Origin: Chiloscyllium plagiosum
Taxonomy: Eukaryota
DNA: 47,137 nucleotides
Direction of reading: 5' to 3'
Assembly: GCF_004010195.1 (NCBI RefSeq)
Contig: NC_057719.1
Span: 34,693,692-34,740,828 of the forward strand
Below are positions 1 to 47,137 of this stretch, one piece after another; position 1 is the first letter of the stretch, and every line of letters starts with the position of its first letter. The notes below the pieces were generated by a model that was not told the DNA's origin, ran no database searches, and worked only from the letters and a program-made list of their open reading frames with translations. The translations under genes and the position numbers were made by a program.

Positions 1-1480
1 TCTCCTACATGATCCCCCAGTGACGCTTCATCCACTTTCCCACCTCATTTTCAAGAACCAGGCCCAACATATATCCTTTTGTTGTTAGACTCAATATATT
101 CTGATGTCCGAAACTCTCCAGATTGCTTTTTAAGCTCCTCATTACCACCTTACACTGCCAATATACCAGTTTATATTTGGGTAATTGAAGACCCACATTA
201 TATCTATGTTGTAACTTCTATAATTTCTCTAATTTCCCAGAAGATTTGGTCCTCCACTAGGTGGTGGTCTATGCTAGGTATAGACAAATGTAATTATACC
301 CCTTTTTGTTCTTTAGCTGTAACCAAATTCATTCAATGTTGAACTCTCTGAAACAACCTTTCTCTACCGAACTTCAAAGCCATTCTTAACCAATTTTCTT
401 CCTTTTCTGAAAACCTTGTACCCAGGAATATTTACCAACTAGTCTTGCCCTTCCATGAACCTGTTCATTGCTATTGCCACAAATCATATTTCCACATAAC
501 AGTCTAAGCCTACATCTCTCCAATCTTATTTACTATACAGTGCATTAACATACATACAGAGTAACCCTGATTTAGACTTCACGTCTTGCTTCCTTATTCT
601 AACATTTTCTTGCTAGTGCCATCTGTATCTCAAAATGTTTTATGAACCCTAGTTTTATTCTCCACTAGCTTCTCTTGGTTAGTTTGAAGTCCTCCCAATA
701 GCACGAGCAAAACACCCTGGAAGGACCTCAATCCCAAATCTGTTCAGGTGCAACCAATCCAGCTTGTACAGGTGCCATCTTTCCCAAAGCTAATCCCAGT
801 ATCCCAGAAATCTAACTCCCTCCCTCCTCCACTACCTTTCAGGCCACACGTTAATTTACCTTATCTTCCTACTTACGTACTCATTTGTGCGTGGTGATTA
901 CCACATTACCAGAGAAGACCACCATTGAGGTTAGGCTGGCTAATTTTCTGCCTCGCTCTCTAAATTCTAATTGCAGGACAATATGCCCCATCCTATGCAA
1001 GTCCTTGGTACCAAGGTCGACCATGATCTCTGGCTGTTCACCCTTCTCCAGAAGAATATCCTGCAGCTGCTCTATGACATCAATAACGCTGGCCCCACAG
1101 ACACAAGATATGATTCTGGAGTCACATGTACAGCTACAGAAATGCCTATCTGATTTCTTAACTGATCACTACCACTCAAAGTTTCTTCATCACCCTCTGT
1201 TGTACAGATGAGCCCCTCACAGAGCCAAAGTATGACTCTAACTGCACACACTTTGGGAACCAGTGCTCTCATCAGCTTCCAAAATGAAAAACCAATTGTG
1301 AGCAGGATGCTTTGGTACACCTATAGTACCTGTTTGTTTCTCTTGGACTGCCTAGTGGTCCTCCATTGCATTCCTTCTCAGACCCTTAAGCTGTGAAGTG
1401 GCCACCTCTTTAGATGTATGATCCACATAACTTTCAGTCTTGCAGATGTGCCACAGTAACTTCAGCCACTGCTCAGTTTC
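1..1480 (-). mobile_element. Old degenerate CR1 LINE, 3' part (ORF1 esterase region and start of ORF2 endonuclease), interrupted at 1480/1481
   Basis: Minus strand gives LGLVLENEVG (like CR1 APE LDLVLGNE), LYKLDWLHLNRFG (SGNH esterase DGLHLN motif) and ORF1 end ...GRTSN* at 679-689; many stops and frameshifts. Confidence 0.8.
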
Positions 1481-1846
1481 ACAGAGCAGTGAGGAGAGAA
1501 GGTGAGGTGAAGCAAGGGCTGTTGGGAATGGTACGTTTTCCCACTTAAAAAAGGACTTATCTTGGGAGTGGGGCCTCCATTTTGACAGAGCAGCGAGGAG
1601 AGGTGAGGTGAAGCGAGGATTGCCGGAAAGGTAAGGGCTTAATTTATATTTGGGCAGTGGCTAAACCCGAGATACTACACTTGTAGTATCTCCCTCCCGC
1701 TGCCCCACCCCCAAACCCCCCCACCTCCTCTAACCAGAAGAAAAAGACTCTGTAAGGTAAGGCTTTATTTCATTCTTTATCTTTCTTTTTCATATATTTA
1801 AGTGCATTATTTGGTTTTAGTTAGTTCATATAAAGCTAAGCTTACA

Positions 1847-2811
1847 ATGGCAGGGGACCTCAGACTCATGGCATGTGCCTCTTGCTTGATGTGGGAGCTC
1901 AGGGATGTGGCTGACGTTCCTGACTCTTACACTTGCAAGAAGTGTGTCCAGCTGCAGCTGTTGTTTGAGCGCATGATGGCTCTGGAGCTGCGGATGGACT
2001 CACAGTGGAGCATCTGTGATGCTGAGGAGGTCGTGGATAGCACGTTTCGTGAACTGGTCACACCGCAGGTTAGAATTGCTGAGGGAGACAGTGAATGGGT
2101 GACCAAACGACAGAAAAAGAGTCGGAAGGCAGTACAGGTGTCCCCTGCGGTCATCTCCCTCCAAAACAGGTATACCGTTTTGGATACTGTTGGGGGAGAT
2201 GGCACATTGGGGGAGATGGCACATCAGGGGAGGGCAGCAGTTGTCAAGATCATGGCACTGTGGTGGACACTGCTGTTCAGAAGGGCGGGACAAAGACTCA
2301 TAGGGCCATTGTCATTGGAGATTCTATTGTAAGGGGAGTAGATAGGTAGTTCTGTGGCCGAACAACAGACTCCCGGATGATATGTTGCCTCCCAGGTCCT
2401 CGGGTCAGGGATGTCACCGATCGGCTGCAGAGCTTTCTGAAAGGGGAGGGTGAATAGCCAGTTATCTTGGTGCATATAGCCACCAACGATAAAAATAGAA
2501 AATGAGATGAGGTCCTGAAAGAAGAATTCAGGGAGCTAGGAGAGAAGTTAAAGGGGAGGACCTCAAAGGCAGTGATCTGGGGATTACTACCAGTGCCACG
2601 TGCTAGCCAGCATTGAAATGAAAAAATAGGCAGGATGAACACATGGCTTGAGGGTTGTTGTAGGAGGGAGAAGTTCAGATTTGTTGGACATTGGGACCAG
2701 TTCTGGGGAAGGTGGGACTATTACAAAATGGACAGTCTACATCTGAACCAGACTGGAACCAATGTCCTTGGGGGAGGTTTTGCTACTGCTGTTGGAGAGA
2801 TTTTAAACTAA
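1847..2811 (+). pseudogene. CR1 ORF1: CxxC..CxxC zinc finger/coiled coil plus SGNH esterase; frameshifted
   Basis: MAGDLRLMACASCLMWE...YTCKKCVQLQLL; IVIGDSIVRGVDR; DSLHLNQTG; stop TAA at 2809-2811; 17-bp tandem duplication near 2192-2224 and internal stops. Confidence 0.88.
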
Positions 2812-5674
2812 TATGGCAGGAGGCTGGGAACCAGAAGAGAAGACAAGTAGGCAGTGAGGTGGAGACTGGAGACTGTAAGAATCATGAAGATAACATTAAT
2901 AAAGGGAAGAGTAGGCAGAGAGCAGATGAGCGCAAAAGAACTGTTGGCCTGAAATGCATCTACTTTAATGCAAGGAGTATAGTGTGTAAGGCTGATGAAC
3001 TTAGGATTTGGATTGGTGCCTGCAAGTATGAGGTTTTGGCAATCACAGAGACTTGGTTGAAGGAATGGCATGATGATTGGCAACTAAATGTTCCAGGATA
3101 TAGGCAGTTCAGACAGGACAGGGAGGGAAGTAAAAGGTGGGGGGAGGAGTTGCATTGCTGGTCAGGGATGATATCACGGCTGTTTTAAAGGAGGACACTA
3201 TGGAGGTCTTGGGTAGTGAGGCATTATGGGTGGAGCTGAGAAATAAGAAGGGTGCAGTTACATTGTTGGGGCTGTATTACAGGCCTCCCAACAGTGAGCA
3301 TGAGGTAGAAGAACAAATAGGTAAACAAATAGGGAAAAATGTAGAGGCAATAGTATCGTGCTGATGGGAGATTTTAATTTTCCCAACATTGACTGGGATA
3401 CACTTAGCGTCAGAGGTCTGGATGGGGTAGAATTTGTAAGAAGCGTCCAGGAGAGCTTTCTAGAGCAGTATGTCAATTTTCCAACAAGGGAAGGGGCCAT
3501 ATTGGATCTGGTACTGGGGAACGAGACAGGACATGTAGAAGTTGCAGTGGGAAATTTCTTTGGGAACATTAACCACAATTCTGTAAGTTTTAGAATACTC
3601 ATAGATAAAGATGAGAGTGGTCCTAAGGGAAGAGTACTAAACTGGGCCAAGGCCAATTCTATCAAAATTAGGCAAAAGTTCGGAAATGTGGATTGGACAC
3701 AGCTATTTGAAAGGAAGTCCACATTTGATATGTGGGAGGCTTTCAAAGATAGGTTAAATATAGTGCAGGATAGACATGTCCCGTTGAAGGCAAAGGATAG
3801 GAAGGGCAAGATTCGTGAACTGTGGCTGACAGGAGAAATTGTACAACTAGCCAAGAGGAAAAGGGAAACACACATAAGGTCCATGCAGCTAAGAACAGAA
3901 CGGGCCTTGGAGGAATATTGGAAGAGTAGGACAAGTCTTAAACGAGGAATCAAGCGGGCTAAAAGGGGGCTAAAATGAGATAGCTTTATCGAGCAAAATT
4001 AAGGAGAATCCCAAAGCATTTTATTCTTATGTAAGAAGCAAGCATGTAACTAGAGAAAGGATTGGTCCTCTAAAGGATAATGAAGGAAGGCTGTGTGTGC
4101 AACCTGAGAGATTCTGAATTACTTTGCATCAGTGTTCACTACGCAGAGGAACATGATGAATCTTGAGATTAGAGATAGAAGTTTGATTAGTCTGGATCAC
4201 GTTGACATATGTAAGGGAGATGTGTTGAGTAGGCTAGAGGTTATTAAGGTGGACAAATCCCCAGGACCGGATGGATCTATCCTAGGTTGCTGAGGGAGGT
4301 GAGAGAGGAAATGGCTGGAGCCCTGACAGATATCTTTGTGGCATCCTTAAATACAGGTGAGGTGCCGGAGGACTGGAAGGTTGCTCATGTTGTCCCCCTG
4401 TACAAGGAGGGTAGTAGGGATATTCCGGGTAACTACAGGCCAGTGAGCCTGACGAGAAAGTTGCTGGAGACTGTACTAAGGGATAGGATCTATTTATATT
4501 GAGAAAAGAATGGGCTTATCAGTGATAGGCAACATGGTTTTGTGCCGGGGAGATCGTGCCTTACCAACTTAATAGAGTTCTTTGAGGAAGTGACCAAGTT
4601 GACAGATGAAGGAAGGGCTGTTGATGTCATATACATGGACTTTAGTAAGGCATTTGATAAGGTTCCCCATGGTGCACTAATGGAGAAAGTGAAGTCACAT
4701 GGTGTGCAGGGTGTTCTAGCTGGGTGGATAAAGAACTGGTTGAGCAACAGGAGACAGAGAGTAGTAATTGAAGGGAGTTCCTCGAAATGGAGAAAGGTGC
4801 TCCACAGGGGTCAGTGTTGAGGCCACTGTTTTTTGTGATATACATTAATGATCTGGAAGAGGGCACTGTTGGTATGATCAACAAGTTTGCAGATGACACA
4901 AAGATTTGTGGAGTAGCAGAAAGCATAAGGGACTGTCAGGCAGACATAGATAGACTGGAGAGTTGGGTGGAAAAGTGGCAGCTGGATTTCAATCCTGACA
5001 AATGTGAGGTGATGCATTTAGGCAAGACTAATTCTAGAGTGAATTATACAATGAACAGAAGAGCTTTGGGAAAAGTTGATGAGCACAGAGATCTGTGAGT
5101 TCAGGTCTATTGTACCCTGAAGGTTGCTGCACAGGTGGATAGAGTGGTCAAGAAGGCATATAGCATGCTTGCCTTCATCAGATGGGGTATTGAGTATAAG
5201 AGCTAGCAAGTCATGTTAAAATTGTACAAGACATTGGTTCAGCCACATTTAGAATACTGTGTACAGTTATGGTCGCCACATTACCAAAAGGATGTGGACG
5301 CTTTGGAGAGGGTGCAGAGAAGGTTTACGGGGATATTGCCTGGTATGAAAGGTGCTAGCTATGAAGAAACGTTGAGTAGGTTAGGTTTGTTTTCATTAGA
5401 AAAAAGGAGATTGAGGGGGGACTTGATTGAGGTTTACAAAATCATGAAGGGTATAGACAGGGTAGATAGAGATAAGCTTTTTTCCAGGGTGAAGGATTCA
5501 ATAACGTGTGGTCACGTGTTCAAGGTGAGAGGTGGAACATTTAAGGGGGATACACACGGCAATTACTTCACACAGAGGGTGGTGGGCGTCTGGAACGCAT
5601 TGCCAGCAGAGGTGGTAGAGGTAGGCACGGTAGATACATTTATGATGCGTCTGGACAGATGCATGAGTAGGTAG
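2802..5674 (+). pseudogene. CR1 ORF2: APE endonuclease plus reverse transcriptase; disrupted
   Basis: LKCIYFNARS, ITETW, YYRPP, MGDFNFP, NYRPVSLT, YMDFSKAFDKVPH, PQGSVL, KFADDTK and RRLRGDLIEVYK found in successive ORF fragments. Confidence 0.95.
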
Positions 5675-5791
5675 GGAGCAGAGGGATACAGATGCTTAGG
5701 AATTGGGCAACAGGTTTAGACAGCAGATTTGGATCAGCGCAGGCTTGGAGGGCCGAAGGGCCTGTTGCTGGGCTGTAAATCTTCTTTGTTC

Positions 5792-6000
5792 TAAAACCCA
5801 AAGCTTAAGGTTCTGCAGCAGAAAGTATTTCCTGCAACTGTGGTCATCTCAGGACCCCAATGGAGTCCATAACTTCCCATGTATAAGGGGCCATGCATTC
5901 AACTCAACTGACCTGTGTCATCTTGACTTTTCATACTTCCCTTACAGTAATAACCCTACATCCCTTACTCCACTTTATCTTACTTATATTACTATACTAT
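5792..6000 (-). mobile_element. 5' continuation (ORF1 N-terminus) of the old CR1 at 1-1480
   Basis: Joining 1480 to 5792 restores the in-frame minus-strand ...QNLKLWVLETEQWLKLLWHI..., preceded by an HSCRK zinc-finger remnant; outer boundary approximate. Confidence 0.7.
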
Positions 6001-6404
6001 ATTGGCTCTGGCTTTTACTAATTCCTGGTTCTTCTCAGTTAAACTATTTAATTCAAAAAAAGCACTTTTCTAACTTACAGCAATTTATAGATAGTGCTTA
6101 ATGCCAACAAATGAACTTTTACTGAATTTCTGTAATATCACTGTTTTTCAAACGCAGCTGCTCAGAATGATACTACTCTGACTCCAAGTGAGGTAGGCCT
6201 CAAGCTCCAAGTAATATGTTCCAACTCCAATTCCCAGATCAGTGCAATTTGTACATATGTTTATATTTGCAGATTCATTTATATGCCATTTAAATAGGTT
6301 TCTGAAAGTACACCATTTTTAGAACAATCTCTATATAAACATCTGTCAGAGTGGAGTCACTGCCTTCCTCAGCTGGTGTATTGTATACAGTGAGGGTGGC
6401 ACTG

Positions 6405-6916
6405 TTGAAAGATATGAGTGCATTGGAAACAATGAAGAAGCAGTTTACAAGAATGGTTCTAGGAATGAGAAACTTCAGTTATGAGGATTGATTGAAGAAG
6501 TTGGGACTATTCTCCTTGGCGATAAGGCTGAGAGAAGATTTGATAGGGGCTGTCAAAGTGATGATTGTGCTAGATGGATAGGTTGGGAGAAGCTGATCCC
6601 ACTCATAAAAGATCAAAACTGAAAGTGCATAGATTTAAAATGATGTGCAAAGGAAACAAGTGTGATGTGAGAAAAAAAATTCACACAGCGAGTAGTAGGG
6701 TATGAAATACACTGCTTGGAAGTGTGGTTGCAGACAGGTTCAGTTGATGCATTCAAGGTGGCAATAGATGATTACTTGATTAGAAATAGTGTCCATGGGA
6801 ATGAAGGAGAAAGCAGGAGACTGGCACCGTATGATGATACTCATTTGAAAAGCCAGGACAGACATGATAGGCCAAATGGATTCTTTCTGCATTGTAACAA
6901 TTCTGTGACTCTGTGA
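6405..6916 (+). mobile_element. CR1 3' fragment
   Basis: RT C-terminal remnant (FTRMVLGMRNFSYED..KKLGLFSL) and tail ending attctgtgactctgtga. Confidence 0.8.
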
Positions 6917-7672
6917 AGTAAACATGATTCATAGAAAGTGGATGTTTTTTCAAGAGCATTAAACATTGGCAGTTAAGTAGCTATTAGACATCAGCGTGAT
7001 ACTAGTTTAGGCACAATAGGAACGGTGACCAAGTAATTACAAGTAATGGCTGTGGTTGGAAACAAATAACAGGCTTTACAAGGAAAACAATAATGCCAAC
7101 CTGGTTGAAGATCAAATTAAAGACAGCCTGTCAAGTTTCAAAATGCCAATGTCAAAACCCAAGCACAATGATCACATATTCATCACATTGGATCATATTG
7201 GGTCACATGATAGCCACTCTACCACAATGGAAAATAAGGCTCAGTGCCATGGTTCAGCTGCCTAGGAGAATATGGTATGCCAAAGACTAAAATAAATCAA
7301 GAATATCAATTGGGTGGTTTAAGTCAGAATCTGCTCTGCAGCGCATTGCAGCAAATGGATGCACAGTTCTTGCATGTATAATTGTAAATTTGTCTATTTT
7401 GCATTTTATAACAGCATCCATTTTCCTAATCAAATTCAAATGTGCAGCAGTACCTACACATAAGCAAATCAATACGCACACCAATTTGATTTAACCAGCT
7501 AGCGTTCATTGTAAATCACAAGTCATTGTGAATTTTATGAGATTCTCAGTGATTCCATTGAGAATGTAGTAATTTCAACTGGATCTATATTTTCTTAGTC
7601 CAATCCAATAAATGTCAAAAAGAAAGTAGAGGAAAGAAATCTACATGCTCCTTTGAAAAGTTGACAACAGTA

Positions 7673-7794
7673 ATCTAGCATAATCATCACTTTGAAAACC
7701 CCTATCAAATCTTATCTCAGCCTTATCTCCAAGGAGAATAGTCCCAACTTCTTCAATCTATCGTCATACCTGAAGTTTCTCATTCCTAGAACCA
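7673..7794 (-). repeat. 122-bp inverted copy of 6454-6575 (CR1 sequence)
   Basis: Reverse complement matches with about 8 mismatches and no indels. Confidence 0.85.
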
Positions 7795-8068
7795 AGACAG
7801 AGGATTCAGCCAGTGGAGCCAGCTTCACAAATAACCTGAAACAGTGACTTCAACTTGGAAACAATGAAAGAAAAAATTGCATTTATTTAGCATTTTTGGT
7901 CAATTTGAGAGAGAAGAGTTCAAGGCTGCAATAGAAAAGAACCAGTAAACAGTGGGAAAGAGTATCCCAGGGGCTATGGCCAATGCTGATGTCTTGGGGC
8001 ATGCTTTCAATCCCCCTATTTTGAATGTTGAGATTTAAGTGCAATTGATAAATATGGAATTAAAATCT

Positions 8069-8505
8069 AATCATAGAGATGTACACCACAGAAACAGGCC
8101 CTTTGGTCCAACTCATCCATGCCGACTAGATATCCTAACCTAATCTAGTCCCATTTGCCAGCATTTGACCCATATCCCTCTGAACCCTCTCTATTCATAT
8201 ACCCATTCAGATTCCTCTTAAATGTTGCAATTGTACTAACCTCCACCACTTTCTCTGGCAGCTCACTCCATGCACACACAAGCCTCTACGTGAAAAGGTT
8301 GCCCCTTAGTTCCCTTTTATATCTTTCCCCTCTCAACCTAAACCTATGCCGTCTCATTCTAAACTCACCTACCCAAGGAAAAGACCTTCTCCATTTGTCC
8401 TATCCATACCCCTCATGATTTTAAGTGTATAAGTCCTGCTAAGATTTGCTTTACCAAAATGCAGCACCTCACGTATATCTAAATTAAATTCCGTCTGCCA
8501 CTCCT
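8069..8505 (-). mobile_element. CR1 3' fragment with internal deletion
   Basis: Same subfamily as 46500-47137 (catagagatgtac...atgatttt), then jumps to RT sequence. Confidence 0.85.
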
Positions 8506-8569
8506 CTCTTAGTGATTGTGACCATTACAACAATTGCAAATATTTGAAAATATCAATTTGGTTTATTAA

Positions 8570-8720
8570 CAAGGAATGAAATCTGCCATTCTTACCTTGC
8601 CTGGCCTACATGTGATTCCAGACCCACTGCTTTGTGGATTGATTCTTAACTGTCCTCAATTGAAGGGGAAATAAGTGGGCAACAAATACTGACCATGTTA
8701 GTGACATCCACAACCCATAC
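8570..8720 (+). mobile_element. Fragment of the SINE family seen at 25698-26053
   Basis: Shares ctgccat.cttacct...tggcctaca.gtga.tccagacccac with 25909-25955. Confidence 0.65.
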
Positions 8721-8814
8721 AAGTCAAGAAAAGCAACATTCTGAGGACTCTTTAAACCTAGAGTCAGCTGCATTCAAGATAAACTAATTTGGTAATAGGG
8801 CATCAAGTACCTTT

Positions 8815-9730
8815 AAGTTTAATTCAGACAAATGCGAGGTGAAGCTTTTTGAAGGATCAAATTCAGATCCAAATTATACAATAAATGGCAGAACCCTTAG
8901 GCATATTGACATACAGAATGATCTGGGCGTACAGGTCCACAGATCCCTGAAAGTGGCAACACAGGTGGATAAGGTGGTCAAGAAGGCATACAGCACCCTT
9001 GCTTTCATTGGCCGGGGTATCAAATATAAAAGTTGGCAAGTTATGTTACAGCTGTACAAAACCTTAGTTAGGCCACATTTGGAATATTGCATATAGTTCT
9101 AGTTGCCACACTACCAGAAGGATTTGGATGCTTTGGTGAGAGTGCAGGGGGAAGGTTTACCAGGATGTTGCCTGGTCTGGTGGGTTTTCTGTATGAGATG
9201 AGTTTGGATAAACTTATATTGTTTTCACTGGAAGTACAGAGGCTAAGGGGTGATCTGATAGAGGTCTACAAAATTATGAGATGCATAAATAGTCAAAGGC
9301 TTTTTCCCTGGGTGGAAAGGTCAACTATAAGAGGCACAGTTTCAATAAGACTTAGTACTGTATATTTATAAAGTGTATAATGGGTGAGTACATTGGTGGG
9401 ATGAGTAGTGAAGGGGTGTCTGGCAAATGTAGGACATAAGGAGATTGAAAGTGGTCAGGAGGATGAGAGAGTAAGGAAGGGGGGATGAGGAATGTTTAGG
9501 GGAGAAGTGCAGGGAAATGTTTTCACACACAGAGTGCTGAGTGTCTGGAACACACTGCCAGTGAAGGTAGTGGAAGCAGGTACATTAACAATGTTTAAGG
9601 CAGATCTTGACAGACACACAAACGTGAAGTAAACAGAGGGATAAATACTGCACATGGGCAATAAGTAGCCCAGTAAGAATTGGCAGGGGTTTGGTGGGCC
9701 AAAGGGCCTGTTCCTGTGCTGTATTGCATT
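8815..9730 (+). mobile_element. CR1 3' fragment containing a 135-bp foreign insert (9345-9479)
   Basis: DLGVQVHRSLKVATQVDKVVKKAY, RLRGDLIEVYK; tail gggccaaagggcctgttcctgtgctgta. Confidence 0.9.
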
Positions 9731-10469
9731 ATATTATAAGCATTAGGTCTCTGTTTGCAGATACAACTAGCTTCTGGTATAGGCCCTGGACACCACTTTT
9801 GATGCAGACCCATGTATTTAGCACCCTCAACAAATAGATGGACCAAGGTTCCCTCTTCCATGTGTTCCAATTTTGAATGTAGGCAGCAATATTTACAAAG
9901 AAAACTAACCACTCATATTGAAAAAGTGGACAACATCAGGACATATGTGCATACTGGCAATTGCATGCGTACATACGGTGATGGAGGTGTAGTTCAGTCC
10001 CCATTACAGCAACTTGAATTCAGTCAAATCTTCATATTTTTGACACAAATTCGTATATCACAGGTGTCACTGGGAGATTTTATGTGTAATACGTCGATAT
10101 TGGTAGTCTTAAATCAGACATGGATCAAATGTTATGGCGGAAAATTTACAGTAAGCAAATGCAAACACAAGAGGCTTACTACCTTGTAAATGGTGTAACA
10201 ATTCTCATCCCAAACAAGAACAACTGGCATTGGAGGTGGTGTGGCCAGAGATGGGGCTAAAATTTTTCCAATGGAAGTGGGAGCCAGTGTTAACCCTGAC
10301 ATTGAAATCCTGCCACCGGCTCCAGCTGTGCCAGCTGACAGGATTTGCATCTCTTGGAAAGTAGAAGACCCTGAAGTTGAGATGGATGTTGGATAAACCT
10401 AAAGCAGTTAAAAGCCCACCTCCAGTTCCTGAACAATCAACTCAGTTCTTTAGGTTAGTGTAAAGTTCT

Positions 10470-10604
10470 CTTCCTTACTCTCTCATCCTCCTGACCACTT
10501 TCAATCTCTTTATGTCATACATTTGCCAGACACCCCTTCACTACTCATCCCACCAATGTACTCACCCATTATACACTTTATAAATATACAGTACTCAGTC
10601 TTAT
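10470..10604. repeat. Donor copy of the inverted 135-bp segment at 9345-9479
   Basis: Reverse-complement match with 3 mismatches in 135 bp. Confidence 0.92.
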
Positions 10605-11407
10605 GATAATATTTGGAGATTATCAAAAAGCTGAAATCTGTTGAAATAAACAAACATCACTTGAATAACCATTCTTCTCTCCAGAAAATCGTGCATCTAT
10701 TCAAGCCAAATTCATATTCTCTAAAGGAGCTGAATTTTTTAAAATCTCAAAACTACTGAATCCATTAATAATTGGAAGGAAGCCAAAGCCTTGTGCATCT
10801 TCAAAGCTTTCAAATAATTAAACAGATGACTCAGCTTTTCTACAAATAAAGTTTAAATAATTAGATCTGGGCTAGGTCTAGCTAACTTTGAGCTAGACTT
10901 CCAATATCATTTAATGCACTAGATAATCGATTCCAATACATCTGAATACTTTTCCACTTTTACAATATTGCTCCTTCGTTTAACAACTTGCCAGTTTTCC
11001 AATTTGTTACCTCTCTTTTTTCAATCACAGCACTATCATCACTTACTTTAATAAACATAACATAACTCGGCTAAAGTATTTCATGATGATCTGTAAAAAC
11101 AGACAACACCATTTTAATGCACCTTTAAGACTCAGCTTGCTCCCAATTAATAGTTCACAGTTCCATTCTACATGTCTGAATTAGAAGGGCTTCCAAAATG
11201 GTAATCTCAACAAAAATTCCAGAGGTCTGCAATGCCCACTTCTAGAATGGTGCCAGTAACTTCTGAACATCAATGTACGGGTTCCTGACCTGCCTTTGTT
11301 CCCACTTTGGTGTGAATGGTTGGCACCAGAAATAGAGATGAGACTTTCAGATCTGAACTTCAAATCCCATTTATCACCTCCTTTTAGAACAAAACAAACC
11401 CATGAAT

Positions 11408-11800
11408 TAGCGAGTTTTGAGAAGATTTGTAGCTCAGGTTGATGTAGGTTTGCTCGCTGAGCTGGAAAGTTCATTTCCAGACGTTTCACCACCCTAACAG
11501 GTAACATCTTCAGTGGGCCTCTGTGTGAAGCACTGTTGATAATTCCTGCTTTTTATTTAGGTGTTTGGGTTTCTTTGGGTTGGTGATGTCTTTTCCTCTG
11601 GTGACATTATTTCCTGTGGTGTCACAGGAAATGATGTCACTGCAGGAAATGACATCACCAACCCAAACAAACTCAAACATATAAATAGAAAACAAAAATT
11701 ATCAGTAATGCTTCGCCCGGAGGCCCACTGAAGTTGTTACCTAGTAGGGTGGCGAAACATCTGGAAATGAACCTTCCAGCTCAGTGAGCAAACCTATATC
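11408..11800. mobile_element. Penelope-like non-autonomous insertion (family B), inverted pLTR pair
   Basis: About 370-bp imperfect palindrome centred near 11620; 13-bp TSD caaacccatgaat (11395-11407 / 11801-11813); hammerhead motif in each arm. Confidence 0.8.
11477..11516 (-). ncRNA. Minimal type I hammerhead ribozyme motif (family B)
   Basis: CCA CUGAAGA U GUUACC uguuag GGUGGU GAAA C GUC UGG; the opposite-arm copy at about 11725-11764 (+) has core mutations. Confidence 0.7.
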
Positions 11801-12052
11801 CAAACCCATGAATATTTGACACAGGCCCACCCAGACTATTGGTGGGGTAGTGTCCTGACTATGATCAAATGCATTGGCCTGTTCAATAGCAGAAACAAAT
11901 CTCACCTGGGCAGCTGGGTCTGAATGACCCAGAACTCAAAGAAAAGAACAGGAATCAAGGTTAAATTTCAGCATTCATATAACATGAACCCAGAGAGCAT
12001 GTGAAAACCAAGATGGGTCTGGCCAACATTAGTAAGATCAAATGGAGTCCAG

Positions 12053-13231
12053 AGAATAGGAGCAGGAATAGGCCATTCTGCCCTTTGAGCCTGCTCTGCC
12101 ATTTAAAATGATCATAGCTGATCACCCAACTCAGTACCCTGTTCCCACTTTCTCCCTTTATCTTTTGATCCCTTTAGCCCTAAAATATATCTAATTCCTT
12201 CTTGAAAACATTCAACATTTTGGCCTCAACTGCTTTCTATGGCAGAGAATTCCACAGGCTCACCACAAATCCCATCTCAGTCCTAAATAGCCTAGTCTGT
12301 ATCCTTAAACTGAACCCTGGTTCTGGACTGAAAATGTGTTGCTGGAAAAGCGCAGCAGGTCAGGCAGCATCCAGGGAACAGGAGAATCGACATTTCGGGC
12401 ATAAGCCCTTCTTCAGGAATCCCTGAAACGTCGATTCTCCTGTTCCCTGGATGCTGCCTGACCTGCTGCGCTTTTCCAGCAACACATTTTCAGCTCTGAT
12501 CTCCAGCATCTGCAGACCTCACTTTCTCCCCTGGTTCTGGACTCCCTGGTCATCCTTCCTGCATTTAGCTTGTTAGAATTCTATAGGTTTTCCATGAGAT
12601 CTCCCATCATTCTTCTAAATTCCAGTAAATACAATGCATCCAGCCCCTCTTCATGTGTCAATCCTACCATCCCAGGAATGCATGCTTATTGTCAGCAATT
12701 GGCATATAAAAATAGTCAGGTCTTGTTGCATCTCCCCCTTTCCCAATCCAACAGCATTCAGATAATATTCTGCCTTCCTGTTTTTGTCAAGGTAGATAAC
12801 CATATATTTATCCACATTATACTTCATTGGCCATGTATTTTCCCATTCACTCAACCTGTCTAAGTCACACTGAAGCACCTCTGCATCCTCCTCACAGCTC
12901 ACCACCAACCACCAACCACACAACCCCACCACCCACCTACCCAACCCATCCAGCTTTATATCATCAGCAAACTTGGAGATATTACATTTAATTCCCTCAT
13001 CTAAATCAATAATATGTATTGTGAATAGCATCCCTGCAATATCCCACTAGTTACGGACCATCACTCAGGAAAAGACCTCTTTATTCTTAATCTTTGTTTC
13101 CTGTCTTCCAACCAGCTTTCTATCATTGTCAGTACACCACCCCAATCCCATGAACTGTCATGTGACATGCTAATCTCTTTTATGGGACCTTATCAAAAGC
13201 CTTCTGAAAGTCCAAGTAAACCACATCCATA
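12053..13231 (-). mobile_element. CR1 fragments (3' end and RT), interrupted by the Penelope insertion at 12330
   Basis: Tail ataggagcaggaataggccatt; minus strand IIDLDEGIKCNISKFADDIKL and DFQKAFDKVP. Confidence 0.85.
12330..12528. mobile_element. Penelope-like inverted pLTR insertion (family A)
   Basis: Palindromic arms, 37-nt tail on the right arm, 15-bp TSD ccctggttctggact (12315-12329 / 12529-12543); minus-strand CUGAAGA AGGGC uuau GCCC GAAA UGUC. Confidence 0.88.
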
Positions 13232-13325
13232 TTTATTTAATTGTTCTACCATCTCTTTATTTCCTATCATAATTTTGCCTGTTTCTGACTGTAAGGGACC
13301 TACAATTGTCTGCTGTAATCTTTTA

Positions 13326-13956
13326 CATAAGAACATAAAAACATAACAAATAGGAGCAGGAGTAGGCCATCTGGCCCTTCAAACCTACTCTACCATTCAA
13401 TATGATCATGGCTGATCTTTTTGTGGCCTCAGCTCCATTTACCCTCCCTCTCAACATAACCCTTAATTCCTTCACGGTTCAAAACAAAATCTTAGCTTTA
13501 AAAACATTTACTGAAGTAGCACCAGCCACTTCACTGGGCAGGGAATTCCATAGATTCACAACCCCTTGGGTGAAGAAGTTCCTTCTCAATTCAGTCCTAA
13601 ATCTGCTCCCCCAAATTCTGAGGCTATGTCCTCTTATCCTAATTTCACCTGCCAGTGGAAACAACCTCTCTACTTCTAGCTTATCTATTCCCTTCATAAT
13701 TTTGTATCTTTCTATAAGATGCTCCATTATTCTTCTAAATTCCATTGAATATAATCCCAGTCTACTCAGTCTCTCCTTATAAACCAATCCCCCCATCTCC
13801 AGAATCAACCTGCTGAACCTCCTCTACATCCCCTCCGGTGCCAGGACATCCTTTCTCAGATAAAGAGACCAAAACTGCAGGGATACTCCAGGTGTGGCCT
13901 CACCAGCACCCTTTACAGCTGCAACATAACCTCGCTGCTTTTAAACTCAATCCCTT
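13326..13956 (-). mobile_element. CR1 3' fragment
   Basis: YKERLSRLGLYSMEFRR...RRNFFTQGVVNLWNSLP; tail acataagaacataa. Confidence 0.9.
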
Positions 13957-14619
13957 CTTCTTCAGTCCTTAGCATTTCAAACAAACAAACAAACATTATA
14001 TCAAAATAACAGAAAGTGTTGACTTTAATATAAGAATTACATCATGTCCGCACATTCTGGTCATATTAACCCCTCACCCTTTAACTCTGCTCCATCCAAT
14101 AACTGTCTGCAAATTCTGCAGAAAATTGGCTTGTGTGCATATATAACCTGACAGCTATTCTCTTTTGGTTGCTTGCCAATCTAAGAATTTATTATTAGTC
14201 TAAATTCCTACTTCCAAACCAATTTTCTATCATCACCACTTAATTACATGGACTACAACTTAGGTTTGCAACCTCCTGCGCAGAATTATTTTTTTAAAAT
14301 CATTTGATCCATGAATAAAGTATACATTTCTATACACCACTACTGTCAAGGAATTCATATTAGGTCAGTAAGTCATGATCTACATTTTATTAAATTATGG
14401 TGATTCTTCCTTAGCAGCAATATATACATTTTCAAGTACTCATTTATTCTGTAACGAAATCTAGCAATTTCCCACAATTGACATCAAACTCACTAGCCCG
14501 AAGCATCTTGTTCTTTTGTTGTTTTAAACATTTCCAGTATTGTACCTGAGTTGAATATGCTTTCAGAGATTGCAGATACAGTCACACTTTAATACTCTAA
14601 GAGTGGGAATCAGGTACAT

Positions 14620-14890
14620 TTTTTTTTACGTCTTGGGATGTGAATTTGTTTAACAGTTATTACAGTTTGCTGAGGTGGGGATGAGTCCACTCTTCAACAC
14701 TTGCTGTGAAAAACAGTTGCTTTTGCATTGTTTTTAGGCACGAAATTCCAGGATTTTGACCAAGTGACAATGAAGGAGCAATGATGTGTTTCCAAAGTGT
14801 GCATGTGGCTTGGAGAGAAACTGGTCCCATGCAGCCACATTCTTGGTTGTACATGGAGGCTGATGGTCGCAGGTATGGATAATCACCTGC
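14620..14890 (-). mobile_element. 3' end of a CR1/L2-group LINE (same family as 17375-17660)
   Basis: Reverse complement shares gtcact.ggtcaaaatcctgga with about 17480-17502. Confidence 0.6.
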
Positions 14891-15217
14891 ATTTAATGTG
14901 GCTACATTACAATTTTGAATTACATCAATCCCCAATAATACTTGCCCCTTCTTGAGTCACTTCTCTTTAACTTTCTTTTTTTAATGTGAAATTTAAAACA
15001 AAATTACAATGTATCAATTTTTCTTTATTGTCATGTTTAGATTTGTTGGTTTAAGCACTTGTTGCTTCCTTTACCACCTTATCTTCCTAATATACTTATT
15101 AAAATATGTGCTCTGAGCCATTGTGCTATTCAAAAGTGTTTTTCATGCACCCGATGTGACCTTATATTTCATTCTTGAGTTGTCTTCTACAATTCTTTTT
15201 CTTAATCTTGCATGGAG

Positions 15218-17208
15218 CAGTGGTTTACTAAGGAAGTTGAATCTCTTGTCAAGAGGAAGAAGGCGGCTTATATTAGGATGAACTGTGATGGCTTAGTTAG
15301 GGTGCTTGAGAGTTACAAGTCAGCCAGGAAAGACCTAAAGAGAGAACTAAGAAGAGTGAGGAGAGGATATGAGAAGCCGTTGGCAGATAGGATCAAGGAA
15401 AACCCTAAAGCTTTCTATAGGTATGTCAGGAATAAAAGAATGACTAGAGTAAGATTAGGGCCAATCAAGCATAGTAGTGGAATGTTGTGTGTGGAGTCAA
15501 AGGAGATAGGGGAAGTACTAAATGAATACTTTTCATCAATATTCACGCTAGAAAAAAACAATGTGGTCAAGGAGAATACTGAGATACAGGCTAGATGGGA
15601 TTGAGGTGCATAAGAAGGAGGTGTTAGCAATTCTGGAAAGTGTAAAAATAGATAAGTTCCCTGGGCCGGATGGGATTAATCCTAGGATTCTCTGAGAAGT
15701 CAGGGAGGAGATTACTGAGCCTTTGGCTTTGATTTTTATGTTGTCATTGTCGACAGGAATAGTGCCAGAAGCCTGGAGGATAGAAATATTATTCTCTTGT
15801 CCAAGAAGGGGAGTAGAGACAACCCTGGAAATTATAAACCTGAGATCCTTAATTCAGTTGTGGGTAAAGTGTCGGAAAGGGTTATAAGAGATAGGATTTA
15901 TGATCATCTAGAAAGGAAGAAGTTGATTAGGTCATACCTCACAAACCTTATTGAGTTCTTGGAGATGGTGACCAAACAGATGGATGAGAATAAAGCAGTT
16001 GATGTAGTGTGTATATGGATTTCAGTAAGACATTTGGTAAGGTTCCCCATGGTAGGCTATTGCACAAAATAGGAAGGCATGGGATTCAGGGTAATTTAGC
16101 GGTTTGTATCAGAAATTGACTAGCAGAAAGAAGACAGAGGGTGGCAGTTGATGGAAAATATTCATCCTGGAATTCAGTTACTAGTGGGGTATTGCAAGGA
16201 TCTGTTTTAGGTCCACTGTTGTTTGTAATTTTATAAATGAGCTGGATGATGACTAAGAAGGATGGGTTAGTAAATTGACACTAAGATCAGTAGAGTTGTT
16301 GATAGTGATGAAGGATGTTGTGGGTTACAGAGAGACATAGATAAGCTGCAGAGCTGAGCTGAGAGGTGGCAAATGGAGTTTAATCCGGAAAAGTGAGAGA
16401 CGATTCACTTCGGAAGGAGTAACAGGAATGCAGAGTATTGGGATAATGGTAAGATTCTTGGTAGTGTAGATGAGCAGAGAGATCTCGGTGTCCAGGTACA
16501 TAGATCCTTGAAAGTTGCCACCCAGGCTGATAGGGTTGTTAAGAAGACATACAGTGTGTTAGCTTTTATTGGTAGAGGGATTGAGTTTCAGAGCGACGAG
16601 GTCATGCTGCAGCTGCACAAAATTCTGATGTGGCACACTTGTGGTATTGTGTTCAGTTCTGGTTTACCGCATTATAGGAAGGATGTGGAAGCTTTGGAAA
16701 GGGAGCAGAGGAGAGTTACGAGGATGTTGCCTGGTGTGGAGGGAAGATTTTACGAGGAAAGTCTGAGGGACTTAAGGCTGTTTGCGTTAGAGAGAAGAGG
16801 TTGACAGGTGACTTAATTAAGACAAATAAGATAATCAGAGGGTTAGATAGGTTGGACAGTGAGACCTTTTTCTTTTGATGGTGATGGCTAGCACAAGGGG
16901 ACATATCTTTAAATTGAGGGGTAATAGATATAGGACAGATATCAGAGGCAGTTTCTTTACTCAGAGAGTAGTAGGGGCGTGGAATGCACTGCCTGCAATT
17001 GTAGTAGACTCGCCAACTTTAAGGGCATTTAATTGGTCATTGGATAGGCATATGGTTGAGAATGGAATAATGTAGGTTCGATGGACTTCAGATTGGTTCC
17101 ATAGGTCGGCACAACTTTGAAGGATCTACGTACCTGGACATCAAGATCACTCTGCTCATCTACACTACCAAGAGTCTTACAATCTGGACTGTAATATTCT
17201 ATGTTCTA
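15218..17208 (+). mobile_element. 5'-truncated CR1 (ORF2 RT region to 3' tail)
   Basis: IKENPKAFYRYVRNKR, KGSRDNPGNYKP, LTNLIEFLE, FFTQRVVGAWNALP; tail ttctatgttctat. Confidence 0.92.
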
Positions 17209-17374
17209 TTAAACATTCTCATCCATATAAATATTTTCAGCTTTATTTAATATTGGTGCTCTCATAGATCTTAAATGCAATTTCAGAATGATATTTTTTG
17301 TTATTGAACAGTGAGCAAACACTTCAGAGATTTGCCAAAGATCCTGAGACAGCACTGTCTATTGACGATTTCCA

Positions 17375-17660
17375 TCAAGAAGGACAAGGGCAGCAGATAC
17401 ATGGAACATCACCACCTGCAATAGTTCCCCTCCAAGCCATTCACCATCCTGGCTTGGAATTATATCGCTGTTCTTTCAGTGTCACTGGGTCAAAATCCTG
17501 GAGTTCCCTCACTAACAACATTGTGGGTCAACCTATAGCACATGAACTTCAGAAGTACAAGAGGCAGCTGACAATTACCTTCTCAAAGGGAAATTGGCAG
17601 TAGGCAATAAATGCTAACCCAGCCAATGATGCCCAGATCCTATGAATGAATTAATAAAGA
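17375..17660 (+). mobile_element. 3' end of a CR1/L2-group LINE; likely partner of the SINE at 25698
   Basis: SFSVTGSKSWSSL (non-LTR C-terminal WNSLP-type motif); tail ggcaataaatgct...atgaatgaat resembles the SINE tail. Confidence 0.65.
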
Positions 17661-17759
17661 AATCTATGCTACTAGTTAGAACAATCTTACTGTTTTGCAC
17701 CAGTAAGGGAGAGTAAATTTAGTTGAGGTAGAAATTAAGACTGACCAATACTCTGGCCT

Positions 17760-18356
17760 ACATTAGAGTGGTGCTGGAAAAGCACAGCAGGTCAGGCAGC
17801 AGCATCTGAGGAGCAGGAAAATCAACATTTTGGGCAAAAGCCCTTCATCAGGACTGAAGCTTTTTTTTTACAATAGGTGGATGGGGATGGTGATGAAGGT
17901 GATATGTCAGAGAGGAGTGTGGGGGAAGGTTCCCAAGAGTACAATGGGTGGATGGGGGTGGGGATGAAGGTGATAGGTCAGAGAGGAGGGTGGAGCGGAT
18001 CGGTGGGTATTAAGATTGGCAAGTAGGACAGGTCATGAGGATGGTGCTGAGCTGGAAGGTTGGAACTGGGGTAAGGTAGGGGAGGGGAAATGAGGAAACT
18101 GGTGAAGTCACTTGATGCCCTGGGGTTAAAGTGTTCCTAGGTGGAAGATGAGGCGTTCATCTTCCAGGTGTCAGGTGGTGAGGGAGTGGCAGTGGAGGAG
18201 GCCCAGGACCTCATGTCTTTGGCAGAGTGGGAGGAGGGCTTTTGCCCGAAACATCGATTTTCCTACTCCTCGGATGCTGCCTGACCTGCTGTGCTTTTCC
18301 AGCACCACTCTAATGTAGACTCTGATTTCCAGCATCTGCAGTCCTCACTTTTGCCG
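17760..18356 (-). mobile_element. 5'-truncated Penelope-like element (family A) with inverted pLTR and GIY-YIG C-terminus
   Basis: 13-bp TSD aatactctggcct (17747-17759 / 18357-18369); minus strand VLGLLHCHSLTT*HLEDERLIFHLGTL*PQGI resembles the PLE GIY-YIG C-terminus; inverted arms carry hammerhead remnants. Confidence 0.88.
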
Positions 18357-19248
18357 AATACTCTGGCCTGGCTATGAAGTCCTTTGGGAGATCTTACTAA
18401 ACAGCACGGTTGCTTTGTTGGAGGGAGATGGTTGCTTGCAGCTGATTGAAAACAAATCAGTTATTTCATTGCTTTGACTCTTGACAGATGGGTTTATGAC
18501 CTCCTTGTTTAATAATGTGCTACCCAACTGAATGAACAACTAACAAAGTGAATCTTAATCTTCCTAAAACAAAGCTGAAATTTTCTCTCTTTGGCAATGG
18601 TCAAACATCTATGTCATTAATAGGTCATTAATTGCTTCCATTAAGTAGGGGATAATTTCATAAGGTTGCATTACTGGGTAGAAAGTCTTTCTCTCAGGGC
18701 ACTCTTGTTCTCTTTAGATGCTGATTCACACTTCTTCAGAAGTAATCCCCACCTATTCATTCACAAAATAGGGTTCTGAAGAAAATCAAACAAACTGGAT
18801 ATTCTTAAATGAATAGGTATGGAAATAGCATTGGTACAATAGCATAAAGCAAGCAGTAATTAATTGAAATTGATGGAAAATAAATCTGGGTGTAATATAA
18901 AATGTGCTGCGTTAACATTGGGGTTAGAATTTGCTTTTGGTCATTCTGCACTTTTAGAAGAAGCTAATTTCCTACTTTGAAAGTTTCAAGAGCATAGTTT
19001 AATAAATCCAAAAATACAGATTGATGTTGGATGTTAGGTCAAGTTTGCCAAGTTTAGAGTGCAAGTGACCACCTTAAATTACACACAATATCTAACTGGA
19101 ACCCAAGCTTGTCAATCAGATTGGTATTGATTTGCTGGTGATTCCTGCAGGGAAATTCTGAGGCCATGCTTTACTAACCAATCTATTCCCAGCAGGTCAG
19201 GCATATTAAAATACAACTCATTATACTGTTACATGCTTTATTTTACAT

Positions 19249-20090
19249 GCCATTTACAAGTTCGTTGATGACACCACCATAGTTGGTCAAATCTCAGATG
19301 GTAACGAAACAGACTACAGACGGGAGGTGGAAGACCTGGAAAAATGGTGCACTGAGAACAACCTAGCTCTCAATGCCGGCAAAACCAAGGAACTCATTAT
19401 TGACTTTTGGCCGGATGTTATTCATGCCCCCCCTACACATTAACAAGACAGAGGTGGAACGAGTGGAAAGTGGTCACGCTCCTGGGAGTGGTCATCCACA
19501 ACAAGCTTTCTTGGACTCTTCATGTGGACGCACTGGTTACAAAGGCCCAACAACATCTCTTCATCCTCAAGCAGCTGAGGAAATTTGGCATGACGGCGAA
19601 TACCCTTGCCAACCTTTATAGGTGTGCCATCGAGAGCTTTCTATCTGGATGTATCACTACCTGGAATGGCAACTGTACCATTCAAGATCGGAGACGGTTA
19701 CAGAGAGTGGTGACCTTGGCCTGGACAATCACAAAGGCCAACTTCCCATCTGTAGAATCCATCTACCAGGCCCGCTGTCAAGGAAAGGCCGTCAGCATTC
19801 TCAAAGATCCATCCCACCCTGGAAATGTTTTTCTACAACCTCTACCATCGGGGAGAAGGTACAGAAGCCTGAACAAATGCACCAACTGGTTTCAAAACAG
19901 TTTCTACTCTACTGTTGTTAGAATACTGAATGGACTCACAAACTCTAACATTCATCTGTACCTGTGTTTTTGTTTACCTATCATTTACTTATCTATGCTA
20001 CTTAACTCTGTGATCTGCCTGTATTGCTCACAAAACAAAGATTTTCACTGTGCCTTGGTACACATGACAATAAATTCAATTCAATTCAAT
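19249..20090 (+). mobile_element. Rex1/Babar-clade LINE, 5'-truncated
   Basis: IYKFVDDTTIVGQIS..ETDYRREVEDLEKWCTENNLALNAGKTKELIIDF; ILKDPSHPG..LPSGRRYRS; (ttcaa)n tail. Confidence 0.88.
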
Positions 20091-20403
20091 ACTTTTTTTA
20101 ATATTGTTGAACATTTGTAATCTACACTTTCATTCTCAATTTTGGCTACATGTTTTCAACAATATGAGCCAAGCCATCAACACACAGCACTCCTGTCACT
20201 TGAAATATGGTCTCTATATATGTGCTGCCAACAAAAACAATAGGAAGCATGCTGAAAAGGTCAAGTGGCTCATGAAATAACTCCATGAAGGATGGTATCC
20301 CGTCACCTGTCACCCTTTATTTACACATACGTAGTACATGGCACTGATTCAGCTAGCTCAGATCTGGTTCCTAGAGTGAACCAAACCCCTGACATTCCTG
20401 TTT

Positions 20404-20537
20404 TTTTGTTTTTTTTTATTTTATTAAACAAATTACAAAACAGTTTACCAAAAACAGTTAACATTTACTGCTGTATACAACAGCAATTTTACAAGGGAGA
20501 GGAGCAGCAAAGCAAGGCCCCAAACCCTACCATTCAA
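20404..20537 (-). mobile_element. Short polyadenylated retroposed insert
   Basis: T-rich left end with tttatt (AATAAA on minus); 12-bp near-TSD acattcctgttt (20392-20403) / acactcctgttt (20538-20549). Confidence 0.6.
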
Positions 20538-22259
20538 ACACTCCTGTTTATATCTGTCAGCCAGGGCTCCCTGATTGGACCAGATTAACAGCTTCAATCA
20601 GGGAACTCATATTCTATAATGGCCACATGGCTGTTCTCATTCCAATTACGAAAGTTTATTAAAATGTAGTTCTTGGTTGTGTTCCATTGGGCAGCTGAAC
20701 AGCATAATTGGCATTCCCAGAACACCAATTATGCACTTGTCTTAAATCAATATTGGTAGCTAGCTTCCCATCAAATTAACTAATATCTACCTATGATATA
20801 ATGTAGCTTATTATATTATAAAATTCTAATCTCCTAATGGTAATTTAAGCAAAGGGGCATCCAGTAATATTACCTGATCACTCAGTGTTGGGTTGGCTGA
20901 CTTAAAAATCATCAATCTTACCTACAGGTCAGGGCATATAAAGTCTGTTATGGCATTTCAGTTACTTAAATGAGCCTCCTTTTGTACGTTATTTTTGTCA
21001 TATCACAATCCTGTTTGCGATTCCCACAAGGCAGCAGCAACAAAGCAGGCAAATCAGGAACTCTTGCCTCATCAAGACTGAAAGTTCCCTCAAATCAGTG
21101 TTTGTCTCTCTGAACTTTCCTATAGCTCAATGCAGAATGATATCATCCATTCATCCTCAACAGTATTAGTCACAGGTGATAGTTGACTCAGACTTCAGGG
21201 TTTTAATGTGGTATCATTGAAGTAAAATACCAGACATAGGTGAGGAAAACAGGCAGCTCAAACAGCTCAATGTGTTATGGAAGCAGCATTAACCTCCATT
21301 TCCATGTTGATCACTGATCACCGCGGAGAAGTGCTGAGTGTCTGCTTGGTGCTTATCATATAAATAGCTGAGTCTCAGAATCATGCAGCATTCTGTGCAC
21401 AGGAAGGGGGATAAAGGGCAAATTGAGAATGAATACTTCCTCAAAAAAAAGGAGAAATTGTCAACAAGATCTGAGATGATAGACAAAATATACAATGTTG
21501 TTGTAAATAAATACAGTACATTGCACACTAGTGTCAACAGAGTGGTTGGAAGGACTGAGGACTACAACTTCAACTTCACTTTGGGAATCAAACTTCCCGA
21601 AATCATAATGCCACCTGCTGCCCACCCAGTGCTAGAACCAGCTGGCAGTCAGCACTGCAACTTCCAGACATAGGCCCAAGGTACAGCTCAGTTCACATGA
21701 CCCTCATTTTCCTGCACCCACATTCCCTCTCACACTCACAGGCCTCGCATGTACATCCTCCATGGTCACACAACCAGTACCAACAACATATAGAACTCTC
21801 GTGCTGTATAGTACCATAGGAAACTCTTTCAGGTATTGATAACTGTCCAGATAAACAATCATTCAAAATCACTTCAAATGACAAAAATATCCACAACACA
21901 ATTAAGTGGTCATAAAACTAGCCAGAAAGTCAAAGGGAGAAATTTCACCAGTGACCTGTCATTCCCAAGGACAGAACTAGAAGCAGCACCACTGCCCCCT
22001 CCACCTCATCCAAGGCAATTCTTCACACCTGAGCAAAGTCTTAGACCAGCCTTGTAGACTGTCCTCCCAGGCATTAGGAATCAAGAAGGCATGCTCTCAA
22101 CAAGCGATGATTGAGGCTGCCAGGGAATGGTGACTGGAATAGAGAGTCATTTCCAGCAAAAACTGAAAGTTACACTCCATCACATTTAGAGCCATAGACT
22201 CTACACAGCAGTGACAAGGGAAAAATGGAGCTGTAATATCTCCACTGCTTTCCACATAC

Positions 22260-22945
22260 CCATAAAAACATAGAAAACTGGAGCAGGCCATTTGGCCCTT
22301 TGAGTCTGTTCTTAGCACCCTGCTCCCACTTTCTTCCCAAACCCTTTGATCCCTTTAGATCAAAGAACTATTTCTAACTCTTTCTTGAAAACAATGTTTT
22401 GGCCTCAGCTGCTTTCTGTGGTAGAGAATTTCACAGGCTCACCACACTTTTCTCATCTCAGTCCTCAATGACCTACACCATATCCTTCGGCTGTGACCCC
22501 TGGTCTTGGTCTGCCTGGTCATCAGGAACATCCTTCCTGCATTTACCCAGGATAACCCTGTTAGAATCTTTTAGGTTTCAACAAGATCCCCACTCATGCT
22601 TCTAAATTCCAGTGAAGATAGTCCAAACCTGATCCATTCTTTCTTCATAAGTCAGTCCTGCCATGCCAGAAATCAGTCTGGGAAACCTTTGTTGCTCTCC
22701 TTCCATAGCCAGAACATCCTTCCTTAGATAAGGAGACTAAAATTTCACACAATACTCCAGGTGTTGTCTCACCAAGACCCTGTACAATTACAGCAAGGCA
22801 TCCTGTCCTCAAGTCCTCTTATTATGCAGACCAATATACAATATGTCTTCTTCACTGCCTGCTGCACCTACATGTTTACTTTCAGCAACTGGTGTACAGG
22901 AGTATCCTGCTCTGCTTCCACCTCCCATTTCCCAATTGATTACCA
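22260..22945 (-). mobile_element. CR1 3' fragment
   Basis: Tail cataaaaacatagaaaactggagcaggccatt; similar to the 12053 fragment. Confidence 0.8.
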
Positions 22946-23479
22946 TCATCCTTGGAGCGAAAACAAAGTTAGCATTTGAAGTGAGTGACCCTTCTTGAGA
23001 ATTGTTTGTTTCAGATCTCTGCAGCCACAGTTCTTTGCTTTATTATGTTAGAGGCAGCCATTTTTTTCACAGCACCAGCCACCTCTATTACTGGTCTTGA
23101 TGAAACCAATAGGTATCCAGCAACACATTTCCATCCCTGTACAATTACAGCAAGGCATCCTGTCCTCAAGTCCTCTTATTATGCAGACCAATATACAATA
23201 TGTCTTCTTCACTGCCTGCTGCACCTACATGTTTACTTTCAGCAACCGGTGTACAGGAGCACCCTGCTCTGCTTCCAACTCCCATTTCCCAATTGATTAC
23301 CATCATCCTTGGAGCGAAAACAAAGTTAGCATTTGGAGTGAGTGACTCATCTTGAGAACTGTTTGTTTCAGATCTCTGCAGCCACAGTTCTTTGCTTTAT
23401 TATGTTAGAGGCAGCCATTTTTTTTCACAGCACCAGCCACCTCTATTACTGGTCTTGATGAAACCAATAGGTTTCCAGC
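22778..23479. repeat. Tandem duplication of about 344 bp (22778-23121; 23135-23479) with a 13-nt spacer
   Basis: Near-identical direct copies; duplicated peptides in the ORF track (QLQQGILSSSPLIMQTNIQ). Confidence 0.95.
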
Positions 23480-23680
23480 TAGTGTCCCATTGGCTACTGT
23501 GGGAGAAAAACAAACCACTCTGCCTGTCCACCACTTGCTCACAGAAACCATGTCTGTTCTTAGCCAAACAGAGCCTACCCATAATGCCACCGGCACCTCA
23601 ATTAGACCACACTCATCTTAGGAAGTAAGAGTGAAACGAGACATTACCTAAGCAGTTTCCCCTGACTGATGGATTACACT

Positions 23681-23808
23681 GTTCCTGATCAAGGGCTTTT
23701 GCCTGAAACATCGATTTTCCTGCTCCTTGAATGCTGCCTGACCTGCTGTGTTTTTCCAACACCACACTCTTGACTCTGATCTCCAGCATCTGCAGTTCTC
23801 ATTTTCGC
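23681..23808 (+). mobile_element. Solo Penelope pLTR (family A) with decayed hammerhead
   Basis: cctgatcaagggcttttgcctgaaacatcg...ctccagcatctgcag; 15-bp TSD with 2 mismatches (23666-23680 / 23809-23823). Confidence 0.82.
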
Positions 23809-25697
23809 CTGAAGGAATACACTACTGAGATGATCTGCTAATTGGTTTTCCTACCTCACAATAGCATCACCGCTCCTGAAGCCCTGAGGGCATTCCATGT
23901 CTCCCCAGATACTCAATCCCCACAAAGCTCATGCAGGTGGCACCAAGATACCTGACAAGAATGAACACTACCTTAGAGACCTACTGAAGCCAGGATGCTA
24001 GCCATTAGCACTCATCTCTGCAGATTAGCTAAAACTCTTGTTACAATTGTTAACTGATGGATACTGCTGGACAAACAATTGTTTTCTATTAACTGTAATG
24101 GAAACTGCATTGTCTTGTAATTAACATTTCACTACTGTAACCCTCTAAGAACTGTCTGTATCTGAAGTTCAGTGAAGAGAATCCTTGACTTGACTGTGCA
24201 AAGTGTCCATTTTGTATCAGTCCAGTCAATTTCTCTTCCTCACCATATGGTGAGAAATAAAACAGTGTCTGTCAATTTCACAAGATCTGTGTGTGACCTT
24301 TATTTGTAATTGGACAATTCTCTGACAGTTACTGTCCCAGTCATGTCACTAATTTTAATTGGACAGCAATTTTGACCAACCCAGAGCCCTAACATCTATC
24401 TGACGAGACTTGGAACCTTCTTTCAGTTATGGCAGTGAGACTCCCCAGCTGTTGAAAAGTATTAGACCTCAAATTTGACCATCTCTCCACAAGATTGCCT
24501 GATCCACTAAATATTTGCAAAGATTTGTTTCATTTTAGGCAATTTTTCTTTACTGCTTCCGTTGAGTTGCCTGCTCCAATTTCCCTAGCCTTGCAATCAC
24601 CCAGAATAGTCAAAACTAGGATTGAGTTTGCCATGAGTAAATATTCAAAAATAAAAAAAGTCAGGCCTGGTTTCAGTAAATCTGCTCCAGACTGAGACAG
24701 ATGTTCAGTCATTTCTTAATCTGGCACTGAGCTGTGTTCTAATATTTTGTTGGAATCATCCCAGCTGCCTCCTGACATCCACAAAACATCAAAAAGATTT
24801 GCAAATGCTAAAGATAAAACAATGTTCACCAGCAGGCTTTGGATTTAAGTAGTTACTCAATCTAAGATAAAGTCTACATTGAAGCGAAGTATCCATGTAT
24901 TGCATTTTTATTCAAACTGAATATAAATGGCATAGATGAACTCAACCAATAGCAGCTGCAGGAAACAATTGGGACAAAATGACAGCTGTGTACTTCTATA
25001 ACAATGCAACTTTCAAGCTACCAATTTCTAACAGCCAATTTAATGGGTCAGATGATGTAAGCAGCTACCATGATTAAAGAGCACCAGATTGCAAAACATG
25101 GACACCCACCAAAGATTACTATTGCCACCAAGAAAAGCAATGGAAAATGTGCAGTCCTGCCCAAAAAAAAGCTCTAGTTCATTAGCAACTATTCATCCAG
25201 TGAATATCATAATTATGAGAGTTGGTGGGAATCAGAATATCAGAAATACAGGAGTGAGAAAGGGAAAGCTATCTTGAGGGATGATGTTTCGCAACAGCAT
25301 TACTGTTAAATCTGTGAACAAAGGACTTAAAAATACTTTATTTCCAAATGAACTCCACATGAAATGAAAAGCATACAACAAGGTCTTACTTTCTTTAAAA
25401 AATGCACTTATTGAAAATTGGAAAAAAACCACTGCAGAGAGCTCCAAATCATTTATTTTCTTGCCAGCACCATTTCTTTATCAGCAATTCTGGGTAGAAT
25501 TATTTCAGTTTAATCCAGTGACCCAACAGCCAAAGGAATTATTTTCAATAAAATTAAATGCATTATTATAATAACTGAAAGTAAGTAATGGAAAAATTCA
25601 AAACACATTACACTTATATTTTTCAAGGATTAGGTTACAATCTTTTAACTTTTAATCTTTTAACAAATTGGGAACCAATAGCTTCGTTGAATTGGTA

Positions 25698-26053
25698 ACA
25701 GCCTATTGGTATTAATGCTGAACTGTTAATCCAGAGGCCCAGGGATGTTCTAGGGACATGGGTTGGATTTGAATTCCATGCAAATCTGGAATTAAGAGCC
25801 TAATGATGACCACAAATTCATTGTCAGTTGTTGGGAAAAAGGCCATTAACAATATCACTAGGCTGATGCCTCACCAACTGGTTTACTAATGTCCATTCGG
25901 GAAGCAACCTGCCATCCTTACCTGGTCTGGCCTACACGTGACTCCAGACCCACAGCAAGGTGGCTGACTCTTAACTGCCCTCTGGGCATTAGGGATGTAT
26001 GATGAATGCAGGCGTAGCAGTGACACCCTCATCTCATGAATGCATTAAAAAAA
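25698..26053 (+). mobile_element. Degenerate SINE, probably tRNA-derived, with LINE-like tail
   Basis: A-box-like agcctattggtatt; body repeated at 8570; A-rich tail. Confidence 0.65.
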
Positions 26054-26833
26054 CCTCAGTTCCTCATCTTCACACTCTTTGTCTGCATTACTCTAACTCC
26101 ACTGTTTTGTTGAGAATGACAAGTGAGCCATTCACTATTCTTGGCCATTGGATAAAAATAATTCCTATCATTTCTTTTCTGATTTTCACACTATCCAATG
26201 CCTCAAGGAGTGTTATTTAAACAAACGCAGAATGTCATAGATAATGTTTCAGATTTGGCTCAGCAGTATCATTCTGTCCTCAATTCAGGGAGTTGTGGAT
26301 TCTTGCCAAATCCCAGAGACTTAAGAAAGATTTTGCATGTATATAGAACATTTCACTTTAAATGTGTTTTAAATTAATCTTGTAATCTGCACATTGGACA
26401 TGGGTGTCTAAATTTCAGTCCCTAAAGTTGCTTGTGCTTTATCACCAGTTAAGTATCTTCACCTCTTCATATAGTGTAACATTCTTTCAGTTACATCTTT
26501 ACATAGTAAGTTATCAAATATGAATCTCCAGTAGAGTGTCTACTTCCTGTCTCTCTTCACATGCTCAATCTAAACAGGTCTTCTCTCTTCCTGATTTCAG
26601 AATCATGCCATTAATTACATCACTATGATTGACATAAATCTCAATACATTGCATTCCCCCACACTCACCTCTCCCATCCCCATGTTTCTTTGTACATATT
26701 GCACCTTATCCTAGTAGTTTGATTCTACTTATACAGTCACTATGATAATTAATATCATGACCATAATTATTACCATTATCGCTGTTATCACCATCTTTCC
26801 TCCTGCCAACCCTTAAAGGCCAAATTTCACAGA

Positions 26834-27237
26834 CCGTGATTTGGAGATGCCAGTGTTGGACTGGGGTGTACAAAGTTAAAAATCACACAACACCAGGTTA
26901 TAGTCCAATAGTTGTAACTGGAAGCACACTAGCTTTCGGAGCGTCGCTCCTTCATCAGGTGATAGTGGAGAGCTCAATCCTAACACACAGAATTTATAGC
27001 AAAACTTTACAGTGTGATGTAACTGAAATTATACATTAAAAAATTGATTGTCTGTTAAGTCTTTCATCTGTTTGAATACCATGATAGTTTCACTTCTTTC
27101 ATGTGTAAAACACAAAACCTTTTTTTAAATAGTTGCAATCTCAGGTTAGCTGTTAACAATGGTGATAGCTAGACAATATGTTGAAGGTGTTAGGCCCCTG
27201 TGATCTCTGTCTATGCCATGATGTTTAGATTGATTCT
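26834..27237 (-). mobile_element. Penelope-like pLTR/3' fragment (family C)
   Basis: Contains an intact hammerhead motif on the minus strand about 90 nt from the left end; boundaries approximate. Confidence 0.7.
26927..26961 (-). ncRNA. Minimal type I hammerhead ribozyme motif (family C), intact core
   Basis: CAC CUGAUGA A GGAGC gac GCUCC GAAA G CUA GUG: stem I CAC/GUG, 5-bp stem II, palindromic AGCU in place of stem III. Confidence 0.82.
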
Positions 27238-27380
27238 GTGTGCTCGTCTCCTGAACGGGGAGCAGACTTTAAAAACTCTGAGCCACAGAGGAAAAGCATT
27301 TAATCGATTTACTGGATAATCGATTATGCGAACAAAATAGTGCCCACCCATTTCATTCGGATAATCGAGGTTCCCCTGTA
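27238..27380 (-). mobile_element. One end of a Tigger/pogo-like DNA transposon or MITE
   Basis: Minus strand begins TA-caggggaacctcgattatccg with an internal gattatcc repeat, typical of Tigger-type TIRs; second end not found. Confidence 0.5.
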
Positions 27381-27894
27381 CACAGGACAAAAACAGCCAA
27401 TACCTACTGTTGTTTCTCACTGACGTTTTTCTCTAGTTGGTTTACCTTCCAACGTCTTCGGAGATTATCTTTGGCTTGGCATTTTTAACCTTTTTCCTAT
27501 TAACAGTTACTCATCAGTATTGTGCAGTGACTGAGTAGAACTAATTTCCAGGAAAGGTTGCATATCTCTGTTCAGCCTTTGTCAAAATGCCCAAAATAAA
27601 ATAGACTGATTTTCAGCAGTTTGCACTTGAATAAGGACCACTCCTAGCCCTCAGGATCATGTATCAACTGTAACAATAGTGAATAAATTGGGATTGTAAT
27701 TTCAGTTACAAAGTAACTTTTCCTTAATCGTTCCAAAAGTTCCATTCTATTCCAAACTCCAATGTAACCATGAGCCTTTTTTCAAAAGGTCTCTTATGGT
27801 TTGAGTAAGATTGGCTAACCTGGAGATAAGTTTCACTCAGAGAGTGAGTGCTGAGCCAGAGAAAGCAGCTCAGGTCAAAACAGCCCGGGAACTA

Positions 27895-28877
27895 TTGGCC
27901 GATAAATCTGACATCGGTAGTGGGTAAGTTGTTAAAGGTGATTCTGAAAGATTGGATTTACATGCATTTGGAGAGGCAAGGACTGATTAGGGATAGTCAG
28001 CATGGTTTTCTGTGAGGGAAATCATGTCTCACAAACTTGATTGAATTTTTTGAGGAGGTAACCAAAAAGATTGACAAGGACAGGGTGGCAGATGTTGTTT
28101 ACTTGGACTTTAGTAAAGTCTTTGCCAAGGTTCTGCAATGGTAGACTAATTAGTAGATCAGATCATGTAGCATTCAGGGTGAGCTTGCCAATGGATACAA
28201 AGTAGGCTTTACAGTAGGAGACAGAAAGTGGTGGTGGAGGGTTGTCTTTTGGACCGGAGGCCTATGACCATCAGTGTTCCACAGAGATCAGTGCTGGGTC
28301 TACTTTATTTGTCATTTATATAAATGAGTTTGATGAGAATATAGGAGGCATGGTTAATAAAATGGTGACATATAGATAATGAAGAAAGTTATCTAACATT
28401 ACAAAGAGATCTTGATCAATTGAGTCAATGGGATGAGGACTGCCAGATGGAGCTTAATTTGGATAAATGTGAGATATTGCATTTTGACAAAGCAAACAAG
28501 GGCAGCACTTATATAGTTAATGGTGAGACCCTGAGTAGTGTTGTCGAACAGAGAGACCTAAGGGCTCAGGTTCATAATTCTTTGAAATTTGTGTCACAGG
28601 TAGACAGGGTAGTTAAGAAGGCATTTAGCTCCCTTGCTTCATTGTTCAGACCTTTGAGTATAAGAGTTAGGATGTCATTTTGAGGTTGTGCAGGACATTG
28701 ATGAAGCCTCTTCTAGAGTATTGTGTGCCGTTCTGGTTACCCTGTTATAGGACGGATACCATTAAACTGGAGATGGTTCAAGAAAGATTTACCAGAATGT
28801 TGCCAGGAATAGAGGGTTTGAGCTGTACAAAAAGGCTGGATAGGCTGGGACTTCTTTCACTGGAGCGTACAGATTGA
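27895..28877 (+). mobile_element. CR1 RT fragment
   Basis: SCLTNLIEFFEEVTK, YLDFSK, LEYCVPFWLPCYR. Confidence 0.88.
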
Positions 28878-28879
28878 TT

Positions 28880-30660
28880 ACCATTGTGGTCCATAATGGG
28901 CCCTACACTTTCCTTTGTTATCCTTAATGTATCTGTGAAAGAAAATAAGGATTTTCCTTTATTTTACCTGGCATTACTTCATGCCTCCTGATTTCATTTT
29001 AAGTTTCCCTCACACATTCTCCACTCCTCTGGGGCTTCTCTGTTTTGAGCCCTCAGTTTCTGCAATAAGCCTCCTTTTTTTCTTCATCCAATCCTAAATA
29101 TCACTGGATAGTCAGTGCTCACAGAATTTGTTGGTCCCACCCTTTGTCTTTATTAGAACATGTTGGCCCTATGCTCTCCCTATTTCCTTCTTGAATGCAT
29201 CCCACCACTCTAACACAGATTTACCGAAAAGGTATCTGCTCCCAGTCCACTCCAGCCAAATCTGCCCTGATCTTAGTAAAATTGGCCCTCACCCAGTTTA
29301 GAACTTTGATTTCAGGCTTACCCTTATCTGTTTACATAACAATCTTGAATCTAACAGGATTATAATCAAGGTCTGTAAAATGCATCCCCATTGATATATC
29401 TTCACCTAAAATTAAGTCCAGGACTGTTCCATCTCTTGGGAGACCCTCTACATGCTTGTTTAAAAAATCTCTTCTGGATGCATTTTAAGAATTTCACTCC
29501 CTGTAAACATTTCATATTATGACGACCCTAGTTAATGTTGGGAAATTTGAAATCGTTACTATCACTATCCTACTCTTTTTATACTTCTCTGCAATTTGGC
29601 AATTTGGACTGTTAGGGGCCTGATAGTACAGTCCAGTCATGTGATTACTCCCCTTTAGTTTTTAACTTCTACCCATATGGCTCCTGTTGAGGAACATTTT
29701 AAGATATCATCCCTTCTTACTGCTATAATTGATCCCTGATGAATATTGTAACACCTCATCCTTGTCTACCTCCTTCCCTGTCTCACCTGACGATCCTATA
29801 TCTTGGAATGTTGAACTGCCAGTCCTGCCCCTCTCTCTCAACCATATCTCAGTAACAGCAATTACATCGTACCCCCAATGTTTTAGTTTGTAACCACATT
29901 TTTCATCGATGCCCTTGCTTTAAAATAAATACCATCCAATCTCCCTTGTGCCTTAACTGGTCTACAACTGTTATGCCTCCCTAACTGATTTGCTGTCTCT
30001 TCTCATGTTGGTTGTTCACTGCCACTTGCCCCTGTCCCCTGCCAAATTAGTTTAAATTGCCCCTACAGCACAACCAAATCTCCCCACAAAGATACTGGTC
30101 CCAATCTGGTTCAGGTGCAAACCATCTGCCTTGTATTGGTCCTGCCAACCCATAAGAATGGTCTCAATATCCCAGACATCTAAACTACCCCCTCCTCCCA
30201 CACCATCTCTCCAACCATGTATTCATCTGGATTGACCTCTTATTTATATACTCACTAACGTGGGCACTGGGAAGTAATCCAGAGATTACTGTCTTTTTGG
30301 GTCCAGTTCCTTAAACTAGTTTCTCGCTTCCTAAACTCAGCTTTCAGGATCTCATCCATTTTTCTGCCTATATCATTGGCACTAATACCTACCAGGATCT
30401 ATGTCTCTTTACCCTCCCAATTCAGAATGCTCTGCACCATTCAGTAGCTTCCCTGACCTGGCACTGGGGAGGGAACATACCATTCCGGAGTTTCTCCTGC
30501 GACTGCCTCTCTGCTCCCTTTATGAATGAGTCCCCTCCCATGATAGCCCTGTCACTCTTATTCCTTCTTTCTTTTGGAGCAAACTCACCCATGGTGCCAC
30601 AAAGCTGTTTGTTACTGCTTTCCTCTGCACAGATATCTTCCCCAACAGTATCCAAAACAG
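28880..30660 (-). mobile_element. Old CR1 fragment (ORF1 esterase and ORF2 endonuclease)
   Basis: DTVGED...RAIMGGDSFIKG, DGLHLNQIG, tttaaactaa ORF1 end, degenerate APE. Confidence 0.8.
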
Positions 30661-30767
30661 CATCCAGCTACAGCTGATAATGAAACAATAATGTACTTTG
30701 AAGCAGTATTTATAACCAAACAAGAGAGGATGTGTAATGTTGTCTGTCTCTGGAGCAATGTGCTTAC

Positions 30768-30843
30768 CATAAAACTCCATAAACGGGTGCTCTGCTGGAA
30801 GCTTTTTGCCAGAACTCTCCTCATCGACAACATACAGAATAAT
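30768..30843 (-). CDS. Candidate small host-gene exon (IILYVVDEESSGKKLPAEHPFMEFY; a second frame is also open)
   Basis: Pyrimidine tract plus AG acceptor (30844-30845) and GTAAGC donor (30762-30767) in non-repeat DNA; protein not recognised. Confidence 0.4.
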
Positions 30844-30901
30844 CTTTGTCAGGAAGTTAAGAAGGAGGAACGCCACAGACATATGCATTTAAATAACTTA
30901 C

Positions 30902-30950
30902 TTGTATATTTAAGTATTTGATGACACTCATAAATGTTTTCTTCCAATCA
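30902..30950 (-). CDS. Candidate 49-nt host exon (DWKKTFMSVIKYLNIQ)
   Basis: Acceptor ttgcttttgtgttctcAG, donor GTAAGT; single open frame, in phase with the downstream candidate exon. Confidence 0.4.
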
Positions 30951-31511
30951 CTGAGAACACAAAAGCAATTGGTTAATATTTAAATTAAATAGACACCACT
31001 ATAATTTGTTTGTTTCATTCATACAGTTACAACAAATAAAAACTTAATCATTTAAACAAACACAATGTCTCCTCCCTATGTAACATTTTCATTTGCAGTT
31101 TTGATATGGTCACCAAACGTGGCCAAGAAGTAATAGGTCTTGGTAGGGAATTTTTCTTTTTTTTAACAGAATTCAGCAATGATGACTAGTGACCCATAAC
31201 AAAGAACTGGTTCATGCACAATATCATGAACAGTAACCTTGGCTTTCCTTTCAATCAGGCCTGCTACCAACTCCACTCTTCAGTCAGATGCTAGGTTTCA
31301 GAGCAGCATGATTCACTGTTCACCTAACAGTACGTTTATGCTCAAAGTCTTACCTTATGCTATAGCAGAGAGGAAGAATTTTCCACATGTGGAATTCCAG
31401 CACAAGCCCCTATCTCATCAGTCTCACTGGCAAGGTGTGCTGAAACTTCTGCTAGTTATTTATATTTCTCCAAACATTTCTGTGCCTCCTTCTCACCACT
31501 ATCTGTTTACA

Positions 31512-31809
31512 GTGGCATGGTGGCTCAGCAGTTAGCACTGCTGTCTCACAGCGCCAGAGACCCAGGTTCAATTCCGGCCTCAGGTGACTGCCTGTGTGGA
31601 ATTTGCACGTTCACCCATGGCTGCATGGGTTTCCTCCCACAGTCCAAAGATGTGCAGGTTAGGTAAATTGACCATGTTAAATTGCCCACAGTGTTTCAGG
31701 GATGTGTAGGTTTGGTGCATTAGTCAGGGGAAATATAGGGTCGGGGTCTGGGTTGGTGTGGACTTGTTGGGCCAAATGGCCTGTTTCCACACCTGTAGGG
31801 ATTCTGTGA
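31512..31809 (+). mobile_element. HE1-type V-SINE (tRNA-derived)
   Basis: A box tggctcagcagttagc, B box ggttcaattcc, V domain tgtgtggaatttgcacgttc..cctcccacagtccaaaga, CR1-like tail. Confidence 0.9.
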
Positions 31810-32059
31810 CTACTCCTTCTATTGAACTATTATATTTGAGCTGAAAGATTTTCATATTATATCTACACAGATGCTAAATGACTAAATAGCAATGAAACTT
31901 TTCATAATTGACTGCTTTTGCCTGACCTTCTTAGCCTCAGCCTCCAACTGTCAAAATCTTTCTATCTTCCTAGCCAATGCCAACTGTCCTGAGGCTGTTA
32001 AGACAATGGAAAGATAGATCCCTCCTATGTTCTTCAGCAGTTTTGTTTTCCACTGATCC

Positions 32060-32078
32060 TACACAGCAGGGGGCAAAC
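32060..32078 (+). promoter_or_regulatory. Candidate CTCF motif
   Basis: acaCAGCAGGGGGCAaa in non-repeat DNA; motif match only. Confidence 0.3.
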
Positions 32079-32739
32079 ACCTGCCACTCCAAGAAATTAC
32101 AAGCTGTTCAGAGGCTACTGCATATCCTCAAGGCATTAAATATTTATTAAAGCGAAATGCTGAGAAGATGCCAAATTTTGAGATGGCTTCTCAATCCTAC
32201 CACAAACTCCCAGAGGAATCTATTGTGGTGCGTAACTGAGAGCAATTTACACTAAAAACAAAGAAGATTATGTACATTTTCCTTGAATTTGCACACAGTC
32301 CTCTACAGTAAAGGCAAACATCGCATTCTGATCACAAGATGATAAATAATTCAAGTTAAAAATTAGCTTTTTAAATTAGTTCCATTATTATGACTATTAG
32401 GGTATGTTAATCAGGTTCAGTAATAATGATTCCTCGTAAGTGTACTAGTGCACACAATATTCACATAAAATTTCTATGCATTGTTTTACCACAAATATAA
32501 GATTTAATCCAAATTTTTATGGAAACAACTACTTGCATATTAAACAGTATGCAAACAATTTGTACAAAATATCTGACCATTCCATTTTTTAAAAAATCTC
32601 TCTCCACGTTCCTCTGCATCTCAGAGCTCTACAATCACTCACCATTTAAACAATACACTTCTTATTTTATTCTATCCTGCAAAAATAGGCAATTTCATAT
32701 TTTCTTAGATTATACTCTATTTGCCAGCAGTTGCCCAAT

Positions 32740-33060
32740 CGCATAACCAATCTATACCCCTTTGTAGCCTTTTTGTATCTTCTTCACAACTTACTTTCCT
32801 CCCTAGATTTGTGTAATCAGCAAATGTAGCTACCAGACCTCTGTCCTTTCATCTAAGACATTTATATAAATTGTAAGTAGTTGAGGGACCTGCATTGACC
32901 CTGTGCCACTACTCATTACATCTTTCCAATCTGAAATTGAGCCATAAATGATTATTGTTTCCTTTTAGTTAGCCAATCTTCTATCCATGACAATAAGTGG
33001 TCACTCACGCCACTGGTTTTTATTTGCTGTAATAACCTTAGATGTGACATCTCATCAAAT
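32740..33060 (-). mobile_element. Old CR1 RT fragment
   Basis: Minus strand QGQCRSL / FADYTNL remnants of the PQGSVL and KFADDTK motifs. Confidence 0.65.
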
Positions 33061-33213
33061 GATCAGTTGAATTTAGAGGCAGGTGGGGTGAAAATGAGGA
33101 CAAGGGGAGCAAAAAGGAAGGCACGTCGGAAGAGGTGGAGTGGCAAGTTGTTTCATCAGGCACACACAGACAGAGGACAGAATCTTACCTGAAATTGCCA
33201 ATTATCAATTTTG

Positions 33214-33433
33214 AAGAGAAAATGAGGTCTGCAGATGCTGGAGATCAGAGATGGAAATGTGTTGCTGGAGAAGCGCAGCAGGTCAGGCAGCATCTAGGGA
33301 ACAGGAGAATCAACCTTTCGGGCATTAGCCCTTCTTCAGGATTCCTGAAGAAGGGCTAATGCCCGAAACGTCGATTCTCCTGTTCCCTAGATGCTGCCTG
33401 ACCTGCTGCGCTTCTCCAGCAACACATTTCCAT
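33214..33433. mobile_element. Penelope-like inverted pLTR insertion (family A), young
   Basis: Near-perfect palindrome 33250-33434 centred at 33342; 36-nt left tail; perfect 15-bp TSD caattatcaattttg (33199-33213 / 33434-33448). Confidence 0.9.
33339..33378 (+). ncRNA. Minimal hammerhead ribozyme motif (family A), intact core
   Basis: ggauuc CUGAAGA A GGGC uaau GCCC GAAA C GUC gauucu; predicted cleavage after 33372. Confidence 0.78.
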
Positions 33434-33964
33434 CAATTATCAATTTTGGCCAGTTTCATAGAGGGTTTCTCACCGTGTGCACTAGTAAACTTTCTCATGC
33501 TATTTTCCCAAACTCACCTCATTACTCATGTACAACATCAGAATGGTGTGCTGCTCATCACATTATCCCACTCAGTAAAGACAGTAGTACTGGCCACGGC
33601 CAGGACCTTCCAGAATCCCTGGCACTGGTGCAATTTTAAACACCGAACTGTGGACCCGGTCAAGTGCTGGCAGTCTTCAGCTGGCCTGTAGAATTCCTGT
33701 AAATTGTTCTGGATGCATTGGAACTAGGGCAGTAGCCACCTTGCTTTGTCAACAGGGAGGTGCTGATGAACAGGAGTTACATGTGGTTGCTTCCCATTGA
33801 GCGTACCAAGGTGTTGGTGATGGCTGGCGAGAAGCAGAGAGAATCGTGTTACCGCTCGGACTTTCATGTTGGGAATTATCACCACTCATTTCTATCCAGT
33901 GGATGGGAGAGTGGGAAACTGCATAGTATTGAGGGGAGAAGACGTAATGATACAGATGTTAATC

Positions 33965-34320
33965 CATGCCCAGTCCTTGCAAGCCAACCTTCCATCCACT
34001 GACTCCATCTACACTTCCCACTGTCTTGGTCAGACTCCTCTGACCCCGATTACAATCTCTTCCAACCTCTTCCATTGGGCAGAAGATACAAAAGCTTAAA
34101 TTTACGTGCCAACAGATTCAAGAACAGCTTCTTCCCTGCTGTTATTGGACTTCTGAATGGACCTCTCAAATTTTTAATTAAATGTTGATCTGACTCATTG
34201 TAACAGCTTCTCCGCCAGGTGTAACATTGTATTCTTCACTCTGTTCTATTATTCTGGTGCGCTTCGTGTGGTATGATCTGCCTGTAGTGTACGCAAACAA
34301 AACTTTCTTACCAATGTTCA
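33965..34320 (+). mobile_element. Rex1-like 3' fragment
   Basis: ANLPSTDSIYTSHC, LPLGRRYKSL..RFKNSFFPAVI; homologous to 19735-20050. Confidence 0.75.
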
Positions 34321-34829
34321 CATCATTTAGTGGATCAGACTTTTCGCTCAGAAAGACAAGGAACATGGACTGGAGTCTGTACAGGTACCAGACTGTGAAG
34401 AAATGTAGTTGAGGTTGCTATAGGAACCTGTAAGCTTATAACGAATGCTGTTCGATACTCTATTCACTAGAAATGGAAACAGATTACTCACAAAAGAAAA
34501 AATAAGAAATGAATCACACAAAGATGAGAGAAGGGTGGAAAGTGGAAGCAAAGTTGATGACATTTTCTTGCTCAACAGAAACCAGGAAAAAAAATAATGG
34601 TGGGAAATTGACTAGAACTGGAACAAGGAATGCTCCACATAACACACAAAAAGATACATTTAGATTCTTACAGCAACAATAAGTAAAATGTTGATCAGAC
34701 AGACAGACAAGGATAATAATGGATTGGATCTGGCTCCATTCAACAAAAAAGCAGAGAGTTCTCAGGCCTCGTGAAAATTTCCCAAGTGAAAAGGAAACAG
34801 TTACAGCCAGGAAACTGTTCAAAGAATGT

Positions 34830-35380
34830 GTCAGAAGGGTAACAGATGTATGAGAGAAGAGATCGAATAGTGGTAAAAATCAAAATTAGTGTCATGATAG
34901 GATGAAAACAGTTCTGTGGGACAGGTCCAGGTTAAAGCAAAGACTTTATTAGAGTAGGCCTGTTTGTGCATCTTGGGAAGGAGATAGAATTGATCTGTTA
35001 ACATTTGGAGTGCTATGAGGTTTGAAGCTATGGAGGGCAAATCTCCAGAAAAGTGAGATCAGTGACAGTCCTGGAAACAATGCCTTGATGTTCAGTGATG
35101 GGTCACATTCTAAGGAAAGTTGTCTGCTGACATTCGGTCTCTGCTCGGAATAGGACATGTAGATCAAACAATAAGGCATCACTTCTGTCGGCAAATTTGA
35201 TGGCGATGTCAGAGTTAAACTTTAGGGAATAAAATTCTGCAAGTTCAGAGAAAGATAGATTGGAGAGAGTGAAGGGAGCAGAATATTGAGCTGGCTAGTT
35301 CTCAGTGAAGAGATCATGGGAGGGGAAAGACCATAGGGAGGGTTCTAGGTGGAGAGTGAACTGTGGAGATGGGTAATATA
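34830..35380 (-). mobile_element. Old Penelope ORF fragment (RT N-terminal region)
   Basis: FYLLPKMHK...TCPTELFSSY resembles the PLE RT motif FYLLPKIHK..SCPTELIS. Confidence 0.7.
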
Positions 35381-35635
35381 AACCATAGCACATCAGAGCA
35401 GCAACAGGCCATTCAGCCCATTAAGTCCATTCCACCATCCAATGAGGTCATGGCTGATCTGAAAATCCTCAACTCTACATTCCAGCTTTTCCCTTTATTC
35501 TTTGAGTGCAATCCTTTATTCTGACATCATGCCCCTTGCCTTAAATTCTCCCACAACAGGAAACAGCCTCTCCACATCTACCTTCTTAATTGCCCTAAGA
35601 ATCTTGTATGTTTTCATGAGGTTGCCTCACATTAA

Positions 35636-35749
35636 TTAGATTAGATTAGATTGGATTAGATTAGATTACTTACAGTGTGGAAACAGGCCCTTCGGCCCAA
35701 CAAGTCCACACCGACCCGCCGAAGCGTAACCCACCCATTCCCCTACATT
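35636..35749 (-). mobile_element. 3' tail of an HE1 SINE/CR1 with (ATTAG)n microsatellite
   Basis: Reverse complement of ggtgtggacttgttgggcc.aa.ggcctgtttccacac as at about 31755-31792; acatt repeated at both junctions. Confidence 0.8.
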
Positions 35750-35989
35750 CTTCTGTATTCCAACAAGTACAGGACCAATCTACTCAATCTTGTCTCATAA
35801 TACAGTCTGTCCTTACCTGGTATCAGCCCAGTGAACCTTCTCTGGATTACCTCCAATGCTAGTATATTTTTGCGCGGATAAGGGGCCCAAAAATGTTCAC
35901 AGTATTCCAGCTGTGACCTGACAACTGCCTAGTATAATCTTAGCAAAACCTCCCTACGTTGTATCCATATATCTATTGTTATAGATATA

Positions 35990-36051
35990 TAACTTGTGAC
36001 CTGACTGCCCCTACGTGACTTCTCCTTATCTTGATTAGATTCTACTTCTAT
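35990..36051 (-). repeat. 62-bp inverted copy of ERV LTR U3
   Basis: Exact reverse complement of 36896-36957 (and 44714-44775). Confidence 0.95.
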
Positions 36052-36322
36052 ATCTATAAAATAACTGCCAATATTCCATTTTCCTTCCCTATTATCCACT
36101 GAACTTGGATGCTATCTTTTTTGTGATTCATCGACGAGGACTTCCAAATCCCTCTGTTCCAAAGATTTCTGCAGTCTTTCTCCATTTAAATATTCAGCAC
36201 CTCAATTCTTCTTCATAACTTCACACTGCCATCTGCCAAGTTTTTTGAACAACCACTTAACCTGTCGATACCCCTCTGCAGACTCTTTGTGCCATTCTTA
36301 CCACTTGATCTTCCACCTATTC

Positions 36323-36662
36323 AGGTGGGGAAAGAGGTGACGGAGCTGAGTCCTTTGCTGAGGACAAAGCTTTCAGGGTCAGAGGGCATTATGAAGACCC
36401 ACCAAGAGAATAGATTGGAGAAAGGGAATGGGTCAAATGGACTTGAAGGAAAGAAGGGTCCAGAGATGTGTTTGCACACAATTTGTTGAAGCCTGCATTT
36501 CTTCAAACAATGAAATTGAACTGTGGACTTTGAGATGGAGGGAGTCACTGCTGCTGAAGCGACAGCTCAGGATTATGCATGTGGCATGTGGATGACTCTG
36601 AGAATGGATCACAGGATGCAGCAAGAATGATTGTGTAGAACGGTAGAATTCTGAGTGTTTAG
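36323..36662 (-). mobile_element. Old Penelope ORF fragment (N-terminal domain), left flank of the ERV
   Basis: SDPESFVLSKGLSSV and CHMHNPELSLQQQ resemble the vertebrate PLE N-terminal region. Confidence 0.6.
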
Positions 36663-37160
36663 TGTGAGAAATGGGGAAGGGTGTTGTTTTCGCAAATGTA
36701 GTAAAAAGGGTAGTGATAATAAGCTTAAGCATAGCACTGACAAACAAGTATAGAGGGCAGCTGCAGGCAAAGATCAGATTAGCAAACTTCTGGGAAAAAC
36801 AAGTTTGTGCAGGCAGAAAAGCAGAACAATAGAAAACACTAGCACAGCAAGTGTTAATATAGTTACAAAACGGTTGCAGCTAACGGCCCAAGGAGATAGA
36901 AGTAGAATCTAATCAAGATAAGGAGAAGTCACGTAGGGGCAGTCAGGTCACAAGTTAGGCAGAGAACTAGGGTGATTGGGTAATGTAGGAGTCGGGAGAG
37001 GTGACCTCTCGCAGCTCAAAGGTATAACTGTATACTTGTTTCAATGCTCATTGCTCATTTGCTTTAGCATTTGACGCCCTTTCTTGCAAGATTGGAAAAT
37101 AAATTGTCTTACTTCCAGTTTTGGTGGTCTTGGCTAACTTTGTTGAGTTTGTTTCTAACA
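36663..37160 (+). repeat. 5' LTR (498 bp)
   Basis: TGTGAGAAA...TTTCTAACA imperfect inverted ends; TATAA 37023-37027; AATAAA 37098-37103. Confidence 0.96.
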
Positions 37161-37164
37161 GACT

Positions 37165-37182
37165 TGGGGGCTCGTCCAGGAT
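37165..37182 (+). other. Primer binding site, tRNA-Pro
   Basis: TGGGGGCTCGTCCAGGAT, 17/18 match to the MLV PBS-Pro TGGGGGCTCGTCCGGGAT. Confidence 0.92.
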
Positions 37183-37491
37183 CCCAAGCTCTGGTCACTC
37201 GGCATTCTTGAAGAAACGGAAAAGGTGCACCTCGCTGATTTTGGCGATCTCTAGTTTCCCCTTGTTGCTGTGGCGCCTTTGGGCGAGCGTGATCTGGACG
37301 GAAAGACCCTGGAAACAAGATGGGAAGACACAGCGGGTTCGGTCGGGTAACTCTTGTGCACAAGACCCAGGAAAGGAAAGGTCTCTCGAGATATATCCGG
37401 GCGACCGGGAATTTGCAAAAGTAGCTGTTGCGGGAATTGCCGCGCGGGTAACGGCCGAATTGACACGACCAGGTAACTCTGTACACCAACC

Positions 37492-37500
37492 AAGGTAAGA
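37492..37500 (+). promoter_or_regulatory. Probable major splice donor of the ERV leader
   Basis: AAG|GTAAGA between PBS and gag. Confidence 0.55.
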
Positions 37501-37748
37501 AAAGGACCTTTAAGTGTTGCCTTGGTGATCGGGGACGTACGAGAAGTACAGGGAATTGGCGATGTCTAAAAATAACATATAATTGGTCAGATTGATCGGA
37601 CGGGAAAGGGTGTCAACCTGACTCTAGCAGCCAGCCTTAGACCGGTTGTTAAGAAGGGAAATCCCCCACGTGCAGGTCAGGAACCTGAAGTGGATGTGGA
37701 AGAAGGTGGCACCGGACCTCGAAAAGATCAATTAAATTCAAGAAAAAA

Positions 37749-39294
37749 ATGGGAGGCAAGGGAAGTTGTCTCTATAAAGATCGATCTACAGATAATGTTA
37801 AACTTGAAGAAATTCCATCCGACAGTCCCTTGGGGAAAATGTTGGGAAATTGGGAACACAACTCCCAGACATGGGGGAAAGATAAAGTTATAATCATAAG
37901 GTATTATTGTTTTGTCTGGACACAAGAAAGTATTAAGAAATCTGAAATCTTTTGGCCCAAATATGGGTCCGATGAAGATTGGCTGTGCCAAGATTTAAAT
38001 ATATATGTTAATAGCAAAGAGAAACAAAGCCGACAAGAGGCTGATTATGCAGTCTGTTGGATAGGGAGCCAAAATATGTTTGTCTTAAAAAAGAAAGAAA
38101 GGGAGGAAAAGGATGAAAAATACCCAAAACTCCCCATTGGGACCCTTTGTCAAATTTACCTCCCCCTTATTACAACAGAAATGACAGTCCACGGTCCATC
38201 ATCTCCCAGCGACAGTCGACCGTCGTCCCAGCCCTCTGCACCGCCAGCAGAGGAACCCCCGGAAGAGGAACCTGAAAAAAGCCCAGAAGAGGACTCCACT
38301 GTGAGTCAGGTTAAGACTAGATCAGCAGGAAGGAGAGAAGAAAGGGAATAAGGCGGGGCAACACAGGTATATCCTCTCAGAGAGGTCCCCATTGGAAACA
38401 GCGAAATTGGATATGTTAATGTGCCGCTGACCAGTGGGGAGGTCAGAGCCTTTAAAAAGGAAATGAAAAATCTAATTGAGGATCGCGTGGGATTGGGGGA
38501 GCAGTTCGACCAGTTTTTGGGGCCAAATTGGTATACCTGGGGGGAAATGATGGCAATATTGGGGACATTATTCTCAGGAGAAGAAAGGGGTATGATCAGA
38601 AGGGCCGGTCTGAGGGAGTGGGAAAAGAGATACCCTCCGGGTAAAGAAGTAACTCCGGCTGAACAAAAATTCCCTAATACAGATCCCCGATGGGAGGGCA
38701 TGAATGCACATGATAGGGGAAGCATGAGAGACTTTCGGGAAATGGTGATCTTGGGAATTAAGGAAGCAGCACCAAGATCACAAAACTTTGTTAAGGCTTT
38801 TGAAGTAAGGCAGGAGAAAGACGAAATCCCTTCAGCGTTTCTTCAAAGGCTCAAAGAAGCCACAAGGAAATATTCGGGAATCAATCCTGATGACCTGGTG
38901 GCGCAAGGACTTTTGAAGGTCAGTTTCTGACAAAGTCATGGCCGGACATACAAAAGAAATTGCAGAAAATAGATGGATGGAGTGAAAAACAAATGGAAGA
39001 GTTGTTACATGAGGCACAGAAAGTGTATGTGAAGAGAGAGGACGAGAAGCAGAAGCAGAAAGCTAAAATGATGGTGGCGGCAGTAATGAAATAACAAAGA
39101 GGAGATTAGGATCGGGAGATAATAAAAAAGTTAAGGATATAGGAGGACACGAAAGACAAAGGTCGGATGTCCAGGGAAGGAGGCAACAGGCGGGATGTTA
39201 CCATTGTGGAAAAGTGGGGCATTTTAAACGAGAATGCCCTGGACTAACGCAGGAAAAGGGAAGCTGTTTCCCTATTGACATTTGATGAAGACTG
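37749..39294 (+). pseudogene. gag: ERV Gag (MA, PPPY and PSAP late domains, CA, one CCHC zinc knuckle)
   Basis: MGGKGS myristoylation signal; NLPPPYY and QPSAPP; MHR QEKDEIPSAFLQRL; CYHCGKVGHFKREC; several frameshifts and stops. Confidence 0.93.
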
Positions 39295-42200
39295 GGGAGT
39301 CAGGGGCTCCTTCCTTCTGAAACCCACCGGGAACCCTTGATAAATCTAAAGGTGTGACCTGAAGGGGAGGAGGCAGTGTTTTTGGTGGACACGGGAGCGG
39401 CACGGTCATCCCTAAGTTTTAGACCTACCGGTGTTAAATTGACAAATAAGAATCTCAGGGTTTCTGGAGTAAAAGGTGGAGAATTCCTAGTGCCTATTTT
39501 TGAGCCAATGCTAATTAGAGTAAATAACGAGGAAGTGACAGGACAATTATTGTATATTCCCGACATTGGAAGTAATCTATTAGGTAGGGATTTGATTATC
39601 TTGTTAGGCTTAAAAATTGGGTGGAAAACAGTGCAGTGACCGTAAAGATGGCCATGTTAACACCATGTTAACAAATCAGCCCTGATGTATGGGCAAGACC
39701 GGGTAATACAGGGCATCTAACTATTACTCCGATGGTAATTACGTTAATTCAGGAGAATAAGACAGTTTGGGTTAGACAATACCCCATATCACTGGAAGGT
39801 CATAAAGATCTCCAACCAGTTATAGATTCTTCGTTAAAAACCGGATTGTTAGAACCCTGTATGTCACCCTTTAATACCCCAATACTGCCTGTCCGCAAAC
39901 CAGACGGAACCTATCGATTAGTGCAGGATCTCACAGCATTGAACCGATTGGTTCGAACACGACACCCGGTAGTCCCCAATCCGTACACTTTGCTAGGCAA
40001 GATACCGTGTGACCACCGCTGGTTTAGTGTAATAGATTTAAAGGATGCATTCTGGGCCTGCCCTCTGGCTCCAGAAAGCTGTGACATGTTTGCCTTTGAG
40101 TGGGAAAACCCATACACTGGTAGAAAGCAACAATTCCGATGGACGGTACTTCCCCAGGGATTCACAGAATCACCTAATCTATTCAGGCAAGTACTGGAAC
40201 AGGTCCTGGAACAACTTGAGATGCCTAAAGGGACTTCACTGTTACAATATGTGGACGACCTACTTGTGTCAGGACGAAAGAGAGATGATGTGAGCTTGGC
40301 CACCAATAAGCTGTTAAATTTCCTAGGGCAACAAGGTTTAAGAGTATCTAGGAATAAATTGCAATATGTAGAGAAAGAGATGAAATATTTAGGGCACCTT
40401 GTTAGTGAGGGTACTAGGCGAATTAACCCCGAGAGAATTAAAGGAATAGTAGAACTACTCCTCCCGACCACCAAACGAGAATTACGGAAGTTCTTAGGGC
40501 TAGTGGGCTATTGTAGATTATGGATAGAAGCATACGCCCAGAAAACAAAGGGGTTATATTATAAATTGACAGAATCTGAACATGAAAGACTACACGGGAC
40601 AGAAGAGGAAAAGGAAGGGTTACATGAGTTAAAGCGTAGTTTATTACAAGTTCTGGTGCTGGCTCTTCCTTCCCTCAAGAAACCATTCCACCTTTTTGTG
40701 ACACTAAATGATGGAGCAGCCTTAGGAGTGTTAACCCAGAAGGGAGGGGGAAGGAGGCAGCCNNNNNNNNNNNNNNNNNNNNNNNNNNNNNNNNNNNNNN
40801 NNNNNNNNNNNNNNNNNGTCAGAACTGTGCTAAGCCAAAAGGCAGGGAGATGGTTGACAGACTCACGAATCTTAAAATACGAAGCTATCCTGATGGAGAG
40901 AGATGACCTCGTGTTAGCAACAGATACCTGTCTAAACTCAGCTACCTTCCTATGGAAGGGAGAACCTCTGGACAAATGAGAATTAGAACACAACTGCTTA
41001 GATATCATTGAGTATCAGACTAAGGTTAGACAGTTTCTAAAAGATATTCCCTTGCATGTTGGGGACAGACTGTTTATAGACGGATCATCAAGAGTGGTAC
41101 AAGGAAAAAGACACAATGGATATGCAGTAGTGGATGGTCACAAGAACCAAACAGTTGAGGCTGACCGGTTGCCTAACACATGGTCGGCCCAAACTTGTGA
41201 GTTGTATGCATTAAACCAAGCTTTAAAACAACTAGAAAATCAGGATGGGACAATTTACACTGACACTAAGTATGCCTATGGGGTGGTCCATACCTTCGGA
41301 AAAATATGGCAAGAACGTGGACTATTCAATAGCCGGGGAAAGGAATTAGTACACGAAGAGTTAATAGGACAAGTGTTGAAATGTTTGGAATTACCACGAG
41401 AAATAACAATAGTTCATGTACCAGGGCACCAAAGGGGAACATTCTAGAAGCAAGAGGAAATAGGCTAGCAGACGAAGCAGCCAAAGAGGCAGCTATGAAC
41501 CTTACAGTAACAAAAATACAGGTTCTCACACCCCTAGTGGAGTCTCCTTCCGTGAACCCCATGTACACGAAGGAAGAGGAAAAAGAATTCCAGGAGATAG
41601 GAGCCACTAAGACAAGGGAAGGAAGATGGATTCTCCCGGATGGGAGTGAAATGTTGAGTAAACCAGTCATGAGAAACATTCTAAATACCCTGCACCGAGG
41701 CAGTCACTGGGGCTCTCAAGCCATGTGTAGCATAGTGTTAAGGGAGTATGGATGTAAAGGGATATACACATTAGCCAAGCAGGTATGCTCAGGATGCCCG
41801 ATTTGCCAAAAGATTAATAAAAAGGTAACAATAGGAGGGCAAAAAGGTGAAAGGAATCCCGGGGTAAGACCTTTTCAGAGCATACAGGTCGACTGTACAG
41901 AATTACCCCCGGTAGGGAAACAAAAGTATTTATTAGTCATAGTAGACCACTTAACCAGGTGGGTAAAAGCTTTCCCAATGTCTTCAGCTACCTCAAAAGG
42001 AGTAGTGAAAACGCTCCTTGAACATATCATCCCACAATATGGAATAGTGGAAACTATAGATTCAGACCAAGGTACCCTTTTTACTTCTAAGAGCTTACAA
42101 GGGGTAATAGCAGGATTAGAAATTTTGTGGGAATTCCATACTCCTTGGCACCCACCCTCCTCTGGACGGGTGGAAAGAATGAATCAAACCTTTAAGAAGC

Positions 42201-42726
42201 AATTATCAAAGTTAGTCCTAGAGACCCGATTACCACGGACTAAATGCTTATCTATTGCACTATTACGCATTCGGATGGCCCCGAGGCATGATATCGGACT
42301 TTCTCCTTATGAAATGATGTTTGGGCTGCCATTCCTGGGAGGGAAGGGAAAGGTACCCACGGCCGAGTTTAATGACAAGTTTTTGAAAACTATATTGTGG
42401 CACTTGGCTCTTCATTATCTGTTCTTAGGAATAAAGGTCTTTTCGTACAGACAGCACCACTCGAGTTTGCAGTACATCGGATATGACCAGGTGATTGGAT
42501 CCTGATAAAGACCTGGAAGGATACCAAACTACACCCGAGCTGGGAGGGACCATTCTTAACTCTCCTGACTACCGAAACAGCCGTCCGAACTGCAGAAAAA
42601 GGGTGGAGTCATCACACTTGTGTTAAGGGCCCCGTGGATGCTCCTTCCCCTTCGGCAGAGTGGCAAGCTCATCCTACAGACAACCTTCTGAAAGTCAAGC
42701 TGAGTAGGAAGACTGGACTGAAATAA
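39295..42726 (+). pseudogene. pol: ERV Pro-Pol (PR, RT, RNase H, IN); contains assembly gap 40763-40817
   Basis: FLVDTGA..LLGRD; LPQGFTESP, YVDD; FIDGSS, IYTD, GNRLAD; HHCC, D-D-E (QVD, SDQG, VERMN), WEGPF. Confidence 0.96.
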
Positions 42727-43135
42727 TAATTGCTGCCATTGACTTTAAAATTTGCTGCTACTGATTGTAAGGGTTGCGTGGACTCACTTCTCCCAGACGA
42801 CTACAAAAGGGGGAAAGAAGGCAGGAAGGCGGACAGAGGTAAGAGATGAGTGGGTATTGGTAAAGTGTTGTAATGATATTCATACTGACGGTTCAAGGAG
42901 ACGGGAAAAATCATTTTACTTCCCGGACTGAAATAATAATTGCTGCCATTGACTTTAAAATTTGCTGCTACTGATTGTAAGGGTTGCGTGGACTCACTTC
43001 TCCCAGATGACTACAAAAGGGGGAAAGATAGGCAGGAAGGCGGACAGAGGTAAGAGATGAGTGGGTATTGGGAAAGTGTTGTAATGATATTCATACTGAC
43101 AGTTCAAGGAGACGGGAAAAATCATTTTACTTCCC
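42715..43135 (+). repeat. Tandem duplication of 210/211 bp at the pol-env boundary
   Basis: 42715-42924 and 42925-43135; 4 differences. Confidence 0.95.
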
Positions 43136-44379
43136 TATGCCAACATTATGCTGAACAAAAGAGACTTACCGACTGTTGGGTCTATGCAGAGATCCCTCAC
43201 CACAGCTAATCGGGGATCGCCATCTTGATAATACCACTTACCAAAAGCGAAGTTTATGATGCCCAACAATTTGACTGGGGCTCAAATAATACAAGGTAGA
43301 GATCCGAGAGGGATCACTATAACTTTGAAGGATGGTTCCCTCAACTCGCCCCTAAAACCCTGGGTCCTATTAATGGACTTAGCATTCATCTGCCAACAGG
43401 AACAGTAAACGCCGCTTGTTTCTGTAATCAGAATGATACTGCCCCCTTCCAATTAGGAAAATCATCTTGCGTCTACACTAACCGAGCCACGGCCACGAAC
43501 ATTCCCCCATTATTAAACGGAACCTATTGGATATGCCGGTCCAAGGCATATGCCAGGCGAAAAGTACATATGGAGTGGCGGTTGCACCGGCAGTAAATGT
43601 TGGGACAATCCAGTAAAACCTCAGACATTACCACAGAAACAAAAAAGCTGGAGTGGCTGCTGTTACCCCACTTATATAGTCCCCCACCTCCAGATAGAGA
43701 AACATGACACTCTGAAAAAGGAAAAGGGAATAAGCCATAAAATCTGAGAGGTCTCTGAATGGGACCGTTTCTAGTGGACATTATTCCCAAAATACGGCAT
43801 TGCAAGGGCGAGGAGAGAAATACAGAAACTGGCGGCAGCCCTTGAAAAATTGGTTAATGATACTGCTGACTCATTTAGAGAAACTGAGTCCCAAATAGTG
43901 GCCATAACCACCGAAATGATGGCCACGAGACTAACAACTTTACAGAATCGAACGGCTTTAGCCTATATCTTGGCCGAAAAGGGGGAACATGTGCTTTAAT
44001 CGGTAAAGAATGCTGCACTTTCATCCCAGATAGCTCTTCCATGGTGGAAGAAAAGGCAGAGATAATAAGGAAAAAGATAAAAGATATAAGAGAAATAGGG
44101 AATGAACTTCGGAAAGATAAAGGAACAGGGCGGGGATGGGGTGACTGAGGACTGATGGGCTGGGAAAAGTGGTTAGTCAATCTAGCTATCTATGGATTTT
44201 TGATATTAGTGGGTCTGGTCGTAGGGTTCAATGTCCTCAAGTGGATAATGAGCCGACTGATGACGTCCCTTGGGGAGGGGACTCAAATACATCATCAGAT
44301 GCTTTTACAATCAACAGGTGACGTGCAACAGAGGGAAAGTCAAAGAATGCTCCTCGAATTCAAGAGACGAAAGGGGTAA
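43057..44379 (+). pseudogene. env: ERV Env, gamma-type (SU and TM)
   Basis: Signal-like MSGYWESVVMIFILTVQG; TDCWVY (decayed CxxC); HKI* probably a decayed furin site; ISU LQNRTALAYILAEKG; CALIGKECC (CX6CC); TM anchor WLVNLAIYGFLILVGLVVGF. Confidence 0.92.
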
Positions 44380-44460
44380 CGTGATACCGTGTATAAGATT
44401 GTGAACCTCTGTACCTTAGAGTGTAAAGAGGGCAGAAATTACAAAAACAACAAGATGCAA

Positions 44461-44479
44461 AAGAAAAGAAATGGGGGAG
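44461..44479 (+). other. Polypurine tract
   Basis: aagaaaagaaatgggggag just before the 3' LTR. Confidence 0.85.
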
Positions 44480-44480
44480 T

Positions 44481-44978
44481 TGTGAGAAATGGGGAAGGGT
44501 GTTGTTTTCGCAGATGTAGCAAAAAGGGTAGTGATAATAAGCTTAAGCATAGCACTGACAAACAAGTATAGTGGGCAGCTGCAGGCAAAGATCAGATTAG
44601 CAAACTTCTGGGAAAAACAAGTTAGTGCAGGCAGAAAAGCAGAACAATAGAAAACACAAGCACAGCAAGTGTTAATATAGTTACAAAACGGTTGCAGCTA
44701 ACGGCCCAAGGAGATAGAAGTAGAATCTAATCAAGATAAGGAGAAGTCACGTAGGGGCAGTCAGGTCACAAGTTAGACAGAGAACTAGGGTGATTGGGTA
44801 ATGTAGGAGTCGGGAGAGGTGACCTCACGCAGCTCAAAGGTATAACTGTATACTTGTTTCAATGCTCATTGCTCATTTGCTTTTGCATTTGACCCCCTTT
44901 CTTGCAAGATCGTAAAATAAATTGTCTTGTTTCCAGTTTTGGTGGTCTTGGCTAATTTTGTTGAGTTTGTTTCTAACA
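44481..44978 (+). repeat. 3' LTR (498 bp)
   Basis: About 14 substitutions and no indels versus the 5' LTR. Confidence 0.96.
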
Positions 44979-44984
44979 GATTAG

Positions 44985-45272
44985 TAATTGTGTTGCATCC
45001 AAAACACAAAGGATGGAGCTTCTGTTGTATTCCAGGTGGAATAAGTCAAAAATGGAGACAGTTTCTAAGGAAGGAGACACAGTAACTGACTCTTTGGTAG
45101 CTATCAGATCAAAAGCAAGAAGTAAGATAAAAAGTAATGAAGGGCAACATGAGAGATGAGGCAAAACCCATTGGAGAGAGGAGCAGGACTTCCTTGAGTT
45201 GATTCCTGGAAGAGAAATGTCAGTGAATGAAACACAAAAACAAAATCAAAATACTGCAGATGCAGGAAATGT
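44985..45272 (-). mobile_element. 5' part of the old Penelope (pLTR tail and ORF start), right flank of the ERV
   Basis: Minus strand cctgcatctgcagtattttg (pLTR tail like family A), then tttctcttccAG, then VSFLRNCLHF*LIPPGIQQKLHPLCFG. Confidence 0.6.
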
Positions 45273-45897
45273 GGGGCTAGGAGTAATAACATCGGTTTTC
45301 TCATATATCTTCTATGCTAAAGTGATTTACACAGTGATGGATATTAAATTTGTGTTGCAGAGAAAATTTGGAGGCTCAGATTCCTGTTTCATTGGCTGCA
45401 GGCAGAAAAACAGTGCAAACAAAGCAATCTCTGTCAGACCTTCCATCACTACCTAAATTACCGTCAAGAGAGGGTAATTTACATTATGGATCACATGCAG
45501 ATTTTGTTTCACAATTTTTTTTTTGTAAATCTATAGTTTGAACTACTGGAAAATGATTTAGATCCAAAAAGAGGAGTTTTAATCTGACTGAAAGACAAAA
45601 AGGGACTGGGAATTGATCAGCTGACAGCAGCCATTTTTTATGCAGCCTTGAAGCTTTACTTTACAATGAAAAGATCTCAACCCTACCAAATTCAGAAAAG
45701 ATTCAACACTTCAAAAGGGAAACTAAATTTATCCTCAGGATTTCACATTCACTGCAGATGCTGACAAAGAAGAATCAAGCAGTTACTTTGCTAAGGTCAA
45801 CAAATATTTGCCACAAATTCATTGTAAAGGTAATTCCATCTTGTAAAAATAATTCTTGTGAAAGCTGCACTGAAGCGAAAATCCAAACTGTATACAT

Positions 45898-45918
45898 GTT
45901 GTGCCACCTAGCGGTGAG
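45898..45918 (-). promoter_or_regulatory. Candidate CTCF motif
   Basis: Minus strand caCCGCTAGGTGGCAC, close to the CTCF consensus, CpG retained in AT-rich unique DNA. Confidence 0.4.
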
Positions 45919-46499
45919 TAGTAATATAACACCTACCATTCCAAATCATGGACAGTACACATACCTTAAACCACTAAATCCACAAAGATACATTCAGACA
46001 TTTTATTCCTTTAAACTATAAATTGAATATCTATACAATATTTGATCTAAAAATCCTCATGAATATAAAGGCGGAAATCTCAATTCACAGAGTATGGAAC
46101 AAAAAGGAAAAAGAAACTATAATTTACATATTAAAATAGAAATTGGGGAAAGGCAAGGTAGATCAATCAGCATCTGGTTGAATTGAAAAGATTAACAACT
46201 TAGGTGCATCTTAAGTCTATAGAAAACCATCTACATCTTTCTTGAACTCAGTTACCTTTAGGCCACAGCTCTTTTAGTTTATATTCCATGAGATATTTTT
46301 TTCTGAGCATGTTCCTGTTGGCTCCAATGCCAGTCTAGAAGCAGCTCCAGCTGGTGAGGACTATGTTGTTTAACTAGAAAGTGAGGGTGGAAATATTCCT
46401 GCTTATATAGCTTATGATTAAAGTTTGATCATAGGGTGATAACAGTATCCAGCTCAGTATTGGTGGCTGCCACGTAAAAGTAACCACAGAGAAACAGGT

Positions 46500-47137
46500 A
46501 GATAGAGTCGTGGAGTCATAGAGATGTACAGCATGGAAACAGACCCTTCGGTCCAACCCATCCATGCCGACCAGATATCCCAACTCAATCTAGTCCCACA
46601 TGACAGCACCCTGCCCATATCCCGCCAAACACTTCCTATTCATATACCCATCCAAATGCCTTTTAAATGTTGCAATTGTACCAGCCTCCACAGCTTCCTC
46701 TGGCAGCTCATTCCATACACGTACCACCCTCTACATGAAAACGTTGCCCCTTAGGTCTCTTTTATATCTTTCTCCTCTCACCCTAAACCTATGCCCTCTA
46801 GTACTGGACTCCCCAACCCCAGGGAAAAGACTTTGTCTGTTTATACTATCCATGCCCCTCATGATTTTGTAAACCTCTGTAAGGTCACCCCTCAACCTCT
46901 GACGCTCCAGGGAAAACAGCCCCAGCCTGTTCAATCTATCCCTATAGCTCAAATCCTCCAACCCTGGCAACATCCTTGTAAATCTTTTCTGAACCCTTTC
47001 AAGTTTAACAACATCTTTCCGATAGGAAGGAGACCAGAATTGCATGCAATATTCCAACAGTGGCCTAACCAATGTCCTGTACAGCCGCAACATGACCTCC
47101 CAACTCCTGTACTCAATACTCTGACCAATAAAGGAAA
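46500..47137 (-). mobile_element. Young CR1 3' portion, continuing beyond the window
   Basis: LEYCMQFWSPSYRKDVVKLERVQKRFTRMLPG...RLRGDLTEVYK; catagagt-type tail repeats. Confidence 0.95.

Follow-up and report, generated by a model that had tools for sequence, protein, structure and literature searches.

Probable -1 programmed frameshifting at a conserved slippery heptamer between ORF1 and ORF2 of vertebrate CR1 retrotransposons

Several described systems bear on how the second reading frame of a retrotransposon is reached. The heptamer U_UUA_AAC is the frameshift site of IBV and ranks among the shiftiest heptamers (PMC5009743, in part). In PRRSV, the -1/-2 frameshift in nsp2 is trans-activated by nsp1beta together with PCBP at CCCANCUCC, and the C-rich motif starts 11 nt downstream of the slippery site (PMC5009743 and PMC7939443, in part). 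Frameshifting has also been proposed for a non-LTR element, in the gag of Drosophila HeT-A (PMC5009743, in part), which differs from CR1 in having no RT ORF. SART1 uses stop-start coupling at UAAUG (PMC3708506 and PMC3894237, in part), and ORF2 of human L1 is thought to initiate independently of its AUG (PMC5009743, in part). The translation of LINE ORF2 is called an open question in reviews (PMC3708506 and PMC3894237, in part).

CR1-group elements dominate most vertebrate genomes (PMC13343379, in part), and the main text of that paper contains no mention of frameshift, translation, overlap, start codon, reinitiation or fusion. CR1 is not mentioned in the first 300,000 of the 449,034 characters of PMC5009743, and frameshifting is not mentioned in PMC8665684 or PMC3894237. 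A full-text search that returned titles and abstract openings yielded no literature on CR1 frameshifting; the 1997 CR1 papers by Haas and Kajikawa lie outside its reach and could already mention the site.

The CR1 copy and its ORF1-ORF2 junction

We analysed a window of 47,137 nt of Chiloscyllium plagiosum DNA, in which a near full-length, inactivated CR1 LINE of the family termed F1 occupies positions 1474..5792 of the plus strand (about 4.3 kb, with an approximate 5′ limit). This focal copy is collinear with and 85-92% identical to copies L181-L188 in the same 3.56-Gb genome, and its closest protein relatives are from sharks and rays. Canonical vertebrate CR1 elements have an esterase ORF1, an APE-RT ORF2 and no poly(A) tail (PMC13343379, in part), and the focal element agrees with them in each respect. 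Its ORF1 (1847..2811, plus strand) comprises a Cys-rich N-terminus and an SGNH/GDSL esterase, the latter assigned through the intact relative L181, which matches Pfam Lipase_GDSL_2 (E 2e-10) and to which the window ORF1 is 78-80% identical. ORF2 follows in the -1 frame (2802..5674, plus strand) and leads through a 53-codon linker to YFNARS, the APE endonuclease and the reverse transcriptase; Pfam places RVT_1 on two of its pieces and Exo_endo_phos below the cut-off on one, the latter domain being above the cut-off in L186. The 3′ end (5740..5792, plus strand) carries a short hairpin and pyrimidine-rich repeats without poly(A). Because ORF1 is interrupted by four in-frame stops and, near 2206-2215, by a frameshift, and ORF2 is in pieces, the focal copy is dead. 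By eye, its junction resembles that of the Scyliorhinus CR1-1a row in the supplement of PMC13343379.

A sequence-only reading of the window had placed a slippery heptamer in phase just before the ORF1 stop, and the sequence GAG ATT TTA AAC TAA bears this out. The heptamer U_UUA_AAC (TTTAAAC), our candidate -1 shift site, lies at 2802..2808, set in X XXY YYZ phase within the reading frame of ORF1, and adjoins the stop TAA at 2809..2811 (both plus strand). It was equally correct for this copy that the -1 frame, which is open over 2664-3188, reads FKLIWQEAGNQ...VGLKCIYFNARS into the endonuclease without a Met. The claim that ORF2 is AUG-less does not extend to the F1 subfamily: the ORF2-frame codon that overlaps the stop (2811..2813, plus strand) is ATA in the focal copy but ATG, forming UAAUG, in 53 of 59 non-redundant F1 copies, with ATA in 5 and GTG in 1. 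The alignment of the 30 closest copies has TAATG in 28, and 6 of 7 RNA reads carry the ATG-type base at 2813. The focal copy thus appeared AUG-less because its ATA is a minority variant within F1.

Downstream of the stop lies a G-rich motif (2816..2828, plus strand) with G at +8, GGGG at +11..+14 and GG at +18/19 past the heptamer, a candidate stimulator. It is damaged in the focal copy, where A at 2821 gives GGAGG at 2819-2823; all 7 RNA reads have G at 2821. The RNA reads, about 8 deep and from a single sample, span the focal junction unspliced and at this low depth have no listed indel at the heptamer.

Two diverged copies in the window had also been said to keep the site. This holds for copy B, of the older family F5, whose minus-strand junction (30036..30056) has an intact TTTAAAC at 30056-30050, TAA at 30049-30047, no ATG, and GGGG at +11..+14. 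It does not hold for copy C, of the older family F6 (679..688, minus strand), where the sequence before TAA has been damaged to TTCAAAC from the TTTAAAC of the F6 majority. The string TTTAAACTRR occurs twice in the window, both times at a CR1 ORF1 end, against 0.87 occurrences expected, and at least two were found in 22 of 100 shuffles. By itself, the window would therefore be weak evidence against chance, and the case for a non-chance origin rests on comparison across lineages.

Conservation of the heptamer and the downstream G-rich motif

Searches with copies B and C and three divergent ORF1 proteins led to eight more families. From 220 candidate junctions, 193 were retained as non-duplicate and 165 were placed in nine families, and all nine family majorities have TTTAAAC at the projected ORF1 end. 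A metagenome scan produced 33 loci, 14 of which reach the ORF1 end, namely the vertebrate-like locus L204 and 13 loci that we take to be bird-like from a resemblance to that host group. The 20 lineages that we compared consist of the nine own-genome family majorities, L275, L204 and nine bird-like single loci. Each of them came to light through ORF1 similarity, and where DNA served as the query, the junction was part of it. The lineages share ancestry, each bird-like one is represented by a single copy, and the tree was built on 123 nt. Three loci with intact heptamers (L129, L209 and L097, the last with a shifted G-run) were left out of the codon counts for indels. Also outside the 20 are L231, with an upstream deletion and an intact heptamer, L211 and L093, with damaged heptamers, and L208, which was unused as its sequence ends 8 nt past an intact heptamer.

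The viral contigs searched contained no relatives and no motif match, the GTDB contigs three loci without any junction, and the plasmid sequences no match. In a random sample of the own genome, the first 60 stretches of 10 kb held four junctions, too few for statistics, and 12 further stretches held none. Among old single copies, the heptamer is intact in 6 of 24 for F6 and in 12 of 21 for F5, a degree of damage that would be expected from neutral decay.

An alignment of the junction, which the sequence-only reading had proposed as a check, showed that the heptamer and its phase are conserved in the 20 lineages with 0 synonymous changes. Codon -2 has T at its third position in every one of the 20 lineages, although the residue that it encodes varies between V, G, A, T, D, H, S and C. 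The Leu of the heptamer is always TTA (20/20), a codon used for 2 of 109 Leu elsewhere in the preceding ORF1 stretch, and the Asn is always AAC (20/20), used there for 17 of 35 Asn. On a tree of the 20 lineages derived from that stretch, parsimony assigned 0, 0 and 0 changes to the three heptamer third positions; 26 control third positions changed 5.96 times on average and at least twice, none of them (0/26) remaining unchanged. The junction therefore combines a heptamer of the X XXY YYZ form that is set in the frame of ORF1, a -1 ORF that is open from the heptamer, and nucleotide conservation beyond coding need, as a frameshift signal should.

Protein databases agree with this pattern. Fifty-six of 61 ORF1 proteins with a complete esterase end terminate in LN, and these come from sharks, rays, frogs, coelacanth and a mormyrid; among the five others are two sequences of teleost type that end differently. 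Within the 56, a residue that lacks an NNT codon is found once at position -3 and 40 times at position -4. In the supplement of PMC13343379, taken in part and selected by motif, the heptamer plus stop is located at the ORF1 end in consensus rows of alligator, crocodile, Pogona, bullfrog, Latimeria and Amia, as well as Aldrovandia, Callorhinchus and four elasmobranchs. Within the first 400 characters per row of this supplement, 19 of 44 motif-selected matches to TTTAAACT were judged by eye to lie at a CR1-type ORF1 end, 18 of them with an adjacent stop; of the remainder, 3 fall in other parts of CR1 rows and 22 in rows of other clades. The supplement of PMC11303007 yielded 0 matches.

The G-rich stretch that had been noted after the heptamer turned out to be a motif of fixed position, with G at +8 in 19, GGGG at +11..+14 in all 20 and GG at +18/19 in 18 of the 20 lineages. 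GGGG shows 0 changes on the tree of 20 lineages, its flanks change 4-11 times, and two of its four bases are third codon positions in ORF2. This fixed GGGG at +11..+14 is a new observation. The stop is directly adjacent to the heptamer in 18 of 20 lineages, the exceptions being F4 and the single copy L217; in F4, ORF1 stops one codon later and ends in LNF, and the spacing between heptamer and G motif is unchanged, although this shift of the stop happened only once. The long poly-G of F3 and F7 makes these families uninformative on spacing. The exact G register was seen by eye in 8 of the 19 rows from the PMC13343379 supplement (in part), many of which are low-confidence or contain deletions.

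No conserved 3′ structure was detected in the 20 lineages, for which folding z-scores ranged from -0.37 to +2.55, and a helix of at least 5 bp starting at +4..+13 is absent in 11 of 20. A stem-loop or pseudoknot 5-9 nt downstream was likewise not found, pseudoknots being probed by a first-stem search. The canonical stimulator is therefore missing, and what is present in 20 of 20 lineages is a conserved GGGG without structure, at a distance of about 11 nt from the heptamer like the motif of PRRSV. We rejected a G-quadruplex as general stimulator, as it is predicted in 7 of 20 lineages only, and ruled out pairing of the G motif with the coding sites VVPLFKK and FDKVPH because their codons vary.

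Entry into ORF2 and competing explanations

An AUG overlapping the stop is absent from the other eight of the nine family majorities; UAAUG recurs in L129 and in Scyliorhinus CR1-1a. Across lineages, the overlapping codon is ATG, ATC, ACT, GTT, AAT, CTG, GTA, GCT, GAA, GAC, GGT or GAT. An in-frame AUG upstream of APE, which the sequence-only reading had named as evidence against itself, is thus present in the F1 subfamily, but none is conserved in the CR1 clade. In F2a, F5, F7, L204 and L217 the first in-frame Met is reached only within the endonuclease, and elsewhere it lies at scattered linker positions, including codon 4 in 5 of 10 bird-like loci. In F2a the first Met is codon 121, the endonuclease motif begins at codon 46 and the -1 frame is closed by a stop 5 codons upstream; the corresponding codons for Met and motif are 59 and 52 in F5, 105 and 58 in F7, 43 and 33 in L204, and 96 and 37 in L217. 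F2a is a young family, with copies about 4% diverged from the majority, and of its eight listed single copies six have a Met-free linker up to the endonuclease motif and two have a linker frameshift. In 16 of 20 lineages the linker, 33 to 93 codons long, keeps its phase; the others are represented by truncated or broken copies.

Because a -1-frame stop lies 1-2 codons 5′ of the heptamer in F4, L206, L210, L214, L220 and L223, ORF2 is not enterable earlier in these six lineages, and the two frames overlap only across the heptamer. Given the presumed AUG-independent start of ORF2 in human L1, the absence of an AUG is alone no proof of a shift. Two long open frames that resembled natural ORF1-ORF2 fusions, L241 and L273 (the two inspected), proved to be N gaps. 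A search for longer proteins gave three matches, among them the stingray gene model P0093; this model and P0030, likewise from stingray, which read esterase-FKL-xxQGAG-APE, were not accepted as proof of fusion, as they may represent copy-specific indels or model artefacts.

Because the heptamer is invariant and in phase, the overlap is minimal and the AUG is inconstant, -1 frameshifting is the simplest account, and we consider it probable that vertebrate CR1 elements produce an ORF1-ORF2 fusion by programmed -1 frameshifting at U_UUA_AAC. Most ribosomes would terminate at the adjacent stop and release ORF1p alone, and a minority would slip back one base at the heptamer to yield an esterase-linker-endonuclease-RT fusion, with ...GEVLN-LMWQ... 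as the predicted F1 trans-frame peptide. The Gag-Pol-like fusion that had been suggested from this window thus finds support in the clade as a whole, where synonymous invariance and the AUG-less ORF2s of other families argue for it, but the original argument, drawn from a copy of the UAAUG subfamily, fails. Given frameshifting, the G-run starting 11 nt past the heptamer might be bound by ORF1p or by a host protein with affinity for G-runs and so act as a roadblock, in the manner of the C-rich motif of PRRSV; we advance this tentatively.

Alternatively, ribosomes might stop at the end of ORF1 and restart at an overlapping or nearby codon (UAAUG in F1, a non-AUG codon elsewhere), so that ORF2p would be made as a free protein, like that of SART1 or L1, with the conserved bases as a reinitiation signal. 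We consider such termination-reinitiation unlikely, as the stop-overlapping codon varies across lineages and is mostly not near-cognate, even if UAAUG in 53 of 59 F1 copies is the SART1 arrangement (PMC3708506, in part) and 7 of 23 rows have a Met as the third or fourth codon of ORF2. The adjacency of the stop in 18 of 20 lineages fits a restart, but in F4 the G motif follows the position of the heptamer and not that of the stop, and a perfect in-phase slippery heptamer would be left unexplained. An upstream UGGGA, which we take to be a calicivirus-type motif, is found in 10 of 20 lineages at variable positions. In F1, reinitiation could operate as a second, parallel route.

A variant of the frameshift reading, which we rate as improbable, is that the G-rich motif pairs over a long range with the element's own 3′ terminal arm, in a BYDV-like manner. 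This arm was the best site in a whole-element scan (-5.71, against -4.72 to -5.53 in six runs with shuffled motifs), but the second-best site (-5.63) is coding sequence, and the pyrimidine-rich 3′ tail favours any G-rich probe. Gaps and divergence kept F2b, F5, F6 and F2c out of the full-length majorities. In none of 7 shark families did the motif pair with its own tail better than shuffles did (0.15-0.78), nor was that tail the best partner in any of the 7. Lower shuffle fractions were obtained for the F3 copy L335 with its own tail (0.02-0.04) and for bird-like motifs against one bird-like tail, the non-cognate L234 (0.02-0.06 in four of five, 0.25-0.29 in the fifth).

It is quite improbable that the conserved bases have a non-translational role, as an internal promoter of the TATA-like plus GC-box type, a branch point with splice acceptor or an RNA packaging site, with ORF2 made from a separate or spliced RNA. 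The G-run does bear what we take to be a resemblance to a GC/GT box, and in the portion of the consensus rows covered two rows from Squalus carry a comparable TTTAAACT with a G-rich word in their 5′ UTR, but an ORF2-only RNA of F2a, F5 or F7 would miss the N-terminus of the endonuclease. Several shark families read CTAAY...CAG/G, as a splice acceptor might; however, AG/G is absent in F3, F4 and F7, a pyrimidine tract is lacking, and the RNA reads crossing the junction (about 8 deep, a low depth from one sample) have no joint at CAG. Least probable of all, and by these comparisons largely refuted, is a constraint on protein alone, in which ORF1 needs its terminal Leu-Asn, both near-invariant in ORF1 proteins, and the codons are incidental or serve dual coding of F-K-L (which the same bases by coincidence encode close to where ORF2 ends in amniote CR1s; PMC4316615 supplement, in part), since the codons are fixed where they are free to vary (TTA 20/20 against 2/109), dual coding from an upstream start is excluded by the upstream -1 stops, F4 ends in LNF, and no synonymous variant stands at a CR1 ORF1 end among the matches listed (6 of 10; 6 of 14) from sources covered in part.

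Relation to known frameshifting systems

If the frameshift reading is true, ORF2p of CR1 would be an esterase fusion, unlike the free ORF2p of L1, and this would change the annotation of the ORF2 start, which copies count as intact, and the design of active CR1 constructs. The G-run is a candidate for a new type of frameshift stimulator, and a protein acting on it would represent protein-stimulated frameshifting outside RNA viruses. We hold as doubtful the wider proposition that a single -1 site, retained from the time when jawed vertebrates arose, has let all canonical vertebrate CR1s express their RT within a Gag-Pol-like fusion of esterase, APE and RT, with the shift switched on by a G-run-bound protein, possibly ORF1p.

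The comparison with SART1 is confined to F1, which has UAAUG and an ORF2 in the -1 frame; across CR1 families, in contrast, the AUG is not conserved and the heptamer is. With the -1 frameshifting of coronaviruses and retroviruses (sources in part), CR1 shares the heptamer, its phase and the order of a structural ORF followed by a polymerase ORF in the -1 frame, and a low enzyme ratio would be expected. CR1 differs from them in being a non-LTR retrotransposon without a predicted stem-loop or pseudoknot 5-9 nt downstream of its candidate site. With PRRSV (sources in part), the junction shares the lack of discernible RNA structure and a short, low-complexity motif that starts 11 nt past the heptamer. 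This likeness is one of geometry only: the motif is G-rich in CR1 and C-rich in PRRSV, where nsp1beta and PCBP act at it.

Surroundings of the CR1 element in the window

The near full-length but inactivated CR1 element (window 1474-5792, + strand) lies head-to-head with copy C, an old CR1 copy on the opposite strand (window 1-1560, -), whose ORF1 may have been its insertion target, in the 5′ portion. Its 5′ UTR contains a duplicated unit of approximately 35 nt (window 1480-1625, +). An endogenous retrovirus-like region with Gag_p30, RVT_1 and integrase domains is located at window 37000-43000 (+), and its pol is interrupted by an N gap.

Variation of the heptamer and the G motif

In a single CR1 copy (L183:2523 region), the T run of the U_UUA_AAC heptamer contains one additional base that places ORF1 and ORF2 in one frame at the DNA level; this base is probably a neutral change acquired after insertion or an assembly error. 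The G-rich motif 3′ of the heptamer is expanded to a fast-mutating poly-G tract in families F3 (L286-L308) and F7.

Unusual records and similar words

CR1 ORF1 sequences were also found in one locus (L202) and two database proteins (P0007 and P0053) whose records are assigned to bacteria or a flatworm, and these are likely host contamination. In the PMC13343379 supplement, the consensus AldAff_Crack-2 is labelled as Crack, but its first part is the end of a CR1-type esterase followed by the heptamer; it is possibly chimeric or mislabelled. In the same supplement, the 5′ UTRs of SquAca_CR1-3 and CR1-18 also contain a TTTAAACT plus G-rich word. The shark junction motif (window 2814-2828) resembles the 3′-UTR hairpin of amniote CR1 elements (PMC4316615 supplement) in its 5′ arm, a likeness that is possibly due to chance.

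Follow-up and report, generated by a model that had tools for sequence, protein, structure and literature searches.

The window, 47,137 nucleotides of the Chiloscyllium plagiosum genome (contig NC_057719.1, positions 34,693,692 to 34,740,828), holds six insertions of three repeat families, A, B and C, which jointly carry ten hammerhead arms. All six repeat coordinates of an initial annotation, made from the letters alone, proved to be starts of real insertions, and target site duplications (TSDs) were found at four of the six. The insertions and the complete hammerheads are as follows.

11409..11802: family B (Poseidon-like) head-to-head insertion, 13-nt TSD, of its two arms only the left has a tail; the hammerhead with C3 at 11513(-) is complete, that at 11728(+) is an A9>U copy
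11475..11516 (-): complete minimal hammerhead of family B; stem I CCA/UGG, seven-pair stem II, ACGU palindrome; the extra U makes ATG with A9 and G10.1; predicted to be buried within a 178-bp inverted repeat
12328..12530: head-to-head stub of family A (Neptune-like) with a 15-nt TSD; C3 at 12416(-), palindrome decayed; the + arm begins at +14, lacks CUGANGA and bears the tail
17758..18356: insertion of family A with a 13-nt TSD; the - arm has a G12>A hammerhead at 17851 and a degenerate GIY-YIG C-terminus at ~17870-18240; the + arm begins at +7 and bears the tail
23682..23812 (+): family A solo stub with tail, beginning 3 nt before C3; G8>C (CUGAUCA)
26834..27238 (-): family C (Neptune-like) 5′-truncated copy, ~280 nt of 3′ UTR plus hammerhead and tail; no clear TSD; the poly(A) signal of the family is mutated here
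26927..26961 (-): complete minimal hammerhead of family C; stem I is CAC/GUG and stem II GGAGC/GCUCC, with A as the extra nucleotide and an AGCU palindrome; the cut is predicted to fall between 26930 and 26929
33214..33433: head-to-head stub of family A, near-perfect, with a 15-nt TSD; it has hammerheads at 33339(-) and 33345(+), and the arms join 2-4 nt 5′ of either C3

The ten arms agree with the initial count of about nine motifs or remnants in 22 kb, but both core boxes, CUGANGA and GAAANNUH around a stem II, are intact in only five of them (C3 at 11513(-), 12416(-), 26958(-), 33339(-) and 33345(+)); no match to both boxes occurred in 100 Markov-resampled control windows. The remaining five arms are remnants: three have a changed core position (11728(+), A9>U; 17851(-), G12>A; 23685(+), G8>C), and those at 12419(+) and 18235(+) have no CUGANGA. 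The sequence bears out the extra nucleotide, the stem II pairs and, for B and C, the stem I pairs of the initial annotation, and the 4-nt palindrome is intact at 11513, 26958 and 33345 but not in the other two box-intact arms. A re-implemented published descriptor recognised three of the ten arms. Complete minimal hammerheads are limited to 11513 and 26958, the latter being the sole complete arm of the window outside an inverted repeat. The family A stub at 33214..33433 is computed to fold as one hairpin (-184/-191 kcal/mol), and the longer stem I of arm 33339 was created by the inversion junction. Five box-intact motifs compare with 2.8 expected (P=0.15); the window has a usual density for this genome and is an ordinary sample of it.

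Families A, B and C are the pseudo-LTR (pLTR) 3′ ends of endonuclease-bearing (EN+) Penelope-like elements (PLEs). In agreement with the earlier assignment to PLE-type minimal type I hammerheads, reverse transcriptase (RT) and GIY-YIG frames occur on the hammerhead's own strand, upstream of it, in family A (locus L134; Pfam RVT_1 E=2.8e-6, GIY-YIG 6.5e-4) and in family B (L150 and L143), with the GIY-YIG matches of both families just under the Pfam cut-off; in family C (L215 and L229) a GIY-YIG frame lies upstream and RT was not retrieved. Locus L297 is a full-length B unit: besides an inverted arm it has, all on one strand, a hammerhead at 466, RT, GIY-YIG and a second hammerhead at 3437. Families A and C yielded no full-length unit (for A, among 30 loci picked by an N-terminal fragment), and a 5′ hammerhead was present in 2 of the 28 orientable family B loci (30 picked). 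The start codon of the family B ORF sits at the start of stem II (A9-U-G10.1), and at L261 the frame continues past the tail. Among head-to-head pairs, 41 of 44 carry the tail on exactly one arm. Judged by the CX4CXXC linker, which A and C have and B lacks, and which Nematis has as well, A and C look Neptune-like and B Poseidon-like; the family A protein had no match among solved structures. Since the element proteins are homologous (A versus B, E=4.5e-19; C versus A, E=3e-5), we rejected a convergent origin of the three motifs: the shared hammerhead is inherited, and the families are clades of one retroelement class, distant relatives. Their description as unrelated holds for the DNA, which matches only at the 7-8-nt core boxes, and not for the proteins.

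A scan of 779 kb that allowed positions 9 and 10.1 to be separated by zero or one nucleotide found the extra nucleotide in all 46 strict matches; it is A in families A and C and U in family B. Positions 15.2-16.2 read CG or GC in 34 of these 46, and the CpG-decay forms CA/TG in nine more. Stem I has at least three contiguous pairs in B, in C and in one A subfamily (four pairs). The main A subfamilies have two contiguous pairs, then U.U, then A-U, and this short stem is why the published descriptor misses them; requiring three pairs gave 19 matches, and two pairs 50. None of the 14 matches that an Rfam scan gave at E up to 10 is to a hammerhead family, as would be expected for a motif without helix III, and its miRNA matches were rejected as being just the palindromes. 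Cofolding of short homodimers returned no dimeric hammerhead, an uninformative outcome.

The compensatory changes that had been noted separate master lineages and subfamilies, not individual copies. In a family B lineage three pairs changed on both sides, giving 24 cells versus 7.1 after shuffling (0/500), a measure that counts inherited events many times and reflects few independent ones; the number of pairs with a double change (3 versus 2.3 shuffled, 175/500) was not significant. One stem II pair of family A went from G-C to A-U in 6 of 98 copies, against two single transitions. While the stems changed, the catalytic core and NUH were kept in all lineages.

The genome-wide motif scan that the initial annotation had called for returned 306,115 core-box motifs versus 843 in the control, and the re-implemented descriptor matched ~87,000 sites. 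We put the genome total of PLE-end hammerhead motifs at roughly 100,000-300,000, with a density of 24-86 hammerheads per Mb; extrapolation from the 207 pLTR ends in 779 kb gives nearly a million of them. Motif counts are not ribozyme counts, however. The very large ribozyme load proposed earlier is borne out as a number but overstated as a load, since about half of the motif-spanning copies have lost a box (both are intact in 40/83 A and 10/21 C copies). The majority of copies are probably inert remains of transposition and not working ribozymes.

The explanation that we consider probable is that these are the 3′ ends of three PLE families with a known motif, selected only in full-length elements, and that the dispersed copies are by-products. 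Selection would keep the motif likely only in the rare full-length elements, in which two same-strand copies may pair through the 4-nt palindrome and then cleave, probably aided by the element's protein. Same-strand pairs do occur in full-length elements; for solo and head-to-head stubs a cis dimer is out of reach. The proposed starts of reverse transcription are two sites that lie ~85-95 and 115-125 nt downstream of the core; in families A and C it would usually run off an RNA 5′ end situated shortly upstream of the motif. Such run-off could leave solo or head-to-head stubs of 90-130 nt, which would decay later.

As for breakpoints, solo and head-to-head stubs make up most of the copies, and they end at the 5′ edge of the motif and not at the cut site. 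In a rerun made after discarding references that included palindromic and chimeric copies, among copies at risk, 83 of 111 in A and 21 of 25 in C had their 5′ end at most 10 nt from C3 (0.054-0.055 per nt), compared with 0.008-0.013 per nt around the cut site; rows left out of these counts were 12/154 for A (six shared upstream, six locus edges or gaps), 1/33 for C and 10/20 for B. Family B reads through its 3′ hammerhead, with 1 of 10 copies stopping there; an apparent pile-up in this family (8/20 at -2) was rejected, a subfamily having been missing from the references. The two B copies found to have a 5′ hammerhead stop ~6 and ~19 nt upstream of it, which in these two cases speaks for an RNA end more than for a fold block. 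The pLTR ends record where PLE copying starts and stops, and they bear on the role of the PLE hammerhead: the RNA copied was uncut, and the copies stop ahead of the motif.

This clustering would also suit a motif that serves as a structural signal, either a protein-binding site or an RT stop, its cleavage being vestigial in these families. The weak family A stem I points the same way, as do the Anolis data in passages of PMC11167929, where insertion in vitro survives catalytic mutation and none of the reads stops at the cut site. We nevertheless find this unlikely: the whole catalytic core and NUH have outlasted the varying stems in every lineage, family B has the motif without the pile-up, and a fold block should stop RT 3′ of the stems. 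Points that count against selection in full-length elements with by-product copies include the stem I of the commonest A subfamilies, with just two contiguous pairs, the better kept core A/U positions, the lack of clean RNA starts in the reads, and the finding that Anolis insertion in vitro does not need cleavage (passages of PMC11167929).

RNA reads showed that copies are transcribed in a related species. In family C a poly(A) signal lies 10 nt after the predicted cut site and is used in a relative's RNA; family C reads cross the cut site without a step, in a library that cannot capture cut RNA. Because the reads held no place where many molecules begin cleanly, we infer the RNA 5′ end and do not observe it. 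A bolder reading combines the densest hammerhead population among the counts that we found in print with family C insertions as cuttable poly(A) 3′ ends and with strong-stop-like stubs made from the RNA 5′ end; as a whole it is improbable. If it were true, thousands of family C insertions would be RNA 3′ ends with a removable tail, their ribozyme would be switched on via dimerisation or the element's protein, and an RNA 5′ end just ahead of the motif would make most copying events strong-stop-like stubs.

Individual copies decay largely neutrally, and G12 is lost at the ordinary CpG rate: it differs from the local master state in 15/107 copies (14.0%), and other CpG sites do so in 78/553 (14.1%). 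Stem II G/C positions changed in 6.6% versus 5.4% elsewhere, and A-type motifs genome-wide comprise 18,826 with G12>A versus 123,838 intact. Core A/U positions are better kept (9/484 changed, 1.9%, versus 122/2819, 4.3%; P=0.008), which may reflect residual subfamily differences or weak selection on copies. A first selection test (core 2.8% versus 6.7%) was rejected for alignment-end and subfamily-site bias and redone by base class. These slightly better kept sites, the ~87,000 descriptor matches, the transcription in a related species and the used poly(A) signal that follows the family C motif by 10 nt could all be claimed for dispersed copies that are active ribozymes, cutting host transcripts as trans dimers or with cellular help in a load that shapes host RNA. 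Against this stand the neutral loss of G12, a same-strand neighbour within 500 nt in only 8/207 sampled copies, the opposite-strand pairing of head-to-head copies, which are predicted to fold as one long hairpin, and the uninterrupted family C reads; we hold it very unlikely. Least credible of all is that the short palindromes form separate retrozyme- or MITE-like mobile units, non-autonomous and copying themselves whole, for despite their own 13-15-nt TSDs and very high copy number their junctions vary between copies, nearly all bear a one-arm tail, their lengths grade into ORF-bearing copies, tandem arrays are rare, and retrozymes are defined as tandem repeats in passages of bioRxiv 10.64898/2026.07.22.740005.

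Our preferred reading, of PLE 3′ ends and their copying by-products, can be set beside several known systems. Passages of Cervera & De la Peña 2014 (PMC4209133) describe minimal hammerheads (min-HHR) in the pLTRs of metazoan PLEs, which likewise have the core boxes, the extra nucleotide between 9 and 10.1, G10.1-C11.1, a palindromic 15.2-16.2 and no helix III, form several sequence families per genome, are mostly single or on opposite strands and in few cases lie inside full PLEs; the interrupted stem I of the main A subfamilies is a difference. The motif is thus of a known kind, and the news lies in its scale: ~87,000 matches to the re-implemented descriptor, versus ~9,000 reported there for Xenopus tropicalis and ~4,000 for coelacanth, or ~10 times the published vertebrate count. 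No shark appears in the sections and supplement of that paper searched (one supplement file is unsearchable), and our literature search found no report for this lineage, though bioRxiv supplements may list cartilaginous-fish hammerhead or PLE counts. In the assays given there, the min-HHR monomer was inactive and the dimer weak.

According to passages of PMC11167929, the hammerhead of the Anolis carolinensis Poseidon element PAc cleaves only with protein, RT begins at two internal sites, and cleavage is unnecessary for insertion in vitro. Family B shares with PAc an ORF start codon placed where stem II begins, together with two 3′ end points flanking a 30-40-nt tail; unlike PAc, A and C carry A and not U as the extra nucleotide, and protein-assisted cleavage of PAc has been assayed, whereas our families are known from sequence. 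Head-to-head arms, the one-arm tail, the TSD and 5′ truncation match the EN+ PLE insertion unit, an inverted 5′-truncated pLTR with a one-sided tail, and the CX4CXXC linker of A and C is as described for Neptune (passages of PMC8557442 and PMC3846280); the extreme share of stubs ending at the hammerhead 5′ edge is absent from those passages. Finally, a genomic count of type I hammerheads on the order of 10^5 recalls the non-LTR retrozymes of axolotl and other animals, with 126,247 type I hammerheads in the 28 Gb of the axolotl (passages of PMC7229834 and bioRxiv 10.64898/2026.07.22.740005). We rejected a non-LTR retrozyme identity on the scarcity of same-strand neighbours and the ORF linkage of the families. 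Retrozymes as described there have canonical motifs in tandem non-coding repeats, whereas the C. plagiosum genome carries minimal motifs in dispersed PLE ends, at a density per Mb much above that of the axolotl.

The positions that the initial annotation had assigned to families A, B and C proved to be the starts of six insertions, which carry ten hammerhead-bearing arms in total. Five of the ten arms keep both core boxes and NNUH, together with the extra nucleotide and a stem II that pairs, with no such motif in resampled windows, and three arms pass our re-implementation of the published minimal-hammerhead descriptor. Two arms, having the palindrome and a three-pair stem I, are fully complete:

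11513, minus strand, complete hammerhead arm
26958, minus strand, complete hammerhead arm

The stems quoted earlier were correct against the sequence; in family A stem I, which had been left out, two pairs are followed by a U.U mismatch and then a single pair. No Rfam hammerhead model matched the window. The five motifs compare with 2.8 expected (P = 0.15), and their number is ordinary for the genome. The window also contains:

36663-44780, plus strand, endogenous retrovirus-like provirus with 98% identical direct repeats (36663-36962 and 44481-44780), Pfam Gag_p30, RVT_1, RNase_H and integrase matches spread over several separate frames, and a 55-nt N gap (40763-40817)
34888-35049, minus strand, isolated piece of the family A reverse-transcriptase (RT) region of a Penelope-like element (PLE; 52% identity, 56 residues)
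3325-3975, 4600-5800, 8870-9300, 16000-16800 and 28100-28870, many LINE fragments and short interspersed repeats, the LINE fragments with an endonuclease match (3325-3975) and recurring 3′ ends
9345-9479/10470-10604 and 6454-6575/7673-7794, examples of several long inverted pairs

Among loci retrieved from the same genome, a frame of 725 residues that matches RT and GIY-YIG ends ahead of the family A hammerhead (L134), an RT and GIY-YIG frame likewise lies ahead of the B hammerhead (L143 and L150), and a GIY-YIG frame lies ∼500-600 nt upstream of the C hammerhead (L215 and L229). The three families had been called unrelated; their proteins are homologous to one another, despite DNA ends that are alike in core boxes only, and the motif is therefore inherited. 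A CX4CXXC linker is found in A and C and not in B, a sequence pattern that, by the criterion given in PMC8557442, points to Neptune (A, C) and Poseidon (B) as candidate clades. One full-length B unit, L297, carries an inverted arm and, ∼2.97 kb from each other, two hammerheads on the same strand. Long PLE copies very often have N runs inside or adjoining them (many loci, L131-L150, L266-L295), which limits recovery of full-length units. At least four more hammerhead subfamilies have other stems II (GGGUC/GACC, GAGUC/GACU, GGGU/ACCC; L042, L074, L080, L088, L037 and others), among them one B subfamily whose stem I is GCA/UGC.

In the 3.56-Gb genome, whose repeats have a shark-like appearance, exact-pattern searches returned 63,689 matches for A, 12,257 for C and 3,292 for B, with none in controls. 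A looser A pattern requiring a perfect stem II gave 123,838, and a generic two-box pattern, applied without a pairing test, 306,115 versus 843 in the reversed control. In a sample of eighty 10-kb segments placed at fixed round coordinates (779 kb after gap removal), strict scanning detected 46 motifs and none in controls, or ∼210,000 per genome (154,000-280,000), and the published descriptor 19, or ∼87,000 (52,000-135,000). By either estimate the proposed very large genomic load of motifs was borne out. Among published counts, PMC4209133 gives ∼9,000 for Xenopus tropicalis and 4,000 for coelacanth, and PMC7229834 gives 126,247 for axolotl, there of canonical motifs.

According to PMC4209133, the minimal hammerheads assayed there are inactive as monomers and weak as dimers; the Anolis hammerhead is reported to require protein (PMC11167929). 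A sample of 207 copies (154 from A, 20 from B and 33 from C) contained 87 in head-to-head pairs <400 nt, whose motifs sit on opposite strands, and 8 with a same-strand neighbour within 500 nt. A cis dimer is possible mainly in full-length units. Each of the three window palindromes is predicted to fold as one hairpin (-151 to -263 kcal/mol).

Compensatory stems had also been claimed. Among 52 distinct B-lineage sequences, picked by core boxes with no pairing test, 94% of cells were paired and both sides had changed in three pairs (stem I C-G to G-C; stem II U-A to C-G twice), giving 24 double-change cells versus 7.1 when shuffled. The claim stands for these three pairs, with the qualification that the changes are few events inherited by subfamilies and that the number of double-changed pairs, taken alone, was not significant against shuffled sequences. 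Across 113 sampled A copies, G12, the general base of the hammerhead (PMC6155905), was lost at the CpG rate, with 14.0% departures from the local master state (other CpG sites, 14.1%); genome-wide, G12>A versions number 18,826, or 13% of the A-type total. The same 113 copies showed no protection of stem II from change and slightly better kept core A/U sites (1.9% versus 4.3% changed, P = 0.008). Among copies that span the motif, both boxes, often lost, were intact in 40/83 for A and 10/21 for C. On these figures, selection seems to operate on the master elements, with little or none on copies.

Breakpoints were counted after leaving out 12/154 A, 1/33 C and 10/20 B rows. Among copies at risk, 5′ ends fell ≤10 nt from core nucleotide C3 in 83/111 A and 21/25 C copies, at a rate of ∼0.055 per nt near C3, compared with 0.008-0.013 in the region of the cut site and 0.006-0.007 in sequence further upstream. 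Because the ends cluster at C3 and not at the cut site, the copies derive from RNA uncut at the motif concerned. Family B 5′ ends showed no pile-up at the 3′ motif, whereas the two B copies with the 5′ motif end upstream of it, by ∼6 and 19 nt. The same edge appeared in RNA reads of a related organism, where 319 loose ends, in about equal orientations, fell 4 nt short of C3 with neither a clean start nor a clean end. The edge is probably that of a short run-off copy, made from RNA beginning just ahead of the motif; PLE promoters have been located in the pLTR (PMC2377424, PMC6765202). It may instead be made by an RT stall, or by endonuclease cleavage at the ATT that precedes the A core. Family A stubs also occur within PLE ORFs, one in a B and one in an A element (L261/L296, L279), each starting ∼5 nt before C3; the A-in-A stub has a TSD.

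In family C, AAUAAA or AUUAAA lies at +38/+40, 9-11 nt past the predicted cut site, in 50/60 copies, compared with 10/160 A and 2/98 B copies; the window's own C copy has a mutated signal. In a single-cell poly(A) library from the related organism (run X19; 3,448 reads placed), from which cut RNA would escape capture, reads covering the C hammerhead and UTR showed a strong bias to the element sense strand, and poly-T loose ends fell at 26898 (268 reads) and 26901 (249) of the minus-strand C copy, where the DNA is not A-rich. These results, from one run of another species, indicate polyadenylation ∼30 nt behind the predicted cut site, on RNA still spanning the motif.

The motifs are of the kind described in PMC4209133 and are not retrozymes. 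All structural features noted initially are present in that paper, opposite-strand pairs and a majority of single, truncated copies among them; the hammerheads here are this already described kind, very abundant. In family B the extra nucleotide is U, creating an ATG whose frame runs on beyond the tail in L261, and an ATG built with the extra U is likewise described for Anolis Poseidon (PMC11167929). The tail, found on a single arm in 41/44 head-to-head pairs, agrees with the two RT start sites reported there.

Follow-up and report, generated by a model that had tools for sequence, protein, structure and literature searches.

An old, coding-dead class I provirus of a likely carpet shark, probably combining HERV-IP/ADP-related gag-pro-pol with a shark-and-ray-type envelope

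The window, a 47,137-nucleotide (nt) stretch of Chiloscyllium plagiosum DNA, contains an old, full-length, coding-dead class I provirus of a likely carpet shark. It probably combines gag-pro-pol genes related to the HERV-IP/ADP group with an envelope of shark-and-ray type, and it belongs to a family of many copies whose spread likely took place among elasmobranchs. Sequence and Pfam matches give the order LTR-PBS-gag-pro-pol-env-PPT-LTR with a target duplication, the LTRs, signals and genes all lying on the plus strand. The 500-nt 5′ LTR starts with TG and occupies positions 36663-37162, while the 3′ LTR is found at 44481-44980, with AATAAA at 44916-44921 and an R/U5 border at 44935-44936, the polyadenylation point of RNA from related copies. 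The two LTRs align without gaps and differ at 14 of 500 positions, which is the divergence of about 2.8% given in an earlier note on this DNA (K2P 2.86%; 95% interval 1.5-4.7%). The tRNA-Pro primer-binding site (PBS) named in the same note lies at 37165-37182, with a single mismatch to the PBS of eight reference retroviruses. A consensus match in the leader (37492-37500) is a candidate for the major splice donor, and the polypurine tract (PPT) is at 44458-44479. An inverted 65-nt LTR piece, 98% alike, is located ~0.6 kb upstream on the minus strand (35990-36054). ARAGORN and Rfam searches across the window gave no matches.

The LTRs are identical through 44980, and the right end of the provirus is either 44978 (CA) or 44980 (CAGA), the corresponding ends of the 5′ LTR being 37160 and 37162. 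With the CA end, the spacer to the PBS is 4 nt and the target duplication is 6 nt with one mismatch (36657-36662 and 44979-44984), while with CAGA the spacer shrinks to 2 nt and the duplication is a 4-nt TTAG without mismatch (36659-36662 and 44981-44984). In eight of eight reference retroviruses, CA and two further nucleotides precede the PBS. The LTR may end in GA instead of CA. To our knowledge, CA at the retroviral right end is near-universal, and a GA end, if true, would be an exception to the integrase-processing rule. A literature search, with most subscription papers outside its reach, found no report of a GA-ended vertebrate LTR, and scanning metagenomes for a 19-nt pattern from the LTR end produced 13 matches, none extending past 26 nt and all attributable to chance.

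The provirus is complete in layout only and is coding-dead, with at least 19 stops and frameshifts distributed over all four genes (gag at least 5, pro 3, pol 4 and env 7). The gag gene (37749-39295, end approximate) comprises MA, CA (Gag_p30) and a single CCHC knuckle at 39196, and is broken by frameshifts near 38070, 38175 and 38925, a stop at 38349 and further breaks in the NC region. The pro gene (39296-39670, limits approximate) matches RVP and is interrupted by stops at 39355 and 39669 and a frameshift near 39618. In pol (39672-42726), a reverse transcriptase (RT) with YVDD, open from 39672 to 40762, is followed by RNase H and an integrase with a GPF-type C-terminal module; the breaks are stops at 40977 and 42484 and frameshifts near 41444 and 42391. 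Finally, env (43057-44379, putative start codon) carries stops at 43207, 43297, 43745, 43772 and 44146 and frameshifts near 43550 and 43975. Pfam domains detected were Gag_p30, zf-CCHC, RVP, RVT_1, RNase_H, integrase domains and MLVIN_C, and neither dUTPase nor G-patch matched in the 15 frames scanned. As only ~80 nt separate the env stop from the PPT, there is no space for 3′ accessory genes, and no accessory gene precedes gag, where the leader frames run stop-to-stop only, in agreement with the earlier note. RNA folding at the gag-pro junction gave no signal (z -0.02). The ancestor may have been a simple gamma-like, tRNA-Pro-primed retrovirus in which Gag-Pol would have arisen through read-through where gag ends, and Env would have been translated from a spliced RNA.

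The earlier description of the provirus as complete applies to the arrangement of its parts and fails for their coding capacity. Besides the broken genes, an assembly gap of 55 N lies inside pol (40763-40817), shorter than the homologs' stretch at the same place, and a tandem duplication of 210 + 211 nt, 98% alike and on the plus strand, spans the pol end and env start (42715-43135). Together with the many near-identical paralogs, and with best runs that contain only a third of the sampled words, the gap and duplication could indicate that the locus is a partial assembly mosaic of family copies, so that the LTR divergence, the breaks and the env duplication would not come from one insertion. 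Yet, this is very unlikely, as the target duplication matches at both ends, a contig from the same species carries the 3′ LTR-flank junction at single-copy depth with 1 difference and 2 gaps in 1463 nt, and the duplication units are 1.9% apart, similar to the LTR divergence.

Sequence comparison supports the assignment of gag-pro-pol to the HERV-IP/ADP group and not to the epsilonretroviruses, with HERV-ADP as the closest human group, then HERV-IP. Over up to 270 residues, the RT shares 75-76% identity with catshark sequences (67% with a third catshark row), 63-71% with rays and skate, 63% with a snake and 57-66% with birds of the same clade, two of these rows having large gaps or partial alignment; identity was 68-70% to HERV-ADP-type and 60% to HERV-IP-type rows, which were matched by eye to published consensus and are not named references. 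Of 121 RT proteins, 56 were entered into a first tree and 55 retained (one, aligned over fewer than 170 residues, was dropped), and a clade of 45 rows uniting the provirus with sharks, rays, birds, snake and HERV-IP/ADP types received support of 100/100. The same clade (22 of 35 rows) was supported by 100/99 in a second tree of 28 first-tree rows and 7 virus loci. Inside this clade, the provirus groups with two catshark rows and one further row (95/87) and, in the first tree, birds form their own subclade (96/83). Deep forks are weakly supported. With 44-49% identity to MLV-like sequences and a position outside the MLV clade, the RT does not belong to the genus Gammaretrovirus; the simple provirus layout and an RT nearer to gamma/epsilon than to other genera are those of a class I ERV. 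A scan of viral contigs with a single RT gave no match.

The sole epsilon reference, the walleye-type locus L033, which we take to be walleye retrovirus, was labelled by its genome layout and cyclin gene. The RT phylogeny proposed in the earlier note was run, and the epsilon-like grouping that it had set against its own reading was rejected (p<0.001). The probability that the provirus is an epsilon-like fish ERV and has co-diverged with its host, as the fish host, the class I assignment and the epsilon- or snakehead-like ERVs of the elephant shark (Han 2015, PMC4422223) might suggest, is negligible: RT identity to L033, the only epsilon reference, is 39%, AU tests rejected forcing the provirus (p 0.0009) or all elasmobranch rows (p 0.0006) together with it, and accessory genes are absent.

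Gag is likewise of HERVIP/HERVADP type, and all six motifs listed in the earlier note were located (37812, 37905, 37950, 38424, 38508 and 39014). In the published consensus supplement, DSPLG occurs three times, FWPK three times and DQFLGP once (HERVADP); at least two of the DSPLG and the FWPK occurrences fall in HERVIP and HERVADP, and both of these motifs are present in the Gag consensus of HERVIP. Gag is 63% identical to an armadillo sequence over 183 CA residues, compared to 60% over 106 for a ray, and 56% versus 44% in MA; an armadillo Gag as close as a ray Gag is a poor fit to simple long-term confinement to elasmobranchs. A search of the Gag N-terminus among longer proteins, a weak test of absence, gave 1 of 777 candidates.

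While the earlier label of HERV-I/IP-like thus stands for gag-pro-pol, it does not extend to env. The transmembrane protein (TM) is gamma-type, as previously noted, with CX6CC, a membrane anchor and an LQNR-type ISD, while the envelopes of HERVIPa/b, HERVADP, ERVPb1 and ChiRV1 have a WENR-type ISD. The TM piece matches TLV_coat weakly (E 0.01, under the curated cut-off), whereas its homologs match clearly, above the cut-off. Searching 1.84 billion representatives gave 22 matches, 20 of which were looked up, and all 11 with a name were elasmobranch, although the query was only 67 residues long and nine looked-up matches were nameless, so amniote relatives could be missed. The best relatives were from Chiloscyllium (70%) and Stegostoma (62-69%). 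For the same 67-residue piece, a word-index search passed 0 of 60 candidates and a PDB search found no match; in the Atlas, unnamed chordate clusters (0.94 and 0.91) and a TLV_coat cluster (0.89) provide a lead only. Judged by its residues, the env is not of HERV-IP/ADP type, and because of the LQNR-type ISD and the all-elasmobranch named neighbours, the provirus appears to be a lineage related to the HERVIPADP supergroup and not a member proper. The shark-human link is found in gag-pol but not in env, suggesting that an envelope exchange in one of the lineages sets the shark branch apart from the human one.

Many copies of the family occur in three species, whose data contain 28-32% of the sampled words at ~96% identity, with 502, 537 and 426 aligned contigs, mostly 90-99% alike, and depth over env far above that of the single-copy flank. 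In the flank, the two other species diverge by 45/1293 and 22/908 (plus one piece of 23/339), compared to 14/500 between the LTRs, and their flank contigs begin 128 and 174 nt from the insertion junction. The two LTRs are as far apart as the host species are from one another, and the claim that the provirus is fairly recent is therefore unsupported. Shark mutation rates are low, and 2.8% LTR divergence, only ~6.5 My at a mammalian rate, is old in a shark, corresponding to an age of about 65 My at the shark rate used by Han 2015, an assumed and uncertain rate. Polyadenylated RNA from related copies is present, and in an RNA run of which ~2% was sampled, 0 of 58 aligned reads were at least 99% alike and one was 95-99% alike. 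Germ-line entry would have been followed by many rounds of copying, and neutral decay of the C. plagiosum copy may then have lasted roughly since the three host species separated.

A cross-class jump had also been proposed behind this insertion, but it is unsupported, the nearest relatives being other sharks and rays. A recent jump from an amniote, bringing a HERV-I/IP-like virus into the shark lineage, could explain the RT (68-70%) and CA (63%) identity to mammalian-type sequences, is in line with the ~6.5 My obtained at the mammalian rate, and would resemble the lemon-shark ERV, described in Han 2015 (PMC4422223) as a supposed cross-transmission. However, it is highly improbable, as the closest RTs come from another shark order and rays, the envelope neighbours are elasmobranch, the family is common to three species, the copy has at least 19 breaks and shark mutation rates are low. 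The recent part of such a jump is largely refuted, while an older cross-class jump somewhere in the HERV-IP/ADP-related clade is plausible. Monophyly was rejected neither for all elasmobranchs (p 0.147, with two unnamed rows added to the group after tree inspection) nor for all amniotes (p 0.136).

It is somewhat unlikely, yet conceivable, that the HERV-IP/ADP-related clade diversified in elasmobranchs, with several older jumps to mammals, snakes and birds and envelope exchange. In both best trees, the HERV-IP- and HERV-ADP-type rows join separate elasmobranch groups or are interspersed with them, away from the bird clade, but supports for this are only 89/78 and 90/77, and amniote monophyly is not rejected. 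Over a 147-residue RT core, shark and HERV-ADP-type share 69-70%, near the 72-78% among foamy-type genomes, presumably of different mammalian orders with a co-divergence age of ~100 My; the similarity of the shark and HERV-ADP-type RTs therefore looks too high for hosts that parted 450 My ago, although the trees have no root or direction and rates differ among viral lineages. This diversification is compatible with a family spread within elasmobranchs and adds a direction beyond the evidence. It could further be speculated, as a rather doubtful scenario, that sharks and rays are the HERV-IP/ADP reservoir, that a gamma-like virus with a shark-specific env radiated across the elasmobranchs and, long after the host split, entered mammals on at least two occasions (the IP and ADP lines) with an env swap, and that the family integrates with a GA right end.

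Relatives of human class I ERVs have already been published from sharks, as have env-bearing proviruses of bamboo sharks, and the provirus adds a new example to a lineage with earlier shark records. The original lemon-shark ERV papers are reportedly Martin et al. 1997 and Herniou et al. 1998. As described in Han 2015 (PMC4422223), the lemon-shark ERV fragment is likewise close to human class I ERVs, with cross-transmission proposed, but it is a single sequence known by that description, whereas the C. plagiosum element is an entire provirus, env and LTRs included. The elephant-shark CmiERVs (Han 2015, PMC4422223) are also complete env-bearing proviruses of a cartilaginous fish, with LTR divergence of 2.4-3.3%, but are epsilon- and snakehead-like, whereas the C. 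plagiosum provirus is gamma-like. Chen et al. (bioRxiv 10.1101/2021.11.23.469661) describe gamma-type-Env ERVs in six cartilaginous fishes, with more than 500 copies in three. In Chiloscyllium they distinguish 46 orthologous groups, and they also report Pol clades related to gamma and Pol/Env incongruence; the provirus family is likely one of their lineages. Env-bearing shark proviruses are thus better covered in print than the earlier note had held, while the literature search, with most subscription papers and the journal version and supplements of Chen et al. outside its reach, found no paper naming this family. Among amniotes, the avian class I ERVs ChiRV1 and avigamma1 fall in the same broad clade (RT 57-66%) with birds in their own subclade, and the env type of ChiRV1 is found in HERV-ADP, not in the C. 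plagiosum provirus; the multi-copy armadillo Gag family P0122 (CA 63%) is also of this broad clade. Vargiu et al. 2016 (PMC4724089) unite HERV-IP/HERVIP10 with LTR10 and HERV-ADP/HERVP71A with LTR71 in the HERVIPADP supergroup, keep HERVIP apart from HERVI proper (HERVERI supergroup) and term the HERVI/HERVIP distinction problematic. HERVIPADP is marked by a single zinc knuckle, a GPY/F module, the lack of dUTPase and G-patch, and a PBS that is P or I in IP and F in ADP, and the provirus has PBS-Pro, zf-CCHC and MLVIN_C with neither dUTPase nor G-patch match. It resembles the supergroup in Gag motifs, protease start, RT clade, the PBS-Pro of HERV-IP, one zinc knuckle, a GPY/F-type integrase end, the lack of dUTPase and A-richness (33% A), but differs in its likely shark host, from HERV-ADP in its PBS (F in the latter) and from HERVIPa/b and HERVADP, with their WENR-type ISD, in its LQNR-type ISD, fusion region and SU. 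While otherwise ordinary as a single dead copy, the locus joins a whole provirus to the long-known shark-human ERV link, which holds for gag-pol and not for env, and the direction of the HERV-IP/ADP water-land jump becomes testable with dense sampling.

The HERV-I/IP-like provirus belongs to a multi-copy ERV family of sharks; it is dead and old, is of a HERV-IP/ADP-related lineage and carries an elasmobranch envelope. Its anatomy can be read directly at window positions 36663-44980 (forward strand), where LTRs, a primer binding site (PBS), genes and a polypurine tract 5' of the 3' LTR lie among decayed LINE-like repeats, presumably of the CR1 type. The Pfam domains follow the order capsid, one zinc knuckle, protease, RT, RNase H and integrase, and env (~43057-44379, forward strand) encodes an ISD, a CX6CC motif and a membrane anchor. 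As claimed in the earlier note, a tRNA-Pro primer site is found downstream of the 5' LTR (37165-37182, forward strand), all six Gag motifs (6/6) are present, and 3' accessory genes are absent, since env is separated from the polypurine tract by only ~80 nt. The stretch from the pol stop to the inferred start of env contains a short open frame encoding a CxxC (window 42730-42846 and 42940-43050), which may represent an extended env leader. Furthermore, an inverted 65-nt LTR piece (64/65 alike) located 0.6 kb upstream of the provirus and bracketed by a 9-nt inverted repeat (window 35980-36058) resembles an insertion made by templated repair, with the nearby LTR as template. By analogy with gammaretrovirus biology, replication would be primed on tRNA-Pro, Gag-Pol would be made by read-through at the gag end and Env from a spliced RNA, perhaps using a donor-like site at 37495, while germ-line integration would have been followed by amplification and neutral decay.

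Decay is directly visible, as all genes are broken. A frameshift-aware comparison with homologs puts the minimum number of breaks at 5 for gag, 3 for pro, 4 for pol and 7 for env, the count in the NC region being uncertain because the comparison reference lacks a normal NC. The "complete" provirus described earlier is thus complete in its LTR-to-LTR layout, including env, but not in its genes. In addition, pol is interrupted by a gap of 55 N, and the env start is covered by a tandem duplication of 210 nt whose units differ at 4/211 positions. The divergence of this duplication is close to the LTR value and so compatible with a genuine, old event, although the locus could possibly be a mosaic of paralogs.

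The LTR pair (500 nt each) aligns without gaps and differs at 14 sites, matching the ~2.8% divergence noted before (K2P 2.86%; 95% interval 1.5-4.7%). Half of these few differences are transversions, including five A/T transversions, which is above the usual for neutral decay, albeit in small numbers. Among the sequencing runs, coded by species as organisms A, B and C, the flank differs at 45/1293 positions from organism B and at 22/908 from organism C (23/339 in a second C piece). Divergence accumulates over twice the elapsed time both between the LTRs of a pair and between orthologous flanks, which puts the age of the insertion at roughly that of the A/B/C species splits and does not support the view that it is fairly recent. 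Han 2015 (PMC4422223) dated LTR divergences of 2.4-3.3% to 54-75 My using an assumed shark rate, at which the provirus would be ~65 My old (35-106), compared to 14 My at 1e-9; the mutation rate measured in the epaulette shark is 7e-10 per generation (PMC10587355).

The two LTRs remain identical two bases past CA (window 37160-37165 and 44978-44984). With the LTR end placed at CAGA, the duplication (TTAG) is a perfect 4 nt and the PBS follows after the usual two bases; with the end at CA, the spacer is 4 nt long and the duplication 6 nt, the latter with one mismatch. CA plus two bases is seen in 8/8 proline-PBS reference viruses. A second copy in organism A, like the provirus, has four bases between CA and the PBS, while at the loose end of one more distant relative the LTR is exited directly after CA. 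Judged from one locus, the provirus LTR may end in GA rather than CA.

Family spread was also observed directly, with 28-32% of sampled words found in runs of three species labels (19 rows at this level) at ~96% identity. When three DNA runs were compared with env, the 3' LTR and the flank, 502, 537 and 426 contigs matched, mostly 90-99% alike, and the summed depth in organism A, which does not equal copy number, was 210-2400 over env versus 13 over the flank. One organism A contig spans the 3' LTR-flank junction with 1 site and 2 gaps different in 1463 nt, so organism A probably belongs to the same species as the window and carries the same insertion. An organism A RNA run contained 58 matching reads, 57/58 being <95% alike to the provirus, and poly(A) was observed at 44935-44936 in 25 organism A RNA reads, 14 nt past AATAAA. 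These reads indicate that related copies, not necessarily the window copy, are transcribed and polyadenylated.

Elsewhere in the window, head-to-head inverted short-repeat pairs have 1-16 nt between their arms (11441-11800, 12328-12493 and 33243-33441), inverted pairs ~1 kb apart (6454-7794 and 9345-10604) may be the ends of non-autonomous DNA transposons, and a ~357-nt tandem duplication is 97% alike (22778-23479).

The top RT matches are catshark (Scyliorhinus) proteins, followed by those of ray, skate and snake and by many from birds. RT identity to the provirus is 75-76% for catshark (67% for a third catshark row), 63-71% for rays and skate, 68-70% for ADP-type, 60% for IP-type, 63% for snake, 57-66% for birds, 44-49% for MLV-like and 39% for walleye-type epsilon sequences, the ADP- and IP-type stand-ins being four database proteins matched by eye to two consensus RTs of Vargiu et al. 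2016 (PMC4724089). In RT trees, the provirus groups with two rows from catshark and an unnamed one (support 95/87), and this group falls within a larger clade made up of elasmobranch, bird, snake and HERV-IP/ADP-type rows (100/100 in one tree, 100/99 in the other). This placement bears out the HERV-IP-like affinity proposed earlier, and in the Vargiu et al. supplement the Gag motif passages lie in the consensus proteins of HERVIP and HERVADP, with a single DQFLGP, in HERVADP (PMC4724089). Pol did not group with fish epsilon-like viruses, the outcome the earlier note had set against its own proposal: forcing the provirus (p 0.0009) or all elasmobranch rows (p 0.0006) together with L033, the single epsilon reference, identified as such from its cyclin gene and layout, was rejected. 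The virus names of the reference genomes are presumed from genome length. One RT of the same clade (P0091) comes from a contig of 770 nt assigned to Klebsiella pneumoniae and is likely animal contamination.

Of the cross-class transmission suggested earlier, a recent jump behind the insertion is not supported, as elasmobranchs of several orders supply the closest relatives for both RT and envelope. An older jump within the HERV-IP/ADP-related clade is plausible: the RT cores of shark and ADP-type are 69-70% identical, near the 72-78% seen among mammalian foamy-type genomes, and armadillo and ray Gag are equally close to the shark element (CA 63% vs 60%). Neither an all-elasmobranch (p 0.147) nor an all-amniote clade (p 0.136) is rejected, and RT alone therefore cannot order the events. 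An armadillo cluster (P0122, 43 members, Dasypus novemcinctus) is a multi-copy Gag family with long open frames and a capsid 63% identical to that of the provirus. It seems rather unlikely that sharks were the source of HERV-IP/ADP and, jointly, that the LTR ends in GA.

A lemon-shark ERV was reportedly described by Martin et al. 1997. Han 2015 (PMC4422223) cites it as near a human ERV, with cross-transmission thought to be the cause, and Xu et al. 2018 (PMC6001957) describe cartilaginous-fish retroviruses as dispersed in the tree, with many water-land jumps. Chen et al. (bioRxiv 2021.11.23.469661) report gamma-type-Env ERVs in six cartilaginous fishes, with 46 orthologous groups in Chiloscyllium. 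They also describe gamma-related clades of Pol and find Pol and Env to be incongruent, and the provirus family may well already be among their lineages. A paper naming the family was not found in the literature searched, which is weak evidence given its incomplete coverage; other work cited on the subject includes PMC12287698, PMC10435555, PMC4977317, PMC5753468, PMC3482500 and PMC4133949.

Searching with a 67-residue TM piece identified 22 relatives among 1.84 billion representatives, and 11 of the 20 looked up were named, all 11 being sharks or rays. Envelope identities were 70% in Chiloscyllium plagiosum, 62-69% in Stegostoma, 61% in Carcharodon, 53% in Pristis, 48% in Scyliorhinus, 45% in C. 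punctatum and 40-43% in rays, and the likeness continues across SU. These relatives of the envelope also suggest that the host is a carpet shark. Sawfish and stingray, both live-bearing, have annotated envelopes of this type with long open frames (421-525 residues; P0192, P0199 and P0204), which are possibly host-kept env genes. Compared to known systems, the provirus displays the listed HERVIP markers PBS P, one zinc finger, GPY/F and no dUTPase (PMC4724089). However, HERVIPa/b and HERVADP envelopes carry a WENR-type ISD and an SU that differs by eye from that of the provirus (PMC4724089), and with its shark/ray envelope type the provirus is thus HERV-IP/ADP-related in gag-pol only.
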